From: Candidatus Latescibacterota bacterium
GTDB taxonomy: Bacteria > Latescibacterota > UBA2968 > UBA8231
NCBI GenBank assembly: GCA_965215195.1
Contig: CBDCDC010000002.1
Location: 2,368,001-2,432,000 of the forward strand
Direction of reading: 5' to 3'
DNA length: 64,000 bases
The notes below the pieces were generated by a model, which saw nothing but the letters and a program-made list of their open reading frames with translations, was not told where the DNA came from and did not search any database. Positions 1 through 64,000 of the stretch are shown here, one piece after another. Each line of letters starts with the position of its first letter. Positions within the stretch are counted from its first letter, which is position 1. The position numbers and the translations under genes were made by a program.

Positions 1-19
1 GATGGTCAAACTCGAATAG
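1..19 (+). CDS. 3' end (MVKLE*) of a further FG-GAP/FlgD-Ig paralog that starts left of the window
   Basis: ATG GTC AAA CTC GAA TAG at 2-19 plus the downstream flank matches the end of the gene 665..2866. Confidence 0.8.
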
Positions 20-65
20 ACACATGAGTCTATTCTCTCTTCGGCCCAGAAAGGAGGTGTATCCC

Positions 66-149
66 GTGCTCGCAGGTTTGATGCCAAGTCAGCGACCACA
101 ACGGTTCGCTGATCCTTTTCCGACCCTTTTGAGGAGAAATGCATTATGA
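66..149 (+). promoter_or_regulatory. Putative leader uORF (MLAGLMPSQRPQRFADPFPTLLRRNAL) behind an extended Shine-Dalgarno, overlapping the peptide start
   Basis: AGAAAGGAGGTG at 48-59, GTG at 66, TGA at 147-149 overlapping ATG at 146; related copies start at 2913, 21250 and 23529. Confidence 0.5.
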
Positions 150-466
150 AGTCCTTAACGTTTGTTTTCGAGGCGACGCTGCTGGCCCCGCTGGTGGAGT
201 TCGCCACGTCGACCAGCGGCCACGTTGAGCCGCGCCAGGGCTTGGCCTTGGGGTGGTTGGGCAGCGTGGTGGCCGGGCTGGCGGTGGTGTTCGGCACGGC
301 CGACCAGGCGCAGGCCGATCCCTGCAACGAAGGCTGGCACTGCTCCAACGATATGTGCGCCGAGGATCACCATGGAAACGGTCTTGCGGCGTGGGACAGA
401 TACTATGTCCACGATGATGAAAATCACTGCACAAACACGATTAGTTCCTGTAGCTGTCCTCCGTAA
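146..466 (+). CDS. Small secreted Cys-rich peptide / RiPP-like precursor 1
   Basis: GAGGAG RBS; hydrophobic h-region and AQA cleavage motif; 49-aa core with 6 Cys; paralog at 2993. Confidence 0.85.
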   Translation: MKSLTFVFEATLLAPLVEFATSTSGHVEPRQGLALGWLGSVVAGLAVVFGTADQAQADPCNEGWHCSNDMCAEDHHGNGLAAWDRYYVHDDENHCTNTISSCSCPP

Positions 467-538
467 TCTACCATCCGAGTATATCATGGCTGTCCAAATA
501 GGAGGATGGTTCTACAGTAAGTGCTGAGAGGTATAGCC

Positions 539-569
539 CATGTGGCACTCTCGGGCCGGGTGCCACATG
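539..569 (+). promoter_or_regulatory. Intergenic stem-loop between peptide gene 1 and the FG-GAP gene
   Basis: CATGTGGCAC...GTGCCACATG 10-bp inverted repeat; conserved at 3395-3423 and degenerate near 5711-5736. Confidence 0.6.
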
Positions 570-664
570 AGATGTTTATCCTCTGGTCTACTGCGTCTGT
601 CGGGTGGACATAGAGAGGGTACTTGATCAGCTCACACTCCTTCCCTCATTGCTGGAGGTAAACT

Positions 665-2866
665 ATGCGCTACTTGCTCTTAGTCATTTTGTTGTTGGCG
701 GCTCCGCTGGGAGTCTTGGCCATAACGTGGGATTTTGACGACGGCACTACTGGGGGCTGGACCGCCCACGAGAGCTTCTTAGGCGAGCTCAGGGCAGTTA
801 CTCCCACCACAGTGTACAGCGAAGTCGAAGCCGGCGTCTGGCGCATTGCGCCGGTGCCGAATGGGCAGATACCGGCCATTCGCTTGCTCTCGCCGCTGAT
901 AGGGGAAGACTCGGCTCTGTTCGACCGGGTCACCCTCCGGCTGCGCATCCTCCACGATCGCCCCACTGGGGGGAACCTCCTGATGAACTGGTCCAATGCC
1001 GAGTCCCGACGCCGCAAGCAGGAAGACTACAGACTAGACAGCCGGTCGGGGTTTTATACGCTCCGTTATCAATACTATCCCATCGACTGGGAAAACGTCA
1101 CGATAGATATACGCGGCTTGGAAGCCGGGGCGGAAGCGAGACGACAAGAGCCGATTGCGACCATTTGGGCGGACACGGCGATCACTTGGCAGGACACCCT
1201 TTTCCACTTGCAGCTAGACCTCAACGTAAACCGCGACCCCCAGGGTCCGGCCGATCATCCGGCCTTTGTCGAAGTCGATTGGATTCAACTGACGGGGGCT
1301 GAAGAGCTGCTGTTCGGGGAATTGCCGCCCCGGGCGGTCGCCGGGGCGGCCGGGGGGCCCGGAGCGTTGTTCGCCGAGCCGCGTTTTTCTCTGCTGGGCT
1401 GGAGTATCGGTAGTCCTCCATTCTCGCAAGGTACGTTGGGCGATATAGATGGCGATGGGGATGCCGATCTGGTGGTGGTCTGGACGTACTTTGAGTCCGT
1501 CAAAGTGACCGAAGGGACGTTTGATCGAACGACCCAAGCGGGCTGGACGGTCGCGTCCAGCGACGGGTTGGGTGGCTTGGTTCCCACCCGAGAAGTGCTC
1601 CGCGGAGGCGAAGATCTCATGGGCATTGCGGGGGGCGATTTCAACGGCGATGGGCTTCTTGATCTGGCCTTTCGTGATGGTCGGACCCTCGAATTGTGGC
1701 TCAACCGGGGCGAGGATGGCTTTGAAACCATCCTCCAGCTATCCGACGTCTCTTTCAAAGGCTTAGCCGATGGCGACGGCGACGGCGATGTGGACCTGTT
1801 GGTCAGGGAATACGACGACCGGTTCCATCTACTATCGTCCGAAGTGATTATGTGGCTCAATGACGGTGCGGCTGGGTTTGCCCACCGCGATCGGTTCGTC
1901 CTCGACACCGAAGAAGATTTCACTCCTCGGCTGACGACGGGGCAACCGGTGGGCGAGGCCGTGCGCGTATTGTGGATCCGAGGGATCCGAGGGTGCTATG
2001 CCGGGGAGGCTCGTCTGACCCAGCCATGGGCGGCCAGCGAGCCACCCCCGCTGTTTCTTGACGCCGAGCTCAATCCCTGCGACCTGCAGCTAATCACCGA
2101 TCTGGATGGGGATGGGACGGTGGAGTTGATCGGGACGCCCGAGCGGAATCTATACTTCGACTTTCTTGATGGCATCACCTACCACGGTTTGGCGCTGTGG
2201 CGGGTGGACGCTGCGGGCGGGGTGGAACGCCACACTCTGCTCGGTCCGCAGGTGATGGTGCCGGATGAGAATTATGGTGGGGTCCTTGCCCACGACCTGA
2301 CTGGTGATGGCCTGCTGGACTTGGCCGTGGTGGATGGCAACCCGGCGACGGGGCCGGCACTGATCGTCTTGGTCGGCCAGCGCGATGGGGTGCCTGTCGT
2401 CGAAGGGCGCTACCCCCTGCCGGGCGTGGGCAGCCAAGTGCTCGCCGGCGATGTCAACGGCGATGGGGCGACCGATCTGGTGGTGCTGGGCAGGAGTGTG
2501 GACGGCGGTTTGGGCGGGGCCTTCGTCTTTCTCAACCAGAGCAGTCCGATGACAGCCGTGGCCAGTGAGACCGCGATCACGCCCTCCACCGTTGCCCTCG
2601 GCGCGAACTACCCCAATCCGTTCAATCCGGCCACGACGATCCCCGTATCGGTGGCGGCGGATGCGGGCGACGTGGCCGTAACCATCTACAACGTCTTGGG
2701 GCAGCCGGTGCGCGCGGTGTGGAACGGTCCGTTGGCGGCGGGCGAGCATCGGCTGACGTGGGATGGCCGAGACGGGCAGGGGCAATCCGTCGCCGCCGGA
2801 GTCTATCTGGTGCGGCTGCACCAAGGCGACCACACGCGCCTGCGCAAGATGGTCAAACTCGAATAG
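665..2866 (+). CDS. Secreted CBM-like domain + FG-GAP/VCBS repeats + C-terminal FlgD-Ig-like sorting domain (paralog A)
   Basis: Signal peptide; repeated GDxDGDGxxDL motifs; GANYPNPFNP...WDGRD...AGVY...KMVKLE tail. Confidence 0.9.
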   Translation: MRYLLLVILLLAAPLGVLAITWDFDDGTTGGWTAHESFLGELRAVTPTTVYSEVEAGVWRIAPVPNGQIPAIRLLSPLIGEDSALFDRVTLRLRILHDRPTGGNLLMNWSNAESRRRKQEDYRLDSRSGFYTLRYQYYPIDWENVTIDIRGLEAGAEARRQEPIATIWADTAITWQDTLFHLQLDLNVNRDPQGPADHPAFVEVDWIQLTGAEELLFGELPPRAVAGAAGGPGALFAEPRFSLLGWSIGSPPFSQGTLGDIDGDGDADLVVVWTYFESVKVTEGTFDRTTQAGWTVASSDGLGGLVPTREVLRGGEDLMGIAGGDFNGDGLLDLAFRDGRTLELWLNRGEDGFETILQLSDVSFKGLADGDGDGDVDLLVREYDDRFHLLSSEVIMWLNDGAAGFAHRDRFVLDTEEDFTPRLTTGQPVGEAVRVLWIRGIRGCYAGEARLTQPWAASEPPPLFLDAELNPCDLQLITDLDGDGTVELIGTPERNLYFDFLDGITYHGLALWRVDAAGGVERHTLLGPQVMVPDENYGGVLAHDLTGDGLLDLAVVDGNPATGPALIVLVGQRDGVPVVEGRYPLPGVGSQVLAGDVNGDGATDLVVLGRSVDGGLGGAFVFLNQSSPMTAVASETAITPSTVALGANYPNPFNPATTIPVSVAADAGDVAVTIYNVLGQPVRAVWNGPLAAGEHRLTWDGRDGQGQSVAAGVYLVRLHQGDHTRLRKMVKLE

Positions 2867-2992
2867 ACACATGAGTCTATTCTCTCTTCGGCCCAGAAAG
2901 GAGGTGTATCCCGTGCTCGCAGGTTTGATGCCAAGTCAGCGACCACAACGGTTCGCTGATCCTTTTCCGACCCTTTTGAGGAGGAATGCATT

Positions 2993-3319
2993 ATGAAGTC
3001 TTTGACGTTTGTTTTGGAGGCGACGCTGCTGGCCCCGCTGATGGAGTTCGCCACGTCGACCAGCGGCCACGTGGAGCCGCGCCAGGGCTTGGCCCTCGGC
3101 TGGCTGGGTAGCGTGGTGGCCGGGCTGGCGGTGGTGTTCGGCACGGCCGACCGGGCGCAGGCCGATCCTTGCAACGAAGGCTGGCACTGCTCCGACCCCC
3201 CCGAGGCATGCGAGTGGCATAAAAATGGAAACGTTCTAAAGTCGTGGAACTACTACTATAGCCACAGTCCTACTGATGGCTGTATAAGGTCGTCAAGTTC
3301 CTGTGTCTGTACTCCGTGA
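2993..3319 (+). CDS. Small secreted Cys-rich peptide / RiPP-like precursor 2
   Basis: Leader nearly identical to precursor 1; 51-aa core with 6 Cys; GAGGAG RBS. Confidence 0.85.
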   Translation: MKSLTFVLEATLLAPLMEFATSTSGHVEPRQGLALGWLGSVVAGLAVVFGTADRAQADPCNEGWHCSDPPEACEWHKNGNVLKSWNYYYSHSPTDGCIRSSSSCVCTP

Positions 3320-3517
3320 TCTACCATCCGGGTATATGGTGGCTGTCGCCAAATAGGAGGACGGTGCTGTAGTACATGCTGAGACGTATAGCCCATGTGG
3401 CACTTTAGGGCTGGGTGCCACATCGGCTTTTGGCTTCTGTTCTACTGCGTCTATCCCTCGAATAGAGGTAGGGTGTTTGAGCAGCTAACACTTCTCCACT
3501 GACTCAGGAGGTGCATT

Positions 3518-5704
3518 ATGCGCTGCTTGTTCATTACGATTGGCTTGTTGGCGGCTCCGCTGGGAGCCTTCGGTTTAACGTGGGATTTTGACGAGGGCAC
3601 CACTTGGGGCTGGACCGCCCACGAGAGCGAATTAGGCAATGATGGTGGCGTTCGTCCCACCACGGTGTACAGCGAAGTCGAAGACGGCGTCTGGCGCATT
3701 GCGCCGGTGCCGGTCGCGCAACGACCCGCCATTCGCTTGCTCTCGCCGCTGATAGGGGAAGACTCGGCCCTGTTCGACCAGGTCACCCTGCGGCTACGCA
3801 TCATCCACGACCGCCCCACTTGGGGAAACCTCCTGATGTACTGGTCCAATGGCGAGTCCAGACGCCGCAAGCAGGAAGCGGGCCAACTCGGAAGCAGCAG
3901 GTTGGGGTTTTATACGCTTCGTCTTCAACTCTATCCCATCGAATGGGAAAACATCACGATAGATATACGCGCCTTGGAAGCGGCGGCGGAAGCGAGACGA
4001 CAAGAGCCGGTCGCGACCATTTGGCCGGACACCGCGGTCACGTGGCAGGACACCCTCTTCCACTTGCAACTAGACCTAAACTTAAACCAAGACGCTCAAG
4101 GTCCGGCCGATCATCCGGCCTTTGTCGAAGTCGATTGGATCCAACTGACGGGGGCCGAAGAGTTGCTGCTGGGGGAATTGCCGCCCCGGGCGATTGCCGA
4201 GACTGGGCTACCCGGCGCGTTGTTCGCCGAACCGCGCTTTTCTGTGCTGGGTCCGGGTATCGGTGGCGTATTCTCGCAAGGTGTTTTGGGCGATGTGGAC
4301 GGCGATGGGGATGCTGATCTGGTGGTGGTCTGGAGATACTACACGGTCGTCTGGATAACCGAAGAGACGGTTGAGACGACGTCCCATACGGGCTGGACCA
4401 TAGCGTCCAGCGACGGGTTGGGCGGCTTGGTTCCCACCCGAGAGGTGCTCCTTCCAAGCCAAGACAGGTTCGCGCCCCTCATGGGGATTGCGGGGGGCGA
4501 TTTCGACGGGGATGGGCTTTTCGATCTGGCCTTTGAGGAAGGATTGAACCTTGAACTGTGGCTCAACCGAGGCGAGCATGGCTTTGAAACCATCCTCCAA
4601 CTATCCGACGTCTATTTCAAAGGCTTAGCCGATGGCGACGGCGATGGCGATGTGGACCTGTTGGTCGGGGAGATCGACGACCCATGGTCCAACGTGATTA
4701 TGTGGCTCAATGACGGCGTGGGCGGTTTTGGCCACAGCGATGGGTTCGTCCTCGATACCGAGGAAGAGCTCGGTTCTTTCCTGCTGGCCGGGCAACCGGG
4801 AGGCGAGGCCGTGCGCGTGTTGTGGAACCGACCCTGCTACCAGCCGTTGGGTACTTGGCGGCTGACCCAGCCGTGGGCGGCCAGCGAGCAGTCTCCGCTG
4901 TTTTTTGACGCCGAGGTCAATCCCTGTGACCTGCATCTGCTGACCGATCTGGATGGGGATGGGGCAGTGGAGTTCATCGGGACGCCCGAGCGGAATCTAT
5001 TCTTCGACTTTGATGCGATCACCACCTACCACGGTTTGGCGCTGTGGCGGGTGGACGCTGCGGGCAGGGTGGAACGCCACGACCTGCTCGGTCCGCAGGT
5101 GATGGTGCCGTATGCGGGGGGAGTCCTTGCCCGTGACCTGAGCGGCGATGGCCTGCTGGACTTGGCCGTAGTGGATGTCAACCCGGCGACGGGTCCGGCG
5201 CTGGTGGTGCTGGTCGGCCAGCGCGATGGGGTGCCCGTCGTTGAGGGGCGCTATCCGCTGCCGGGCGTGGGCAGCCAAGTGCTCGCCGGCGATGTCAACG
5301 GCGATGGGGCGACCGATCTGGTGGTGTTGGGCAGGAGTGTGGAAGGGGGCGACGGCGGGGCCTTCGTCTTTCTCAACCAGAGCAGTCCGATGACAGCCGT
5401 AGCGGTTGAGTCGGCCACGCCATCGGCTTTTACCCTCGGCGCGAACTATCCCAATCCATTCAATCCGGCTACGACCCTCCCCGTATCGGTGGCGGCAGAT
5501 GCGGGCGACGTGGCCGTAACCATCTACAACGTCTTGGGGCAGCCGGTGCGCGCGGTGTGGAACGGTCCGTTGGCGGCGGGCGAGCATCGGCTGACGTGGG
5601 ATGGCCGAGACGGGCAGGGGCAATCCGTCGCCGCCGGAGTCTATTTGTATCGGTTGCAGGTGGGCGAGCAGACACGTCTCCGCAAGATGGTCAAACTCGA
5701 ATAG
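3518..5704 (+). CDS. FG-GAP/FlgD-Ig paralog B
   Basis: Same architecture as A; GGAGG RBS. Confidence 0.9.
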   Translation: MRCLFITIGLLAAPLGAFGLTWDFDEGTTWGWTAHESELGNDGGVRPTTVYSEVEDGVWRIAPVPVAQRPAIRLLSPLIGEDSALFDQVTLRLRIIHDRPTWGNLLMYWSNGESRRRKQEAGQLGSSRLGFYTLRLQLYPIEWENITIDIRALEAAAEARRQEPVATIWPDTAVTWQDTLFHLQLDLNLNQDAQGPADHPAFVEVDWIQLTGAEELLLGELPPRAIAETGLPGALFAEPRFSVLGPGIGGVFSQGVLGDVDGDGDADLVVVWRYYTVVWITEETVETTSHTGWTIASSDGLGGLVPTREVLLPSQDRFAPLMGIAGGDFDGDGLFDLAFEEGLNLELWLNRGEHGFETILQLSDVYFKGLADGDGDGDVDLLVGEIDDPWSNVIMWLNDGVGGFGHSDGFVLDTEEELGSFLLAGQPGGEAVRVLWNRPCYQPLGTWRLTQPWAASEQSPLFFDAEVNPCDLHLLTDLDGDGAVEFIGTPERNLFFDFDAITTYHGLALWRVDAAGRVERHDLLGPQVMVPYAGGVLARDLSGDGLLDLAVVDVNPATGPALVVLVGQRDGVPVVEGRYPLPGVGSQVLAGDVNGDGATDLVVLGRSVEGGDGGAFVFLNQSSPMTAVAVESATPSAFTLGANYPNPFNPATTLPVSVAADAGDVAVTIYNVLGQPVRAVWNGPLAAGEHRLTWDGRDGQGQSVAAGVYLYRLQVGEQTRLRKMVKLE

Positions 5705-5833
5705 ACACATTGGCACTCTAGGGCCGGATGCCACATGGACTAATGGTCCTCTGTTCTACTGCGTCTATCCCTCGAATACGAATGGAGGTAGGGCGTTTGA
5801 TCGGCTCACACTCCCCCACTCTGGAGGTGCATT

Positions 5834-8038
5834 ATGCGCTACTTGCTCACTACGATTGGCTTGTTGTCGGCACCACTTGGAGCCTTCGCTTTAACGTGGG
5901 ATTTTGACGAGGGGACAACTTGGGGCTGGACCGCCTACGAGAGCATCTTAGGCAATCTCAGTTCAGTTACTCGCACCACGGTGTACAGCGAAGTCGAAGC
6001 TGGCGTCTGGCGCATTGCGCCGGTGCCGAATGGGGAAAGACCGGCCATTAGCTTACTCTCGCCGCTGATAGGGGAAGACTCGGCTCTGTTCGACCGGGTC
6101 ACCCTCCGGCTGCGCATCCTCCACGATCGCCCCACCGGGGGGAACCTCCTGATGAACTGGTCCAATGCCGAGTCCCGACGCCGCAAGCAGGAAGACTACA
6201 GACTAGCCAGCCGGTCGGGGTTTTATACGCTCCGTCCTCAACTCTATCCCATCGAATGGGAAAACGTCACGATAGATATACGCGCCTTGGAAGCCGCGGC
6301 GGAAGCGAGACGACAAGAGCCGATTGCGACCATTTGGGCGGACACGGCGATCACTTGGCAGGACACCCTCTTCCACGTGCAGCTAGACCTAAACTTACAC
6401 ACCAACCCCCAGGGTCCGGCCGATCATCCGGCCTTTGTCGAAGTCGATTGGATTGAACTGACGGGGGCTGAAGAGTTGCTGTTCGGAGAATTGCAGCCCC
6501 GGGCGATCGCCGAGGCCGGGTTGCCCGGGGCGTTGTTCACCGAGCCGCGTTTTTCTGCTTTGGGCCCGAGTATCGGTAGCTCATCCTCGCAAGGTACGTT
6601 GGGCGATGTAGATGGCGATGGGGATGCCGATTTGGTGGTGGTTTGGACCCACGACACGGTCGTCAAAGTGACCGAAGAGACGTTTGAGAGGACGACTCAA
6701 GCGGGCTGGACCATAGCGGCCAGCGACGAGTTGGGCGGTTTGATCCCCACCCGAGAGGTGCTTCTTCTAGGCGAAGATCGCTTGGGGATTGCGGGGGGCG
6801 ATTTCGATGGCGATGGGCTGCTCGATCTGGCCTTTATTGAAGGTACTCAGGGTATTAATCAGACCCTCGAATTGTGGCACAATCGGGGCGAGCAGGGCTT
6901 TGAAACCATCCTCCAGCTATCCGACATCTATTTCGAAGGCCTCGCCGATAGCGACGGCGACAGCGATGTGGACCTGTTGGTCGGGGAGTACGACGAGCTA
7001 CGGGACGAGCTAGTATGGTCGCAGGTGATTATGTGGATTAACAACGGCGCGGCCGGGTTTGCCGACCGCAATCGGTTCGCCGTCGGCAGCGAAGAAGATC
7101 TCTTGCCTTTCCTGCTGGCAGGGCAGCCGTTGGGCGAGGCCGTGCGCCTGTTGTGGCTGCGACCCTGCTACCAGCCTCAGGGGCTTTGGCGGCTGACCCA
7201 GCCGTGGGCGGCCAGCCAGCCCTCCCCGCTGTTTTTTGACGCCGAGGTCAATCCCTGCAACTTGCACCTGCTGACCGATCTGGATGGGGATGGAGCGGTG
7301 GAGTTGGTTGGGTCGCCCGAGCGGGATCTATTCTCCAACTTTGATGCTGGCTCCACCTACCACGGTTTGGCGCTGTGGCGGGTGGATGCCTCGGGCGAGG
7401 TGGAACGCCACGACCTGCTCGGTCCGCAGGTGCTCGTGCCGGATGAGAATTATGGTGGGGTCCTTGCCCGCGACCTGACTGGCGATGGCCTGCTGGACTT
7501 GGCCGTAGTGGATGTCAACCCGGCGACGGGGCCGGCGCTGGTGGTGCTGGTCGGCCAGCGCGATGGGGTGCCTGTCGTCGAGGGGCGCTATCCCCTGCCG
7601 GGCGTGGGCAGCCAAGTGCTCGCCGGCGATGTCAACGGCGATGGGGCTGTTGATCTGGTGGTGCTGGGCAGGAGTGTGGACGGCGGTCTCGGCGGGGCCT
7701 TCGTCTTTCTCAACCAGAGCAGTCCGCCTACAGCCGTAGCGGTTGAGTCGGCCACGCCATCGGCTTTTGCCCTCGGCGCGAACTATCCCAATCCATTCAA
7801 TCCAGCCACGACCCTTCCCGTATCGGTGGCGGGTGCGGGCGACGTGGCCGTAACCATCTACAACGTCTTGGGGCAGCCGGTGCGTCAAGTATGGAACGGT
7901 CCGCTGGCGGCGGGCGAGCATCGGCTGACGTGGGATGGCCGAGACGGGCAGGGGCAGCCGGTCGCGGCCGGGGTCTATCTGGTGCGGCTGCACCAAGGCG
8001 ACCACACGCGCCTCCGCAAGATGGTCAAACTCGAATAG
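5834..8038 (+). CDS. FG-GAP/FlgD-Ig paralog C
   Basis: Same architecture as A; GGAGG RBS. Confidence 0.9.
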   Translation: MRYLLTTIGLLSAPLGAFALTWDFDEGTTWGWTAYESILGNLSSVTRTTVYSEVEAGVWRIAPVPNGERPAISLLSPLIGEDSALFDRVTLRLRILHDRPTGGNLLMNWSNAESRRRKQEDYRLASRSGFYTLRPQLYPIEWENVTIDIRALEAAAEARRQEPIATIWADTAITWQDTLFHVQLDLNLHTNPQGPADHPAFVEVDWIELTGAEELLFGELQPRAIAEAGLPGALFTEPRFSALGPSIGSSSSQGTLGDVDGDGDADLVVVWTHDTVVKVTEETFERTTQAGWTIAASDELGGLIPTREVLLLGEDRLGIAGGDFDGDGLLDLAFIEGTQGINQTLELWHNRGEQGFETILQLSDIYFEGLADSDGDSDVDLLVGEYDELRDELVWSQVIMWINNGAAGFADRNRFAVGSEEDLLPFLLAGQPLGEAVRLLWLRPCYQPQGLWRLTQPWAASQPSPLFFDAEVNPCNLHLLTDLDGDGAVELVGSPERDLFSNFDAGSTYHGLALWRVDASGEVERHDLLGPQVLVPDENYGGVLARDLTGDGLLDLAVVDVNPATGPALVVLVGQRDGVPVVEGRYPLPGVGSQVLAGDVNGDGAVDLVVLGRSVDGGLGGAFVFLNQSSPPTAVAVESATPSAFALGANYPNPFNPATTLPVSVAGAGDVAVTIYNVLGQPVRQVWNGPLAAGEHRLTWDGRDGQGQPVAAGVYLVRLHQGDHTRLRKMVKLE

Positions 8039-8059
8039 ACACATGAACTGGGAGCGGAC

Positions 8060-10558
8060 ATGCTGGATAAATTGCGCCAACACATAGCGACTACCTTGCA
8101 GCGTTTGAGCGTCCGGCTAGAACGAGCCGGTACGGTTGAAGGGCTGCCGCGCCACGAGTGTCCCGTATTGATCTTTTTCCACGGCGATAGCTTGGCCCAT
8201 ACCATACGTCCTCTAGTCGTGGGACGAGCGCTGCGGGCGCGTGGCTATCCCGTCGAATTCGCGGGGGTGGGGCCTCACGCAGACCGAATCGCCGCTGAGG
8301 GGTTTCAAGTGTACGCGGTAGAAACCATGCCGCAAAGCCGCATGGATGAGTACGTGGCCCGCAGCGACTACGGCTACTACAATGCGGAGTGGATAGACCG
8401 CTGTGTACAAGCCGAACGCGCCCTCATCCGGCAACTTCGTCCTGCCCTCGTGCTGGCGGATATGCGGCCCACCTTGCCGCTCACCGCCTCCCTTGAAGGG
8501 GCGGACATAGCTCTGATTGAGGCGGCTTACAACCAACCGGGCTATCCTTTCCCCATTCGCCTGCCCACGGCCTTTTCTTTGGGCACCGAGCCCTTCGACG
8601 CATACGCTCACAACCACATCTCAACTTTCAAGCCACATCACACCCTCTACTTGGTGGCCGATGTGCCCCAGTTCCATCCACCGGGTGAAGATACCCCGTC
8701 TCACTACTGCTATGTGGGGCCACTGATCGAGTCGCCGCCACCCCGCCCTATCGCGGAGTTGGACGATTGGGATGATTCGTTACCACTGGTCTATTTCAAC
8801 TGCGGCAGCACCGGCGCTCATCCCGGCTTCCTCGACGAGGCGCTGTGCCGCATGGCCAACAAACCCTACCGCGTTCTGGTGACCACAGCGGGTCGTTGGG
8901 CAGGACAGGTAGAGACCCCCAATATCCGCGTCGCCGACTTCGTGCCCGCGGCTTGGGTGTTGGCGCGTGCGGCGCTCTTCGTCGGTGTGGGCGGCATTGG
9001 TTCCATCTATCACGCCTTGCGCCAAGGCGTGCCCGTGATCGGCGCACCCGAGCGCTTGGACCAGGAGTACCACCTCAACCGAGTGCATAACCTCGGTCTA
9101 GGATGCAAGCTCAACTGGGATGCGTTCCTCCGAGTGGATCCCCTGTTGGAGGCCATAGACGACCTTCTATCTCGGAGCGACGAGTTCGCTCCGCGCTGCC
9201 AAGCCCTTGCCGCACACATCGGGAAGTGGGACGGGGGCGAGGCCGCAGCCGATGCGGTGGACGCCTTTTTTGTAGGCCAGCATTCCGCCCACCAGATAGA
9301 GACGGCCTATCGGATGCCCGAGCCCGAATTTATCCACTATCTCAACCTGAGCACCCCGGCCGACCTCGGCGTTGAGGAGATCCGCACCTTACTTCACCGC
9401 AATCTGAGCCGCGGTCTGCCGCACATCCGACAGGGCAGCAAGATCGCCTTTGACCGGGCGGATTCTTGGAACTGGCTCTACGATCACGAGCCTGTGTTCT
9501 TTGAAAGCGATTATCGCGCCCACGAAGAGAAACGCCGCCGCTTTTTCCATTCTGTGAATGGCCACATCGCGCTGCACCGGAATCGTCAGCGCTACCGCCT
9601 CACCTATACGTATCGGCTCTACCCATCGACTTTGCCGCCCGATGTCAGCACCCGGCTCTTTCTGCCCTATCCCATACCTAGTCCACATCAAGGAGATATC
9701 GAGTTGCGCACCTGTGCGCCGGACGATCTGCGCACGTGCTTTGTGCCGCAGGCCGGTTTTTTTTACGGCTATCCCGTCCGGGCGGAGGAAGCCGCTCCAG
9801 CCTCGGTGGATTTTTCCTACACCTGTGAGTTGACCGTGCAGGGGCGTATCGGACCAACGGCCCCGGCTTCGCTGTCGGCTGGCGAATACCGCCGCTATAG
9901 CGAGATCGATCCCAAGCTGGCGCAAGAAGCGGTAGTCAAAAACTTTTTTGCCGAATTGGACTTGGATGGAGTAGAAGACCCGTTGGAAAAGGCGCGTCGC
10001 ATCTACGTCCAATTGGCCAAGACCAAGCGTTTCAAAAAAACCAAGGAGCCATCGCAGGACTTGGCCTCTTGCATCCACATGGTGTTGAACGACAATGGCG
10101 GCCACTGCATAACCTTGTCCAATACCTTTATCGTCCTCTGCCGCCTACAGGGGATCGCGGCGCGGCAGGTCACCGGGGCCCTAACGGGCTATCCCGTCGG
10201 CGAGGGTCGTTTTGCGATGGCGGTCTATAACGAGATTCTCTTCGGGCACACTTGGGCGGAAGTGTTTGCGCCGGGGCGCGGTTGGGTGCCGGTGGAGTTT
10301 CACGGCATTGTCATTGGTCCGCAGGCGGCGACGGAGGACAATGTTGCTGACGAAGCCCTGCGCCGCCATATCGCCGAAGTCGGCAGTCGCTATGTCGATT
10401 TTTACTTTGGCCAGTTGGATTGCCACCGCGTGGTGTGTTCCAATTCGGTCAAGACCCTACCGCAACTGTTGGCTCGGCACGAGACCGCATCCGGGCCACA
10501 ATTCCACATGCCGGAGGGCTTACAATACGAGTGCCAGCTCGTCATGGAGTGCCTCTGA
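8060..10558 (+). CDS. GT-B (GT1/MGT-like) glycosyltransferase fused to a C-terminal transglutaminase-like domain
   Basis: AHTIRPL, LVYFNCGST, DFVP...GGIGSIYHAL..GVP..DQ (GT1-like); GGHCITLS...LCRLQGIAAR...GHTWAEVFAPGRGWVPVE (transglutaminase core). Confidence 0.8.
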   Translation: MLDKLRQHIATTLQRLSVRLERAGTVEGLPRHECPVLIFFHGDSLAHTIRPLVVGRALRARGYPVEFAGVGPHADRIAAEGFQVYAVETMPQSRMDEYVARSDYGYYNAEWIDRCVQAERALIRQLRPALVLADMRPTLPLTASLEGADIALIEAAYNQPGYPFPIRLPTAFSLGTEPFDAYAHNHISTFKPHHTLYLVADVPQFHPPGEDTPSHYCYVGPLIESPPPRPIAELDDWDDSLPLVYFNCGSTGAHPGFLDEALCRMANKPYRVLVTTAGRWAGQVETPNIRVADFVPAAWVLARAALFVGVGGIGSIYHALRQGVPVIGAPERLDQEYHLNRVHNLGLGCKLNWDAFLRVDPLLEAIDDLLSRSDEFAPRCQALAAHIGKWDGGEAAADAVDAFFVGQHSAHQIETAYRMPEPEFIHYLNLSTPADLGVEEIRTLLHRNLSRGLPHIRQGSKIAFDRADSWNWLYDHEPVFFESDYRAHEEKRRRFFHSVNGHIALHRNRQRYRLTYTYRLYPSTLPPDVSTRLFLPYPIPSPHQGDIELRTCAPDDLRTCFVPQAGFFYGYPVRAEEAAPASVDFSYTCELTVQGRIGPTAPASLSAGEYRRYSEIDPKLAQEAVVKNFFAELDLDGVEDPLEKARRIYVQLAKTKRFKKTKEPSQDLASCIHMVLNDNGGHCITLSNTFIVLCRLQGIAARQVTGALTGYPVGEGRFAMAVYNEILFGHTWAEVFAPGRGWVPVEFHGIVIGPQAATEDNVADEALRRHIAEVGSRYVDFYFGQLDCHRVVCSNSVKTLPQLLARHETASGPQFHMPEGLQYECQLVMECL

Positions 10559-10559
10559 G

Positions 10560-11636
10560 ATGGATATTTCCGTGGTCATAGCCACCCATAACCAGCAGGA
10601 ACGGCTGCGGCTGGTGTTAGCCGGATTGCGCGGCCAGACTGCGCCGACTGGGCGCTTTGAAGTGGTGGTCGTGGATGACGGCTGTAGCGATGGGACGGCT
10701 GAGATGCTCGACGAGGTGGGTCGCCAGATGGACCTAAAGGTCGTTCGCCTGCGGCCCAACGAAGGGCGCTGTGTAGCTCGCAACCGGGGAGTGGAGGCCG
10801 CAACGGGAGAATTTGTCGCCTTCTTGGACGGGGACGCCCTGCCGCATCCACAGTGGATCCAACGCCATATCGAAGCCCTAAAACAAGGCGGGCGGGAGTC
10901 CCTGTTGTGTGGTGCCGAATACAGCTTGCCCGACTTGGAGTATCTACAAGATCCCCAACGTGGTATGCCAATGGAGGACAAGACGCCGAGCGTCGTGCGC
11001 GAGTACTGCCACGTCCACCGGCCGGCGTTGATCTTGACGGAGGACATGATCCTCAAAGCCTTTGACCCTATCGAAGCCCGCGCCGTGCTCGGCGGGTATC
11101 CCTTTCCCGAACTTGAGACCATGCAGGAACAGATCGCCGATCTTTTTGTCCAACACCCCGATTCTCCTATTGGTTGGATGGGCTTTTTCCCGCACAACGG
11201 CATGGTTGCTAGGGAGGCTTTTTTAGCGGTGGGTGGTTTTGATCCCGCCATGGCCTTTAGCGAAGGCTGGGACCTAGCATATCGACTGCAACGACGCGGC
11301 TGTCGGCCCTACTTTGTACCCGCGGCCAAGACCTATCACCTCTATCACTACCACGACTTTTCTGACCCGCTCAAGGCGCATGAGGAGACGCTTGCTCCCC
11401 AGCGGGCTGTGCAGTACATGGAGCAAAAATACGGCGATCCCAAGTTGCTGCTATTTCACTTCTGGTACGCCAGTATCTGGCCGGACCCCTTCCTACCCGA
11501 AGAGACGTTGCTGGAAGACTTGGTAGCATTTCACCATGCCTACGCGCACGAGCCTACCAGCCGACTGCGCGATCTGCGGATATTGTTGGATCATCACCCA
11601 CGATGGGCCGAACCGAGCGGAGCGCAAATCCCATGA
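10560..11636 (+). CDS. GT2 family glycosyltransferase
   Basis: MDISVVIATHN, VVDDGCSD, ARNRG, AFLDGD, GGFD..SEGWDL; start 1 nt after the upstream stop (the ORF track start at 10212 is too long). Confidence 0.9.
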   Translation: MDISVVIATHNQQERLRLVLAGLRGQTAPTGRFEVVVVDDGCSDGTAEMLDEVGRQMDLKVVRLRPNEGRCVARNRGVEAATGEFVAFLDGDALPHPQWIQRHIEALKQGGRESLLCGAEYSLPDLEYLQDPQRGMPMEDKTPSVVREYCHVHRPALILTEDMILKAFDPIEARAVLGGYPFPELETMQEQIADLFVQHPDSPIGWMGFFPHNGMVAREAFLAVGGFDPAMAFSEGWDLAYRLQRRGCRPYFVPAAKTYHLYHYHDFSDPLKAHEETLAPQRAVQYMEQKYGDPKLLLFHFWYASIWPDPFLPEETLLEDLVAFHHAYAHEPTSRLRDLRILLDHHPRWAEPSGAQIP

Positions 11637-13525
11637 AGTTGCCAACGTCAGCCGTGAGACATGCCCTGCGAGCCGGTGGGTTGGTCGCGTTGATAGCCCT
11701 GTCGTTGCTGCATCCTTCACACCTTAGTGCCTTCACTTGGGATTTTGCTCAGGAAGGCGATACCGAGGGTTGGGTCGCTTGGGAAAGTGATGCTTCGGGT
11801 GCGGTAATCAGAGCACCGCTGCATTCGGAAACAGCCGACGGAGTATGGCGCGTTGCTCCCCGGGATTTTGCGCCCGGTACTAGGCCGATCGTCGAATTGA
11901 TCTCCCCGTCAATTGGCCGCGATTCGGCCCTATTCAACCGCGTTCGCATTCGCCTGCGCGTACTGCATACGCAACCGCTTGAGAGTCAGATTTCGCTTCT
12001 CTGGAAGAATCCCGCTAACAAGAACCTCCGAGGATTCTTTATCAACGCGCAGCCGGGAACGGGGATTGATCATATCACCTTGCTCAAAAGCCAACGCCAT
12101 ATCTACACGGCCGATTGGCAGGAGGTGACGATTGATAGTGTGGCTTCCAAGACCTACGTAAGAGGGGACAAGGTATATCGGCGTGTCTGGGAAGATGAAT
12201 TGCTGGAAATACGCCTTCGTCTGCCCTTGTTCAACTACTCGAAGGACGTGGAGGGACCGGGGGAAATCCCCGAGGCGGTGGAAATTGATTGGATCGAGTT
12301 GACCCATGCGGAAAGGCCAGCTTTAGAGATCGCGCCGCCGAGAGGGGAAGAGCCGTACCCTGTCGGAACGCTCTTTGCCCTACCGCTTTTCTATCCTTTA
12401 GAGGTGCATGGATTGGACATAGGACAGCGCGGCCGGCCCGTAGCCGAATTGGGGGATCTGGATGGCGATGGCGACGTGGATATGGCGGCGGTATGGGAAA
12501 ACTGGCAGCCTAGGACTCATTCCGGCAGGGCTGGTTGGCTGTGCGCGTTCAATGAAGATGGCCGTTTCTCTCCAAAGGTCCGCATAGAACCATTCCCCGA
12601 AATCGGTCCCATCCCGAGGCTGGCCGGTGCTGATTTGCTCGGCGATGACCGCATGGAACTCATCGTGGGTTTTGGTCGTTCACTCGACCTATTGGCGCAT
12701 TCATCCGCCGGCTGGTCGGTGGCGCGGCATATGGATAGGGCAATTCCCTTGGGTATCGGCGATGTCGATGGGGATGGCGACGAGGATATATGGCTGACCG
12801 AGTTGTACTCCAAGACTTCGGTACGTGCCGTCATTTTGCTCAATGACGGGGAGGGACAGTTCGACGAACAAATGGCTCTGGCACCGGAGTTGGGCGAGTT
12901 CGATTGGATTCCCATGCGTCTGATCCACCATGTCCCAAGCGGCCGCAAGACGGGATTGCTTTGGGGCGGCCCGGATGTGGGCACTCCGCATGACTACATG
13001 GCGACTTATCTGGACGACCATGGGGCAACCATCCAAGAGTATCTCCGAGTGGATGCGGCGGCCGATTTGATCTGCTATGCAGGCGATTTTGATCGGGATG
13101 GAGATACCGATATGGTGGCGGGCAGGGCCGTCACCTCTACGACGATAGGCTCTGTGCCCACAGTGCTCACCGGGCTGGATCTTTTAATCAACCGAGGCGA
13201 CGGCGTCTTGGACAAGGTCGCATGGTACGAAGGGAGTTACGTGCAACAGGACGTGGTGTTTTCCGACCTCAATGAAGATGGTCTGTTGGACGCGGTATTT
13301 GTCGATCGCGATTTCCGCCAGCCGGCCCTCGTCGTCAGTATGGGAAGCAAGAATGGAGTGCCACTGCGGGAAGGCCACTATCCACTGCAAGGGTTGGGCG
13401 GAACGGTCATAAGCGGCGATGTGGATGGAGACGGGGACCTAGACTTGGCCGTGCTGGAAAATGCCGTGCGCGGTGGGGGTAGTGGCCTATACATCCTGTC
13501 CAACCAAACCAAAACGGACGATTGA
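11633..13525 (+). CDS. Divergent CBM-like/FG-GAP paralog D lacking the FlgD-Ig tail
   Basis: TWDFAQEGDTEGW, EIDWIEL, FG-GAP motifs; ends ILSNQTKTDD; ATGA overlap with GT2. Confidence 0.85.
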   Translation: MKLPTSAVRHALRAGGLVALIALSLLHPSHLSAFTWDFAQEGDTEGWVAWESDASGAVIRAPLHSETADGVWRVAPRDFAPGTRPIVELISPSIGRDSALFNRVRIRLRVLHTQPLESQISLLWKNPANKNLRGFFINAQPGTGIDHITLLKSQRHIYTADWQEVTIDSVASKTYVRGDKVYRRVWEDELLEIRLRLPLFNYSKDVEGPGEIPEAVEIDWIELTHAERPALEIAPPRGEEPYPVGTLFALPLFYPLEVHGLDIGQRGRPVAELGDLDGDGDVDMAAVWENWQPRTHSGRAGWLCAFNEDGRFSPKVRIEPFPEIGPIPRLAGADLLGDDRMELIVGFGRSLDLLAHSSAGWSVARHMDRAIPLGIGDVDGDGDEDIWLTELYSKTSVRAVILLNDGEGQFDEQMALAPELGEFDWIPMRLIHHVPSGRKTGLLWGGPDVGTPHDYMATYLDDHGATIQEYLRVDAAADLICYAGDFDRDGDTDMVAGRAVTSTTIGSVPTVLTGLDLLINRGDGVLDKVAWYEGSYVQQDVVFSDLNEDGLLDAVFVDRDFRQPALVVSMGSKNGVPLREGHYPLQGLGGTVISGDVDGDGDLDLAVLENAVRGGGSGLYILSNQTKTDD

Positions 13526-13570
13526 ATAGGGGGGCGCGTGTTAGGTGCTGCCGAAAAGAGAGGGCATAAG

Positions 13571-14905
13571 ATGATAAGACGGCCATGGAAAGTCCCATTC
13601 CGAAAAAATAGAAAGCTGCAAAGCTGCTTGGCGGTGTCGCTGGCCTTGCATCTGCTGGTGATCTTCGGACTCCCGCGCCACGAGCGGATCACCCACTTTC
13701 CCGTCCAACCGCCGATCATGGTGAAGTTTACCAAGAAGCGCCCGCTGCCGCGCACCCTCGCCCGCCGCCAACGGCCCCAGCAACGCCCGTTGGTGCGCCG
13801 CCCCGCCCTGCAAGCGGCCCCGGTCGTGGCCATGCGGCCGGCGCCGTCGGCGACGCGCCCGCTACCGGTGTTCAAGTCGTCGGCTCTCCGACTGCCAACG
13901 GCGGCACTGCCGGCGCGGCTGGTGCTGCCCGTGCCGGATTTCCCCGCTCGGCACATTGGTCCTCACCTACAGGCGGGGGCGTTGGAAGGGACGCGGCAAG
14001 GGGCCGACGAGATTGACTTGGCGTTGGAACTGATGGATGTGGAAGCGATGGACACGGGTCAGCACCGGGCGATGGTGGTCGTCGATCCAAAAGACCGGCG
14101 TCAGCTCAAGGGCTTTCTCTATTTGTCGAGTGTCCACAGCGAAGCGCTTGAGCGCGCCGAGGCCAGCGCGGCTTCGGAGCGCAGCGGGGGGTGGTCGCGC
14201 AGCATCGCCGAGCAGCGCATGCTGCAGGGGCTCGCCGACAAAATGAGCGAGCGCACCGGCGTACATACCCAAGTGCTCGACGGCCTCGCCTTGGACGACC
14301 CGCGGCTGATGCAGGTGCCGTTTCTGTTGCTGACGGTTCGGAGCCAAGTCGCCTTCACCCAAGCCGAAGCCAAAAACTTGGGACGTTATCTAACCTCGGG
14401 CGGGTTCCTCTATGCGGATATTGTCTCCCAGCCTCTCTCTCGCGCGGGCGGCTATCAACACGACTTGCCGGCGTTGCGCGATTTCATTCGCCAAGCCTTT
14501 GGGCAGATAGACTACGCCGAACACAAAGATTGGTCTTTCGTGCGGTTGCCGCCCGAGCACCCGCTCTACCATTGCTTCTACGACGTGGACTCCCTGCCGC
14601 GCGGTTTCTGGGACATCATGTTCTGGTATTGGAACACTGGGAGTCGCTTTGAATTGTCGCCCAATTACTTGGAGGGCATTGAGGTGGATGGCCGTATCGT
14701 GGGAGTTTACTCGCAGAAGTGCTACGCGGAAATGTGGGCTGGCGAGGCCGAGCGGATCCGCGAGGCGGATCGGGCTGCCGACAAAGCCGGTCGTTTTGAC
14801 ACGGGCGCGGATGAGTTGCCGGTCTATGACCTCGGCGTCAATATCGTGGTGTACGCCCTGACGCGCGAGGGATCATTGGCTCAACAGTTCGTCGAGGCGG
14901 ACTGA
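13571..14905 (+). CDS. Membrane-anchored DUF4159-like protein 1 with Pro/Arg-rich linker
   Basis: N-terminal TM helix (SLALHLLVIF); PFLLLT..EA.NL..YL.SGGFL, HPLYHCFYD, LGVNIVVYALT. Confidence 0.8.
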   Translation: MIRRPWKVPFRKNRKLQSCLAVSLALHLLVIFGLPRHERITHFPVQPPIMVKFTKKRPLPRTLARRQRPQQRPLVRRPALQAAPVVAMRPAPSATRPLPVFKSSALRLPTAALPARLVLPVPDFPARHIGPHLQAGALEGTRQGADEIDLALELMDVEAMDTGQHRAMVVVDPKDRRQLKGFLYLSSVHSEALERAEASAASERSGGWSRSIAEQRMLQGLADKMSERTGVHTQVLDGLALDDPRLMQVPFLLLTVRSQVAFTQAEAKNLGRYLTSGGFLYADIVSQPLSRAGGYQHDLPALRDFIRQAFGQIDYAEHKDWSFVRLPPEHPLYHCFYDVDSLPRGFWDIMFWYWNTGSRFELSPNYLEGIEVDGRIVGVYSQKCYAEMWAGEAERIREADRAADKAGRFDTGADELPVYDLGVNIVVYALTREGSLAQQFVEAD

Positions 14906-15177
14906 GGGCTGTTGTGCCGCAATACTATAACCACGTTTGCCAAGAACTCGGCGATCTGCTGGGCATTTCCGGCTAAGCGCATATACGCCGACGTTAGGCG
15001 GTCAGACAAGGCGGATGAAACCCGCCTCGCCATAGAGCAGGCAGACGGGCGCAGGCTACACGTTCCTGTCCGCGCAAAAGATCGAAAATTTGCCGAAGAC
15101 CTCTCCGCGGAGCGCAAGTGAGTACGCTTACAGCAAGTCCTTGCCGACCCCAACGGGTTTTAGAAACGCATCTAAAG

Positions 15178-17388
15178 ATGAAAGCTCTATTCGCCGTTCT
15201 GCTCCTCGCCACGCAACTGCACCGCGCTGACGCGATAACGTGGGAATTCGACGCAGCAGACGACACCCAAGGGTGGACCGCCCGCGAAAGTGCCGATTCG
15301 GTAGCCCCTACGAATACGCTAGCTCACCTGAACTCAGAAGTCAGCGATGGGGTCTGGCGCATTGATATGGCCCCCTTTAAGTACGGGCGCAATCCGTCGC
15401 TCCAGTTAGTCTCGCCTTTTATCGGGCAGGATTCCGGGCTGTTTGATCGGGTTGAGGTTCGTCTTCGCGTGGTGCATACCACCCCGTTTCTCGGTGGTTC
15501 CTCGCTCCACTGGACGAATGTGCATAATCAATTGACCCCTGGTTGGGAGTCTCGTGAACAACAAGATCAGAATACCTTCTTCTGGGTTCTCCAGTGGCAT
15601 ACCTATACCACGGACTGGCAGGAGATCATGTACGCGCCTTTGGAGACGGGCACGGTCGAATCGCCCGGCGGCCGGCGGTACGACATCGTATGGGAAGGGG
15701 TACTGGACGATATAAGGATTGATTTACAGCTATATGCATTTGACCCGGATGATGTCCTTAACGCGGCCGTGGGTGCGGGGGATGACTTAGTGAAGAGCGC
15801 AGCCGAGGTGCCGGCGGCTGTGGAGATCGACTGGATACGATTGACGGGCGTAGAAGAGCTGATCGAGGGCGAGTTGCCGCCGCCGGCCGTAGCGTTGTCC
15901 ACGTCCTTTGGCCGCTTGTTTAACTTGCCTACTTTCCATCCTCTGGAGGTGCTACCGGATACGCGATTTGCACCGTTTTTGGGGGATATGGACGGGGACG
16001 GGACGATAGACTTGGTTGCCGAGTGGAGTAGAACCTTACCTTTAACGGACACAGAAGGCTGGTTCGTCGCGTTTGGAGACGGTGCCGGCGAATTTTCACA
16101 CGGATATGTGGAGACGGTGCCAACACCGAAGGGATGGTCTGAAATAATCGGCGGTGATATCAATAGAGACGGGTTGTTAGATCTCGTGGTGGCAAACGGG
16201 AAGACCATCGAGGTGCTCGTCAATTATGGCGCAGAGGGTTTTGTGAAACAAGAGTTAAGTTCTTTCTTCTCTGACTACAAAACCTTCTCGCCTATTACCT
16301 TGGCGGACCTTAACAGAGATGGCTACGAAGATATGTGGACCGGCGTGAACTTTGGCTATGACGACGCCGATATGCTGGTGCTGTTAAACGACGGCACAGA
16401 CCAATTCGGCTCGTCGAGTAGCCTGTCGCTGCGTCCCCAAAGGGGATTTATGGGATTTCAGCCGTCCCGGTTGATAGAGGCGATAGGAGTGAGCCAAGGG
16501 CCCGGTCTGTTGTGGCAGCCGCCTTATGATGATCCGGGGGCGGGCTACAAGGCGACATATCTCAATACAGTCGGAGACCTGGAGATTCGGTCTCTCCCCA
16601 TTCGGATAGACCATATTAAACAGACTCAACTGCTCCGCTATGTGGGAGATCTTGACCGGGACGGGGATGTGGATTGGGTTCTGAGCGATGTGAGAATTTT
16701 TGATAATTATGTGATGTTCAAAGGGCTGACCCTCGGGATCAACCCGGGCGACGGGGGCTTAGACGAGATGCGGTTGCACCGGGACGTGTTCCTCATCGGC
16801 GAGGTCCTGTCTCAAGACCTGAACGGCGATGGTCGGCTCGATTTGGTTTTCGTCAACAGCGGCTTTCGTCATCCGGGCCTCGTGGTCCACTTAGGTCAGG
16901 AGGACGGTCCCCCACTACAAGAGGGCTACTACCCGCTTAGTGGACCGGGCGGGAGCCTCGCCGCGGGCGACCTAGATAACGATGGCGATATAGATATAGT
17001 GGTATTGGAGTCGGCTGCCAGAGGGGGGGGAGGCGGGGTACATGTGCTGCTCAACGCTTCGGACGTAGCCACGGCCGTCACCGAAACGATAGGAGGCTCT
17101 CAGCCGGTTTCGTTTGCGCTAGGGGCGAACTATCCCAATCCGTTTAATCCGGCCACGACCATCCCCTTGGCCGTGCCCACCGAAGCCGGGGACGTGAACT
17201 TAGCTATCTACAACGTCTTGGGGCAGCCGGTGCGCCAAGTGTGGGCGGGTCCGTTGGCGACGGGCGAGCACCGGCTAACTTGGGATGGTCGGGACGCGCA
17301 GGGGCAATCCGTCGCTGCTGGGGTCTATTTGTATCGGTTGCAGGTGGGCAACCAGACGCGCCTCCGCAAGATGGTCAAACTCGAATAG
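15178..17388 (+). CDS. Divergent FG-GAP/FlgD-Ig paralog E
   Basis: Signal peptide MKALFAVLLL; TWEFDAADDTQGW; FG-GAP motifs; GANYPNPFNP tail. Confidence 0.85.
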   Translation: MKALFAVLLLATQLHRADAITWEFDAADDTQGWTARESADSVAPTNTLAHLNSEVSDGVWRIDMAPFKYGRNPSLQLVSPFIGQDSGLFDRVEVRLRVVHTTPFLGGSSLHWTNVHNQLTPGWESREQQDQNTFFWVLQWHTYTTDWQEIMYAPLETGTVESPGGRRYDIVWEGVLDDIRIDLQLYAFDPDDVLNAAVGAGDDLVKSAAEVPAAVEIDWIRLTGVEELIEGELPPPAVALSTSFGRLFNLPTFHPLEVLPDTRFAPFLGDMDGDGTIDLVAEWSRTLPLTDTEGWFVAFGDGAGEFSHGYVETVPTPKGWSEIIGGDINRDGLLDLVVANGKTIEVLVNYGAEGFVKQELSSFFSDYKTFSPITLADLNRDGYEDMWTGVNFGYDDADMLVLLNDGTDQFGSSSSLSLRPQRGFMGFQPSRLIEAIGVSQGPGLLWQPPYDDPGAGYKATYLNTVGDLEIRSLPIRIDHIKQTQLLRYVGDLDRDGDVDWVLSDVRIFDNYVMFKGLTLGINPGDGGLDEMRLHRDVFLIGEVLSQDLNGDGRLDLVFVNSGFRHPGLVVHLGQEDGPPLQEGYYPLSGPGGSLAAGDLDNDGDIDIVVLESAARGGGGGVHVLLNASDVATAVTETIGGSQPVSFALGANYPNPFNPATTIPLAVPTEAGDVNLAIYNVLGQPVRQVWAGPLATGEHRLTWDGRDAQGQSVAAGVYLYRLQVGNQTRLRKMVKLE

Positions 17389-17399
17389 ACGACCGAGCT

Positions 17400-17700
17400 T
17401 GGAGCCGACATGCTGGAGAAATTGCGCCACTTGCAGCATTTAAGCATCCGGCTGAAATGGGCCGGCACGGTTGAAGGGCTGCCGCGCCACGAGTGCCCCG
17501 TACTGATCTTTTTCCACGGCTACGGCTTGGCTCACACCATCCGCCCGCTGCGGGTGCGCGGCTACCCCGTCGAATTCGCAGGAGTGGGGCCTCCGCCGAA
17601 AATTCCGGCAGGGTCGGTGGGCTGTGCGCGTTCAATATTACCATTCCCCGAAGTCGATCCCAACTAGACAAAAACGGACGATTGAATGGGGGGGCGCGTG
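17400..17700 (+). pseudogene. Collapsed relict of the GT1-TGase / GT2 / paralog D block
   Basis: Matches 8050-8275, then short pieces of 12519-12611, then 13500-13540. Confidence 0.8.
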
Positions 17701-17733
17701 TTAGGTGCTGCCGAAAAGAGAGGGCATAAGACG

Positions 17734-19044
17734 ATGAGACGGCCATGGAAAGTCCCATTCCAAAAGAATAGAAAGCTGCAAAGCTGCTTGGCGGTGTCGC
17801 TGGCCTTGCATCTGCTGGTGATCTTCGGAATTCCGCGCCATGAGCGGGTCACCCACTTTCCCGTCCAACCGCCGATCATGGTGAAGTTTACCAAGAAGCG
17901 CCCGCTGCCGCGCACCCTCGCCCGCCGCCAACGGCCCCAACAGCGCCCGTTGGTGCGCCGCCCCGCCCTGCAAGCCGCCCCGGTCGTAGCGATGCGGCCG
18001 GTTCCCTCGGCGACGCGCCCGCTACCGGTGTTCAAGTCGTCGGCTCTCCGACTGCCAACGGCGGCACTGCCAGCGCGACTGGTGCTGCCCGTGCCGGATT
18101 TCCCCGCTCGGCAGATTGGTCCGTCCCTACAGGCTGGAGCACTGGAAGGGACGCGGCAGGGCGCGGACGAGATTGACTTGTCTTTGGAACTGATGGACGT
18201 ACAGGCGCTGGACACGGGTCGGCACCGGGCAATGGTCGTCGTCGATCCCCAAGATCGGCGCAAGCTCAAGGGCTTCCTCTACATGTCCAATGTTTATAGC
18301 CCGTCCATTGACCGGGCTGAGCCGGAAACGTCGCGCCGACTTTTTCAGACGCGCCAAATGCGAGAAAAACGGATGCTGCAAGGATTGGCCGATAAGATGG
18401 TCGCCAGTACGCAAGTCCACGTCGAAGTGCGCGACGCAGTGGCGCTTGACGACCCGCAGCTATTGCAGGTGCCCTTCGTACTGCTGACCTCGAGCGCACC
18501 CTTTGAGTTTACCGAGGCGGAGACAGCCAACTTAGGGGCCTATCTAACTTCGGGTGGCTTCCTGTTTGCCGAGATTGTGCGCGATTTGCGACCCAATTAC
18601 AGCGACGCCGAATTAGACATCTTGGCGGTGCGTTCCCTGCTGCGCACCAGCTTTCAAGCGGTGGGCTATCAAGAGTGGAAGGACTGGCAGTTTACCCGCT
18701 TAGAGATGGCCCATCCGCTCTATCATTGCTTCTACGATGTAGGCAGCCTCCCACGCGGGATGCGCGATATGCGCTATCAATATGTAGGTTCGACGCCACT
18801 AACCCCGGACTATTTGGAGGGCATCGTAGTAGGGGACCAGTTGGCCGGGGTGTATTCGATGAAGGGCTACGCCGATTTCTGGGCGGGTATCGCCGAGCAG
18901 GAGCAGGCGACCTTTGATGTGGCCAATAGTCCGTTTATCGCCAGTGCCGAGGAGCCGTTGGTATATAATTTGGGCGTCAATATCGTGGTGTATGCGTTGA
19001 CGCGGGAGGGATCATTGGCTCAACAATTCGTCGATGCGGACTGA
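17734..19044 (+). CDS. DUF4159-like protein 2
   Basis: Paralog of 13571..14905. Confidence 0.8.
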   Translation: MRRPWKVPFQKNRKLQSCLAVSLALHLLVIFGIPRHERVTHFPVQPPIMVKFTKKRPLPRTLARRQRPQQRPLVRRPALQAAPVVAMRPVPSATRPLPVFKSSALRLPTAALPARLVLPVPDFPARQIGPSLQAGALEGTRQGADEIDLSLELMDVQALDTGRHRAMVVVDPQDRRKLKGFLYMSNVYSPSIDRAEPETSRRLFQTRQMREKRMLQGLADKMVASTQVHVEVRDAVALDDPQLLQVPFVLLTSSAPFEFTEAETANLGAYLTSGGFLFAEIVRDLRPNYSDAELDILAVRSLLRTSFQAVGYQEWKDWQFTRLEMAHPLYHCFYDVGSLPRGMRDMRYQYVGSTPLTPDYLEGIVVGDQLAGVYSMKGYADFWAGIAEQEQATFDVANSPFIASAEEPLVYNLGVNIVVYALTREGSLAQQFVDAD

Positions 19045-19064
19045 CCCCACTCTGGAGGTGCATT

Positions 19065-21203
19065 ATGCGCTACTTGCTCATTACGATTGGATTATTGGCG
19101 GCTCCACTGGGAGCTTTGGCCCTAACGTGGGATTTTGACGAGGGCACCACTTGGGGCTGGACGGCCCAAGAAAGCTACTTAGGCGATGACAACAGGGGGG
19201 CCACCACGGTGTACAGCGAAGTCGAAGGCGGCGTCTGGCGCATTGCGCCGGTGCCGGGCGGACAACGACCCGCCATTCAATTGCGCTCGCCGCTGATTGG
19301 GGAAGACTCCGTTCTGTTTGACTATATCACCCTACGGCTACGCATCATCCACGATCGCCCCACCGGGGGGAACCTCCATCTAAAGTGGTTCAACACCGAG
19401 TACCGAGGCCTCAAGGCGGTAGGAGGAAAAATCTCACTAGACTATCGGAAGAAATTTTATACGGGACGTTATCAAATCTACCCCACCGAATGGGAAAACA
19501 TCACGCTAGATATACGCGCCTTGGAAGCCGCGGCGGAAGCGAACCCAGAAGCGGCGATCACTTGGCAGGACACCCTCTTCGACTTCCAATTAGAACTGAA
19601 TCTAAACGTCAACCCCGAGGGTTCGGCCGATCATCCGGCCTTTATAGAAGTGGACTGGATTCAACTGACGGGAGCCGAAGAGCTGCTGTTAGGGGAATTG
19701 CAACCTCGGGAGGTGGCCGCGGAGGCCGGGTTGCCCGGCGCGTTGTTCGTCGCGCCCACCTTCTTTCCCCTCGGCGAGGGCATCGAGATGAGAGAGGCGC
19801 TACGCCCGCAAAGTGCTTTGGGGGATGTGGACGGCGATGGGGATGCCGATCTGGTGGTGGCTTGGGTGCGCCGCTCTACGGGCCCAGTAGAAACGGGCTG
19901 GCTGGTGGCGTCCAACGACGGGCTGGGGGGCTTTGTCCCCACCCAAGAGGGTTCCCTCCTCGAGATAGAGCGGGGCGCTTACCCCCAACCCGTCCTCGCG
20001 GGAGGCGATTTCGACGGGGATGGACTCCTCGATCTGGCCGTTGCGGGGGGTGTTTCCGTTGAACTATGGCACAATCGGGGCAAGGACGGCTTTGAACCCA
20101 TTCTGCAATTATCCGATGTCACTTTCGTTGGCCTCGCCGATGGCGACGGCGATGGCGACGTGGACCTGTTGGGCTTGGAAGTAGGCGACCTATGGTCCAA
20201 CGTGATTATGTGGTTCAACGATGGCGACGCCGGGTTTGTCCGTAGCGATCGGTTCGTCCTCGATAGCGAGGAGCCCCTGTTTCCCTTGCCACTGGCTGGG
20301 CAACCCTTGGGCGAGGCCGTGCGCCTGTTATGGGTCCGGCCGTGTTACTTGCCCCAAGGGACTTGGCAACTGACTCGGCCGTGGGCGACTAGCAGGGAAC
20401 CGCCGCTGTTTTTTGACGCCGTGGTCAACCCCTGTAAACAACTGCACTTGCTTGTCGATGTGGATGGCAATGGAGAGGTGGAGTTCGTCGGGTCGCCCGA
20501 TCTGGCTCTACAATTCGGCCTCACTACGTACCACGGTTTGGCCCTGTGGCGTCTGGGTGCCTCGGGCGTAGTGGAACGCCCCACCCTGCTCGGCTCGCAG
20601 GTGCTCGTCCCGCATCGGGCCATTGCCCACGATTTGACCGGCGATGGCCTTTTGGACTTGGCCGTGGTCGATGGCAACTTGGCCACCGGGCCGGCACTGG
20701 TGGTGTTGGTTGGTCAGCGCGATGGGGTGCCTGTCGTCGAAGGGCACTACCCCCTGCCGGGCACGGGCGGTCCCGTGCTCGCTGGCGATGTAAACGGCGA
20801 TGGGGCGACCGATCTGCTCGTGCTGGGCAGGAGTATGGAAGGCGGTCTGGGCGGGGTCTTCGTCTTTCTCAACCAGAGCGTCCCGGCCACAGCCGTCGCG
20901 GCCGAGACGGCAGCCACGCCCCCGGCCTTTGCCCTCGGTGCGAACTATCCCAATCCGTTCAATCCGGCCACGACTATCCCTTTGGCCCTGCCCGCCGGAA
21001 CTAGCGACATGGATTTAACGATCTACAACACGTTGGGGCAGCCGGTGCGCCAAGTGTGGAACGGTCCGCTGGCGGCGGGCGAGCACCGACTCACTTGGGA
21101 TGGCCGGGACGGGCAGGGGCAGCCGGTCGCCGCTGGGGTCTATTTATATCGGGTGCAGGTGGGCGACCACACGCGCATTCGCAAGATGGTCAAAATCGAA
21201 TAG
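19065..21203 (+). CDS. FG-GAP/FlgD-Ig paralog F
   Basis: Same architecture as A; upstream CCCCACTCTGGAGGTGCATT identical to that of paralog C. Confidence 0.9.
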   Translation: MRYLLITIGLLAAPLGALALTWDFDEGTTWGWTAQESYLGDDNRGATTVYSEVEGGVWRIAPVPGGQRPAIQLRSPLIGEDSVLFDYITLRLRIIHDRPTGGNLHLKWFNTEYRGLKAVGGKISLDYRKKFYTGRYQIYPTEWENITLDIRALEAAAEANPEAAITWQDTLFDFQLELNLNVNPEGSADHPAFIEVDWIQLTGAEELLLGELQPREVAAEAGLPGALFVAPTFFPLGEGIEMREALRPQSALGDVDGDGDADLVVAWVRRSTGPVETGWLVASNDGLGGFVPTQEGSLLEIERGAYPQPVLAGGDFDGDGLLDLAVAGGVSVELWHNRGKDGFEPILQLSDVTFVGLADGDGDGDVDLLGLEVGDLWSNVIMWFNDGDAGFVRSDRFVLDSEEPLFPLPLAGQPLGEAVRLLWVRPCYLPQGTWQLTRPWATSREPPLFFDAVVNPCKQLHLLVDVDGNGEVEFVGSPDLALQFGLTTYHGLALWRLGASGVVERPTLLGSQVLVPHRAIAHDLTGDGLLDLAVVDGNLATGPALVVLVGQRDGVPVVEGHYPLPGTGGPVLAGDVNGDGATDLLVLGRSMEGGLGGVFVFLNQSVPATAVAAETAATPPAFALGANYPNPFNPATTIPLALPAGTSDMDLTIYNTLGQPVRQVWNGPLAAGEHRLTWDGRDGQGQPVAAGVYLYRVQVGDHTRIRKMVKIE

Positions 21204-21319
21204 ACGACCCGAGTCTATCATCCCTCCGGCCAGAAAGGAGGTGTATTCCGTGCTCGCAGGTTTGATGCCAAGTCAGCAACCACAATGTCTTGTGTTCTAC
21301 CTCTAAAGGGAGACAAACT

Positions 21320-23482
21320 ATGCGCTGCTTGCTCATTGCTATTGGCTTGTTGGCTATTCCACACGGAGTCTTCGCCCTAACGTGGGATTTTGACGAAGAC
21401 ATCACTTGGGGCTGGACCGCTCACGAGAGTGGCTACGGCAATGACATTGGAGTTAGTCCCACCACGGTGTACAGCGAAGTCGAAGAGGGCGTTTGGCGCA
21501 TTGCTCCCGTGCCGGGTGCTCAACGACCTGCCATTAAGTTGCGCTCGCCGCCGATTGGGGAAGACTCCACCCTGTTCGACTGGGTCACCCTACGGCTACG
21601 CCTCATACACCATCGCCCCACCGCGGGACAGTTCCAAATGGCGTGGTTCAATGCCGAGTACAGACGCCTCAGGGAGGAATTAGGACCAACCTCACCAGAT
21701 TATAGGCAGAAGTTTTATATGGTACGTTATCAAATCTATCCGACTGAATGGCAAGACATCACTATAAATATACGCCGGGCCTTGGAAGCAGATCTAGCAG
21801 AAAGAGAAAAGGAGATCGTTTGGCAGGACACCCTCTTTGAATTTCATATAGAGCTAAGTTTAAACGACAACGCGCAGGGCCCGGCTGATCATCCGGCCTT
21901 TTTAGAAGTGGACTGGATTCAACTGACAGGGGCCGAAGAACTGCTGCTGGGGGAGTTGCAGCCCCGGGAGATCGCCGTGGAGGTCGGATTGCCCGGCGCG
22001 TTATTCGCCGAGCCCGACTTTTTCCCCCTCGGCGAAGGCATCGAGAAAATCCTCAGTTTGGTACTCCCGCAAGGTGCTTTGGGGGATGTGGATGGCGATG
22101 AGGATGTGGATCTCGTGGCGGTCTGGGAGCGCCGTACGAACAACGGAGGAGTCCTAGAAGTAGAACAGGGCTGGCTGGTGGCGTCCAACGACGGTCTGGG
22201 AGGCTTTGTCCCCACCCGAGAGGTTTCCTTCTTCAAGATAGCGAAGGGCTCTTACCCACAACTTGTCGTTGCGGGGGGCGATTTCGACGGGGATGGACTC
22301 CTCGATCTGGCCGTTTCGAGGGGTGTTTCCGTTGAACTGTGGCACAATCGGGGCAAGGACGGCTTTGAACCCATTCTGCAATTATCCGATTTCGCTTTCG
22401 TTAGCCTCGCCGATGGCGATGGCGACGGCGACGTGGACCTGTTGGGCTTGGAAGTAGGCGACACATGGTCCAATGTGATTATGTGGTTCAACGATGGCGA
22501 CGCCGGGTTTGTCCGTAGCGATCGGTTCGTCCTCGATAGCGAGGAGCCCCTGTTTCCCTTGCCGCTGGCTGGGCAACCCTTGGGCGAGGCCGTGCGCCTG
22601 TTATGGATCCGGCCGTGCTACCTGCCCCAAGGGACTTGGCAACTGATCCGACCGTGGGCGACCAGCAGGGAACCGCCGCTGTTTTTTGACGCCGTGGTCA
22701 ACCCCTGTACCCAATTGCACTTGCTCGTCGATCTAGATGGCAATGGAGAGGTGGAGTTCGTCGGAACTCCCGATCGGGATCTACAATTTGAACTTCACGG
22801 CGGCATCACCTACCACGGTTTGGCGCTGTGGCGTCTGGGTGCCTCGGGCGTGTTGGCACGCCACACCCTGCTTGGCTCACAGGTGCTCATGCCGCATCGC
22901 GCCATTACCAGCGACCTGACCGGCGATGGCCTTTTGGACTTGGCCGTGGTCGATGGCAACTTGGCCACCGGGCCGGCGCTGGTGGTGCTGGTCGGCCAGC
23001 GCAATGGCGTACCCGTCGTCGAAGGCCGCTACCCCCTGCCGGGCGTGGGCAGCCAAGTGCTCGCCGGGGATGTCAACGGCGATGGGGCGACCGATCTGCT
23101 CGTGCTGGGAAGGAGTATGGAAGGCGGTCTCGGCGGGGCCTTCGTCTTTCTCAACCAAGGCGGTCCGGCCACTGCTATCGCGGTCGAGACGACGGCTACG
23201 CCCGCAACATTTGCGTTGGGTGCCAACTATCCCAACCCGTTCAATCCAGCCACAACGATCCCCGTATCGGTGGCGGGTGCGGGCGACGTGGATGTAACGA
23301 TCTACAACGTCTTGGGGCAGCCGGTGCGCGAGGTGTGGAACGGTCCGTTGGCGGCGGGCGAGCATCGGCTAACTTGGGATGGTCGAGACGCGCAGGGGCA
23401 GCCGGTCGCCGCCGGGGTCTATTTGTATCGGCTGCACCAAGGCGACCAGACGCGCATCCGCAAAATGGTCAAAATCGAATAG
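21320..23482 (+). CDS. FG-GAP/FlgD-Ig paralog G
   Basis: Same architecture as A; start MRCLLIAIG after GGGAG. Confidence 0.9.
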   Translation: MRCLLIAIGLLAIPHGVFALTWDFDEDITWGWTAHESGYGNDIGVSPTTVYSEVEEGVWRIAPVPGAQRPAIKLRSPPIGEDSTLFDWVTLRLRLIHHRPTAGQFQMAWFNAEYRRLREELGPTSPDYRQKFYMVRYQIYPTEWQDITINIRRALEADLAEREKEIVWQDTLFEFHIELSLNDNAQGPADHPAFLEVDWIQLTGAEELLLGELQPREIAVEVGLPGALFAEPDFFPLGEGIEKILSLVLPQGALGDVDGDEDVDLVAVWERRTNNGGVLEVEQGWLVASNDGLGGFVPTREVSFFKIAKGSYPQLVVAGGDFDGDGLLDLAVSRGVSVELWHNRGKDGFEPILQLSDFAFVSLADGDGDGDVDLLGLEVGDTWSNVIMWFNDGDAGFVRSDRFVLDSEEPLFPLPLAGQPLGEAVRLLWIRPCYLPQGTWQLIRPWATSREPPLFFDAVVNPCTQLHLLVDLDGNGEVEFVGTPDRDLQFELHGGITYHGLALWRLGASGVLARHTLLGSQVLMPHRAITSDLTGDGLLDLAVVDGNLATGPALVVLVGQRNGVPVVEGRYPLPGVGSQVLAGDVNGDGATDLLVLGRSMEGGLGGAFVFLNQGGPATAIAVETTATPATFALGANYPNPFNPATTIPVSVAGAGDVDVTIYNVLGQPVREVWNGPLAAGEHRLTWDGRDAQGQPVAAGVYLYRLHQGDQTRIRKMVKIE

Positions 23483-23640
23483 ACGACCCGAGTCTATCAT
23501 CTCTTCGGCCAGAAAGGAGGTGTATTCCGTGCTCGTAGATTTGATGCCAAGTCAGCAACCACAACGGTTTGCTGGTCATTTTTCCTACCACTCAAGGAGG
23601 ATTTAGTTATGAAGTCTTTGCCTCTAAAGGGAGGTTCGTT

Positions 23641-25737
23641 ATGCGCTGCTTGCTCTTTGCTATTGGATTATTGGCCGCTCCACTGGGAGCCTTTGCCCTA
23701 ACATGGAATTTTGACGAGGGCACCACTTGGGGCTGGACCGCCCAAGAGAGTAGCCACAGCAGTGGGACTACAGGGAATGTCACCACGGTGTCCAGCGAAG
23801 TCGAAGACGGTGTCTGGCGCATCGCTCCGGTGCCTACCGCGCAACGACCGGCCCTTCAATTGCGTTCACCCCCGATTGGGGAAGACTCCGCCCTGTTCGA
23901 CTGGGTCACCCTACGGCTGCGCATCATTCACCATCGCCCCACTACGGGGCGGCTCGAAATGGTGTGGTTCAATTCCGAGTACAGACGCCTTGATGCGTAC
24001 CGACACCTAGAATTGTGGCCTCAGTTTCATACGGGACGTTATCAAATCTATCTCACGGAATGGCAAGACATCACCATAGATATACGGGCCTTGGAAGCGG
24101 ACCCAGAAACAGAGGTCACTTGGCAGGATACCCTTTTCGACTTCCAGATAGACTTGGATTTAAACACTGACCCGCAGGGCCCGGCTGATCATCCGGCCTT
24201 TTTAGAAGTGGACTGGATTCAACTGACAGGGGTCGAAGAGTTGCTGCTGGGGGAATTGCCGCCCCGGGAAATCGCTGTGGAGGCGGGATCGCCCGGCGCG
24301 TTGTTCGCCGCACCGGACTTTTTCCCCCTCGGCGAGGGCATCGGGAACAGAAGCGGTCTGCGAGAATCGCCGGGCACTTTGGGCGATGTGGACGGCGATG
24401 GAGATATGGATCTCGTGGCGGTCTGGCAGCGCCTTACAGACCACGGATCATTCCTTGGCTGGACAATAGCGTCACAAGACGGCTTGGGACGCTTGGTCCC
24501 CACCCTAGAGGCCACGCGCCAAGCCACGAGAATTGATCTCCAAGGGAGCGACTTCGACGGGGATGGGCTCTTAGATCTGGTCTTCTCTGGAGACCAGATC
24601 GTCGAACTGTGGCACAACTGGGGCGAGGACGGCTTTGAGACCACGCTGCGGCTGTCCGGCGTCGGGCTCCTTGGCCTAGCTGATGGCGATGGCGATGGCG
24701 ATGTGGACCTCTTGGTTATAGACTTGGATGACGAGACAGCCCACGTGATCTTATGGATCAACGATGGCGACGACGGATTTGTCCGCAGTGATCGGTTCGA
24801 TCTCGACAGCGAAGAGGAGCTGCTTCCTTACCTGCTCCCCGGGCAGCCTCTGGGCGAGGCCGTGCGCCTGTTATGGAACCGACCGTGCTATCAGCCCCAA
24901 GGGCCTTGGCAACTGACCCGGCCGTGGGCGGCCAGCGAGGAGTCGCCGCTGTTTTTCGAGGCGGAGGTCAACCCCTGTAACCTGCACCTGCTCGCCGATG
25001 TGGATGGCGATGGGGCGATGGATGTACTCGGCTCCCCCGAGAGAAGAAAGTTCCCCGGCACCACCTACTACGGTTTGACGCTGTGGCGTCTGGACACTTC
25101 GGGAGTGTTGACCCGCCACCCTCTACTCGGCTCGCAGGTGCTCGCGTCGCATCGGGCCATTGCCCACGACCTGACCGGCGATGGCCTTTTGGACTTGGCC
25201 GTGGTCGATGGCAACTTGGCCACCGGGCCGGCGCTGGTGGTGCTGGTCGGCCAGCGCGCTGGCGTGCCCGTTGTCGAAGGCCGCTACCCCCTGCCGGGCG
25301 TGGGCAGCCAAGTGCTCGCCGGGGATGTCAACGGCGATGGGGCGACCGATCTGGTGGTGCTGGGCAGGAGTGTGGACGGCGGTTCGGGCGGGGCCTTCGT
25401 CTTTCTCAACCAGAGCGTCCCGATGACAGCCGTGGCCCCGGAGGCGACCACCCCCTCAACCGTTGCCCTCGGTGCCAACTATCCCAACCCATTCAATCCG
25501 GCCACGACTATCCCTTTGGCCCTGCCCGCCGGAACTAGCGACATGGATTTAACGATCTACAACACGTTGGGGCAGCCGGTGCGCCAAGTGTGGAACGGTC
25601 CGTTGGCGGCGGGCGAGCATCGGCTAACTTGGGATGGTCGGGACGCGCAAGGGCATCCGGTAGCCGCCGGGGTCTATTTGTATCGGTTGCAGGTGGAAGA
25701 CCAGACGCGCCTGCGCAAAATGGTCAAAATCGAATAG
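23641..25737 (+). CDS. FG-GAP/FlgD-Ig paralog H
   Basis: Same architecture as A; start MRCLLFAIG after GGAGG. Confidence 0.9.
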   Translation: MRCLLFAIGLLAAPLGAFALTWNFDEGTTWGWTAQESSHSSGTTGNVTTVSSEVEDGVWRIAPVPTAQRPALQLRSPPIGEDSALFDWVTLRLRIIHHRPTTGRLEMVWFNSEYRRLDAYRHLELWPQFHTGRYQIYLTEWQDITIDIRALEADPETEVTWQDTLFDFQIDLDLNTDPQGPADHPAFLEVDWIQLTGVEELLLGELPPREIAVEAGSPGALFAAPDFFPLGEGIGNRSGLRESPGTLGDVDGDGDMDLVAVWQRLTDHGSFLGWTIASQDGLGRLVPTLEATRQATRIDLQGSDFDGDGLLDLVFSGDQIVELWHNWGEDGFETTLRLSGVGLLGLADGDGDGDVDLLVIDLDDETAHVILWINDGDDGFVRSDRFDLDSEEELLPYLLPGQPLGEAVRLLWNRPCYQPQGPWQLTRPWAASEESPLFFEAEVNPCNLHLLADVDGDGAMDVLGSPERRKFPGTTYYGLTLWRLDTSGVLTRHPLLGSQVLASHRAIAHDLTGDGLLDLAVVDGNLATGPALVVLVGQRAGVPVVEGRYPLPGVGSQVLAGDVNGDGATDLVVLGRSVDGGSGGAFVFLNQSVPMTAVAPEATTPSTVALGANYPNPFNPATTIPLALPAGTSDMDLTIYNTLGQPVRQVWNGPLAAGEHRLTWDGRDAQGHPVAAGVYLYRLQVEDQTRLRKMVKIE

Positions 25738-25830
25738 ACGCACGAACTTGTAACGGACATGCTTGAGATATTGCGCCGACACATAGCGGCTGGCAGCGTT
25801 TCATGGAACGATTGAATGGGGGGGCGTGGG
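25738..25830 (+). pseudogene. Second, shorter relict of the enzyme block
   Basis: CGGACATGCT..TTGCGCC.ACACATAGCG matches 8055-8090, joined to ACGATTGAAT.GGGGGC (end of paralog D). Confidence 0.65.
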
Positions 25831-25872
25831 GATGTGGATTAGGCCCTGCCGAAAAGAGAAAGGCATAAGACA

Positions 25873-27177
25873 ATGATACGGCCATGGAAAGTCCCATTCC
25901 GAAAAAATAGAAAGCTGCAAAGCTGCTTGGCGGTGTCGCTGGCCTTGCATCTGCTGGTGATCTTCGGACTCCCGCGCCACGAGCGGGTCACCCACTTTCC
26001 CTTGCAACCGCCGATCATGGTGAAGTTTACCAAGAAGCGCCCGCTGCCGCGCACCCTCGCCCGCCGCCAACGACCCCAACAGCGCCCGTTGGTGCGCCGC
26101 CCCGCCCTGCAAGCGGCCCCGGTCGTAGCGATGCGGCCGGCTCCCTCGGCGTCGCGCCCGCTACCGGTGTTCAAGTCGTCGGCTCTCCGACTGCCAACGG
26201 CGGCACTGCCGGCGCGGCTGGTGATGCCCGTGCCGGATTTCCCCGCTCGGCAGATTGGTCCATCCCTACAGGCGGGGGCATTGGAAGGGACGCGGCAGGG
26301 CGCGGACGAGATTGACTTGGCGTTGGAACTGATGGACGTGCAGGCACTGGACACGGGTCAGCATCGGGCAATGGTCGTCGTCGATCCCCAAGACCGGCGC
26401 AAGCTCAAGGGCTTCCTCTATATGTCCAATGTTTATAGCCCGTCCATTGACCGAGCTGAACGGGAAACATCGCGCCGACTGTACGAGGCGCGCCAACAGG
26501 CTGAGCGGCGGATGCTGCAAGGGTTGGCCGATAAGATGGTCGCCAGTACGCAAGTCCAAGTTGAGGTGCGCGACGCAGTGGCGCTCGACAGCCCGCAGCT
26601 TTTGCAAGTGCCCTTCGTGTTGCTGACGGCGAGTGGGCCTTTTGAGTTTACCGAGGCGGAGGCGGCCAACTTAGGGGCCTATTTGACTTCGGGTGGCTTC
26701 CTGTTTGCCGAGATTGTGCGCGAGTTGCGACCCAATTACAGCGACGCCGAATTAGACATCTTGGCGGTGCGTTCCCTGCTGCGCACCAGCTTCCAAGCGG
26801 TAGGTTATCAAGAGTGGAAGGATTGGCAGTTTAGCCGGCTGGAACTAACCCATCCGCTCTATCATTGTTTCTACGATGTAAACAGCCTCCCCCGCGGGAT
26901 GCGCGATATGCACTATACAGGATCTGCGCCGCTAACCCCGGACTATTTGGAGGGCATCGTAGTAGGGGACCAGCTAGTGGGGGTGTATTCGATGCGCGGC
27001 TACGCGGATTTCTGGGCGGGAAGTGCCCAGTTGGAGTGGGAGGCACTTGATGTGGTCAATAGTCCGTTTATCGCCAGTGCCGAGGAGCCGTTGGTGTATA
27101 ATTTGGGCGTCAATATCGTGGTGTACGCGTTGACGCGGGAAGGATCATTGGCTCAACAATTCGTCGAGGCGGACTGA
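25873..27177 (+). CDS. DUF4159-like protein 3
   Basis: Close paralog of 17734..19044. Confidence 0.8.
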   Translation: MIRPWKVPFRKNRKLQSCLAVSLALHLLVIFGLPRHERVTHFPLQPPIMVKFTKKRPLPRTLARRQRPQQRPLVRRPALQAAPVVAMRPAPSASRPLPVFKSSALRLPTAALPARLVMPVPDFPARQIGPSLQAGALEGTRQGADEIDLALELMDVQALDTGQHRAMVVVDPQDRRKLKGFLYMSNVYSPSIDRAERETSRRLYEARQQAERRMLQGLADKMVASTQVQVEVRDAVALDSPQLLQVPFVLLTASGPFEFTEAEAANLGAYLTSGGFLFAEIVRELRPNYSDAELDILAVRSLLRTSFQAVGYQEWKDWQFSRLELTHPLYHCFYDVNSLPRGMRDMHYTGSAPLTPDYLEGIVVGDQLVGVYSMRGYADFWAGSAQLEWEALDVVNSPFIASAEEPLVYNLGVNIVVYALTREGSLAQQFVEAD

Positions 27178-27259
27178 GGGCTGTTGTGCCGTAATACTAT
27201 AACCACGTTTGCCAAGCGGGAAGAGCCATCGCAACCCCCTTTCTAAAGGTGTTTGCCTT

Positions 27260-30200
27260 ATGAAGTCTTTGATCGGCAGCCTCATCGGATTGATGTTGAG
27301 CGTCTGCCCCTCGAACGGAACCGAGCAACCCTACTCGCCCCAAGAGCTAAAAGCAGCGAAAGCAGAACTGCGTACGCACAATCGGTTGTGGACGTTTGAG
27401 GCGGGGGCCGTACTCGGCCGTGAATGGACGAGCCGCGCACCAGAGGACGCCGAGCTGCGGGCACTCTACGCGCGTCAGCTACACGGGCAGTTGTACGGAT
27501 GCCGAGAGATCCAAGAGCAAGCTGACGCGATCTTGGAACGGGAGCCGGACAACCCGTGGGGACTCTACGTGCAAGCACTCGCGTTTCTGGCGGACAGGGA
27601 ACATTCCGAGGCGGCCGAGTCCAGCCTGCGCGCCTATATGCAGCAGCCTCGGCCGGAGTTTGCCGCGACGCACCTTCAGGCGCTTAGGTTTAGAAACGCG
27701 GAGGCGGGGAGGGCATTTCTCGACTCGCTGGATGCGGCGACCCGCCAGCATCCCGAGGTCCTCCATGCCCGGGCGGAATTCGAGTACTGGGCACAGTACA
27801 GGCTGGAGGATCCCGCCTATGCGGACACGAGCCTCGCCACCTTGGCCACGCTTCGAGCGCATTGGCCCAACCACGTCAGCGGCTACCTGCGCGCCGCAGA
27901 ACAGCTCTACCAAGCCGATAAGCCGAAGGAGGCGCTCCCGCTGATCGAAGAGGCCGTGCGCCTTGCCCCGAGCTCGGCGGACGTGCGCTCTTGTCATTGG
28001 CAGATTCTCAACGAGACGGATCAGCGCCCGGCCATTGAGGCCAGCATCACCGCGTACCGGAAGGCCGTGCCGGAGACCGTGCGCGGCCTCGCCCTGCTCA
28101 CCACGACTTATAGGAACGTACTCGAGGACCAAGAAAAGGCAGAGGCGTTTGAGGCGAAGCTGCTGGCGCGGGCGCCTGCGGGCCGACATGCGTCGCGGAT
28201 CCACCAAGGGAAGTTCGAACGGGAGTACCGACGATTACAGTCCGAGTTGGAGCGCATCGGCCACAAGGACGCGCCGGAGTACCAAGATCAGCTTCGCCTC
28301 CTGTGCGACGCGGCCTATCAGCTCCTCGAAAAACCTCTCTACGACGATAGCTTCCGCGAGCGACCGTACCGAGCGCTCTTCGGTGCCCTAAGTGCCATGA
28401 ACCCGGTTCCGGCCGAGGAACTCGCCGAGGCGGTGCGCACCTTGGTTAGGTACGAGCGGCTCAACCCGCGCCTAACGTACAGGGCCCTTATCTTGATGGC
28501 CGACCACGCGCCGCACGCCGAGGAAGCGGCCGCAATCGCTCGGGGCGTCATACCAGCCATGCTCAAGAGGGCCGCAGAGGAAGCGTGGGGAAAGCGTCGG
28601 CTGAACTACTACTTGGGCCTCGTCCACGACGCCCTCGGATGGACGCTCTACAAAGCAGGTCGCGTCGCGGAAGGCCGCAAAGAGCTTGAGCGGGCCCTGG
28701 AGCTTTCGCACAGAAACACCCGTGCTCACTATCACTTAGGCCAAGTGTTCGAGCACATGGCGACCGAGGCCGAGGAAGCCGGCACTTGGCTCGACAAGGC
28801 GGCGGACGCCTACATCGCCGGCCTCGAGATCCGATCTTGGGGACCCAACCCCTGCGAGGCGGCCTTAGTCGCGCTGTACGAGCGTCGGCACGGCTCGCGC
28901 GAAGGGTTCGACGAGTATCTCGCCACGCTCCGCGCCGAGGACTCTTCCAGTCAGATCCGCTTAACGCCCAAAATTGACCTCCATCTCGAACCGGTGCCGG
29001 TCGAAGGGCTTCCCGACCGCACGCTCAATCTCCCGCCCGGCTTTAAGGTCAAGCTCTTCTCCGACCAAGTAGATAAAGCCCGCTATATGGCTTGGGACGA
29101 CCAAGGCGTCTTGCACGTGGCCAACATGAAGCAGCGGGGAGGGAATCCGTGGAGCCCGGTCTCGGGCCGCCAAGGCACGGTGTTGGCCTTGCCCGACCAA
29201 GACGGCGATGGTCGCGCCGACACTGTGTACAAAGCGGTCGACGACCTTAACTGGCCCCACAGCATCGCCTTCTACCAAGGGGCACTCTTCGTGGCTGATG
29301 ACGATGCGATCTACCGCCTCGAAGACCGGGACGCGGACGGCTTCTACGAGGAGCGCACCGTCTTCGCCGAGGTGCCCGGTTTCATGGGTCGTGCCGTTGA
29401 GCACGTGACGCATACGCTGGTTTTCGACGAATCCAACGACAAGCTCTACTTCCACATTGGCTCAGGTTGCGACATCTGCCGCGAAGACGATCCAGAACGC
29501 TCCACGGTCATGCAGATGAACACCGACGGCACGGGACGGCGGATCTTTGCCTCTGGGCTGCGCAATGCCATCGGCCTCGACTTGCACCCGGTCACCGGCC
29601 AACTATGGGCTGCCAACACGGGGCATGATCGCGAGGGCCCAAACCTGCCGCCGGAGTGGATCACCCCCCTCCGCGACGGCGGCTTCTATGGCTGGCCGTT
29701 TGCTTACGGGGACAAAGTCTGGACCGATTTCTCCACCTACGGAAGGTCAATTTTTCCGCTGACCGCTGCCGATTCGCTGTCGGTTGCCAACATGGATACT
29801 CCAGCCATCCTCATTCCCGCCCACTTGGCACCCATGGCGCTGCATTTCTACACGCACGACCCGTTCCCTTCCCAGTACAAACACGCTGCATTTGTCGCCT
29901 GCCGCGCCGGCGCCTTGGGCAACGATCCCGGCTACAAGGTCATGGCGCTTTTTGCCGCGCCCGATGGGTCCAACGCCCGCGTCGCCGATTTTCTCACCGG
30001 CTTCCGCCTCGATTCCAGCGAGGACGACAAAGATGGCGGATTGGGTGGGTTATTCGGTTTTTTCTCTTTTAATTCCGCTAACGTGTGGGGTAAGCCCGTT
30101 GGGCTGACTACTGACGAGGCTGGACGCCTCTATTTAACCAGCGACGAAATCACCCAAGCCATCTTTCGCATTGAGGCCAGCCCCCTCCAAGGCACGTGGG

Positions 30201-30505
30201 AAAACCCCCCGCCCGACACCTTGCTCGCCGGCGCAGCACTACCTTTGCGTTCGACAATTCGCCTCCGGCGGCAGGTAGCAGACGCCGAGCCAGCACAGCT
30301 AACGGCCAATTTAGCTGCGCTGGGCGGCTCGGAGGCGTTGCCGTTGCAACGAATAGACGATCAGACCTATCGCCTCGAAGCCGACCTCTCGGCCGGTGAA
30401 CACAATGGCCGCAAAAAGCTGGTGGTGCATCTCGCCCAAGGCGACGAGGCGACCAAACTGGTGCATTCTATCGTCGTGCTGCCCAGAGAGACGCTATCGC
30501 CTTAG
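27260..30505 (+). CDS. Secreted TPR-repeat protein fused to a glucose/sorbosone dehydrogenase-like beta-propeller
   Basis: TPR motifs (DALGWTLYKAG...AHYHLG); LPPGFKVKLF, ASGLRNAIGL, FYGWP, GKPVGL. Confidence 0.8.
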   Translation: MKSLIGSLIGLMLSVCPSNGTEQPYSPQELKAAKAELRTHNRLWTFEAGAVLGREWTSRAPEDAELRALYARQLHGQLYGCREIQEQADAILEREPDNPWGLYVQALAFLADREHSEAAESSLRAYMQQPRPEFAATHLQALRFRNAEAGRAFLDSLDAATRQHPEVLHARAEFEYWAQYRLEDPAYADTSLATLATLRAHWPNHVSGYLRAAEQLYQADKPKEALPLIEEAVRLAPSSADVRSCHWQILNETDQRPAIEASITAYRKAVPETVRGLALLTTTYRNVLEDQEKAEAFEAKLLARAPAGRHASRIHQGKFEREYRRLQSELERIGHKDAPEYQDQLRLLCDAAYQLLEKPLYDDSFRERPYRALFGALSAMNPVPAEELAEAVRTLVRYERLNPRLTYRALILMADHAPHAEEAAAIARGVIPAMLKRAAEEAWGKRRLNYYLGLVHDALGWTLYKAGRVAEGRKELERALELSHRNTRAHYHLGQVFEHMATEAEEAGTWLDKAADAYIAGLEIRSWGPNPCEAALVALYERRHGSREGFDEYLATLRAEDSSSQIRLTPKIDLHLEPVPVEGLPDRTLNLPPGFKVKLFSDQVDKARYMAWDDQGVLHVANMKQRGGNPWSPVSGRQGTVLALPDQDGDGRADTVYKAVDDLNWPHSIAFYQGALFVADDDAIYRLEDRDADGFYEERTVFAEVPGFMGRAVEHVTHTLVFDESNDKLYFHIGSGCDICREDDPERSTVMQMNTDGTGRRIFASGLRNAIGLDLHPVTGQLWAANTGHDREGPNLPPEWITPLRDGGFYGWPFAYGDKVWTDFSTYGRSIFPLTAADSLSVANMDTPAILIPAHLAPMALHFYTHDPFPSQYKHAAFVACRAGALGNDPGYKVMALFAAPDGSNARVADFLTGFRLDSSEDDKDGGLGGLFGFFSFNSANVWGKPVGLTTDEAGRLYLTSDEITQAIFRIEASPLQGTWENPPPDTLLAGAALPLRSTIRLRRQVADAEPAQLTANLAALGGSEALPLQRIDDQTYRLEADLSAGEHNGRKKLVVHLAQGDEATKLVHSIVVLPRETLSP

Positions 30506-30595
30506 AAGCCGTCTGAAAACGAAGGTTTCGCTCTCGGCCTTGACGCCGAGCCGCTGGGATCGAGGGCGTCTCGCCCTCGAAACATCCGTTATAAA

Positions 30596-31804
30596 ATGAA
30601 CCGCCTCTCGCTCATCGTCCTGTGCTGTGTGTCCCTGTACTCCTGCGTCAAAAGCCTCGTTGACCCGGACATCCAGCCTTTGTCCGGGTCAAGCCCCCAA
30701 ATAATGGTCCACTACATGCCTTGGTACGCCTCCAAACCCGTCAGCGGCGAGTGGGGTTGGCACTGGACCATGAATCACTTTGATCCCGATGCAATCGCCG
30801 ACGATGGCCGCCGCGAAATAGCCTCTCATTACTACCCACTGATCGGGCCGTACGATTCAAACGACCCACGCGCATTGGAATGTCACGTATTGCTTATGAA
30901 ATTCGCGGGCATCGACGGCGCAATCATCGACTGGTACGGCATTAAAGATCACCGCGATTACGCCGCGATCCACCGCAATACCAATCACCTAATCGCGTAC
31001 ATCAAAAAGGCCGGATTGAGCTTTGCAATATGTTACGAAGACCAATCGATAAAGCACCTCGTCGACGATGGGATCCTCCGCGCAAGCCAAGCTCTTAGCC
31101 ACGGCCAAGATGTCTTGCGCTGGATGCAGGACCACTGGTTTGTCGCCGACGAATACGCCAAGATCGCTGGCCGGCCCCTGCTCCTCGTATTCGGGCCGCA
31201 GTACTTCAAAGGGGCGCAGTGGAAGCAGCTATTTTCGGGCTTGCCGCAACCTCCGTCCTTCTACACCCTGAACGCTCTTGAGGAAGGGGCCGACGGGGTA
31301 TTCGGCTGGCCTCCAGTACACGGCGGTCGCGTCGTGCCTCCGGCCGCTTGGCGCGCGTACCTAAGCCAGCTCTACGAGCAGGGTGGCGTTGGCACGGCCT
31401 TTCCCAAGTTCCACGACATCTACGAGGAAGCCGGTGTGCGCGCAAGCTACGGGTACTTAGACGACCAAGAAGGCGCGGTTTTTGCGGAGACGCTAGAACG
31501 CGCCGGGGAAAGCGCGTCCCTGATCCAGATCGCCACTTGGAACGATTACGGCGAGGGCTCCATAATTGAGCCGACCGCAGAATTCGGCTATCGCTATCTC
31601 GAAGCGATACAGGACTACCGCAAAAAGCAAGCCGACAAGACCTTTCCGTACCGCCCAGAAGATCTGCGGCTGCCCATCGCGCTATACCAGCTTCGCCAGC
31701 AAGCCGCGGCGGACGGGCTGGCGGCCGTACACCTCGACAGCGCAGCAGCGCTTATGTTCGCGTCTGAAATTGAGGCCGCGAGAAAAATGCTGCTGCGGGA
31801 GTAA
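30596..31804 (+). CDS. GH99/GH71-like glycoside hydrolase lipoprotein
   Basis: Lipobox-like LYSC; HYMPWY, IASHYYPLIGPYDSND, AGIDG, IATWNDYGEG. Confidence 0.75.
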   Translation: MNRLSLIVLCCVSLYSCVKSLVDPDIQPLSGSSPQIMVHYMPWYASKPVSGEWGWHWTMNHFDPDAIADDGRREIASHYYPLIGPYDSNDPRALECHVLLMKFAGIDGAIIDWYGIKDHRDYAAIHRNTNHLIAYIKKAGLSFAICYEDQSIKHLVDDGILRASQALSHGQDVLRWMQDHWFVADEYAKIAGRPLLLVFGPQYFKGAQWKQLFSGLPQPPSFYTLNALEEGADGVFGWPPVHGGRVVPPAAWRAYLSQLYEQGGVGTAFPKFHDIYEEAGVRASYGYLDDQEGAVFAETLERAGESASLIQIATWNDYGEGSIIEPTAEFGYRYLEAIQDYRKKQADKTFPYRPEDLRLPIALYQLRQQAAADGLAAVHLDSAAALMFASEIEAARKMLLRE

Positions 31805-31811
31805 TGCCCTG

Positions 31812-31917
31812 CCTAAGTACACGACAGTTGGGATTTAACCTCGGATCGAGGGCGTCTCGCCCTCGATCCCGGACTCATCGCCCATCAAAGACAAATTATT
31901 GGTGTCGTGTAGTTAGG
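31812..31917. mobile_element. MITE-like element (~106 bp) with an internal palindrome
   Basis: Ends CCTAAGTACACGACA / TGTCGTGTAGTTAGG (14/15 inverted match); internal GGATCGAGGGC-N5-GCCCTCGATCC; related copy at 39973-40063. Confidence 0.7.
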
Positions 31918-31991
31918 TGCTTTACAAATGACGTATCCAGACTAGGCGGCGACCGCGTTCCATTGACTAGAGCCAACAGAGGGAATACCCT

Positions 31992-33020
31992 TTGACGACC
32001 TTTTACCCGGAGCATGTCATGGGCCTAAGCACTGCCGAACGCCAGCAATTCTACGACCTCGGCTACGTAGTCAAAGCAGACATCTACTCTCAAGCCGATC
32101 TGCAACCTCTCAAAGACGGGCTCACCGCCGTCATTGACCAGACGTGTGCCGCCTTGCAAAAGGAAGGCCTACTCGGCGCGGAGACCTTTGTGACCGAACC
32201 TTTTCAAACTCGGCTCGGCGCCCTTTTCAAAGCCAACGTCGCAGTCGGCGAGCGCGTGACTCAAGCGATCATGGGGCGCGGTGGCGGCGGCTTCAAAGAA
32301 CGGGCCATTCTCGACTTTTTGCGCCATCCGCCGCTCGTCTCCTGCATCGAAAGCCTCGTCGGCCCGGACATCATTGGCTCGTCCGTGTACCGCATCCGCC
32401 CCAAGGCCCCCGGCTACTCGCGCGGGGCCGTGCCTTGGCACCAAGACTCGGGTTATTTCATGCCCCACTGCGACCGGAGCTTGATCGTGACTTGCTGGAT
32501 TCCCCTCGTCGATGCCACCGTTGAAAACGGCTGTTTGTACGTCATCCCTCAAGCGCACCGCAGCGGCGTCTATCGCCACTACACCGGCGGGCAAGGCGGG
32601 TATCTCGAAATCGCCGGCGAAGACTTGCCGGCCCCCGAGCCTGTGGCCTGCCCAATGCGCGCCGGCTCGGTGCTCTTTATGACCAATCTCACCCCGCACG
32701 CCTCCTTTGAGAACAACACCGACATCGTCCGCTGGAGCGTTGATCTGCGCTACCAAGACGCGGTCGTTCCGAACAACATTGACGAAGATCCCAAAGACTT
32801 TGAGCCGGAACGCGACCCGGTCACCATGGCCTGCTTACCTACGGAAGGCGATTTTGTCATCAAAGACGCGCAAAACCCAGAGCGCGAAGTCACCGACATC
32901 GCCGAATTCAAGGAAATCCGCACCCGCTACGAACGGACTCCTGTACACAAGCCCGGCCGCGGCTGGACCCCTTTTGCCGAGCGCGAAACCACAACTTTGC
33001 AAGGGAGGACGACTTCGTGA
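31992..33020 (+). CDS. Phytanoyl-CoA dioxygenase (PhyH) family Fe/2OG oxygenase
   Basis: PWHQD, WIPLVDATVENGCL..IP, TPHAS..N....R. Confidence 0.85.
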   Translation: MTTFYPEHVMGLSTAERQQFYDLGYVVKADIYSQADLQPLKDGLTAVIDQTCAALQKEGLLGAETFVTEPFQTRLGALFKANVAVGERVTQAIMGRGGGGFKERAILDFLRHPPLVSCIESLVGPDIIGSSVYRIRPKAPGYSRGAVPWHQDSGYFMPHCDRSLIVTCWIPLVDATVENGCLYVIPQAHRSGVYRHYTGGQGGYLEIAGEDLPAPEPVACPMRAGSVLFMTNLTPHASFENNTDIVRWSVDLRYQDAVVPNNIDEDPKDFEPERDPVTMACLPTEGDFVIKDAQNPEREVTDIAEFKEIRTRYERTPVHKPGRGWTPFAERETTTLQGRTTS

Positions 33021-33463
33021 GCAACAACTACTCGGAAAGCGGCTTTCGGGAGAAACTGCTCGATTACGCGATTAATTACGTGATTAGCAACTTTCGGGAG
33101 AAACCGGAAAGCGGCTTTTGGGAGAAACTGCGCGATTACGCGATTAGCGGCTTTTGGGAGAAACTGCGCGATTACGCGATTGTCGCCGGGCGCGAAGTGG
33201 TCGAGAGAGCCCTTATGTTGTACTACGCAGCGCAAGCACCGGAAACGCCGATGGAGGCGAAAACGGTCATTTACGGCGCCCTCGCCTATTTTATTTTACC
33301 CGCCGATCTCGTCTCCGACTTCATCCCAGTAGCCGGGTATGTAGACGATCTGGGCGTACTGTTCAAGGCACTCGCGACGGTCGCCGCGTACATTACCCCG
33401 GAAATTGAAGAGAAAGCCAAGCGGAAAGCGGCCGAGTGGTTCGGCGACACGGGTCGTGTTTAG
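33017..33463 (+). CDS. DUF1232 (YkvA) family protein with N-terminal repeats
   Basis: GALAYFILPADLVSDFIPVAGYVDDL. Confidence 0.85.
   Translation: MSNNYSESGFREKLLDYAINYVISNFREKPESGFWEKLRDYAISGFWEKLRDYAIVAGREVVERALMLYYAAQAPETPMEAKTVIYGALAYFILPADLVSDFIPVAGYVDDLGVLFKALATVAAYITPEIEEKAKRKAAEWFGDTGRV
33038..33181 (+). repeat. Coding 36-bp tandem repeat (SGFWEKLRDYAI), three copies plus one partial
   Basis: AGCGGCTTTTGGGAGAAACTGCGCGATTACGCGATT at 33110 and 33146; variant at 33038. Confidence 0.9.
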
Positions 33464-33477
33464 CGGTAGCGTCCTTT

Positions 33478-34068
33478 ATGAACTTCACCCACTGGATTTT
33501 TGATCTCGATAACACCCTCGCCGATAGCGCCATTGATTTCGGCGCTATGCGCCAGCAGTTGGGCCTGCCTTTGGGCAAGGACATGCTCGAAGAAATTGAC
33601 GCCCGCCCGGCGGCCCAAGCGGCCGCGCTCAGACGCCGCCTTGCCGCGCTCGAACGCGAGTACGCGCTCCGCGCCCAACCCTTACCCGGCGTCCACGCGC
33701 TGCTGACCTCACTGGCCCAACGCAATGCTCGCCTCGGCATCCTCACCCGCAACAACCACGCCAATGCGTTGCAGACGCTCGCTGTCTGCGACCTCGCCGA
33801 ATTCTTCGATCCCGCCCACGTCTTGGGCCGCGACGAGGCCGCCCCCAAGCCCGACCCCGATGGCATCCGCAAGCTGCTCGCCGCTTGGGGTGCTGCGCCG
33901 GCAACCGCTGTGATGGTCGGCGACTTCCGCTACGACCTAGAGGCCGGCCGCCGCGCCGCGGTCACCACCATTTACTACGACGCTTCAGGGCAGGACCTCT
34001 GGACAGCTGAAGCTGACTTCCGCGTCCAAAGCCACGCCGAGCTACTTGCGCTGTGTTGTGCGGGATAA
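33478..34068 (+). CDS. HAD family hydrolase
   Basis: FDLDNTL, LTRN, KPDPDG, MVGDFRYDL. Confidence 0.9.
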   Translation: MNFTHWIFDLDNTLADSAIDFGAMRQQLGLPLGKDMLEEIDARPAAQAAALRRRLAALEREYALRAQPLPGVHALLTSLAQRNARLGILTRNNHANALQTLAVCDLAEFFDPAHVLGRDEAAPKPDPDGIRKLLAAWGAAPATAVMVGDFRYDLEAGRRAAVTTIYYDASGQDLWTAEADFRVQSHAELLALCCAG

Positions 34069-34387
34069 CGGACGTTACGCACTTTTCGGTTGCCGGGGGA
34101 ACAACCCGATCCGCAGATGACGCAGAACCGCTGGTGGGTCGCCGCGAAAACGACGCCTCTGCGTTCATCGGCGGCGTAACAGCGCGGGCTTACTACACGC
34201 CACCAGCCCTCAGCCGGCCAAGGATCGAGGGCATCTGGCCCGCGATCCCGCACCCAGCGGAAACAGCAGAAAAGGCGTACTCAAAGTAAGGGGCGCCTAC
34301 TTTAGGGGTCGGGTACTAAGCAGCGCGGGATACGTTAAATACGATGCGACGATACCCCCCATTTGCCGCTAACGAAGAGAGTTGACC

Positions 34388-36694
34388 ATGTTCGCTACCC
34401 TCGCCAAGCCCCAACTCGGCTGGCTGCGCCGCTCCGCTTTTTGCGCCTTTCTACTCTCGATAGGGGCCGGGCCGTTGCTGGGGCAAGCTGCATTCATCAA
34501 TGAAATTCACTACGACAACAGCGGCGAGGATACCGGCGAAGCCATTGAGATCGCCGGGCCGGCTGGGACCGATCTTTCTGGCTGGGTCCTTGCGCTCTAC
34601 AACGGGAGGAATGGCGCGTTATACCATACCGAGCCTTTGAGCGGCATCATACCGAATCAGGCCAATGGGTTCGGCGCGAGCACCTTCAGCTTTGCAAAAA
34701 GCATCCAGAACGGGGGGGCCGATGGGATCGCCCTAGTCGCCAACGGCAAGGGTTACGAAGGAACCTTCACGGCGGCCGGTGGACCCGCTGACGGCATGAC
34801 CAGCACTGACATCCGGGTTGCCGAATCCGGCTCCACGCCAGTGGAATTTTCCCTGCAACTCAAAGGCACCGGCACTGGGTCGGGTGATTTTTTTTGGGGC
34901 ATACCAACCCAATCTAGCTTTGGTGCCGTAAATGCCGAACAGGTCTTCGGCACAGACGCGGCAAGTGCGGCCCACGTCGCGTCTCCCCGGCTGCTCAGCA
35001 TCTGCGAAATTCAGGGGGCTGGCCACACCTCGCCGTATAAGGACGAGCAAGTCTCGACGCGGGGCATGGTAACGGCTGTCGCTCGCAATGGCTTCTATTT
35101 CCAAGACCCAACCGGAGACGGCGATGAGCGCACGTCCGACGGGATGTTCGTCTATACCAAAAAGGCCCCCAAGGTCTCGGTCGGCGACGAGGTCCAGGTG
35201 ACCGGCCCGGTGATCGAATACATTCCCGGCAGCGCGACTACCAACAATCTGTCGATAACCGAATTCTCCCAGCCCGACCGCATTCAGATTGTGTCAACCA
35301 ACAACCCGGTGCTGGCGCCGGTGATCCTTGGCGCGGCCGGCCGCCAGCCGCCGACAAGGGCAATCGACGACGACCGCTTCGCCGTTTTCGACCCAGCCGA
35401 GGACGGCATTGACTTTTACGAGTCGCTGGAGGGAATGCTAGTGGAGGTGCCAGACGCGGTCGCCATTAGTCCGACCAACCGCTTTGGCGAGATCGTCGTC
35501 CTCGCCAACGCGGGTGCCGGGCAGCCGCTCAACTCGCGCGGCGGGTTGAATCTGACGCCGCATACCCTGCATCCGCAGCGCATCCAGCTCGACGACAGCC
35601 TCCTACCCGGCGACATGCCGGCAGCGCAGGTCGGCGATGCCCTCGGGGATGTGCGCGGCCCGCTTGGCTACCGCTTTGGCAACTTTGAGGTGCTCGTCCT
35701 GACCGAGCCGGTGGTAGAGAGCGCTGGCTTGGAGCCGGAAACGACTACCCTCGTGGGCACGGCCCAGCATCTGACGGTGGGCAGTTTCAACGTGTTCAAT
35801 CTCGATCCCAATGACCGCGACAAAAGTGCGGACCTAGCGGACGGTCAATTCGCGGCCATTGCCGACCAAATCGTCCATCGCCTGCGTTCACCGGATGTGC
35901 TGGCCTTGCAGGAAGTGCAGGACAACAGTGGCGGGGTCAACGACGGCACCACTTCAGCGGACCAGACGGCGTCCGCGCTCATTGCCGCCATTGTTGCGGC
36001 CGGTGGCCCCAAGTATGCGTACGCTGATGTCGCGCCCCCAGATGGGGCCGACGGCGGCCAGCCGGGCGGCAATATCCGCGTTGCGTACCTGTACCAGCCC
36101 GATCGGGTGGCCCTAATTGGTGCGGTGGAACGCCTTGAAGACACCGATGGCGACGATGCCTTCCGCCGCAGCCGCAAACCGCTCAAGGCCGCGTTCGATT
36201 TCAAGGGAACCAAGCTGACGGTGATCAACTGCCACTTCTCGTCCAAGTTTGGCAGCCCACCCCTGTTCGGCCGAATCCAGCCGCCGACCAATGGCGGGCT
36301 TGCCAAGCGCCTCGCCCAAGCCGCGTTCATCCACGACCTCGTCGCCGAGCTGCTGGCCGCCGATCCCAACGCCAACATCGTCGTGCTCGGGGATTTCAAC
36401 GAGTGCTCGTTTCCGCTCGCCCCAGTACAACCGCCGCCGGGCCATGTCCTGCAAACGCTGGCCGGCACTCGGCCGATTCTCTTCAATCTCGGCGACGCAG
36501 TGGATGGGGATTTGGCCTATTCCTACAACTTTCAGGGAATTTCCCAGCCGCTCGATCACCTGCTGGTCAGTTCGGCCCTGCTCGCGCTCCAGCCCGAGTT
36601 CGACTATGTCCACGTCAACACCGAGTTCCCCAACCAAGCCAGCGACCACGACCCCATCCTCGCGCGGTTGCTGCTTTGCGATCGCCCAGACTAG
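34388..36694 (+). CDS. Secreted endonuclease/exonuclease/phosphatase (lamin-tail-like + OB + EEP domains)
   Basis: INEIHYDN, EIQGAGHTSP, FNVFN, LQEVQD, GDFN, LDH, SDHDP. Confidence 0.85.
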   Translation: MFATLAKPQLGWLRRSAFCAFLLSIGAGPLLGQAAFINEIHYDNSGEDTGEAIEIAGPAGTDLSGWVLALYNGRNGALYHTEPLSGIIPNQANGFGASTFSFAKSIQNGGADGIALVANGKGYEGTFTAAGGPADGMTSTDIRVAESGSTPVEFSLQLKGTGTGSGDFFWGIPTQSSFGAVNAEQVFGTDAASAAHVASPRLLSICEIQGAGHTSPYKDEQVSTRGMVTAVARNGFYFQDPTGDGDERTSDGMFVYTKKAPKVSVGDEVQVTGPVIEYIPGSATTNNLSITEFSQPDRIQIVSTNNPVLAPVILGAAGRQPPTRAIDDDRFAVFDPAEDGIDFYESLEGMLVEVPDAVAISPTNRFGEIVVLANAGAGQPLNSRGGLNLTPHTLHPQRIQLDDSLLPGDMPAAQVGDALGDVRGPLGYRFGNFEVLVLTEPVVESAGLEPETTTLVGTAQHLTVGSFNVFNLDPNDRDKSADLADGQFAAIADQIVHRLRSPDVLALQEVQDNSGGVNDGTTSADQTASALIAAIVAAGGPKYAYADVAPPDGADGGQPGGNIRVAYLYQPDRVALIGAVERLEDTDGDDAFRRSRKPLKAAFDFKGTKLTVINCHFSSKFGSPPLFGRIQPPTNGGLAKRLAQAAFIHDLVAELLAADPNANIVVLGDFNECSFPLAPVQPPPGHVLQTLAGTRPILFNLGDAVDGDLAYSYNFQGISQPLDHLLVSSALLALQPEFDYVHVNTEFPNQASDHDPILARLLLCDRPD

Positions 36695-37074
36695 GAACCC
36701 CGCCGACCACCCTTGCTGAAAAGCCGCCGCTGGGAGTTGGTGTTGCGCTGGTCGCCGCGAGGTGAGAAAAAGCTACTGCGCTGCTGGTCCGGGCGGTTGC
36801 CGCCCCTGCCCGCCCCGCGCCCGGCCTTATCCTTGCGCTCGTGCGCCTCGCTGAGGTGCAGCTTCTGTCCCTCAAATTCCTTGTCGTTGAGATGGGCAAT
36901 GGCCTCTTCGCCTTCGTGCCGGGTGGCCATCTCCACGTAGCCGAAGCCGCGCGAGGTGCCGCTTTTCTTGTCTCGGGCGATGGTGGCGGCCACGACCTTC
37001 CCGTATGGTTGGAAGAGCTGGATCAGCGCCTCCTTTTTGGTCGTCTTTGCCAAATTGCCTACGTGTATGTTCAC
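36691..37074 (-). CDS. RRM-type RNA-binding protein
   Basis: IHVGNL (RNP2), RGFGYVEM (RNP1), Gly/Arg tail; AAGGAG then GTG start. Confidence 0.9.
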   Translation of the reverse strand: MNIHVGNLAKTTKKEALIQLFQPYGKVVAATIARDKKSGTSRGFGYVEMATRHEGEEAIAHLNDKEFEGQKLHLSEAHERKDKAGRGAGRGGNRPDQQRSSFFSPRGDQRNTNSQRRLFSKGGRRGS

Positions 37075-37329
37075 AGTGTACTCCTTTCGCTGGCGCGGAT
37101 TGTTTTCCTTTGCGCGTCTGATTTGGATGCCGGTCAGCGCCCGTATCTCCTCGTCGAGTTTCGCAAGTCGTTTAATTTTTCGCAAATTCCTCGTGCGTCA
37201 TCCCCGCACTCAATAGCTCTAAGATCGTCTCGACGGGATACCGCAGGCCGCGAATGCAGGTAGTGTCGTGTACTAAGGCGACGTACATAATAGTGTATTT
37301 CTTTTACCGCTGCATCCGCGTCTTTCCGT

Positions 37330-37445
37330 ACCAATCCATCATCCGCTCCACCATCTTTCCCCGCATGAGCCGGATCGTCGTACAGGTTGTACAACTCGTC
37401 TGGGTCCTCTTCTAAGCGATACAACTCCCCGTGTGGTAGCCGCCA
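37330..37445 (-). pseudogene. Sulfatase C-terminal fragment
   Basis: GELYRLEEDPDELYNLYDDPAHA motif with no upstream catalytic domain. Confidence 0.5.
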
Positions 37446-37460
37446 TCCTTGAGCTGCGCG

Positions 37461-38300
37461 TTATTCTCGGTCTTGTTCATGCTTCTCAACGGCCTTTTCC
37501 AATTCGGGCAGCAACATGTTTTTGACCCAACTAAAATCTGGATTGATTGCAAGCGCCTTTTCAAAGGCGGCTCGCGCTAGCGATAGCTCGCCTCGGTCTT
37601 GGTAAGCGAGGCCGAGCCAAGCGTAGGTGCGGCTGTGTCCCCATGCGGGATGGATGGGATCGGCTGGCTCTTCTTGGGCGAAAAGTTCGGCGGCGCGCTG
37701 GAATCCTTGCAGGCCCTTTTCTTTGCTGCCACCAAACATTCCGGGGGTATTAAAGTCGCGGATGGCCGTGCATAGCACGACGCGCGGATTGTCGGGTGCG
37801 AGCTGCGTCGCTTTTTTTAGGGCCTGCTCTGCTCTGCGCCCCAAGACCATGCCCTTGACCGGGTTGAGGCCGATCTGTCGTCCGTACGCGCTCGCTAGCA
37901 GGGCATAGGCCTCGGCCGCTTGCGGATTGATCTCGGTAGCCTTTTGCAAATGATTGACCGTGGTTTTGAGGTGCTCAGAAGCCGCGCCTTTGTTTTCCTC
38001 GCCCGCGGCCAACAGGTGATCGGCGATGCGGTAACCGGCTAAGGCAATGTAGTAGTGGCTCCACGCGGCCAAGGCGGTGTCGGTCGAGGTGCGCTCAAAC
38101 GTGGCTTTAGCCGCGTACATCGCGTCGAGAGAGCCTTCTCGCAGCATCTGTTTGCCGCTGATGAGCAGGCTGTCGGCGGAGCTTCCCGTCGCCAGCATTG
38201 GCGACGCTTGTGCGCGGGCGAAAGCGGCGAGCGAAAAGGCGAAAGCAAGTGCAAGCCACAGCGTAGTGGCGACCAGCCGGTCACCCCTAGGGATCGGCAT
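37461..38300 (-). CDS. Secreted TPR protein
   Basis: Signal peptide ending AQA; KATEINPQAAEAY, AWLGLAY...FEKALAINPD. Confidence 0.8.
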   Translation of the reverse strand: MPIPRGDRLVATTLWLALAFAFSLAAFARAQASPMLATGSSADSLLISGKQMLREGSLDAMYAAKATFERTSTDTALAAWSHYYIALAGYRIADHLLAAGEENKGAASEHLKTTVNHLQKATEINPQAAEAYALLASAYGRQIGLNPVKGMVLGRRAEQALKKATQLAPDNPRVVLCTAIRDFNTPGMFGGSKEKGLQGFQRAAELFAQEEPADPIHPAWGHSRTYAWLGLAYQDRGELSLARAAFEKALAINPDFSWVKNMLLPELEKAVEKHEQDRE

Positions 38301-38308
38301 CGCGCTTC

Positions 38309-39886
38309 TCACATCCCCCAAACATCGATCTCAACCCCCTTGCTCGCCGCCCGCCGACAATAGAAAATTTTGTCCTCCCAACGCCGACCAACGCGTCGAT
38401 CAAAAACCACCAAATGACCCGCCACTGCCGCACACCGATCCATATAGCCCGCGGTCTGTTCCAACCCCTCGGCGACGGTCTGCTCCAAGCTCTTGTGCAG
38501 CACTTTGCACTCGACCACGACCTTGTGCGTCTCCTCGCCCTGCGGCCACGCGATCAGCAGATCCGTCCGACCCCGACCCAAGCCATACTCCCGCTCAATC
38601 CGACCACCGCTGTTGACAATCCGCTGCAAAAAAGCCTGCAACAGCAACTGCGGGCCGGCCTCTTGGTATTGGAACCGCGCCACCCAATGCTCGGAGTGCT
38701 CGCGGAAAAACGTCTGAAACGCCCTCAGCAACTTGCTCACTTCCAAGCCGCCCTCGGCATCCACATACCACGCCGTCTCCTGCTCAAATTCCTCCTGAAC
38801 AACCCACGTCAATTCGCGGGGCACCACCTCGGCGTAAATCGGATTGGCCACCCGCAACGGACGACTTTGCGCCACTAGCCCCAAGTCGCGGACATACTCG
38901 AGATCGTGCGTGGAGAACGTGCGCTCGTCAGCCCCGCTCAACAGCGGCTCGACCACCCGCTGCACCCGCTCCTCTTGCAGCTTGTCGGCCAACTGATCCA
39001 GATGCGTCTCCCGCCGCAGAATGAGCTGTTCTTGCGCGTGGCGGATAGCCTCGGCCGCAATTGGAAGGCGGCGGTCGGCCGCAGCTTCCCCATAGGAGCA
39101 CGTCTCGTCGGCTAAGGCGTTGACCAGCCACGGCTGCCCTTGCGTCTGGGCCCAGATCACCTCCAATGCTTCGTCCGTAAACACCTGTCCCGTTTCTTCC
39201 GTGTGCTGCCCCAGCAGAGCAAACACCTCGTCCTGCGTAAAGTCGCCCAAGCGCAACGACCGCGCCTTGATGTTGAACGCACTACCGCCGGCAATAATCG
39301 CGTTTTCTGCGGTCGATTGGATGCGGTAGTCGCGCACATCGCGCACCCCGCACAATACCACGCTCTGCGGAAACCCCTCCGGCCGCCGCACATAGCCCGC
39401 TCGCAACTGACGCAACACCGCCAGCAGCGAGTCGCCAATCAGCGCGTCGATTTCGTCGATCAGCAGCACCAGCGGCCCGGCAGACGCCTGCGACCAGCGC
39501 GTCAACGCCTCATCCAAGGCCCCGTGTGGACCGTATTTCGCCAAGACGTCAGGCCAAACCGAGTCGAGAAACTCGTCGCCGAGCGTCATGCGCGCCCAAG
39601 AGGCCAGCGCCCCCAAAATGGTGCGCATCACCTGCTCCACGTCTTCGCGCCCGGTCTGCCCCCCTTCTACGTTGACGTACACGCAGCGGTAGCGGCCCTC
39701 GCCGTTGAGCAGGTCGCGCAACGCTAGCAACGCTGACGTCTTGCCCGTCTGACGAGGCGCGTGTAGAGCGAAATAACGCTTGTCGCGGATGAGGCGGAGA
39801 ACCTCAGTGAGATTGAGCCGGTCCAACGGTGGAATGCAATAGTGATCCGCCGCGACCACTGGCCCCGTCGTGTTAAAAAAACGCAT
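38309..39886 (-). CDS. AAA-like P-loop ATPase with a C-terminal PD-(D/E)XK-like domain, copy 1
   Basis: APRQTGKT, LLIDEID, REYGLGRGRTDL..VVECK. Confidence 0.85.
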   Translation of the reverse strand: MRFFNTTGPVVAADHYCIPPLDRLNLTEVLRLIRDKRYFALHAPRQTGKTSALLALRDLLNGEGRYRCVYVNVEGGQTGREDVEQVMRTILGALASWARMTLGDEFLDSVWPDVLAKYGPHGALDEALTRWSQASAGPLVLLIDEIDALIGDSLLAVLRQLRAGYVRRPEGFPQSVVLCGVRDVRDYRIQSTAENAIIAGGSAFNIKARSLRLGDFTQDEVFALLGQHTEETGQVFTDEALEVIWAQTQGQPWLVNALADETCSYGEAAADRRLPIAAEAIRHAQEQLILRRETHLDQLADKLQEERVQRVVEPLLSGADERTFSTHDLEYVRDLGLVAQSRPLRVANPIYAEVVPRELTWVVQEEFEQETAWYVDAEGGLEVSKLLRAFQTFFREHSEHWVARFQYQEAGPQLLLQAFLQRIVNSGGRIEREYGLGRGRTDLLIAWPQGEETHKVVVECKVLHKSLEQTVAEGLEQTAGYMDRCAAVAGHLVVFDRRVGRRWEDKIFYCRRAASKGVEIDVWGM

Positions 39887-39964
39887 GGCCGAATCTCCTC
39901 GTCCGAATCAGCAAGGGTGGAGTGTGGGAAGGTACAGGATACGTTCAAGCATTAACATCTATGA

Positions 39965-40278
39965 GGTAATACCCTAAGCCTTAACCTCGGATCGAGGGCC
40001 GGACGCTCTCGATCCCGGACTCATCGCCCATCAACGACAAGTTACTGGTATCGTGTAGTTAGGGTAATACCTTAGTACACGGCACTAAAATTTCCGCCGG
40101 GTGCGCGGGCAGCCTGCCCGCCAACAGGGGCTATGGTTTATCAAGTTTATCAAGTTTTATGGCTATATAAATCAATAAAATTAATAATATAATTAAAAAA
40201 TTGATAACGCATTCAAGGGCATCCTACCATCGAGCACTAATGTACCCACAGGAGGGGTCGTGTACTTAGGGGTAATAC
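39965..40278. mobile_element. Two tandem MITE-like elements separated and flanked by the direct repeat GGTAATAC
   Basis: GGTAATAC at 39965, 40063 and 40271; ends CCTAAG.../TCGTGTAGTTAG and CTTAGTACACGGC/GTCGTGTACTTAGG. Confidence 0.7.
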
Positions 40279-40296
40279 CTTAATTGACGCTTGCGT

Positions 40297-40614
40297 TTAC
40301 TTAGAGGCTCGAGCCGCGCCGCAGCTCCAACAGTCTGTAAACGCTCCCGGGCACTCCTCGCCACACGCAGCGCAGGTCCACGGTTCTTCGCCTCCCACAG
40401 CCGTTGCAAGCAGGGTGTCGATGTGCGACTTCGCGGCCGCGGCCTGTCTGTCGTCCAAGACCCACAACTCCGGCCAGCACTCAATCGGGGGCAGTTCGCC
40501 CACGCCGCCGAGCAGGTGCTGACCGCGCAAAACGCATTCAATGCCCTGCGCGGCCAGCGCGTTTTTGAGGTGGCTGAGCATGGCCAAATCTTGGGTAGTA
40601 TAAACTCGTTCCAT
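40297..40614 (-). CDS. DUF2007-like protein with a C-terminal zinc ribbon
   Basis: L...GIEC, GELP..ECWPELWV, WTCAAC...FTDCWSCG. Confidence 0.8.
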   Translation of the reverse strand: MERVYTTQDLAMLSHLKNALAAQGIECVLRGQHLLGGVGELPPIECWPELWVLDDRQAAAAKSHIDTLLATAVGGEEPWTCAACGEECPGAFTDCWSCGAARASK

Positions 40615-40634
40615 CGTCTGTTTCTCCTTCAGCG

Positions 40635-43523
40635 TTACGCGCTGGTCGCAACTCGCCCCCGCAAGGCCGGCAACAACCGCGTCACCTCCTCCTCCAGCAA
40701 CGCCAGCGCCTCCGCAGCGTCGGCAAACGCTTCCCCGCGCCCGATTTCCTCCAACCGATGCGCGGCCTCAGCCGTCTTCTCGGCCCCGAAAACGTGCGCC
40801 GACCCCTTGAGCGTATGCGCGGCCCGCCGCAATTCAGGGCCATCGGCGCCGGCGATGTGCGCGCGGATCTGCTGCATCAACTTGGGGCACTCGGCAAAAA
40901 ACATCTCCGCGAGCTCGCGCAGCATGGCCTCGTCGCCGCCGACGCTTTCGAGCGCGGCCTCCCACTCAAAGGGCAAATCCGCCGGCTCAAATTCACGCCT
41001 AAAGGCACTGTGAAGCCCCTCCACGGCCGCGTACAGCTCGTGCGGGCGCACGGGCTTGGCGACGTAACCGTCCATGCCGGCCGCCAAGAAGCGGTCGCGG
41101 TCGCCTTTCATGGCGTGGGCGGTCATGGCGACAATGGGGATGTGCCCGCCGGTCTGTACCTCTGCTTGGCGAATGGCGGCCGTGGCCTCTAGGCCGTCCA
41201 TGTCCGGCATTTGCACGTCCATCAGCACCACGTCAAAGGGCTGCGCAGCCACCTGCTCCACGGCCGCGCGGCCATTGTTCACTACCACGACGGAATGGCC
41301 GCGCTCTTCTAACAGCCGCACGGCCACCTGCTGGTTGATCACCCCATCCTCGGCTAAGAGGATGCGGCGGCTCTCGACCAGCTGGTCCCCGGGCGCTTCA
41401 CCGCGCCTTGAGGCGCGACCATACACCGGCGGGGCGGCTTCGAGGGCCGCGCTAATGGCCTCTAGCAGGTCGGATTGCTTGACCGGCTTGAGCAGGCTGC
41501 GGGCAATGCCCAAGGAACTCGACCGTGCGCTGTACTCGGCGCGGTCGGCCGAGGAAAGCAGCAGCACCGGCACATGGACAAACGCTGCGTTCTCGCGCAT
41601 CCTCGCTACCGTTTCTAGGCCGTCCATCCCCGGCATCATCAGATCCATCAGCACCACGTCAAAGGGCTGTTCAGCGGACTCTAAGGCCGCTATGGCAGCC
41701 GAGCCGCTCTCCACCAGCTCGACCTCCATCGCCCAGCTTTTCAGGATTTCTTCGAGAATCCGCCGATTGGTCGCATGGTCGTCGGCGACTAACACCTTTA
41801 GCCCTTGCAGGGAGACCTGATCGGTGCGCTGGGTCTCCGGCGTCCCCAGCCCCAAGCGGACCGTGCAGTAAAAGGTGCTGCCTTGGCCCTCCTCGCTCTC
41901 GACCCAGATGCGGCCCCCCATCAGCTCGACTAGCTGCTGCGAAATGGCCAAGCCCAAGCCAGAGCCGCCAAAGCGCCGCGAAGTCGAGCTATCGACTTGG
42001 CTGAACGAGTCGAATATCCGCGCCTGTTTCTCCGGCGCGATGCCGATCCCGGTGTCGCGCACCCACAGGCACAGGCAGATGTCGTCCGCCGAGGCGTCTT
42101 CTATGACTACCGCCACTTCTACTTCGCCCTCCTCGGTAAACTTGACGGCATTGCCCACCAAGTTGATCACCACTTGGCGCAAGCGGCGCGGGTCGCCGAT
42201 CAAGCGGTCGGGCACGTTCGCGGGGATGTGGCACACGAGCTCTATGTTTTTGCTCGCCGCGTGCATGGCCAGTGTCTGCACAGCGGTGCCTACCTCGTCG
42301 CGCAGGCCGAACTCGATCTTCTCCAGTGCCAAGCGGCCTGCTTCGACCTTAGAGAAGTCGAGGATGTCGTTGAGCAGGGACAGCAGGGATTCGGCCGATT
42401 GCTGCACCAAGGTCAAGTAGTTGCGCTGCTGGGATTCGAGGCGGGTGCGCCCCAAGAGCTCGGTCATGCCGATGATGCCGTTCATGGGGGTGCGGATCTC
42501 GTGGCTCATATTGGCCAAGAACGCACTCTTGGCATGGTTGGCCGCTTCGGCTTGCTCCTTGGCGTCGCGCAGGGCCTCTTGCGACTCTTCGAGTGCGAGC
42601 AGGGCCTCGTGCTCGGAATGCGCGGTTGCCGCGATTAGGTGGTATTGCTCTTGTAGCTGCTCTTCCGAGCGCCGCCTTTCCGCATCAACCCGCGAAAGCG
42701 ACGCGGCATTCCACCATATCAGCAGGGCAAAGGCCGAAATGTTGAGCAGCGTAAAGAGCGAGAGCCCAAACTCGTACCCGTAGAGGGCCTCGACCTGCAT
42801 GCGGCCCCAGTCAAGCGCGAGGGGAATGGCAAAGGCGGCCGGCAAGAGGCGGCGCGCCACCGAGCCGCCCTCGGTAGTGCTGATTATGGTGGCGATCGGC
42901 TCGCGGTGCGGCCGGGCGCAGAGCAGGCCAGCGCAGAGGATGAGGAATTCGGTCGCCGTGTCCGGGACGACCGGCACAAACCCGGAGACCCCGTAGAGCA
43001 GGAGCACGTTGTGAAAGTAGCTGCTCATCGACAAAAGCCCGATGACCGTGGCCGCGAGTACGCAGGTTTGCGGCAGATAGGCGCGGCCCCTCACCTGCAC
43101 GTCCATCAGCACCAAAGCCAAGCCTAGCAGCAAAAAGGAAAAAGCCGCATTGGGCGACATCCGATAGACGCCCAGCTTGAAGTAAAAGAGGTACGTATCG
43201 ACGCCTCGCTCCCAGTTGTACTGGTAGCCGACTAGCTTGAGCACGGCGATCAGCACCACGGTCGCCCCTAGCACTGCGCCCGCACACCGCCGCCAGCGGC
43301 TCAGGGGCTCGGCCTGCAACGACAAAAGCGCCGCGCCGGCCAAGATAAACTCCACCGCCACGAGCGGATGCGTCGCCACCCAACTGATGTGCATGAAGCT
43401 TTTGAGGTATTCGTCGTCGGCGTTCCAGCCCCACAGCACCAGTGCGCCCGAGAGCACGGTCGCGGAGGCTGCCAATCGCGCCAGCCAGCCAGCCCAGCGC
43501 AGGAAACGGGGATCGCCCCCCAT
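40635..43523 (-). CDS. Membrane hybrid histidine kinase (HisKA, HATPase, two REC, Hpt)
   Basis: [37 protein letters not shown], two receiver domains, AAHTLKGS. Confidence 0.95.
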
Positions 43524-43525
43524 CG

Positions 43526-43897
43526 CTAACCCGCTACGGCCGCCCGGATAGACCGGGCCAAGCTCTCGCCATTGATCTGGGTTTTGACTAAGTAATCGCG
43601 GGCACCGGCCGCTACGGCCTCTTCGGCGAGCACTTCGTCATCGAGGCCGGTGAGGACCAATACGGGGATATGCGGGGCGGTTGCTTTGACGCGCTCGAAC
43701 GTGGCCAGCTCTTGGCTGTCGGGCAGTACTAGGTCGAGGAGAATTGCGTCAATGCCTCCGGCCTCTAGCCGCGCCAAACCGGCCGCTAAGTGATCGACCG
43801 CTTCCACGGCAAATTCCGCTTTCAGCAAGCCCTGCAACAGGCGGGCGTGAATGGGATTGTCCTCAATGAGTAGGACGGATATGGGGGCATTGGACAT
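43526..43897 (-). CDS. Single-domain response regulator
   Basis: [22 protein letters not shown]. Confidence 0.9.
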
Positions 43898-43953
43898 AGC
43901 GCACCGTTCCGTTCATCACATTCGGTGGGAGGCCAAGGTGCATGAGACAGCTG

Positions 43954-44757
43954 CTAGTCGTAATTGCTCGGCACGTGGTCGCCCAAAAGCCGCCGCTGCC
44001 GCGGCGTGGCCTCGGCCAACAGGGCCGCGTCAAATTGGAATTTGTTCAGATAGGGTGGGTACTTCTGGGTGATAATGCGCTGGGCGTAGTGTACTTGGAG
44101 CAGGTAGCGCGTCTGCTCGCTCGTATTGGCCGTGCCGCGGTGCCAAACCTCGCAGCGGAACAGCACACAGTCGCCGGCCTTGCACAAGATGCTCTGCTCC
44201 TCAACGCCCTTAAAGCTGGTCTCGCCCGCTCGAGGCCGCCGACCCGCGCGGTGGCTGCCCGGCACGAAGCGAGTCGGCCCTAGCTCCTCGGTCAGGTCGT
44301 CGAGATAGTAATGGGCCGTGGTGATAAAAATCGGAATTTTTACCGCTGGGTGGTCCATGACTTCTGCGGGCAGGGTCAGGGGCTGCCAGTCGGCGTGCAG
44401 GGTTTGGTCCGGGCGGCCCGGGCCGGTCATCCAAGCCGTCATGCCGATGCAGTGGCAGTCGTCGCCGTGTACTGCCTCGACTAGGTCGATGATTTCGGGC
44501 CGGTCCAAGTACTGGGCGAAAATTGGAGCGCGGTTGAACGCGTTGTTGATGCTCTTGTTGAGAAAGCCGTGCGCGGCCGGGTCGGTGTGGCGGTCGTAGC
44601 TTTCCTCCAGCGCGGTCAGCTCGTCCATGGCTTGGCGCAACTCGGCGATCTCTTGCTCGTTGAGCACTTGGGGAAAATAGGCGTACCCGTCTTCCTTCAT
44701 CGCCTGCACATAGCCGGCTAGATCGGGCCGCGCCACCAGCGGCAACGCCGTTGTCAT
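43954..44757 (-). CDS. PhyH family dioxygenase
   Basis: LHAD, YYLDD...GPTRFVPGSH, WHRG..N....R. Confidence 0.85.
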   Translation of the reverse strand: MTTALPLVARPDLAGYVQAMKEDGYAYFPQVLNEQEIAELRQAMDELTALEESYDRHTDPAAHGFLNKSINNAFNRAPIFAQYLDRPEIIDLVEAVHGDDCHCIGMTAWMTGPGRPDQTLHADWQPLTLPAEVMDHPAVKIPIFITTAHYYLDDLTEELGPTRFVPGSHRAGRRPRAGETSFKGVEEQSILCKAGDCVLFRCEVWHRGTANTSEQTRYLLQVHYAQRIITQKYPPYLNKFQFDAALLAEATPRQRRLLGDHVPSNYD

Positions 44758-44812
44758 AGCTGTATTCCTCTTTTGAGGATTGCCCGCGACGCTACTTTCC
44801 ACTTTGCTCGGC

Positions 44813-45265
44813 CTAGGGAGCATTTTCACTGAGCGAAACGCCTAGAATATCGGCGACGCGAAACAGCGACAGCTCTTCCTCTTCGCTCGTCCGGTCGGCC
44901 AGAAACGCATCCTCGCCCGAGGCCTCAGCCACCCTGCGCCCGACAAAGACCAGCATTTTTTTGAAGGCAACCGCACTCTCCTTGGCCGCCTTGCGGTCCA
45001 AGATATCCGCCGTCTGCGCCAACCCGTTTGCCATACCGCGCGCATCCACCTTGAATCCAGTGAAAAGCTCTTCGTCGCGCTGCATGTCGCGGAACACCTC
45101 CCGCACCAACGGCTCCCGGTAGAGGTCGCCTCCCTCCACCTCGCCGGCTAGGGCGGCCATCTCGTCTTCGTCGATGGTCGCGTCGGCCGAGGCCACCGCG
45201 GCAAAGACCCACAGCGGCGCGTATTTCAAGGTCTGCCACTCTACCGTCTCGAACTGCTCTCGCAT
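44813..45265 (-). CDS. Hypothetical helical protein (TerB-like?)
   Basis: AAGGA RBS; ASADATIDEDE and VAEASG...SEEE..L..VADILG. Confidence 0.6.
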   Translation of the reverse strand: MREQFETVEWQTLKYAPLWVFAAVASADATIDEDEMAALAGEVEGGDLYREPLVREVFRDMQRDEELFTGFKVDARGMANGLAQTADILDRKAAKESAVAFKKMLVFVGRRVAEASGEDAFLADRTSEEEELSLFRVADILGVSLSENAP

Positions 45266-45281
45266 CCTTTTCCTTTCAGCG

Positions 45282-45316
45282 AAAAAAAGCCCTGCCGACA
45301 AATGTAGACAGGGCTT
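45282..45316 (-). terminator. Intrinsic terminator downstream of nfuA
   Basis: Minus strand AAGCCCTGTC...GGCAGGGC followed by TTTTTTT. Confidence 0.7.
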
Positions 45317-45332
45317 CAAGAACTAGTGGTGC

Positions 45333-45902
45333 CTAGTAATACGGGTTTTCTCCCGAGGCGTGATCCGTCGCATCGACCACTTCCTCCACCTCGGGCACTG
45401 CTTCCTTGAGCATGCGAATGATGCCCTGTTTGAGCGTCACATCGGCTTGGCCACAGCCCTGACAGCCCCCGCCCATCTGCACGAAGACCGTGTTGCCCTT
45501 GATATCTACTAAGGTCACTATGCCGCCGTGCGCGGCCACGCCCGGGTTGATTTGGGTTTCGATGACGCGGTGGACGGCCTCGGCCACCGGGCCGCTCAGG
45601 TGCGCGGGCATCTTGCGCGGGCGCTCGATCTTGAAACCCGAACCCATAAGCCCATCCACGTAATCCACCTTGGCTTCCGCCAACAGATCGGCGCTTTCGG
45701 GGTCCATGTACACGTCAAAGCCCGCAAACTGGGCAACCTGATCGTCGCTGCCTACCTGCTGGTCGGATATGAATGCCAGCTTGTAGTCAACCTGCTTGAC
45801 CGGGTCGAGGCGAGCGCCGATGCGCAGGCCCTTGACCGGCTTTTCGCTCTCGGCGACTAAGGTGGCGATTTTCTGTTCTGCTGCGGCGGTAATGGTAATC
45901 AT
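45333..45902 (-). CDS. nfuA: Fe-S biogenesis protein NfuA (degenerate A-type carrier + NifU C-terminal domain)
   Basis: ITITAAA...VDYVDGLMGSGFKI; INPGVAAHGG; GGCQGC. Confidence 0.9.
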   Translation of the reverse strand: MITITAAAEQKIATLVAESEKPVKGLRIGARLDPVKQVDYKLAFISDQQVGSDDQVAQFAGFDVYMDPESADLLAEAKVDYVDGLMGSGFKIERPRKMPAHLSGPVAEAVHRVIETQINPGVAAHGGIVTLVDIKGNTVFVQMGGGCQGCGQADVTLKQGIIRMLKEAVPEVEEVVDATDHASGENPYY

Positions 45903-45973
45903 GGTCTGTCCTCCATTGGGGCGTCCTGTTTGATAATACCGAGACAGTGGGCTGCGGCGCAAGCGGCCCATTC

Positions 45974-48499
45974 CTAAAACCGAGGGTCAACCGGCTCGCT
46001 TTCCAAGGCCAAGACCCCAAAGACGCATTCGTGTACCCGGCGCAGGGGCTGCCCGGCGACAAACCGCTCCAAGCCCTCCACCCCCAGCGCGAATTCCCGC
46101 AGTGCCAACGTCTGCTTGCCCTTGAGGTTGCGGCGGCGCAAAAGCGCTAGGCGCTCTGTGTACTCAGGCCCGTAGATCAGCCGCAGATATTCGCGGCCCC
46201 GGCACTTGAGCGCCGGCTGGACGAGGCCGCGCCCGCCTGTGCAGACGAAGTCCAAGGGCTTGGCGACCAAGCCCTCGCTGCCGCTGGCGGTCAGCTTCTC
46301 CCACCAGCGGACTAGTTCGCTGCTGCTGTGCATGTCGTCCAAAACCACTCGCCGGCGCTCTATCGCGCACAGCAACTCCGGCTCGACCGCGCAGAGCTCG
46401 TCCAAGGTCTCTAAGTGCCACGCATGGGTCTGATTGACGTGAACCTGCCCCTCCGTGGCCAAGAGGTGGAAAGGGGCCACTTTGAGATCCTCGAGCGAGC
46501 GCACCGGCCAGCAATAGGGGCGATAGGCCGCTGCGTAGCGCGCCGCGGACTCGGCCCGGCCGCGGCAACGGCTCAACAGCTCGCCCACGGCCACGCCCCG
46601 CGCGGCCGCCTGCTCCAGCGCATCCACGGCCCCTGCCAGCGACACGCGCGCGGCCGCGCCGACCGCTGCGTATTGATCTTCGACTAGCTGCTGCGCCTTG
46701 GCCGACCAAGGCATGATCTCGGCGTCGAGTATGGCCCAGTCCGTCGCCAGCGCACTCCACAGCTTGCTGCGCTCAAAGGCCCGGCGCACGTGGTCCAAGA
46801 GGCCCGCTTCCAAGCCTGCATCCACAAAGAAGCGGCGGCCCGTGCGCGTGTAGCAGATGCCGGCGCGGCCGTCGTCTATTCCAAAGCGCCGCTGCGCAGT
46901 TGCCGGGTTGCGGCAGACGACCAGCACGGCCCGCGAGCCCATCTGCTTCTCCTCGCAGACGAGCTCGCGCACGCCGCAGCCGCGATAGTACGCTAAGACC
47001 TCGTCCGGATGTTCGAGCAGGTCCGGGCGGGTGCTGGTTCGGGGCGGGGCCATCGTCGGCGGCAAATAGACCAACCACCGGTGATCAACGGCAAAGCGGC
47101 TCATCACCTCTAGCGCCGCAGCCGCCCGCTCCGCATGGACGGTAACTCGGCCCATCAACCGCGTCTCCACGCGCCGCTTCCCGGCCACATCCGCTAAGTC
47201 GAGCATATCGTCGTTCGCCGGTTGTACCGCCAAGGGGCGGACCGGGTCGGCGTACTGGGCCTTAGCCGGGACGGATACGAGTTCCAGCTCGGGATAGCGC
47301 AGTGCCGTTAGCGCACCGCCAAAGACGCAACCAGTGTCGATGTTGATCGCGTTGTTGATCCACTCCGGCCGCGCCACAGGCGTGTGGCCATAGACGACGC
47401 GGGCGCGGCCCCGATACTCGGCCGCCCAATCGCGGCGCACCGGCAAGCCAAACTCGTCCTCCTCGCCGGTGGGATCTCCGTACAGGGCAAACGCCCGCAC
47501 GGCCCCGGAGGCGCGGCCGGCCATTTCCTCCTTCATGCCAGCGTGTGCTACCACCAGCGCACCCCGGTCGAGGACGTAGTGGCTGACTAGGCTGCCGAGA
47601 AAGGTCTCGACTTTTTTCTCGAACTCCGCGGTCTCGCCGGCGAGCTGGGCGAGCGTCTCCTCCAAGCCGTGTGTGCGTTGGACCTTTCTGCCCTGCAAGG
47701 CCCGCACCAAGCGCGCGTCGTGGTTGCCCGGTACGCACAGGGCCGAGCCCGACTCCACCATGCGCATGACCAGCGCGAGGACGCCGGGGGCATTGGGGCC
47801 GCGGTCCACCAAATCGCCGACAAAAACGGCCTTGCGCCCCGGCGGCGGCTCCACCTTTTCTCCTGCGATGCGATACCCCAGCCGGGCGAGCAGGGCTTCG
47901 AGTTCGGCGCAACACCCGTGTACATCGCCGATGATGTCAAACGGACCGCGCTCCTCGCGGCGGTCGGGCCACAGCTTCTCCCGCACCACTTCGACCCGCG
48001 CCACCTCTGCGGGCGTGCGCAGCGCAAAGGTGCGGCGAAAGCCCTCGCGCTTGAGGCCCTTGAGGCCGCGGCGCAACTGGCGGTGTTGCCGGGGGATCAC
48101 GTGGGGGGGCAAGTCGCGGTCTGTGCGCATGGCCGCGCGCTCTTCGCAGAGCACCCGGGGGAGGTCGAAGACAATGGCCACCGGCTGGGCGTGGTAGCGC
48201 TTGGCCAGCGCAACCAGCGGCTTGCGCGCCTCGGGCTGGACGTTGGTTGCATCGACCACGGTCAAAAGGCCCCGCGCCAAGCGGCGGGCGGCGACAAAGT
48301 GCAGGGCGGCAAACGCATCGTCCGTGGCCTCTAAGCTGTTTTCGTCGTCGGCGACCAAGGCGCGAAAAGAGTCCGCGGAAAGCACTTGGCTCCGGGGGAA
48401 GTGCTCGCGGGCAAAGGTCGATTTGCCCGCGCTAGAGACGCCGATTAGCACTACCAGCGAGAGGTCGGGTATGGAGAGGCGGATTTTTTCGTCAGCCAC
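45974..48499 (-). CDS. pnkp: Polynucleotide kinase-phosphatase-ligase of the bacterial RNA repair system
   Basis: GVSSAGKST; GDVHG, GDLVDRG, GNHD, GHT; EEKQMGSR; LALESEPVDPR. Confidence 0.93.
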   Translation of the reverse strand: MADEKIRLSIPDLSLVVLIGVSSAGKSTFAREHFPRSQVLSADSFRALVADDENSLEATDDAFAALHFVAARRLARGLLTVVDATNVQPEARKPLVALAKRYHAQPVAIVFDLPRVLCEERAAMRTDRDLPPHVIPRQHRQLRRGLKGLKREGFRRTFALRTPAEVARVEVVREKLWPDRREERGPFDIIGDVHGCCAELEALLARLGYRIAGEKVEPPPGRKAVFVGDLVDRGPNAPGVLALVMRMVESGSALCVPGNHDARLVRALQGRKVQRTHGLEETLAQLAGETAEFEKKVETFLGSLVSHYVLDRGALVVAHAGMKEEMAGRASGAVRAFALYGDPTGEEDEFGLPVRRDWAAEYRGRARVVYGHTPVARPEWINNAINIDTGCVFGGALTALRYPELELVSVPAKAQYADPVRPLAVQPANDDMLDLADVAGKRRVETRLMGRVTVHAERAAAALEVMSRFAVDHRWLVYLPPTMAPPRTSTRPDLLEHPDEVLAYYRGCGVRELVCEEKQMGSRAVLVVCRNPATAQRRFGIDDGRAGICYTRTGRRFFVDAGLEAGLLDHVRRAFERSKLWSALATDWAILDAEIMPWSAKAQQLVEDQYAAVGAAARVSLAGAVDALEQAAARGVAVGELLSRCRGRAESAARYAAAYRPYCWPVRSLEDLKVAPFHLLATEGQVHVNQTHAWHLETLDELCAVEPELLCAIERRRVVLDDMHSSSELVRWWEKLTASGSEGLVAKPLDFVCTGGRGLVQPALKCRGREYLRLIYGPEYTERLALLRRRNLKGKQTLALREFALGVEGLERFVAGQPLRRVHECVFGVLALESEPVDPRF

Positions 48500-49871
48500 G
48501 AGGGGCCTCCGCAGAAAAAATCGCCATTTGCGTCGGCGCACCTAGCTCGGGGTCCTCCGGGCCGACGGGCGCGACGCGCACGGCATAGCCATGGCGTTGC
48601 CCCACCCCCTCGGCCCACGCCCCAAATTCCGCTCGCCGCCACTCAAAGCGGTGGTCGGGATGGCGGAATGCACCGGCCGGCAGCGCGGCCCAATGGGCGT
48701 TGTACTCGGCGTTGGGAGTGGTTATCACGACCGTAGCGGGACGGGCGAACTCGAACACGGCCCGCTCGCAGGCCCGTAGCTGCGGCGGATCCAAATGCTC
48801 GACGACCTCCACCAATGCTGCGGCGTCGTACCCGCTCAAGCGGGCGTCGCGATAGGCCAGCGACCCCTGGAACACCGCAACCTGTTCGCCGCCGGGCAGC
48901 CTCGTTAGCCGCTGGCGCGCCCGCGACAGGGCTTGCGGCGACACATCCATCCCGGCCACTTCGGCGAACTGGGCTTCCGCTGCCAACAGCGCGAGCAACC
49001 GTCCCTCCCCACAGCCGAGGTCCAGCACCCGCCGCGCACCGCTCGCCTTGAGCACCTCAAACACGGCGGCCAAGCGCTGCTGGTTCAAGCTCAGCTCCGC
49101 TTCGAGTGCCTCTTCGCCGGCGTGATTTTCGGCCTCCCCTCCTTCCTCTGCCAAAAGCCGCGACAGGGCGGCCTTCTTCAGACCTCGCTGGTGCTTTAGG
49201 TAGCGCTCGACGACTAGGTCGCGCAGCGGGTGGCCGGCCAGCCACTCCCCGCCTCGCCGCATCAGCTTGTCGATCTCTTCCTCGCCCACGTAGTAGTGCT
49301 TCTCGTCGTCGAGCACGGGTATCAGCACGTACAGGTGCGCCAGCACTTCTTTTAATGGCCGCACGCACTGTAGCTCGACCTCGTAATAGGGGCTTTTTCC
49401 CCACTCTAAAAAATGTTCGTCGAGCAAGAAGCCCCTCGCCTGCACCGCATATCCCAACGGCTCAAAAAGGCCGTGCAACAAGTCCTTGCCCCCTCGGCAG
49501 GGCAAGGCGCTAACGCCGACTCGCAGCGGCAGGGCCTTTTCTGCTAGCTCGGCCCGTTCTCGGCACTGTCCGTTCAAGGCCGAGGTAAGCACTCGGGCAA
49601 TGGCTACACTAAGAAAAGAAGAGGCCGAGTACGGACGGTCGTTGACATACGACGCCAGCGCGAAGCCCGGAGATGCCGAGCGCCGCTTGAGCGCGGTTGG
49701 ATCTACGTCGAGGAGCAACGCGGCCGTGCATCGCTCAGACGAGGCTTCTACATAGAAGACGTGCGCCGTTCCAAAGGGCAGGTCGAAGGCTTGGGCGCGG
49801 CCCGGGTGCTTGTGCAGGAGATAGCCCAAGTCCGTGGCGGGTCGATGGGTTGTGGAGATCGTCAGGAGCAT
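48492..49871 (-). CDS. hen1: 3'-terminal RNA ribose 2'-O-methyltransferase Hen1
   Basis: MLLTISTTHRPATDLGYLLHKHP; DLGCGEG; EVVEHL; FRHPDHRFEW; overlaps pnkp. Confidence 0.95.
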   Translation of the reverse strand: MLLTISTTHRPATDLGYLLHKHPGRAQAFDLPFGTAHVFYVEASSERCTAALLLDVDPTALKRRSASPGFALASYVNDRPYSASSFLSVAIARVLTSALNGQCRERAELAEKALPLRVGVSALPCRGGKDLLHGLFEPLGYAVQARGFLLDEHFLEWGKSPYYEVELQCVRPLKEVLAHLYVLIPVLDDEKHYYVGEEEIDKLMRRGGEWLAGHPLRDLVVERYLKHQRGLKKAALSRLLAEEGGEAENHAGEEALEAELSLNQQRLAAVFEVLKASGARRVLDLGCGEGRLLALLAAEAQFAEVAGMDVSPQALSRARQRLTRLPGGEQVAVFQGSLAYRDARLSGYDAAALVEVVEHLDPPQLRACERAVFEFARPATVVITTPNAEYNAHWAALPAGAFRHPDHRFEWRRAEFGAWAEGVGQRHGYAVRVAPVGPEDPELGAPTQMAIFSAEAPRG

Positions 49872-50134
49872 GGATCATCGCTCAAATGGCTCAATGTAGA
49901 AACGAACCATAAGGAAATCATGTCAACCCCGTTCCATTGCTGGATCCGCAGAGCAAGATGCTCTGGAGCACCATTAGTTAGGTAGCGATCATACGCCGCT
50001 TCGCTCTTAAAGGGCGGACACAGACTGCGGGCCTTGTGCCAGCCGCGGGTTGCTATTTTCTTTGAGCGGCCAGCGATTCGCCTGTGCCGAGGAATCCCGC
50101 CCACATTCTCTTAGAGTGACGGAAAATAAGCACC

Positions 50135-51103
50135 ATGTGCCAGAAACGGAACCAGCCCATCAGCGGGTATGTTTTCTTAGGCATTACCTGCCTGGTGACA
50201 ATGGTCGCCTGCATCGAAGAAGATCCGATAAGCCCACTGGTCGAACAATGCCAGGAACGGGAACAAGTCCCGCAAGAAGTACTAGACCCACGGGCGCGGC
50301 AAATTAGGTACGTCGGCGACATCTTTCGCGACTGTCCAAGTTGCCCGGAGATGGTCGTCCTGCCCGGCGGTTCCTTCCTGATGGGTTCCCCTCTAGAAGT
50401 TTGGAGCTCTTCCGAGGAGCGGCCCCATCACCCGGTGACGATTGCAGAGCCCTTGGCCGTGGGGCGCTACGAAGTGACCTTCGATGAGTGGGACGCCTGC
50501 GTGGCCGAAGGCGGCTGTGCCTGCTATGAGCCCGAAGACAACGACTGGGGCCGGGGCCGCCGTCCGGTGATCAATGTGAGTTGGGAGGACGCCCAAGACT
50601 ATCTCTACTGGCTCGGCCAAAAGACCGGCAAACCATACCGCCTGCTGAGCGAAGCCGAGTGGGAATACGCGGTTCGGGCCGGAACCACCACGGCGTATTA
50701 CTGGGGGGATTACGACAAGAGGGGGCGCGATGCGATCTGTGCCTATGCGAACGTGGGCGAGAGTGCCTTCGACTGCGATGGAGAAGAGAAAACCCTGCCC
50801 GTCGGGTCGTTTCGCCCCAACCCCTTCGGCCTGTACGACATGATCGGCAACGTCCAGGAGTGGACCGCCGACTGCTGGAACGACACCTACGACGGGGGCC
50901 CGGCCGACGGGCGCGCTTGGCAGCAGGGCGATTGCACCTTGCGCGTCACGCGCGGGCGCTCGTTCTATTGGGAAGATCGCTATTCGGCTGACTTTCGTTC
51001 TGCCGCGCGCCATACGGCTCGGCCCGGTTGGAGAGAGACCTACATTGGCTTCCGGGTGGCCCGGGCGATGACCGTGGCACAGCCTCTCGTCCCCTTGGAG
51101 TGA
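50135..51103 (+). CDS. FGE-sulfatase (SUMF1/C-type lectin fold) domain lipoprotein
   Basis: MVAC lipobox; FRDCPSCPEMV, RLLSEAEWEYA, PNPFGLYDMIGNVQEW, GFRVAR. Confidence 0.9.
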   Translation: MCQKRNQPISGYVFLGITCLVTMVACIEEDPISPLVEQCQEREQVPQEVLDPRARQIRYVGDIFRDCPSCPEMVVLPGGSFLMGSPLEVWSSSEERPHHPVTIAEPLAVGRYEVTFDEWDACVAEGGCACYEPEDNDWGRGRRPVINVSWEDAQDYLYWLGQKTGKPYRLLSEAEWEYAVRAGTTTAYYWGDYDKRGRDAICAYANVGESAFDCDGEEKTLPVGSFRPNPFGLYDMIGNVQEWTADCWNDTYDGGPADGRAWQQGDCTLRVTRGRSFYWEDRYSADFRSAARHTARPGWRETYIGFRVARAMTVAQPLVPLE

Positions 51104-51125
51104 TGGTAAAGAGATCGTACCCTTT

Positions 51126-51723
51126 TTGATGAAAAATGGGGCCAATATGGACGTACTGAAAAATTTGCCCGACGAATACCAGTTCGTCGAATCGCTCAAT
51201 GACGCAAATACTGTAATGCGCGTTGAATCCGTTGCCACGAAGGGGCAGTACGTTTTGAAGCTGCTTGATCTAAACTCCCTAGCCAACGACACGTTTCACG
51301 AACAACTGCGGATCCGGTCTCAAACAGAGGGTAATCGTCTGAATACCCCGGTTCGAACGGGCAGCATCGCAGACGGACGATATTTCACCGTGACCGATTA
51401 CCGCCCGGAAGGCTCGCTGTATTCCTGCCTTACAAACTGTACTCCTCTGCCCCGCGAGGCGATTCGCCCGCTTATCAACCGCCGACTGCTGGAACGACAC
51501 CTACGACGGGGCCCCGGCCGACGGGCGCACTTGGCAGCAAGGGGATTGCTCCTGGCGCGTCACGCGCGGGCGCTCATTCTATTGGAAAGATAGCTATTTG
51601 CATCACTTTCGTTCTGCCGCACACCATAGGATTCCGTCCGGTTGGCAAGAGACCTACATTGGATTCCGGGTGGCCCGGGCGATGACTGTGCCGAGGAATC
51701 CCGCTCGCATTCCCTTGGAATGA
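51126..51723 (+). pseudogene. Collapsed kinase-like N-lobe joined out of frame to an FGE C-terminus
   Basis: YVLK and YFTVTDYRPEGSL resemble a Ser/Thr kinase; 51478-51723 is a diverged copy of 50864-51103. Confidence 0.65.
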
Positions 51724-51743
51724 TGGTAATTACAGATCGTACA

Positions 51744-53102
51744 TCACCCCACGCCCGCCAAAGCCGCGCCCAATACCCGCACCTGCTCCTCGTCCTCGGC
51801 ATTGACCGTAAACAAACACCCGTCGCACCCGTGCCCAGCCACCACCGCGCCCAACGCCCGCACTAGCTCGGGGGGTGCCCCCGCTGAAAGGGGCGGATAC
51901 AGCGGCACCGCCCCACTAGTCTGCGCTTTTAAGCGGGCCACTTCCCGCTCGTACAGGGCGGCGATGGGCAACGGCCCTTCCGCCACCCCCACCACAGTCT
52001 CCGGCAAATCCAGATCCTCCACCCCGAACATGCGCCACACCAGAGCCAATACCTCGCTTTCGTCCAGCCCTTGAGCGTACCGACACAAAGCCGCAGTCCA
52101 CTCCCGCGCCAAGTTAGTTACCCCGGTCGCCCAACCCACCCCGCCTCCGTGCGAACTCCCCCCCGTGAGAAAATCCGTCGCCTCCTCCCATTTGCCGTAC
52201 CAATGCCCGCCCAACAGCGCTGTGGAGGCGGGGAACACATCGCTGCCAAAGACTTTGTCGCGGCCCCCGGCTTCCTGCACAGCGGCGCGAAATTCCCCCA
52301 TGCGCTCGGCCAGTATATGGGCGCGAAACTGCACCCAATCAAGCACGGCCCCATCCTCGGCCAACAAGCCCAAAAAGTCCATCAAACCCGGTCGCCCCGC
52401 AGCCAAAGCCCGCACCTCGGCCAAAGTCAATTGCCCTAGGCGCTGGCGCAGGGCCAATATGCTGCGCCGCATGGCCGCAAAATCGTAGCCCAAGCGGGCG
52501 GCTTCGTCTTGGCAGTTGGCACAGCCGCAGGCCATCAGGCTGTGTACATTGGCCGGGGCCGGATAGCGAGCGTGGTCCACGTCAAAGCCGTCGATAGCGT
52601 AGCGTTGCACCGCTTCGACCAAGCAGTCGCGCGTCCACTCGTTGATCGCCTTACGGCTCGGACACAGGCCAATGCCCCACTCCTGATAGCGCCGGTCCAA
52701 TGGCCGCCCCCCTAGGTCGCGCAGGGCAAATTCTGGATAGACCTCGCCGCCGTAGCTCCACAAGCCGATGTGCCCCCACACCTCAATCCCCGTGCTTTTA
52801 CACGCTTCGATGACGCGCAGCAAGGGCGCGTCGTCAAAGCCGCTGACAATCCCCGCCACCGGCGGGTACACGCCCTCTGCACCGCTCGGCCAAGCATCGA
52901 GACGCTGACGCCAGTCCTCAAAAGGCCCTCGCTTGGTCAACTCCGTCGAGGCGCTAAAGCCCGAGGTATGGCACACCGGACTTTCGGGCATAATCGTCGT
53001 CAGGCCGACGGCGTCCTTGAGTTTTTGCAGGGACTCGGGATGCTGGGCCACGTATTCTGTGTGGCAAAACCAGATGCGGCGGGATTTATGCGTGGGCGTC
53101 AT
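51744..53102 (-). CDS. Hypothetical protein, possibly a glycoside-hydrolase-like TIM barrel
   Basis: GIEVWGH, LCPS, YAIDGFDVDHARYP, CGCANC. Confidence 0.6.
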   Translation of the reverse strand: MTPTHKSRRIWFCHTEYVAQHPESLQKLKDAVGLTTIMPESPVCHTSGFSASTELTKRGPFEDWRQRLDAWPSGAEGVYPPVAGIVSGFDDAPLLRVIEACKSTGIEVWGHIGLWSYGGEVYPEFALRDLGGRPLDRRYQEWGIGLCPSRKAINEWTRDCLVEAVQRYAIDGFDVDHARYPAPANVHSLMACGCANCQDEAARLGYDFAAMRRSILALRQRLGQLTLAEVRALAAGRPGLMDFLGLLAEDGAVLDWVQFRAHILAERMGEFRAAVQEAGGRDKVFGSDVFPASTALLGGHWYGKWEEATDFLTGGSSHGGGVGWATGVTNLAREWTAALCRYAQGLDESEVLALVWRMFGVEDLDLPETVVGVAEGPLPIAALYEREVARLKAQTSGAVPLYPPLSAGAPPELVRALGAVVAGHGCDGCLFTVNAEDEEQVRVLGAALAGVG

Positions 53103-53697
53103 ATTTGTCTGGCTCCAGCCAAGCAACCAACTGGCGCACGATGCGAAAGGTCAGCCCCCACAACAGCGGCCGCCCCGGCCCCAACAGGTCGAGCGCCGCA
53201 AAGGCCTGCTCTGCGCCACGGTGCCGCAGCCGGTACTGAGTCTGCTTACCGGGATCGCGCAATCGGTCGGCCCCCACCCAAAAAGCCGTGCTGACCTCTT
53301 GGCTGAGGACCAAATCCGCTGGCGTCTCCAAGCGATAGACGAAACCAGACACCACCACCGGCAGCATGTACCCAGTCAAATCGTCCAGCCGACCCCAGTA
53401 CTCGGCCACGGACAGATCGAGCCCGACCTCCTCCAAGGTCTCGCGCTCGGCCGCAGCCCGTGGCGAGGGGTCGTCTGCCTCAATGCGCCCGCCGGGAAAG
53501 GCGATGTGCCCGGACCAAGGATCGTCCGGGTGCTGGGCGCGTTCGATAAAGAGTAGCTGCAAGCCCCTCGGCATTGGTCCCAAGACCACGGCTACTGCGG
53601 CCCGCGTCTTGTCCGTAGAGCCTACCAAGCAGGGCCGGTGCCGGGCGAGCCCCGCCTGCACCGCAGCCCAAGGGCCTAGGCCCACGACCGCTTCCAA
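53086..53697 (-). CDS. Nudix hydrolase, CoA pyrophosphatase-like
   Basis: WSGHIAFPGGR...AAERETLEEVG; LWGLT. Confidence 0.9.
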   Translation of the reverse strand: MEAVVGLGPWAAVQAGLARHRPCLVGSTDKTRAAVAVVLGPMPRGLQLLFIERAQHPDDPWSGHIAFPGGRIEADDPSPRAAAERETLEEVGLDLSVAEYWGRLDDLTGYMLPVVVSGFVYRLETPADLVLSQEVSTAFWVGADRLRDPGKQTQYRLRHRGAEQAFAALDLLGPGRPLLWGLTFRIVRQLVAWLEPDKYDAHA

Positions 53698-53700
53698 TCG

Positions 53701-55164
53701 CTAAATGTCGTCAAAGGGATAGAGTTGGCGACCCAGCCGCTTAAAGGCCAGTTTGCCCTCGGCCGGAGCGTGTACCGACGGTTCGGAGATCACTTGGATC
53801 TGGCCAGCCCACGACTCAAAACCAGCGCGAAAGTGAGCCGCAGACTTGACGCCGACATAGCGCATCTGCCTCGGATCCAAACCCAAGGTGCGGGCAAACG
53901 CCGTGCAAAACGGTTGCTCGCGCTTGTTCACCAACAGCACGTGGACCCCGCCCTGAAGGATGTGAGCCGAGGGGCCCATGGTGCCCTCTAGGCCGGCGTA
54001 CATCGGCCCGTCGTAGCGAAAGCGGCCATCGGTCAAGGCCACCACTTCGGCCCGCATGGAGCAAGGCTCGCCTTGTAGAGGAGACGATTTGCCGCCTACC
54101 TCTAAATCGAGCACCGCCCCGACGCCCGCTTGGTGGCAAGCAGCCACGGCTTCGGGATCGACGATGTACAGCACACAGGCGTCTTGCAGATCCGCCGCCA
54201 AAAAAGCTCGCAACAGCCCGGTGCTGTCGCCGGGCGAGCCGCCGCCGGTATTGTCGTTGCGGTCGGCCAAGACTATGGGGTAACGCCCGGTCTTTTCGGC
54301 TTCTTGCAGGGCTTCTGCGGTAGAAGGCATGGCCGCCTGCCAAGCGGCCCGGCGCTCCCAGAGCCAAGCGGCCAACTCGTCGGCGCAGGATTGGGCCAAG
54401 GAGAGGTCGTTGTCGGTGGCCACGTACACGGAAGCACCCATATCGGGAATGTCAGCCAGAGGGAAGCAGGTGGCTATGGAGCCGCAGAGCACCCCGGGCC
54501 GCGCCTCAATTTGGTGCAGGTATTCGATGGCTTGGCGCATGGGCGGATGGGCTGTTACTTGGTTCATGCCCCACACTAAAGGCAGTTGGTGCAAGGCCAT
54601 GGTCGGCCGCACGCCTTCCCGCACCATGCGCACCAGCACATCGACGCACTCGCGGCCCCTCGGTGCCATATCGATCTCTGGATAGGTCTCCCGCCCAATC
54701 AGGACATCGGCGGCTTCGATCATGCCTTGGGAGACATTGGAGTGGATGTCCAACTGCCCGACGATGGGCGTGTCGGGGCCGACCAACCGGCGCACTGCGG
54801 CCAAGATATGTCCTTCGGCGTCGTCAATGCCCTCGGCCACCATGGCCCCGTGCAATTCCAATAAAACCCCGTCAATAGCACCCGCCGCCTCAATGCCGTT
54901 GAGCAGTTCGCCCACCAGCCCAGCGAAAATGGAGCGGGGCGTCGGGGCGCTGGGAAAAGCCTCGGCTAACATCGTGGGCACTACTTCAAAGCCGTGCGCC
55001 TCGGCCCCTTCGATGAAGCCGCCAATGGGCGTATTGACCCCGGCAAAGCGCTCGACAATGGCCGCTCCGTGGAGATAGCTGCGCTCCCGGAAACTGTCCA
55101 GCGTGGTGGCTACGTTGGTGAAGGTACTGCTCTCGTGGGAAATGCCTCCAATCGCGACGCGCAT
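53701..55164 (-). CDS. MlrC / M81 family metallopeptidase
   Basis: HESSTF, LHGAM, DIHSN, YPEID, DNTGGG..GD, VKSAAHFRA. Confidence 0.9.
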   Translation of the reverse strand: MRVAIGGISHESSTFTNVATTLDSFRERSYLHGAAIVERFAGVNTPIGGFIEGAEAHGFEVVPTMLAEAFPSAPTPRSIFAGLVGELLNGIEAAGAIDGVLLELHGAMVAEGIDDAEGHILAAVRRLVGPDTPIVGQLDIHSNVSQGMIEAADVLIGRETYPEIDMAPRGRECVDVLVRMVREGVRPTMALHQLPLVWGMNQVTAHPPMRQAIEYLHQIEARPGVLCGSIATCFPLADIPDMGASVYVATDNDLSLAQSCADELAAWLWERRAAWQAAMPSTAEALQEAEKTGRYPIVLADRNDNTGGGSPGDSTGLLRAFLAADLQDACVLYIVDPEAVAACHQAGVGAVLDLEVGGKSSPLQGEPCSMRAEVVALTDGRFRYDGPMYAGLEGTMGPSAHILQGGVHVLLVNKREQPFCTAFARTLGLDPRQMRYVGVKSAAHFRAGFESWAGQIQVISEPSVHAPAEGKLAFKRLGRQLYPFDDI

Positions 55165-55376
55165 CTGCTGCTCCTTTCGGTTTTTTCTCGCTCGTCTCTG
55201 TCACTTCAACTCCGACAGGCGGGCGAAGAGTTCGCCGGCCGCTTGCAGCCGAGTATGTGGTCTTGGGTGTTGTAGTAATGGACATTTTCAAGTGGAGGAT
55301 TTACCTTCTAAGCTATCAACTCCCCTAACCCCATCAAAGGTAGGCAAAAATGTCCCAGCCCGTAAGGAGGCCCCCC

Positions 55377-56264
55377 ATGATCCAGATCCCTAAGTCCATC
55401 CTCGGCATCATCGCCATCGTCTTCCTCGTCTTCCTCATCAGCCCGCGCTTCTACCAAAGCGTCCCGGCCGGCCACGTGGCCGTCGCCACCCTCTTCGGCG
55501 AAGTCCAGCCCAAACACTTCAGCGAGGGCTTGCACATCCCGGTCAACCCGCTCTACCAATGGCACTTCTACGACGTGCGCCAGAAGACCCACTCCGAAAC
55601 CTCCAACGTCCCCAGCCAAGACCAGCTACAGACCAAGATCGACGTCAGCGTCCAGTACCGCCTCGTCGCCAGAGACACGCCGCGCATCTTAAAAGAGACC
55701 GGCACTGCCCTTGACGTGAACAGCGTACACATCGTGCCCAAGCTGCGCTCGCAGATCCGCGAACAGGGCAAGAGCATCAAACGCGCCGAGGACTTCTTTT
55801 TGGAGGAGACCCAAGCGATGTTGCAGATCGCCCTGCTCGAAGGCCTGAAGGATTATCTGGGCACCAAGGGGGTTGCAGTCGAGGCCGTGTTGATCCGCGA
55901 CATCTCCCTGCCGCCCTTTATCACCAAGGCCATTGAGGCCAAAAAAGAGCGCGAGCAGGAAGTTGAAAAGCAAAAGGCCGAGCTGGAGCGCTTCACCACC
56001 GAGCAGAAACAGAAAGTTGCCGCCGCCGAGGCCGAAAAGGACGCCGCCTCGGCCGAGGCCGAAAAGCGCCGCCTGCTCGCCGACGCCCGGGCCTACGAGA
56101 TCACCAAGATCAACGAGGCCATCGGCAAAAATCCCAACTACGTCAAGCTCCAAGCACTCGAAGCCCTGCAAGCCATCTCCAAGGATCCGGCCGCCAAGGT
56201 CTATTTCATCGACGGCGACAGCCCTGCCCCGCTGCCGCTGATGCACCTAGGCGACGCCAAGTAG
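55377..56264 (+). CDS. SPFH/prohibitin family protein
   Basis: TM helix, VPAGHVAV..LFG, EGLH, DVSVQY, AIEAK coiled coil. Confidence 0.9.
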   Translation: MIQIPKSILGIIAIVFLVFLISPRFYQSVPAGHVAVATLFGEVQPKHFSEGLHIPVNPLYQWHFYDVRQKTHSETSNVPSQDQLQTKIDVSVQYRLVARDTPRILKETGTALDVNSVHIVPKLRSQIREQGKSIKRAEDFFLEETQAMLQIALLEGLKDYLGTKGVAVEAVLIRDISLPPFITKAIEAKKEREQEVEKQKAELERFTTEQKQKVAAAEAEKDAASAEAEKRRLLADARAYEITKINEAIGKNPNYVKLQALEALQAISKDPAAKVYFIDGDSPAPLPLMHLGDAK

Positions 56265-56372
56265 GGGCAACCCTTGTGGTTGCCCACAAGTGGTCAGTGC
56301 CCTGTGACCAGTGGCTCGTCCCCTCTCCTCTCCACCCAGCCGGAGGGAGGGGAGGACTGACCAGTGACCACT
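56261..56372. repeat. GTAG-type REP-like palindrome with nested inverted repeats
   Basis: GTAGGGGCAACC-CTTGT-GGTTGCCC; AGTGGTCA..TGACCACT arms around a CT/GA-rich hairpin. Confidence 0.5.
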
Positions 56373-56383
56373 GAAAGGACTCT

Positions 56384-57472
56384 ATGCCTGCCAAATACCG
56401 CGTCGGCGTCATCGCCTCTGGTCGCATTGCCCGCGAGCACGGCCGCGGTTGGGCCGAGTGCGAACACACTGAAATCGTCGCCTGTGCCGACTCTCACTCG
56501 GAAGCCCTAACCAGCTACGCCGCGGATTTCAACGTCGAAAAACAGTACCTCGACTACCGCGAGATGCTCGACGTGGAAAACCTCGACATCATCAGCGTCT
56601 GCTCTTGGGACCCCCAGCACGCGGAAATGTCCATCGCCGCCTGCGCCCGCCGGCCCAAAGCGGTGCTCTGCGAAAAGCCCATGGCCGTCTCCCTCGGCGA
56701 GGCCGAGGCCATGGTCATCGCCGCAGAGCGCAACGACGTCAAGCTGGCCATCGGCCACCAGCGCCGCTTTTACTCCTGCTGGCGCGAGGCGCGGCGGATG
56801 ATCGCCGACGGCGCACTTGGCAAGCCCCAGCGGCTGTGGTCCGCGGTCAAGGCCGGGATGATGAACACCGGCACCCACTGCATCGACTTCCAGCTCTACG
56901 CCCTCGGCGATCCGCAGGCCGAGTGGGTCATGGGCGCGGTCGAGCGCCACACCGACCACTTTGTCTTCGGCCACCGGGTCGAAGACCGCTGCGTGGGGGT
57001 TATCGGCTATCCCGACGGGGTCGAAGGCGTGATCGAAAACGAGATGAACGATATGTATCAGGTGGGTGCTACCATCTACGGCGAAGACGGCATCATGGTC
57101 GTCAGCGACAACAGCCTGCGCTATATGACGGCTACCTCCGGCGGCTGGCAGAACTTCGCGCCCGACGACAAAGCCAGCGGCTACGGCAATGCCTTCGTCG
57201 ATCAGGCCTACGGGATCTGCCGCTGGATCGAGGGCGATTTTGAGTCCTACTATGGCAAGGCCGAGCACGGCAAGGCCGCCACCGAGATCATGATGGGCGT
57301 CTATGAGTCCGCTAGGCTGCACGAGCGCGTGGCCCTGCCGCTGCAAACTCGGGCCAATCCGCTCGACGTCGCTGTCGAGGAGGGCCGCATCCCCGTCACC
57401 CGGCCCGGTCCTTGGGACGAGCGTTCCTTTCTGGTGCGCGGCGAGGGCATGAGCTGGATCAGGGACCAATAG
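56384..57472 (+). CDS. Gfo/Idh/MocA family oxidoreductase
   Basis: VGVIASGRIA, LCEKPMA, GHQRRF, GTHCID. Confidence 0.9.
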   Translation: MPAKYRVGVIASGRIAREHGRGWAECEHTEIVACADSHSEALTSYAADFNVEKQYLDYREMLDVENLDIISVCSWDPQHAEMSIAACARRPKAVLCEKPMAVSLGEAEAMVIAAERNDVKLAIGHQRRFYSCWREARRMIADGALGKPQRLWSAVKAGMMNTGTHCIDFQLYALGDPQAEWVMGAVERHTDHFVFGHRVEDRCVGVIGYPDGVEGVIENEMNDMYQVGATIYGEDGIMVVSDNSLRYMTATSGGWQNFAPDDKASGYGNAFVDQAYGICRWIEGDFESYYGKAEHGKAATEIMMGVYESARLHERVALPLQTRANPLDVAVEEGRIPVTRPGPWDERSFLVRGEGMSWIRDQ

Positions 57473-57474
57473 TC

Positions 57475-58272
57475 GTGCAAATCGGCCTCTTAGTCACCAA
57501 TCGCCGAGAGCTTGAAGAGTCCGCCGACTGGGACTTCGACTATCTCGAAGGCTTTCCCGGTCTGCTCGGTGCCGATGCCGACGACTCCCAAGCCGAGCGC
57601 GAGTGCCTAGCGCTTTTGGAGAAACACCCGCTGCGGATGCCGACGATGTGCGGCTTTATTCCCAATCCGCAGGGGCGCGGGCTGATGGTAGTTGGCCCCG
57701 ACGTCAGCTTGGACCGGCTGCGCACTTTTGTGACGCAGGTCTTCGACCTCATGCAGCGGGCTGGGGCTGAGGTCATCGGCTACGGGAGCGGTGGCTCGCG
57801 TTGGGTGCCCGACGGTTTCGACCGCGACAAAGCGCACCAACAGGTCGCCGACTTCTTGCACCTGTGCGCCGACCTCGGGGAGCCACGGGGCGTCAAGGTC
57901 GCGCTCGAACCCTACAACCGCGACGACGCCAACCTGCTCAATACCGTCTCCGAAGCGACCGAGTTCACAAGGGAAGTTGACCGCTCGCACGCCAAGCTGA
58001 TGGCCGACTTCTTCCACATGAAGCTCAACGGCGAGTCCTTCGACGCGCTCAAACAAGCCGGGCCACACCTAATTCACGCCCACATTGCCGAACCGGGGCG
58101 CGGCCGACCGCAAACCACGCCAGCCGACCACGCGCTCTTTTTGCACGCGTTGCGCACTGCCGGCTACGACGGGCGCGTAACCCTGAGCGGCGCGCTGCCG
58201 GCCTATGTTGACGACCGAGCCACTGCCATCGCCCTCAAGAAAGCCATCCCTCCTTCGCCTACAGCCGCATGA
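57475..58272 (+). CDS. Sugar phosphate isomerase/epimerase (TIM barrel)
   Basis: YGSGGSR, ALEPYN, ADFFHM, HAHIAE. Confidence 0.85.
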   Translation: MQIGLLVTNRRELEESADWDFDYLEGFPGLLGADADDSQAERECLALLEKHPLRMPTMCGFIPNPQGRGLMVVGPDVSLDRLRTFVTQVFDLMQRAGAEVIGYGSGGSRWVPDGFDRDKAHQQVADFLHLCADLGEPRGVKVALEPYNRDDANLLNTVSEATEFTREVDRSHAKLMADFFHMKLNGESFDALKQAGPHLIHAHIAEPGRGRPQTTPADHALFLHALRTAGYDGRVTLSGALPAYVDDRATAIALKKAIPPSPTAA

Positions 58273-58366
58273 TTGACCTTTCGCGGCCCCTCACGCCATC
58301 GGAAAGTCGCTTCATCCACTACTGCACGGCGCGGGATCCCCTCTAATCGCGAAAAGAGGCCCATCT

Positions 58367-60004
58367 ATGACGGAGACATCGCCGTCCGCACGGGCGCGGT
58401 TCACTACCCGGCCTCCGCGCTTCTTCAACACGGCCGGCCCCATCAAGCCGGATAGGCACTATCACATCCCACCGTTGGAACGGCTCGACCTCGACGGGGT
58501 GCTGGCGCTGATCGAGCAAGAAAAGTACTTCGTGCTGCACGCGCCCCGGCAGACGGGCAAGACCTCGGCACTGCTGGCGCTGATGGAGGAGCTGAACGGC
58601 AGCGGCTGGTATCGCTGCGTGTACGTCAACGTGGAGATCGGCCAGTCTGCCCGCGAGGACGTAGGCGCGGCCATGCAGGCCATACTCAGTGAGCTGGCGT
58701 CGAGGGCGGAACGTCTCTTGGGCGAGCAGGTCGTGAAGGAGGTCTGGCGCGAAGTGCGCGATGAGGCCGGCCCCCACGGCGTGTTGCAGGCGGTGCTGAG
58801 TCGCTGGGCGGCGGCCGATGAGAGGCCGCTAGTGCTGCTGATCGACGAGATCGACGCCCTGATCGGCGACACCCTCTTGGCCGTGCTGCGGCAACTGCGC
58901 GCCGGCTACCCCGACCGGCCGCAGCACTACCCGCAGAGCGTGATCCTATGCGGGGTGCGCGACGTGCGCGACTACCGCATCCACTCCACGGCCGAGAACG
59001 CCATCATCGCTGGCGGCAGTGCGTTCAACATCCGCGCCAAGTCCCTGCGCTTGGGCGATTTCACCGCGGACGACATGCGCGTACTGCTGGCGCAACACAC
59101 TGCGGCGACCGGCCAAGCGTTCACTGAGGATGCCCTAAACGAGGTCTGGCGACAAACGCAGGGCCAGCCGTGGCTGGTGAACGCGCTGGCCTACGAAGCC
59201 TGCTTTGAGAACAAGGCCGGCCGGGACCGCAGCCAGCCCATCACCGCCGAAGCGGTCGCCGACGCCCGCGAGCAACTCATCCTGCGCCGCGAGACGCATC
59301 TCGACCAACTCACCGACAAGCTGCAAGAAGAACGCGTCCGCCGCGTCATCGAACCCCTGCTGAGCGGGGCCGAAGACGACGAAGCGATTCCCGAAGACGA
59401 CGTGGACTACGTCCGCGATCTGGGCTTGGTGCGCCTATCCCCTTTCGCCATTGCCAATCCGATCTATCAGGAGGTCATCCCCCGCGCCTTGACCTATACC
59501 ACCCAGCTCCGGTTCCGACACGACCCGGCTTGGTATGTGGATGCCGACGGCACCCTGCGCGTCGCCGATCTGCTGGCCGCCTTCCAAGCGTTCTTCCGCG
59601 AACATTCCGAGCACTGGGTTGAGCGGTTCCAATACAAGGAAGCCGGTCCGCAGTTGCTGCTGCAAGCGTTCTTGCAGCGCATCGTCAACAGCGGGGGTCG
59701 GATCGAGCGGGAGTATGGCTTGGGGCGGCGGCGCACCGATCTGCTGCTCATCTGGCCGGTGCCCGGGGCGACTCGGCCGGGTCAAGCGGTGCAGAAGGTG
59801 GTAGTCGAATGCAAGGTGCTGTACAAGGGCTTGGAGGAGACGGTGCGGGCAGGCGTAGAACAGACCCGTGCCTACATGGATCTGTGCGCCACCGCAGAGG
59901 GGCACCTCGTGGTCTTCGACCGCACCGTCGGCAAGTCGTGGGACGAAAAGATATTCCGCGAGCAGGGCACGGGCGAGGCGAACATCACCGTGTGGGGGAT
60001 GTGA
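58367..60004 (+). CDS. AAA-like ATPase/PD-(D/E)XK-like protein, copy 2
   Basis: Collinear paralog of 38309..39886. Confidence 0.85.
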   Translation: MTETSPSARARFTTRPPRFFNTAGPIKPDRHYHIPPLERLDLDGVLALIEQEKYFVLHAPRQTGKTSALLALMEELNGSGWYRCVYVNVEIGQSAREDVGAAMQAILSELASRAERLLGEQVVKEVWREVRDEAGPHGVLQAVLSRWAAADERPLVLLIDEIDALIGDTLLAVLRQLRAGYPDRPQHYPQSVILCGVRDVRDYRIHSTAENAIIAGGSAFNIRAKSLRLGDFTADDMRVLLAQHTAATGQAFTEDALNEVWRQTQGQPWLVNALAYEACFENKAGRDRSQPITAEAVADAREQLILRRETHLDQLTDKLQEERVRRVIEPLLSGAEDDEAIPEDDVDYVRDLGLVRLSPFAIANPIYQEVIPRALTYTTQLRFRHDPAWYVDADGTLRVADLLAAFQAFFREHSEHWVERFQYKEAGPQLLLQAFLQRIVNSGGRIEREYGLGRRRTDLLLIWPVPGATRPGQAVQKVVVECKVLYKGLEETVRAGVEQTRAYMDLCATAEGHLVVFDRTVGKSWDEKIFREQGTGEANITVWGM

Positions 60005-60007
60005 AGG

Positions 60008-60673
60008 ATGAAGGTTCCCTCCTTCGCCTACAGCCGCATGATCGACCTCTCGCGGCCCATCACGCCGTCGGAAGGTCGCTTCATCCACTACTGCACGGCG
60101 CGCGTACCGGTTGACGACCCGCCGACCGACCGCTGGTATATCACCACCAGCATCGAAATAGGCGGTCACGCCGGCACCCATGTCGAAGGGCCTTTGCACG
60201 CTGTACAAGGCGGCCCGGCCATTGCCGAGCTCGATGTCGAGCGCTTTTTCGGCGAGGCCATCGTCTTCGACTTTAGTAATGCTCCGCTGGGTGAGCCGCT
60301 CTCGCCGGCGCAATTCCAACGGGCCGCCGACCCGGGTGGGGGCGTCCACCCGGGCGACATCGCACTCTTTCGCTTTGACTGGGATCAACGGGCTACCGCT
60401 GGTTCTCATCCGCCTTATCCTTCGAGCGCCGCTTTGCGCTGGCTCGTCCAAGCAGGCGTCAAACTGGTCGGCATCGACACCCCCGGCCTAGATATTCCGG
60501 GCGATCGCAGCCTGCCCAACCACCACCTACTTTTCGCACACAGCATCCCCCTAATCGAGAGCCTAGACCGCTTGGGCGACCTGCGACAATCTCGCGTTTA
60601 CCTTTTCGCCCAGCCGCTGCCGGCGGCCGAAACCGACGCCATTCCGCTGCGCGTACTCGCTTTTGAAGGGTAG
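60008..60673 (+). CDS. Cyclase / kynurenine formamidase family protein
   Basis: IDLSRPI, HAGTHVEGPLH, VGIDTP, LIESL. Confidence 0.85.
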   Translation: MKVPSFAYSRMIDLSRPITPSEGRFIHYCTARVPVDDPPTDRWYITTSIEIGGHAGTHVEGPLHAVQGGPAIAELDVERFFGEAIVFDFSNAPLGEPLSPAQFQRAADPGGGVHPGDIALFRFDWDQRATAGSHPPYPSSAALRWLVQAGVKLVGIDTPGLDIPGDRSLPNHHLLFAHSIPLIESLDRLGDLRQSRVYLFAQPLPAAETDAIPLRVLAFEG

Positions 60674-60846
60674 AGTGTCCACTCAGCGAGTCCGTCGTCT
60701 ATGGGATATGCCCGACTCAGCACCCGTTAGCGCACCCTCTACTACATCGAGGAGCTTGCCGGTGACGTCGGGCTGAAGGGTTGCCGCATGGGAGAGTAGT
60801 TCGCCGAGATCTTTGGCTGGGGAATTGCTTCCAAGATTCGTTACTA

Positions 60847-61731
60847 ACCAATGGTGCTAGTGAGTTGACCGTGGTCGAGGTAGTTCCTACGCTGAGGGTG
60901 TCCCCCCTTCCAGCGAAGGAGCGTCCCATGACCACGGCCGAGTTTATAATAGCCCTCTTCTATCGGATCGACAACCAGATGGGCGATGTGCCCAAACACC
61001 CCCAAGCCGCCTTATATCCCAGCGAAACGGTGACCCTGGCGGTTCTATATGCGCTCAAAGGGGACGGCAAACGGGCGTTTTATCGCTGGGTAGTGCGCGA
61101 TTGGCGCGCCTTTTTCCCGCGCCTGCCCGAACGCACCCGCTTGTTCCGCCTGTTTGTCGCCCATGCGGACTGGACCGATCGCTTTCGAGCGGACCCCACC
61201 CCCTTAGGCGTGATCGATAGCTATGGCATCGAGTTGATCCATCCAGTACGCGAAGGCCGCTCCGCTCACCCTATCGGCCAGAAAGGGTTGTCCAATCACC
61301 GCTGGATCGTCGGCGGCAAGCTGGGCTTGATCGTCAACCAGTGGGGCTTGATCGTCGATTGGGATTGTAACACGGCCAATGTCCACGATTCGGTCTTTCA
61401 CCCGATGATTGGTCGCTACGAAGAGCAGATGATCCTCCTCAGCGACCAAGGCTTTCATGCCAAAGAAGGTGATCCGGCTAATCTGAAAGTGTGTCCCCGC
61501 AAAACCTGGGGCGACCGGATGGTCATCGAGACCGTCTTTTCGATGCTGACCCGCATTGGCCGGTTCAAGCGACAGACCCATCGAGCTTGGGCCTACTTTA
61601 GAGCGCATCTGAGCGCGGCCATGGCCGCCTTTAACCTGCTGGCACAGTGGCATGGATTGCAACCGGATGAAAATGGATTCGTCCCGTTGTCCATCGCGGA
61701 ATTTAGCTTGTAGCCCACTAGCACCATTGGT
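60847..61731 (+). mobile_element. IS982-like insertion sequence (885 bp)
   Basis: Perfect TIR ACCAATGGTGCTAGTG / CACTAGCACCATTGGT; TACTA direct repeats at 60842-60846 and 61732-61736. Confidence 0.85.
60928..61713 (+). CDS. DDE transposase
   Basis: VIDSY, ANVHD, LSDQGF, RMVIETVFS; AAGGAG RBS. Confidence 0.85.
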   Translation: MTTAEFIIALFYRIDNQMGDVPKHPQAALYPSETVTLAVLYALKGDGKRAFYRWVVRDWRAFFPRLPERTRLFRLFVAHADWTDRFRADPTPLGVIDSYGIELIHPVREGRSAHPIGQKGLSNHRWIVGGKLGLIVNQWGLIVDWDCNTANVHDSVFHPMIGRYEEQMILLSDQGFHAKEGDPANLKVCPRKTWGDRMVIETVFSMLTRIGRFKRQTHRAWAYFRAHLSAAMAAFNLLAQWHGLQPDENGFVPLSIAEFSL

Positions 61732-61979
61732 TACTAGAGCGGCAATGCGCTCTTCTTGACGCTGTTTGGCGGCAATGCGCTCGCGGCGACCGCGTTCGAC
61801 GATCGCCGTAATTCCCGCTAACCAAACCTGCGCTTCTAGTACCCGCCTTTGCTCAACCAATTCTCGTGCCCGGCGCAGTGTATTTTCCACGAGACTTTTC
61901 AGCCTTGGATCTTCGGCCAGCACCGTCTTCAACTCGGTTGTGGCGAGTTCCGAGTGCAGTCGCGCATGTAAGGTAGCCA

Positions 61980-62963
61980 TTAATTTTTTAGCTGGTCAAG
62001 CAAGTGACCCCACAGTTGCCCGGATCTTTCCGCAGCTTCGTCGTGAGCCTTTTTTTGCTTTTCCAACATTTTTTCGAAATGATCGCGGTCAGCGCGTTTT
62101 TGCTCCTCCTGCCTCCGCGTCTCCGCTTCAACGAGTGAGCGAAGTGCCTCAATTGCCTTTTCAAATTCTGAATTGAGTTTTTTGCGAGTGTCTTCAACTA
62201 GTGCAAAGGTGTCTTTTACTTTCGCCAACTCTTCATCGATGGCCTTGTTTCTCCGTTCCGCCACATCTTCTTGCCATGCTCGCTCTTGCGCGGCCAGTGT
62301 TGCAAGATTCTTCTCAAAAGACGAAGCCAATGCCTGCGTCACGGATTGCCATTCGGCGAGTACGTTCGCCTGCCGTTTGGCGAAGTGATCCTCAACGGCT
62401 TCAATGGTCTTTTGCGTCGCTTGAATTACGGCTGCGTGTTGTTCCACCGCCTCTTTTGTCGCCTCGCAGAGCTGTGCAAATTCACTGCGTGCTTGTTTCG
62501 CTTCGGCCTGCATGGCCTCGGTTCTCGATTGCACCGCTTCTTCTTGCCATGCTCGCTCTTGCTCGGCCAGTGTTGCAAGATGCGAGCGAACATCCGATAA
62601 CATCTTTTCAAAAGACGAATCCAATGCTTGCGTCACAGATTGCCATTCGGCCAGCGTCTTGGTACGCCAGTCTTGGTCTCGCTTTCCGTACTCCTCGACA
62701 AGACGCTCAAACCGTTCCGCGAGAATTTTGTTTGCCTCGCTTTGCGCCGCTTTAGCTTCTTTGTTTGCTTCCCCGAGCCCTTCGTGAATGCTCAAGAGCA
62801 ACTGAACCAAATTCTGTCCAGCTTGCGCTGAAAGTACCCCGGCGACCACAGCAAGCCCCATCACAATAGCCCACGTTTCAACAGGGGGCATGACGATGGT
62901 TAAAACAGCCCCGGCGACCAAGGGGAACACAGCAACGAATGCAAATGATACCGTTTTCTTCAA
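61980..62963 (-). CDS. Two-TM plus long coiled-coil protein with an internal duplication
   Basis: GAGGAG then TTG; two hydrophobic helices; LAEWQSVTQAL.SSFEK...LATLA.QERAWQE occurs twice. Confidence 0.75.
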   Translation of the reverse strand: MKKTVSFAFVAVFPLVAGAVLTIVMPPVETWAIVMGLAVVAGVLSAQAGQNLVQLLLSIHEGLGEANKEAKAAQSEANKILAERFERLVEEYGKRDQDWRTKTLAEWQSVTQALDSSFEKMLSDVRSHLATLAEQERAWQEEAVQSRTEAMQAEAKQARSEFAQLCEATKEAVEQHAAVIQATQKTIEAVEDHFAKRQANVLAEWQSVTQALASSFEKNLATLAAQERAWQEDVAERRNKAIDEELAKVKDTFALVEDTRKKLNSEFEKAIEALRSLVEAETRRQEEQKRADRDHFEKMLEKQKKAHDEAAERSGQLWGHLLDQLKN

Positions 62964-63619
62964 GAGTCTGTCTCCTCTCCTTTTAATGTTTCGTCGATGC
63001 GCTGTATGTGTGTAGCCAAGTCGCGGATACGCACCATATCTGCCCGCCATTTGTCCCATAGCTTCCGATAAAGCTTCCATAGATTTGGCCGGAAGACATC
63101 GTACAGCACGACTCCACCATCCAACTCATCTCGCCAGTCATCGTACCTTGCGCGATCTTTTGCAAGGCGTACTCGAAATGCCTTGAGGGAATGCGTCAAT
63201 TCGCCGACAAATTCGTTGCGGAGCCGCTCGGTATAGGCTTCTGTGACAAGCCCCTCAACCGCACTTTGCAATACGATGAACCGTTTCGGTGAGTCGGCAA
63301 AAGTCCCGGCCTCAACCATTGATCGAGTCGCTGCCGAGAAGAGCCTATCTACTTGGGGATTATCCAGTAAAGCACTCGCGGACGGCAGGTTTTGACTTGT
63401 TCCTTCCTCGAGTACTTTCCTCAGAACGCCCAAAATTTCGTACACCAGTTTCAGGATTTCGTCTTGAGCCTCCAATGGCGGCTCCCCCATCTCGGCCGTG
63501 TCGCCTATCTCTGGGGGCCTAACGACCGGGAAACGCTGGCTTTTTGCAAAGGCATCGCGCCCGTCAAAGCCGGTGAGGAACCCGATGAATTCGGAAGAAT
63601 TTTTTGCCCATGTCGTCAT
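62960..63619 (-). CDS. Hypothetical helical protein
   Basis: Start and stop overlap both neighbours. Confidence 0.7.
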   Translation of the reverse strand: MTTWAKNSSEFIGFLTGFDGRDAFAKSQRFPVVRPPEIGDTAEMGEPPLEAQDEILKLVYEILGVLRKVLEEGTSQNLPSASALLDNPQVDRLFSAATRSMVEAGTFADSPKRFIVLQSAVEGLVTEAYTERLRNEFVGELTHSLKAFRVRLAKDRARYDDWRDELDGGVVLYDVFRPNLWKLYRKLWDKWRADMVRIRDLATHIQRIDETLKGEETDS

Positions 63620-64000
63620 TATGGCTCTACCACGATCCAAGGCTGGTTCTTAATCGCATTGAACTTTTCGAGTGCTCGGCTAACTTTTGGCAACACTTTT
63701 GAGCGTACCCCTTCATCGTTTTCTCCACGCACGAGAGATGCCGCTCTAAAGAGTCCTATGCGAACAGGTGTGTCTTGCCAAAAGTGGGAAAGCCAGTCAA
63801 TTACGTCTCGAGGTCCTATTTGCTCTCTATTGACGCACCACACGACCCGGCGTACTCGCCGCCATTGATGCAACTCCGCCGCTTCGGGAAGCACTTTCAA
63901 CTCTGGCCATAAGACAATCCAGCGATCGCGGGCGAGCAACGGATTTGGAACCTCAACTGCAATGGTTTCACCTTCAAAATGCGATAAAGTCGAATGGGAA
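63619..64000 (-). CDS. 3' part of a hypothetical protein that starts beyond the right edge
   Basis: Frame open to the window edge; TAATG overlap with the next gene. Confidence 0.65.
   Translation of the reverse strand, partial: SHSTLSHFEGETIAVEVPNPLLARDRWIVLWPELKVLPEAAELHQWRRVRRVVWCVNREQIGPRDVIDWLSHFWQDTPVRIGLFRAASLVRGENDEGVRSKVLPKVSRALEKFNAIKNQPWIVVEP

Follow-up and report, generated by a model that had tools for sequence, protein, structure and literature searches.

A candidate system of hypervariable cysteine-rich mini-proteins and FG-GAP propellers in Candidatus Latescibacterota

Introduction

Glycocins and bacterial pilins are described systems with which the peptides encoded at this locus can be compared. 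Glycocins have a helical hairpin fold, and bacterial pilins typically carry Glu at +5. Fusion of a GT2 glycosyltransferase to TPR repeats is an architecture that recalls peptide or protein glycosyltransferases. The locus lies in a 64,000-nucleotide stretch, hereafter the window, of a Candidatus Latescibacterota genome (two contigs, 95.2% complete). A sequence-only reading had proposed a library of RiPP-like, possibly glycosylated peptides, each with a cognate beta-propeller, and this interpretation is partly supported by the present analysis. It knew of no described class with such a gene set; consistently, no description was found in the literature, and the gene system is apparently undescribed.

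Organization of the array

Positions 1-27177 of the window form a single plus-strand array containing two peptide genes, eight complete FG-GAP genes and the final 19 bases of a ninth, a GT1-transglutaminase fusion gene, a GT2 gene and three DUF4159 genes. Positions 2848-3147 repeat positions 1-300 at 96% identity, giving the cassette period of 2847 bp. The cassette repeat, the stretch of more than 27 kb on one strand, the count of at least nine FG-GAP paralogs, and the fusion, GT2, tail-less FG-GAP and DUF4159 genes thus agree with the sequence-only reading at their coordinates. Leftward extension, which that reading had proposed for counting cassettes, places the array start at G000:C2:2365309, outside the window, and adds one more peptide/FG-GAP cassette. 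Its peptide gene (C2:2365309-2365635) lies 2.7 kb beyond the left edge of the window, and its FG-GAP gene (G000:C2:2365830-2368019) is cut by that edge, leaving positions 1..19. The proposed peptide array is a real, diversified family, but with two peptide genes in the window and three overall.

Peptide gene 1 (146..466) encodes 106 residues, namely a conserved 57-residue leader and a 49-residue core with six Cys, and precedes FG-GAP protein 1 (665..2866; 733 aa), its predicted partner. Peptide gene 2 (2993..3319; 108 aa), with a near-identical leader and a divergent core, precedes FG-GAP protein 2 (3518..5704; 728 aa). FG-GAP protein 3 (5834..8038; 734 aa) has no preceding peptide gene. The GT1-transglutaminase fusion (8060..10558; 832 aa) combines a GT1 domain of the macrolide/UDP-glycosyltransferase type with Transglut_core and is followed by GT2 (about 10560..11636; 358 aa, no signal peptide), an FG-GAP protein with a signal peptide and no T9SS tail (11603..13525; 640 aa; alternative start 11633), and DUF4159 protein a (13538..14905; 455 aa), which has an N-terminal membrane anchor. 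FG-GAP protein 4 (15118..17388; likely start 15175) diverges more than any other copy in the window. Next to it, a remnant encoding only the N-terminal ~90 residues of a GT1-transglutaminase (17389..17664) is what is left of an enzyme block that was duplicated and then decayed. An ORF at 17410-17667 was considered as a peptide gene and rejected, being this same remnant. DUF4159 protein b (17686..19044), FG-GAP proteins 5 (19065..21203), 6 (21290..23482; likely start 21320) and 7 (23569..25737; likely start 23641), and DUF4159 protein c (25873..27177) complete the array. A TPR protein with a DUF7133/GSDH-like region (27209..30505, plus strand; 1098 aa) is a possible member only; in one further genome (L016), a homolog comes after an FG-GAP gene.

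Misassembly had been named as a risk. Both peptide cores were found in short-read contigs from runs of three studies with 0-1 differences, but no contig in these runs bridges a cassette junction, so that the order of the copies is taken from the two-contig assembly alone.

The element described earlier as a strong Shine-Dalgarno sequence corresponds to an invariant motif of 12 nt that lies at 48-59 and 2895-2906 and again at 21232-21243 and 23511-23522, upstream of FG-GAP genes 6 and 7; no peptide gene follows the motif before FG-GAP gene 6. It belongs to a conserved 5' untranslated leader on the plus strand (46..145 with a hairpin at 89-112; second copy 2893..2992 with a hairpin at 2936-2959). 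Peptide gene 1 has its real ribosome-binding site directly before the ATG, apart from the 12-mer. The element is invariant across 15 sequences, with compensatory changes in two hairpin pairs, and has no match in Rfam. A plus-strand intercistronic hairpin between peptide gene 1 and FG-GAP gene 1 (535..573, core 542-566; second copy 3390..3428, core 3397-3421) is kept in 12 sequences with compensatory changes at nine of 16 pairs.

The peptide family

A homolog search with the peptides returned 184 proteins at E <= 0.01 (192 candidates), and no Pfam domain occurs on the 120 of these that are listed. A leader profile run against 1.84 billion representatives matched 130 clusters (50% identity) at E <= 0.001; nearly all are 50-130 residues long and carry the leader N-terminally. 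The near-invariant leader of ~57 residues consists of a conserved N-region, a conserved basic-x-Gly (Arg-x-Gly), one hydrophobic membrane-spanning helix of ~18 residues and an A-x-A motif; in its model, a stretch of low confidence comes before a helix at 35-56. Across 24 genes, a 36-codon leader block encodes one amino acid at most positions, yet uses two to four synonymous codons, and the leader dN/dS of 0-0.19 indicates selection at the protein level. The core of ~50 residues has a dN of 0.30-0.43 versus a dS of 0.23-0.33 (dN/dS about 0.9-1.8), and its Cys residues are retained despite this ratio. It is modeled as a beta-rich, four-stranded fold with pLDDT of 88-94. These features support the view that the peptides form a conserved, diversifying family of probably exported Cys-rich mini-proteins. 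The same leader also heads proteins of 217-300 residues with a C-terminal T9SS sorting domain, and the same leader and core modules are found together fused to this tail.

Peptidase and redox genes at the operon head

Left of the window, the operon head comprises genes for a sigma-54 activator carrying a Reg_prop/Y_Y_Y sensor and for an archaeal-type A24 peptidase, a prepilin-type GxGD aspartyl peptidase. An FMN-binding membrane protein (FMN_bind/RnfG-like) and two ResA-like thioredoxins (CxxC proteins of the ResA/TlpA type) are encoded between the A24 gene and the first peptide gene. The Peptidase_A24 matches score 30.7 and 35.0 bits (cut-off 26.5), and neither catalytic Asp motif varies among eight sequences. 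The genome contains only two PF01478 matches, each beside such an array. It has no match to PF00437 or PF00482, the type IV filament ATPase and platform families. The order of the operon head is common to type-A, type-B and distant loci, and the two leader types (A and B) pair with two A24 subtypes. A24, FMN-binding, thioredoxin and leader genes also occur together in distant relatives that lack the other array genes. They form the conserved core module: an A24 peptidase, an FMN-binding protein, one or more thioredoxins and one or more leader peptides.

Other Candidatus Latescibacterota genomes show the same gene order, in line with the expected linkage of the parts, and it is kept across species-level genomes at 60-89% protein identity. 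Among 75 other genomes of the family, 25 have both leader and A24, two the leader only, two A24 only and 46 neither, and the leader is absent from all 92 genomes of 13 other families. For the GT1-transglutaminase fusion in the family, the corresponding counts are 19 genomes with both, eight with the leader only and 13 with the fusion but no detected leader. Judged by such occurrence and position, the best partner of the leader is the A24 peptidase with the redox-folding genes, not the glycosyltransferases.

FG-GAP propellers and their pairing with peptides

FG-GAP protein 1 is built of a Sec signal, an N-terminal beta-sandwich, a seven-bladed propeller and a T9SS type A C-terminal domain. FlgD_ig or T9SS-type C-terminal tails are present on the FG-GAP genes at 665, 3518, 5834, 15118, 19065, 21290 and 23569, with TIGR04183 matches of 34.6 and 36.6 bits (cut-off 23). 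SprA and PorU score above their cut-offs in the genome, and a PorV-like gene adjoins PorU.

In the complex model, the core sits between the N-domain and the propeller of its neighboring FG-GAP protein (score 0.76; best of three controls 0.01), and about 100 predicted contacts bury the greater part of the core. The runs scored 0.00, 0.80 and 0.76, with a contact agreement of at least 0% and a partner pLDDT of at least 56. Among solved complexes, 58 of 80 reach the score mark, as do two of 110 mismatched pairs; both counts apply only approximately here, since the alignments were custom-made. Column entropy averages 2.00 bits at the 48 contact residues and 0.80 at the remaining 574 (Mann-Whitney p 1.5e-14), and the contacts supply 25 of the 62 most variable FG-GAP positions. 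Because the contacts lie on propeller top loops, which are often variable in any propeller, loop residues were also compared separately (contacts 2.41, n 25; non-contacts 0.77, n 260), a control that lessens but does not remove this concern. In partial Mantel tests, core distance correlates with the distance over contact residues once the remainder of the protein is controlled for (r 0.37, p 0.015 for nine pairs; r 0.50, p 0.0004 for 14 pairs), a significance overstated on paralogs because the pairs are not independent; the reverse tests are not significant (r 0.06 and r 0.14). These results support the prediction that the neighboring FG-GAP protein binds the core and varies and co-varies with it at the modeled contact residues.

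An FG-GAP gene follows the leader gene within 500 bp in 14 of 17 loci, and likewise in long arrays of other genomes. Because there are only two peptide genes in the window and three in the whole array, only three of its nine FG-GAP genes adjoin a peptide gene, so that orphans outnumber peptides six to three. At five distant loci with A24 and peptides, the nearest ~7 kb contain no FG-GAP gene. By these two observations, the propeller is an add-on rather than a requirement. The claim of a cognate propeller for each peptide holds here for three of the nine FG-GAP genes, and more distant relatives carry the peptides with no FG-GAP gene close by.

The cytoplasmic enzymes

The GT1-transglutaminase has no signal peptide and contains 17 Cys residues. 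Its transglutaminase core His/Cys/His is invariant in 30 homologs, and all three enzyme domains retain their catalytic motifs. In seven of 17 loci, GT1-transglutaminase, GT2 and often a TPR protein follow the first peptide/FG-GAP pair in conserved order. The subtypes of the fusion follow the leader types, with ~85% identity within type-A loci and ~40% to type-B. Paralogous GT1-transglutaminase and GT2 blocks, some with TPR, adjoin other small secreted Cys peptides in the same genome, as well as a Peptidase_C39 gene, a 101-residue ORF with a Gly-Gly motif and a CPBP/Rce1-like gene. GT2 resembles polysaccharide-type GT2s over its first 110-120 residues only and has no sequence match to any glycocin transferase in the PDB sequence set. 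The locus contains no RRE/PqqD domain, lasso cyclase or C39-domain transporter, and no GT1-transglutaminase or GT2 enzymes lie near the distant A24 and peptide loci.

Discussion

We consider it somewhat probable that the array represents a lineage-restricted new system of secreted, hypervariable, disulfide-rich mini-proteins of ~50 residues with cognate carriers exported by the T9SS. The A24 enzyme, for which no type IV filament machinery could be found in the genome, would be a dedicated leader peptidase and would probably cut at the conserved Arg-x-Gly ahead of the hydrophobic helix. The A-x-A site would then free the core into the periplasm, where the thioredoxin and flavoprotein set may form its disulfides. 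In this genus, the FG-GAP protein would hold the folded core clamped between its sandwich and the propeller top, in a pocket lined by its most variable residues, and would escort the peptide, which has no tail of its own, out of the cell by way of the type IX secretion system; in relatives of the same core, direct fusion to the T9SS tail would take the place of the carrier. GT1-transglutaminase, GT2 and, elsewhere, TPR proteins may be accessory enzymes in the cytoplasm. Outside the cell, the peptides may act as antimicrobials, in adhesion or in recognition. The proposed A24 site is not invariant, Gly being replaced by Ala or Val in two L039 peptides. Since signal peptidase I cutting at A-x-A could by itself account for export, the role of A24 is less certain.

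The same variable pocket could instead belong to toxin-immunity pairs, in which the peptide is a bacteriocin-like antimicrobial and the FG-GAP protein its specific neutralizer. The fast-evolving core with retained Cys, the pocket that co-varies with it, the tandem polymorphic cassettes and the extensive predicted interface would all fit, and the best fold neighbors of the core are the defensin-like bacteriocins laterosporulin 6lwy/4ozk. However, this match is not significant (E 1.1-1.4, TM 0.41 on target), the orphan FG-GAP genes are in excess, and an immunity protein would be expected to stay with its producer rather than carry a T9SS export tail, although surface display is still compatible; we regard this reading as fairly unlikely. 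A RiPP- or glycocin-like pathway, as the sequence-only reading favored, would use the leader as a handle for GT1-transglutaminase and GT2, which would glycosylate or cross-link the core before the transglutaminase-like domain removes the leader ahead of export. It draws on the conserved enzyme order, the intact catalytic motifs, the paralogous blocks beside other Cys peptides, the tracking of leader types and the GT2-TPR fusion. However, a leader with a membrane-spanning helix and A-x-A, which also heads T9SS-tailed proteins and pairs with A24, is atypical of RiPPs, and the fusion co-occurs with it more loosely than A24 does. The parallels to SunS-type GT2 enzymes and to lasso peptides are likewise not supported, as GT2 matched no glycocin transferase in the PDB sequence set and the locus has no lasso-type partner genes. 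Such a pathway, on which the peptides would be RiPPs or glycocins, is rather improbable, but this reading is compatible with the carrier system and does not exclude it.

The adjoining A24 gene and the predicted series of basic-x-Gly, hydrophobic helix and small disulfide-bonded head would also suit type IV pilin- or pseudopilin-like subunits that are cut by A24 and assemble into a fibre through the helix. This is very improbable, given that neither a T2SSE ATPase nor a T2SSF platform gene was found in this two-contig, 95.2% complete genome and that leader-bearing T9SS-tailed proteins must leave the inner membrane. Finally, an ordinary expansion of surface FG-GAP paralogs could have carried small secreted proteins and enzymes along with no functional coupling. 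Within-genome duplication is heavy, with 30 frames at E <= 1e-60 to FG-GAP 1 and 11 DUF4159 copies, so that adjacency within a genome could be inherited. However, the gene order preserved between species-level genomes, the near-perfect co-occurrence of leader and A24, the complex model with clean controls and the co-varying contact residues leave this disfavored explanation with very little probability.

The core is predicted to be beta-rich, in contrast to the helical hairpin of glycocins, and the leader, unlike bacterial pilins, has no Glu at +5 and carries a conserved A-x-A after its helix.

Architecture of the peptide/FG-GAP array

Gene calls place one block of genes on the + strand at window positions 1-27177, in which small Cys-rich peptides are encoded beside FG-GAP proteins. 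The furthest-reaching interpretation of this array is tentative, possible rather than probable: a prepilin-type peptidase of the A24 family, working without pilus machinery, would be the leader peptidase of new mini-proteins that diversify in a venom-like manner and are ferried via the type IX secretion system (T9SS) by co-diversifying propellers. In this model, a GxGD peptidase of the prepilin type would have been recruited to cut the leader of a new class of ribosomal mini-proteins. In the periplasm, a beta-propeller "clamp" that diversifies together with its peptide would take over each disulfide-rich core and ferry it through the T9SS.

The window contains two peptide genes (146-466 and 2993-3319) together with genes for seven FG-GAP/VCBS proteins, 712-756 aa long and with a FlgD_ig/T9SS type A sorting domain at the C-terminus, one FG-GAP protein without the T9SS tail (11603-13525), a fusion of a GT1 glycosyltransferase with a transglutaminase core (8060-10558), a GT2 glycosyltransferase (10560-11636) and three DUF4159 proteins, all on the + strand. 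The domain calls of the sequence-only reading agree with our Pfam and NCBIfam scans. The first 19 bases are the + strand end of a further FG-GAP gene, and on the genome contig a third peptide/FG-GAP cassette is located directly left of the window (G000:C2:2365309-2368019; G000 is the source genome, C1 and C2 its two contigs, and window position 1 is G000:C2:2368001). The 2847-bp period described earlier was recovered by repeat analysis, with 96% identity between 1-300 and 2848-3147, and most FG-GAP segments are present in five to seven copies. A + strand ORF at 17410-17667 is the remnant of a second, decayed GT1-transglutaminase gene, and therefore the right half of the array is a duplicated, partly decayed copy of the left half. 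The upstream regions and 5' ends of the three DUF4159 genes (13500-13862, 17660-18022 and 25799-26161) are 95-96% identical, with the remainder of the genes more divergent; the peptide leaders and the last ~120 nt of the FG-GAP genes are ~100% identical among the three left cassettes. This pattern suggests that these constant parts have been homogenised by gene conversion. The short-read contigs matched to the array are 120-390 nt long, and none of them spans a cassette junction. Of the 22 sequencing runs listed, 20 gave a match, and no RNA run is among those 20.

Next to the right, a 1098-aa TPR and DUF7133/GSDH-like protein (27209-30505), a possible further member of the system, matches weakly the N-terminus of a PVC-type haem-binding family; a single paralog is encoded at G000:C2:3500993-3503392, and L016, one of the loci compared, has a homolog in synteny. 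Farther downstream, genes on the + strand at 30596-36694 encode a PhyH dioxygenase, a GH99/WbsX-like protein and a protein of 770 aa that combines lamin-tail and Exo_endo_phos domains.

RNA elements

The two peptide genes in the window are preceded by a structured 5' leader on the + strand (46-145 and 2893-2992) that is conserved in 15 sequences. It consists of an invariant purine-rich 12-mer ~90 nt ahead of the ATG and a hairpin of 10 bp, two of which covary; in addition, the 12-mer is predicted to pair with a pyrimidine run in a closing helix. An Rfam search of 1-9000 gave one chance-level hit and no family for this 5' leader. An upstream ORF from the 12-mer to a stop/start overlap with the peptide ATG was rejected because its start codon is missing in 3 of the 15 sequences, and the element is thus read as RNA rather than as a gene. 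A lone 12-mer is found at 21232-21243 and at 23511-23522, ahead of two FG-GAP genes without an accompanying peptide gene, a pattern that would fit deletion of the peptide genes at these places. The intergenic hairpin between peptide and FG-GAP genes has 16 pairs, 9 of them with compensatory changes, and may set the ratio of peptide to FG-GAP transcript. A scan of 1-9000 for sigma-70 promoters and terminators gave counts as in shuffled sequence, the hairpin at 539-569 being its sole useful item.

Operon head with a linked A24 peptidase

Five genes directly left of the window, out of view of the sequence-only reading, form the operon head. One encodes a sigma-54 activator whose sensor domains are Reg_prop and Y_Y_Y, and another (G000:C2:2362317-2363435) a Peptidase_A24 protein of 372 aa (PF01478, 30.7 bits, cut-off 26.5). 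A third product, 205 aa long and membrane-anchored, matches FMN_bind/RnfG weakly and has a Ser-Gly-Ala-Thr site, which we take to be a flavinylation motif. The remaining two are ResA/TlpA-like CxxC thioredoxins, each with an N-terminal anchor. Leaders fall into types A and B, each with its own A24 subtype. The type-B locus of the source genome has a separate A24 gene (35.0 bits), accompanied by genes for two redoxins and for a paralog of the 205-aa protein. The catalytic motifs of the A24 protein, Asp33 and Gly-Asp-Ala-Lys-Leu, are invariant in 8 of 8 sequences, and its nearest clusters in the ESM Atlas are archaeal-type A24 and Arc_PepC. The A24 genes of the type-A and type-B loci are the only two PF01478 matches in the genome. 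Neither PF00437 (T2SSE ATPase) nor PF00482 (T2SSF platform) has a match in this genome, which is 95.2% complete in 2 contigs; the controls gave matches in 13 of 14 genomes. Matches to the sigma-54 consensus number 33 in the window at up to two mismatches against 31.6 expected, and none lies in the 5' regions of the peptide genes.

The order activator, A24, FMN-binding protein, thioredoxins and first peptide recurs in the type-B loci and in those type-A loci whose sequence extends far enough upstream. Among 75 other genomes of the window's family, 25 have both leader and A24, 2 the leader only (one of these genomes being 75% complete), 2 A24 only and 46 neither, and the corresponding numbers for leader and GT1-transglutaminase fusion are 19, 8, 13 and 35; related genomes are not independent in these counts. 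In five distant loci, of which two belong to other families of the class, genes for the FMN-binding protein, thioredoxin(s) and A24 are immediately followed by one to three leader-bearing Cys-rich genes, and no FG-GAP or GT1-transglutaminase gene is found within ~7 kb.

Leader and its processing

The peptide precursors are 106-108 aa long and consist of a 57-aa leader, near-identical among the copies, and a 49-51-aa core with six Cys. The leader has a long N-region of ~32 aa, itself highly conserved, followed by a hydrophobic helix (residues 31-52 by hydropathy, 35-56 in the model) and then Ala-x-Ala. A conserved basic-x-Gly precedes the helix: Gly occupies the candidate -1 position in 16 of 18 aligned leaders and is followed by Leu or Phe, and position +5 is Trp or Ser, never Glu, in these 18. 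The leader thus resembles in sequence a class III, prepilin-type signal. It has no Gly-Gly site ahead of the core. In the profile of all leader types, Phe19, Gly25, Trp37 and Ala57 are invariant and Ser24 nearly so. This profile matched 130 clusters at 50% identity among 1.84 billion representatives, nearly all of 50-130 aa. Of 22 matching proteins inspected, 20 are short (95-119 aa), and all 20 short ones carry variable Cys-rich cores. For ten distant leader-bearing proteins, records give neither a name nor a taxon.

The leader is also found on proteins of 217-300 aa with one or two core modules and a T9SS tail. Since these must leave the inner membrane, the hydrophobic helix is most likely removed in processing. 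From the leader features together with the T9SS-tailed proteins that bear it we infer two processing events, in which the A24 enzyme would make the first cut at the cytoplasmic face and the second would fall at Ala-x-Ala, a signal-peptidase-I-like site. A role of the peptides in a pilus is unlikely because neither an ATPase nor a platform match was found in the 95.2% complete genome. Some leaders contain Arg-Arg, the mark of Tat export, which was rejected as unlikely because most have Arg-Gln or Arg-Glu instead.

Hypervariable Cys-rich core

The homolog search gave 184 family members at E <= 0.01 among 192 candidates. None of the 120 homologs listed has a Pfam domain, and all are named "hypothetical protein" by their source; alignments were made of 25 and of 90 of these 120. 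In the 25-member alignment the leader is almost invariant, and the core conserves little except Cys. Over a 36-codon leader block in 24 genes from about ten genomes, most positions show one amino acid encoded by two to four synonymous codons, and therefore the constraint on the leader acts on the protein and not on the DNA. Among the three tandem copies, dN/dS is 0-0.19 for the leader and ~0.35-0.5 for the FG-GAP genes; for the core, dN is 0.30-0.43 and dS 0.23-0.33, giving a ratio of ~0.9-1.8.

The core is modelled as a four-stranded, beta-rich mini-domain in which the 6 Cys are predicted to form 3 disulfides (pLDDT 88-94), and precursor residues 1-39 have low model confidence. No Pfam or NCBIfam model matches the core, and a Foldseek search of the PDB with the peptide model gave no hits at E <= 0.001; its top, non-significant fold neighbours include the defensin-like bacteriocin laterosporulin. 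In the ESM Atlas, the nearest clusters to the peptide at 2993-3316 are hypothetical proteins of ~90 aa, mostly labelled Candidatus Poribacteria, with scores of 0.84 and 0.79, under the 0.9 line. As a lead, related peptides may exist in that other phylum. Two proteins of ~300 aa in the source genome (G000:C2:2778107-2779012 and 2779092-2779991, locus L033) carry a leader of type A and two core modules in tandem and end in a T9SS C-terminal domain; judged by their sequences, they are the fused counterpart of the arrangement in which a free peptide is accompanied by a tailed FG-GAP protein.

FG-GAP protein as a putative carrier

Every FG-GAP protein has a signal peptide by simple hydropathy, and the DUF4159 proteins have an N-terminal membrane anchor. 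A FlgD_ig/Por_Secre_tail region was found by Pfam in 7 of the 8 complete FG-GAP proteins, and the two proteins scanned with TIGR04183 scored 34.6 and 36.6 bits against a cut-off of 23. The genome encodes SprA (499 bits, cut-off 200) and PorU (629 bits, cut-off 420), and a PorV-like gene adjoining PorU scores 148 bits, below its cut-off of 250. The model of FG-GAP 1, the partner of the peptide at 146-466 (pLDDT 81, pTM 0.76), shows a beta-sandwich (~19-210), a seven-bladed propeller (~240-625) and a C-terminal domain. Foldseek relates it at E 1e-7 to 1e-5 to CRTAC1, UmbA4, integrin alpha, PVL-type lectins, rhamnose-glucuronate lyase and PorZ, a propeller-containing T9SS component (5m11); the entries matched by the propeller are 9etn, 9oee, 3zdz, 2bwm and 4tqj.

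One complex was predicted, between FG-GAP 1 residues 19-640 and the core of its own peptide (residues 58-106). It passed with a score of 0.76 (runs 0.00, 0.80 and 0.76; contact agreement at least 0%, partner pLDDT at least 56), and the best of 3 controls scored 0.01. Among solved complexes, 58 of 80 reach the pass mark, as do 2 of 110 mismatched pairs; these counts are only rough because our own alignments were supplied. In the predicted complex, the core is flanked by the sandwich on one side and the propeller's top face on the other, with contacts around FG-GAP 1 residues 38-46, 102-135, 250-253, 276-288 and 502-504. An alignment of FG-GAP proteins was built from 40 rows, 35 picked from 56 locus frames and 5 from the window, and the 19 rows at least 60% identical to FG-GAP 1 were used for column entropy. 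In these 19 type-A proteins, mean entropy is 2.00 bits over the 48 contact residues and 0.80 bits over the remaining 574 (p 1.5e-14); in loops only, the values are 2.41 and 0.77. Contacts account for 25 of the 62 most variable positions, and most of the remainder adjoin contacts. A motif script gave 23 non-identical peptide/FG-GAP pairs; a leader gene was dropped if it had no complete FG-GAP frame within 450 nt. Partial Mantel correlation between core distance and contact-residue distance, given the rest of the protein, was r 0.37 (p 0.015, 9 pairs) and r 0.50 (p 0.0004, 14 pairs), and the reverse partial correlation for the same pairs was near zero. Both tests, which are independent of the predictor's own score, agree with the predicted placement of the core, within the limits set by small numbers, kinship among the pairs and the general variability of propeller top loops.

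The core module occurs in two settings, either free beside a gene for a tailed FG-GAP protein or itself fused to the tail, and therefore a role of the FG-GAP protein as peptide carrier is favoured on these models. Immunity or receptor functions are live alternatives. Tandem, fast-diverging cognate pairs with a co-varying interface are also characteristic of polymorphic toxin-immunity and bacteriocin-immunity systems of the colicin/CDI type, in which a recognisable toxin domain goes with a protective cognate partner. However, the partner here is an exported propeller of 730 aa rather than a small cytoplasmic or membrane immunity protein, and no toxin domain is found.

Linkage across genomes

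The sequence-only reading would have been refuted if homologs of its parts were unlinked elsewhere. They are linked: a pattern scan of species-representative genomes yielded 17 loci, from metagenome-assembled genomes (MAGs) labelled Candidatus Latescibacterota and one labelled Gemmatimonadota, and in 14 of the 17 an FG-GAP gene lies less than 500 bp after the leader gene. The full order of peptide, FG-GAP, GT1-transglutaminase, GT2, (TPR gene), tail-less FG-GAP and DUF4159 is seen in 7 of the 17, the others having contig ends or rearrangement. A TPR_12-type gene lies between GT2 and tail-less FG-GAP in most type-A loci elsewhere (L003, at 16082-17422; L004, L007 and L009-L011). The window lacks it, and there the GT2 and tail-less FG-GAP genes overlap by 4 bases. 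Type-B leaders occur in long arrays in other genomes, where 8-Cys cores alternate with FG-GAP genes. Within the phylum, 75 other genomes of the window's family were compared: 27 of them carry the leader and 32 the GT1-transglutaminase fusion, and each was found in 0 of 92 genomes of the 13 other families sampled. The source genome itself has 30 frames related to FG-GAP 1 at E <= 1e-60, 11 full DUF4159 paralogs, 5 full GT1-transglutaminase genes and ~10 leader-bearing genes, all in four or five loci.

Glycosyltransferases, transglutaminase and DUF4159

The GT1 domain is of the macrolide/natural-product type, with matches to CalG2, YjiC and OleD (E down to 2e-15). In an alignment of 30 of the 120 homologs listed, its donor-binding motif does not vary, nor do the His-Cys and His of the transglutaminase core. 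The fusion family is small, with 142 proteins at E <= 1e-10 among 8000 scored, and its named members come from Latescibacterota or Gemmatimonadota MAGs. Both glycosyltransferase proteins lack a signal peptide or anchor by hydropathy and so would be cytoplasmic. In GT2, polysaccharide-type matches are confined to the N-terminal 110-120 residues. Against PDB sequences, a set that may hold no SunS entry, GT2 and its GT2-TPR paralog matched only polysaccharide-type GT2s and TPR proteins. The sole PDB sequence match of one DUF4159 protein is weak (4i66, E 0.013).

The sequence-only reading likened the peptides to RiPPs and glycocins, possibly glycosylated or cross-linked; a modification by these enzymes is improbable in our view. 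Paralogous enzyme blocks recur beside small peptides in the genome, and this company keeps a peptide-modifying role open, but the enzymes are absent from the ancestral-looking core loci. Elsewhere in the genome, locus L026 (G000:C1:790000-802300) has a paralogous block of GT1-transglutaminase, GT2 and TPR genes with two ABC-2 permeases and a DUF1573 protein, as well as two other small secreted 4-Cys peptides with an ordinary short signal peptide (C1:791390-791638 and C1:796005-796211). In locus L027 (G000:C2:4361378-4369488), several genes of the kind usual in bacteriocin loci come after a fourth GT1-transglutaminase paralog: an 856-aa GT2-TPR fusion, a stand-alone 181-aa Peptidase_C39 (C2:4366628-4367173), a 101-aa ORF with a Gly-Gly motif, an Rce1/CPBP-like protein and a Yip1 protein.

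Novelty and implications

What is new is the combination, its components being known families: a filament-less A24 with redox-folding genes, a leader invariant at the protein level on hypervariable mini-domains, and co-varying T9SS-tailed propellers. It matches no system that we can name, and its mechanism is largely our inference. Searches of open-access papers and preprints found no description of this gene set and, judged by titles and the opening lines of abstracts, none of prepilin peptidases that act on Cys-rich peptides; DUF4159 appeared in one paper, on the Pfam database. No open-access paper or preprint was found that treats Latescibacter together with FG-GAP. A study of Latescibacterota genomes (PMC12993501) makes no mention of FG-GAP, transglutaminase, type IX or integrin.

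If the carrier model holds, the array would represent a bacterial library of ligands and carriers, or of self-recognition, with no described counterpart, and A24 prepilin-type peptidases would have a role beyond type IV filaments. The leader motif would be searchable, with the 130 clusters already in hand. The small three-disulfide domains, confidently folding in models and under diversifying selection, would come with natural cognate binders whose predicted pocket residues are mapped, providing peptide/receptor pairs for the study of specificity evolution and possibly antimicrobial or adhesion peptides. They would also offer a testable example of a tail-less protein exported on T9SS cargo. 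Two orphans, the DUF4159 paralogs and the GT1-transglutaminase fusion, would gain their first context. Because the host phylum is uncultured, these steps are testable only by expression in surrogate hosts.

Comparison with known systems

In bacterial pilin substrates, a hydrophobic helix is accompanied by Gly in position -1 and Glu in position +5. The present system shares with class III signals and their A24 enzymes (PilD, TadV and archaeal FlaK/PibD) a GxGD enzyme with both Asp motifs, an enzyme gene adjoining its putative substrate genes and basic-x-Gly just before the hydrophobic helix. It differs in that no filament ATPase or platform was found, the conserved N-region is ~32 aa long, Glu is missing at +5, a second A-x-A site follows the helix, and the cargo is a hypervariable Cys-rich mini-domain.

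Glycocin precursors carry a double-glycine leader that is cut by a C39-domain ABC transporter, and their core is a helical hairpin (helix-loop-helix) with two nested disulfides; the GT2 enzyme belongs with the SunS/ThuS-type peptide S/O-glycosyltransferases. The likeness to glycocins of the sublancin/SunS type lies in a small Cys-containing ribosomal peptide beside a GT2 and in TPR partners in sister loci. The glycocin identity is not supported: there is neither a Gly-Gly leader nor a C39 or ABC gene in the array or head, and the core model has four beta strands and 6 Cys instead of helix-loop-helix. By sequence, the GT2 is not detectably SunS-like. In the lasso pathway, a transglutaminase-like B protease acts with an Asn-synthetase-like cyclase and an RRE/PqqD domain. 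The parallel once drawn with it falls as well, Pfam finding no Asn_synthase or PqqD domain in any large gene of the locus and head, and the transglutaminase core being fused to GT1.

Conotoxin-type families combine a conserved signal/pro-region with a hypervariable Cys-framework toxin. An ultra-conserved N-terminal part, a core with dN/dS of ~1 or above that keeps its Cys, and many paralogs are alike here; in contrast, the present family is bacterial, its genes adjoin those for a dedicated peptidase, redox proteins and a predicted cognate binder, and it is not known to be toxic.

As in T9SS type A cargo, the FG-GAP proteins have a Sec signal and a TIGR04183 tail, and SprA, PorU and a PorV-like gene are present in the genome. 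Unlike such cargo, they are proposed to carry a second, tail-less protein; we know of no piggy-back export described for the T9SS. Like the propellers of integrin alpha, PVL-type lectins, CRTAC1 and UmbA4, the FG-GAP domain is seven-bladed, with its ligand predicted on the top face. It is distinguished from them by an N-terminal beta-sandwich predicted to close over the ligand, by the T9SS tail, and by a putative ligand that is the product of the neighbouring gene.

Follow-up and report, generated by a model that had tools for sequence, protein, structure and literature searches.

Near the start of a 64,000-nucleotide stretch of a Candidatus Latescibacterota genome (the window, on whose + strand all features located below lie), two small genes encode proteins that share almost the same 57-residue leader and then diverge abruptly in cysteine-rich cores. 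What kind of protein would combine so constant a leader with such variable cores, and what might the leader be for?

A family of small proteins with conserved leaders and variable cores

Precursor 1 (146-466, 106 aa) consists of a leader (146-316, with the Gly32 codon at 239-241 and the codons of an AQA motif at 308-316) and a core (317-463); precursor 2 (2993-3319, 108 aa) has its leader at 2993-3163 and its core at 3164-3316, and each core contains six Cys. Both ORFs end in C-x-C-x-P. They were found as the sequence-only reading had given them, its core strings agreeing with the translations letter for letter, and the translations confirmed the near-identical 57-aa leaders and divergent six-Cys cores that it described. 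Precursor 1 had no Pfam or NCBIfam match. DNA alignment also bore out that the two tandem units are near-identical as far as the codons for WHCS and then diverge with indels: the near-identical part runs from ~105 nt ahead of the ORF through the leader to the 11th codon of the core, with 11 nucleotide differences between the leaders, 7 synonymous and 4 not (NG86). After the diverged rest of the core, the 3' intergenic DNA is visibly more alike again, so that the non-coding DNA flanking the core has diverged less than the core itself. Shortly before the window begins there is a third tandem copy (genome C2:2365309-2365632).

The conserved 5' block of precursor 1 (41-145) contains a hairpin at 88-113 (stem of ~10 bp; −13.9 kcal/mol and z −3.3 by folding) and a ribosome-binding site, GAGGAG, at 131-136; that of precursor 2 spans 2888-2992, with its hairpin at 2935-2960. 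Only one position of the block varies between the three tandem copies, even though the upstream flank of copy 1 is unrelated, and it is kept in 19 copies from the source genome and others; the hairpin stem shows compensatory double changes at 2 pairs among the 16 copies compared. In the gap between the small and the large gene, a terminator-like hairpin (539-569; 12-bp stem followed by a T-rich tail; −22.4 kcal/mol, z −2.3) has its stem present in all three tandem copies, where copy 1 shows a compensatory change. The second copy of this hairpin occupies 3390-3428 (−24.3 kcal/mol, z −3.0 by folding). Both cores recur with 0-1 differences in contigs from 4 public runs, core 1 (330-529) in 3 of them and core 2 (3137/3139-3465) in all 4; the runs come from one study and at most 3 samples, possibly including the source sample, and their coverage is therefore not independent support for the two cores.

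The same leader occurs on 184 database proteins (matches at E ≤ 1 in one database search), so the leader/core pattern is not due to chance; 76 representatives had E ≤ 0.001 among 1.84 billion proteins. Mean identity was ~84% for leaders and ~36% for cores in 600 random pairs from the 120 members listed, none of which has a Cys in the leader and 110 of which have an even number of Cys in the core. The source genome carries 11 family genes, nine at E ≤ 2e-6 and two weaker ones with the motif visible in their translations. Across the phylum Latescibacterota the small gene was found in 27 of 168 genomes, all 27 in one family. This is a lineage-specific, multigene family of small proteins without existing annotation.

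Core fold and divergence

AlphaFold2 modelled core residues 60-106 with a pLDDT of ~90 and strands at 63-73, 79-90 and 94-104. The core of ~50 aa is thus confidently predicted to be a three-stranded antiparallel sheet with freely varying loops, and we infer that 2-4 disulfides staple it. Across the family, conservation is complete or at least 90% at C60, C71, C95, C102 and H89; the other His are not conserved. Within the genome, core dN/dS ranged from 0.88 to 1.87, the values over 1 (4 of 6 pairs) being point estimates on 49 codons per pair, and leader dN/dS from 0 to 0.5. Core dS (0.24-0.36) was similar to that of the adjoining large gene (0.29-0.33), whose dN/dS was ~0.33-0.44. Across genomes, the median dN/dS of 55 usable pairs was 0.67 in the core against 0.15 in the leader. 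The predicted sheet, the conserved Cys columns and the core-to-leader dN/dS comparison uphold the earlier idea of a fixed Cys scaffold with diversified loops. In copies 1 and 2, leader dS was 0.02 and core dS 0.32, and part of the within-genome sameness of leader and 5'UTR therefore looks like gene conversion.

The leader as an export signal

At the cytoplasmic edge of its hydrophobic segment the leader carries the motif F-x-x-S-x-S-G...P-R-x-G|L-x-L-G-W, whose conserved Gly gives it the form of a putative prepilin-type (class III) cleavage site. Gly (167 of 179) or Ala (8 of 179) occupies position -1, directly before the hydrophobic stretch, and G32 does not vary in any of 113 sequences; at +5, 153 of 179 members have Trp and none has the Glu of class III signals. 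The n-region is 32 aa long in the window copies and ~20 aa in distant-leader paralogs; the excerpted text of PMC4471445 gives 6-26 aa for the hydrophilic part of class III leaders. Models of prepilin N-termini yielded no NCBIfam match at E ≤ 0.1, and PF07963 (N_methyl) had 0 matches in the genome.

At the periplasmic edge stands a small-x-small site, AQA|D, with Q56 and A57 at least 90% conserved and residue 55 small. It reads as a signal peptidase I site, at which cleavage would free the core, and AxA-type sites are also present in diverged relatives. The leader has the n/h/c layout and the small residues at -3/-1 of a Sec class I signal, its 57-aa length being atypical. In 17 of 18 longer relatives, leader and core(s) are joined to a T9SS C-terminal domain (TIGR04183 34.2 bits, cut-off 23, in a long paralog of the source genome), so the leader must carry proteins over the inner membrane. 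PorU is present in the source genome (628.6 bits). ORFs 146-466 and 2993-3319 lack a T9SS sorting domain (TIGR04183 / PF18962 / FlgD_ig-like), and the short forms have no known outer-membrane crossing signal.

Export via Sec or a degenerate Tat signal had been proposed from the sequence; export stands, carried by the leader at the head of T9SS cargo, and the degenerate Tat signal is not supported. At the place of the twin arginines the dipeptide is RR in 16 of 179 leaders, RQ in 88 and RE in 28, and the h-region, with a mean Kyte-Doolittle value of 1.95, is strongly hydrophobic, where a Tat signal would have a mildly hydrophobic one. We accordingly give hardly any credence to Tat-exported or periplasmic metal-binding Cys/His proteins, even with TatC in the genome, five His in core 1, and a long leader with a Gly in its h-region and frequent Arg in its c-region. 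The metal binding once suggested by those five His is not supported either, H89 being the sole conserved one; moreover, the hypervariable loops are unlike metal sites, and the even Cys counts point to disulfides.

Gene context of the small genes

Just upstream of the window (genome C2:2362317-2365181), a four-gene cassette encodes a prepilin-type aspartyl peptidase of family A24, a membrane-anchored RnfG-like flavoprotein containing a CxxC motif and two membrane-anchored thioredoxin-fold proteins (Pfam: A24, a weak FMN_bind and AhpC/TSA-Redoxin twice). The order A24, flavoprotein, thioredoxin, thioredoxin, small gene recurs in 11 of 14 related loci from 9 assemblies. The source genome contains two further sets, a second copy and, at 36-38% identity, a third paralogous cluster beside distant-leader small genes. 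At distant A24 loci (26-35% identical, two other GTDB families included), a leader-type Cys-rich small ORF was near 10 of 12, adjoining the A24 gene in nine and ~3.4 kb off in one; at the other 2 of 12 no small gene was detectable. Among the 168 phylum genomes, 25 had both small gene and A24, two the small gene only and seven A24 only; in all three A24-only genomes that were looked at, a small gene was found. For the suggested role of the extra n-region in recognition by an enzyme, conserved synteny thus supplies a candidate in the dedicated A24 peptidase.

Downstream of precursor 1 lies the gene of a 733-aa protein that combines FG-GAP repeats with a C-terminal T9SS type A domain (665-2866; Pfam FG-GAP_3 and FlgD_ig; TIGR04183 34.6 bits, cut-off 23). 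In 13 of 14 related loci the small gene is likewise followed by a paralog of this protein. A 728-aa FG-GAP/T9SS paralog (3518-5704) is paired in the same way with precursor 2, and the third such paralog of the window (5834-8038) has no preceding small gene. Then come two conserved locus members, a GT1-type glycosyltransferase/transglutaminase-like fusion (GT1-TGase; 8060-10558, by Pfam and translation) and a GT2 family glycosyltransferase (10212-11636, PF00535), whose true start is uncertain because its ORF overlaps the preceding gene, and two further ones, an FG-GAP protein (11603-13525) and a DUF4159 protein (13538-14905). Lacking an N-terminal signal, the fusion is read as cytoplasmic; 9 of 14 related loci have it downstream of the small gene, and a 37% identical paralog is found in the diverged cluster of the source genome.

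This arrangement bears on an alternative in which the family would be ordinary Sec-secreted small proteins with a long class I signal, alike by gene conversion or recent duplication, and the cassette, always inside FG-GAP/DUF4159 arrays, might serve other proteins of the locus such as those of FG-GAP/T9SS type instead of the small genes. The universal AxA site before the core agrees with it, as do the lower dS of leader than of core within the genome and the near identity of copies 1 and 2 over 5'UTR and leader. We nevertheless consider it rather unlikely: the leader is conserved across genomes too, where its dS of 0.45 and omega of 0.15 indicate selection on the leader protein; it has invariant residues at the n/h boundary and in the h-region that an ordinary signal peptide does not need; diverged cassettes keep A24 beside small genes despite changed gene order; and the large proteins bear ordinary short signal peptides. 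The AxA site alone would suffice for export, so the leader is a candidate A24 substrate only.

The A24 peptidase and the redox set

The A24 protein scored 30.7 bits against PF01478 (cut-off 26.5). All 33 sequences compared share D33 and G92-D93-A94-K95, which supply the two catalytic Asp, one in each; that of the second stretch belongs to a GxGD-type motif. The subfamily is narrow (51 matches at E ≤ 1e-10), and sequence search found no solved relative. Only two A24 genes occur in the source genome, both in these clusters. A predicted complex of A24 with leader residues 1-64 scored 0.58, the best of three controls scoring 0.00, with at least 90% of contacts in agreement between runs and a partner pLDDT of at least 64; the model lends weak support to binding. 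Of 80 solved complexes 58 reached the mark used, as did 2 of 110 mismatched pairs, and scores of 0.60 or less came from only 7 of the 80 solved complexes and from both mismatches that passed, counts that apply only roughly here because the A24-leader complex was built with alignments made for this analysis.

An A24 enzyme beside a leader with Gly at -1 followed by ~18-20 hydrophobic residues recalls type IV pilin-like or Flp-like subunits, in which A24 would remove the n-region, the hydrophobic helix would build a filament and the core would be its variable head; the pairing of a constant N-terminus and a variable head with disulfide bonds also resembles pilins as described in the excerpt of PMC4471445. 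We regard such filaments as very improbable here. The T2SSE/PilB-type assembly ATPase (PF00437) had 0 matches among 48 scored candidates in the source genome, in a search whose control was positive in 13 of 14 genomes, and exceeded the cut-off in only 4 of 18 A24-positive genomes of the genus. The +5 Glu and the N_methyl motif are absent, a conserved AxA site separates helix and core, and the same leader heads T9SS cargo. Both catalytic Asp motifs and the Gly at -1 before ~20 hydrophobic residues are as in class III signals and their peptidases (definition in the excerpted PMC4471445), whereas Trp at +5, the longer n-region of the window copies, the putative signal peptidase I site after the helix, the genome without an assembly ATPase and a Cys-rich mini-domain as cargo set the present system apart. 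The nearest non-filament precedent in that excerpt is that of archaeal sugar-binding proteins with class III signals (PMC4471445).

In the flavoprotein, D-G-x-S-G-A-T and C109/C112 are kept in 13 of 13 sequences. Its model (pLDDT 78.8) matched RnfG chains in Foldseek (E 7e-5 and 7e-4, probability 1.00). [S/T]GA[S/T] is given as a flavinylation motif in the excerpted PMC8238504, and by motif and predicted RnfG/NqrC-like fold the protein fits the class of ApbE-flavinylated FMN-binding domains, its Pfam FMN_bind score of 18.6 lying below the cut-off of 22. All NCBIfam matches of the thioredoxin-like proteins and the flavoprotein were under cut-off. No Pfam match to DsbA (DSBA), DsbB or VKOR was found in the source genome, which is 95.2% complete. 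The two thioredoxin-fold proteins are ResA/TlpA-like and membrane-anchored. Proteins of the ResA/TlpA type are usually reductants.

Comparison with known precursor families

The conserved GT1-TGase and GT2 genes raise the question of RiPP-like precursors, whose n-region would recruit a cytoplasmic modifier before export and disulfide formation, for example for a conceivable glycocin-like glycosylation by GT1-TGase or GT2. Glycocin/sublancin clusters, as presented in the excerpt of PMC6405829, likewise pair a small precursor with conserved leader and disulfide-stapled core (predicted here) with glycosyltransferase gene(s), two dedicated thiol-disulfide oxidoreductases and a dedicated leader peptidase. 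However, those systems have a double-glycine leader and a C39 ABC transporter, neither of which was seen here, where the leader is a hydrophobic export signal, the peptidase an A24 intramembrane aspartyl protease, the redox set includes a flavoprotein and the host is an FCB-group diderm. Pfam searches of 23 neighbouring proteins turned up none of the known RiPP enzymes, such as those of radical SAM, YcaO or lanthipeptide type. The PDB relatives of GT2 are polysaccharide and lipid-linked GT2 enzymes, and with no SunS-named entry among its 35 PDB matches it lacks specific likeness to a peptide glycosyltransferase, so that glycosylation is conjectural. The genome also has GT1-TGase paralogs at other sites, near which no small gene was detected, and the core is a confidently predicted folded domain, found inside T9SS cargo too. 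We therefore judge RiPP-like precursors improbable.

Conotoxin, defensin and legume NCR families combine a conserved signal or pre-region, a hypervariable mature peptide, a fixed even Cys framework and multigene arrays. Mussel MgCRP-I shares this organisation with the present family as far as the excerpted PMC4558851 describes it. Unlike all of these, the family is bacterial and encodes putative maturation enzymes beside its peptide genes, and no sequence or fold match links them. Laterosporulin, a bacterial defensin-like bacteriocin (~49 aa, three disulfides), is comparable in size and disulfide-rich beta structure; its Foldseek match was at chance level (ranks 42 and 50, E ~2, target-normalised TM-score 0.41), and it is leaderless according to its PDB title and without sequence similarity to the family. 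Prochlorosins are numerous lanthipeptide precursors with one conserved leader and hypervariable cores in one genome, their leaders being cytoplasmic recognition sequences for a lanthipeptide synthetase and their crosslinks thioethers. The present family has the same one leader on many hypervariable cores per genome, but no lanthipeptide synthetase among the neighbouring proteins scanned.

A proposed maturation route and its meaning

Tat export, pilins, metal binding and classical RiPPs are thus disfavoured. The reading that we prefer, at slightly better than even odds (about 0.55), is that of exported, disulfide-folded, diversified mini-proteins with a two-site leader and dedicated A24/flavin/thioredoxin processing. 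It draws on directly computed results: the sequence pattern, the size of the family, the predicted fold, the synteny and which pathways were or were not found. The leader would be inserted via Sec, its n-region trimmed or cleared by the A24 enzyme, and the core freed by signal peptidase I; the flavin/thioredoxin set would then form or shuffle the core disulfides, and the product may serve beyond the cytoplasm as a diversified ligand for binding or antagonism. The same domain would be displayed through T9SS on long paralogs. Of this sequence of steps we infer the two cleavages, the formation of disulfides, the direction of the redox chemistry and the biological target.

The family resembles animal toxin and defensin gene families in a bacterium, and the chief new result is its gene context, with small genes beside their own membrane peptidase and thiol-redox enzymes. 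More tentatively, the locus may represent an unrecognised bacterial route of peptide maturation, in which filament-uncoupled A24 leader processing and flavin-thioredoxin oxidative folding without DsbA/DsbB/VKOR would yield a conotoxin-like, positively selected library of disulfide-rich mini-proteins acting outside the cell.

Tandem small genes with near-identical leaders and divergent cores

The source assembly (6.13 Mb in 2 contigs, 95.2% complete, 8.5% contamination) carries, at the start of the window, two small ORFs at 146–466 (106 aa) and 2993–3319 (108 aa) whose translations agree exactly with the two precursors described in the sequence-only reading. Each gene has a GAGGAG ribosome-binding site 9 nt ahead of its ATG and is followed by a hairpin and then by a gene for a ~730-aa FG-GAP repeat protein that ends in a T9SS C-terminal domain. 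Shortly before the window begins there is a third small gene (positions 2365309–2365632 of the same contig, C2), and the window itself starts inside the end of another large gene of the FG-GAP/T9SS type. Alignment of the three units revealed near-identity over ~105 nt of 5′ flank and on through the leader to core codon 11; copy 1 shares it despite the unrelated DNA found further upstream. The remainder of the core has diverged, indels included, and conservation is visibly higher in the 3′ spacer and the large gene than in the core.

A hairpin in the 5′UTR (88–113 and 2935–2960) showed limited covariation. The strong hairpin after each small gene (539–569 and 3390–3428) is kept, with compensatory change, and would fit a higher output of the small gene relative to the large one. 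Rfam comparison of window positions 1–6000 returned only a chance-level snoRNA row, and a sigma-70 scan of the + strand found nothing. A sigma-54 activator gene sits upstream, and we also sought a sigma-54 promoter (GG-N10-GC) in the conserved 5′ block; this candidate was dropped because its spacing varies by indels among copies, and the DNA preceding the small genes yielded no convincing sigma-54 promoter.

The surrounding region (665–27177) is a long array of ~710–760-aa FG-GAP/T9SS paralogs (starts at 665, 3518, 5834, 15118, 19065, 21290 and 23569), interleaved with three DUF4159 proteins (13538, 17686 and 25873). The third large paralog (5834–8038) begins only 129 nt after the second, with no small gene in the interval (5705–5833). 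Contigs from public runs join position 602 to 5814, which suggests either similar spacers or a strain-variable arrangement. The search for RNA data among public runs returned no dataset, a result that is neutral as to expression. The genome has at least 50 matches to the C-terminal portion of the PorU model; these resemble T9SS cargo domains.

Selection on leader and core

Leader and core were compared by dN/dS, as proposed in the sequence-only reading. Nei-Gojobori estimates among four close paralogs gave a dN/dS of 0.88–1.87 for the core (dS 0.24–0.36; above 1 in 4 of the 6 pairs) and of 0–0.5 for the leader (dS 0.02–0.23), with ~0.33–0.44 for the adjacent large gene (dS 0.29–0.33, dN 0.11–0.13). 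Because core dS matches that of the adjacent large gene, the cores are not hypermutated; amino-acid changes in them appear to be accepted at or above the neutral rate, as judged from dN/dS estimates. A diversity-generating retroelement was considered as the source of the variation and set aside on the pattern of the core differences, which include indels and show no visible restriction to a single base.

Leader dS is low, and the 5′UTR of the three copies varies at a single position; together these indicate some gene conversion in the leader and 5′UTR, which explains the break in identity 11 codons into the core. In the comparison across genomes, with 19 genes and 55 usable pairs, the core had a median dN/dS of 0.67 and the leader one of 0.15; with leader dS at 0.45, the leader value shows that leader conservation reflects selection on the protein.

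A lineage-restricted family of hypervariable mini-proteins

The small proteins have no Pfam or NCBIfam model, and our literature searches yielded no description of their family. A database search retrieved 184 relatives at E ≤ 1, all labelled 'hypothetical', and a profile search of 1.84 billion representatives gave 76 at E ≤ 0.001. Of 17 related genome loci, 16 have Latescibacterota or Latescibacteria in their titles and the other Gemmatimonadota; among 10 distant representatives, only one carries a taxonomic label, Candidatus Latescibacterota. Within the phylum, 27 of 168 genomes had a match, all from one GTDB family, and a local profile search recovered diverged members in two further GTDB families. 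The source genome encodes 11 members: 7 short forms and 4 long forms, the latter carrying a T9SS domain behind one or two cores.

Among 120 listed relatives, mean identity is 84% for leaders and 36% for cores. None has a Cys in the leader, and 110 have 4, 6 or 8 Cys in the core; across the family, conservation is complete or at least 90% for four Cys columns and one His. The small proteins form an unannotated family of hypervariable Cys-rich mini-proteins, restricted to one lineage and putatively exported, and are encoded with a thiol-redox set and an A24 peptidase that would be dedicated to them. The pattern first noticed in two precursors is real, and larger than that reading had seen.

An AlphaFold2 model built with 113 sequences predicted the core as three long antiparallel strands (pLDDT ~90), supplying the structure prediction that the sequence-only reading had proposed; the leader was of low confidence, with a helix at residues 38–55. 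Foldseek comparison of the core with the PDB listed 369 matches at E ≤ 10, none of them reaching E ≤ 0.001; the ESM Atlas gave no usable match, and a PDB sequence search only chance-level rows. In another genome (G102, locus L075), two ~130-aa ORFs (11891–12283 and 12896–13297, both on the − strand) adjoin an A24 gene without a detectable leader-type gene. Both carry a short signal peptide of the ordinary kind, and the Cys-rich C-terminus of one is similar to the core of family member P0201; cores may therefore be borne by other N-terminal parts.

A conserved cassette next to the small genes

Upstream of the first small gene, a sigma-54 activator (C2:2358874–2362017, upstream of the window; 1047 aa, with Reg_prop/Y_Y_Y sensor repeats) heads a cassette (C2:2362317–2365181) encoding, in this order, an A24 peptidase (372 aa; PF01478 at 30.7 bits, cut-off 26.5), a membrane-anchored flavoprotein (205 aa, weak FMN_bind match) and two membrane-anchored AhpC/TSA-Redoxin proteins that have CxxC motifs and a weak likeness to ResA and MauD. 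The same gene order is retained in 11 of 14 related loci (9 assemblies). An FG-GAP/T9SS paralog lies downstream of the small gene in 13 of these loci and a GT1-transglutaminase gene in 9; homologs of the activator occur upstream in 6 (57–83% identity), with weaker matches (30–40%) in 4 more. The source genome has a second, near-identical cassette copy and a third cluster with the same genes, 36–38% identical, beside small genes with a more distant leader form. Even at distant A24 loci (26–35% identical), a leader-type Cys-rich small ORF was close by in 10 of 12, adjoining the A24 gene in 9 and ~3.4 kb off in 1; one such locus has three of them in tandem. In P0121 and P0144, from other assemblies, part of the A24 peptidase is fused in frame to the leader end and core. 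These fusions look like deletions between neighbouring genes, or assembly or gene-calling artefacts, and they show the two genes adjacent once more.

Both catalytic Asp motifs of the A24 enzyme are kept in 33 of 33 relatives. Its subfamily appeared narrow in the database search, and the only two A24 genes of the source genome lie within these clusters. We found neither a PilB/GspE-type ATPase nor a prepilin N-terminal motif in this genome, which leaves the enzyme without a conventional substrate; across the genus, 18 genomes are A24-positive and only 4 of these have the ATPase. The n-region/hydrophobic boundary of the leader has Gly in 167 and Ala in 8 of 179 members, followed by L-x-L-G-W. 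Measured against the published definition of a class III site (PMC4471445), the leader agrees in its Gly at −1 and its hydrophobic tract but differs in its Trp at +5 and long n-region. That the small proteins are pilins, as an A24 partner might imply, is disfavoured by the missing ATPase. A predicted complex of the A24 enzyme with leader residues 1–64 scored 0.58 (best control 0.00), lending weak support to their pairing. An AxA-type site stands just before the core in every member, and use of T9SS requires that the long forms be released. The leader would have two sites, one for A24 processing at the n/hydrophobic boundary and one for AxA cleavage before the core. TatC and PorU are present in the genome; Tat-type export, raised in the sequence-only reading, is disfavoured, RR occurring in 16 of 179 members.

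A putative thiol-redox relay and the role of the cores

The flavoprotein keeps its flavinylation motif and CxxC in 13 of 13 sequences, and its structural model matches RnfG. In genome G052, the flavoprotein gene of one diverged cassette is directly adjoined by an ORF (L066:11373–12464, − strand) that appears ApbE-like (flavin transferase) by eye. Pfam searches of the source genome for DsbA, DsbB and VKOR, these families only, gave no match. The simplest reading of these genes is a thiol-redox relay dedicated to the cores, which could run in either direction. Plain secretion of the small proteins, with the cassette serving other proteins, seems to us unlikely.

For the mini-proteins themselves we favour an extracytoplasmic binding or antagonistic function. 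Metal binding, suggested earlier by the His of the first core, fits poorly with a family in which only one His (H89) is conserved. Classical RiPP chemistry is likewise disfavoured, since no known RiPP enzyme appeared among the Pfam matches of the 23 neighbouring proteins scanned. Glycocin-like glycosylation may occur, as two glycosyltransferase genes are conserved in the locus. The GT2 protein was considered as a SunS-like peptide glycosyltransferase and rejected, none of its 35 PDB matches being named SunS. Its longest ORF (10212–11636) overlaps the GT1-transglutaminase fusion ORF (8060–10558) by 347 nt; its start is probably further downstream than 10212, as the GT2 Pfam domain is reached only at residue 120.

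If this favoured role and maturation route are correct, the family would be a bacterial counterpart of the hypervariable disulfide-framed peptides of animal venoms and of plant and animal immunity. As the maturation genes adjoin the peptide genes, co-expression could then probe the pathway in its entirety. The substrates of bacterial A24 peptidases would widen beyond pilins, giving a job to an enzyme that, in these genomes without filament machinery, otherwise has none. The cassette would constitute a self-contained flavin/thioredoxin oxidative-folding module, and the core a compact three-strand scaffold with naturally diversified loops for peptide engineering.
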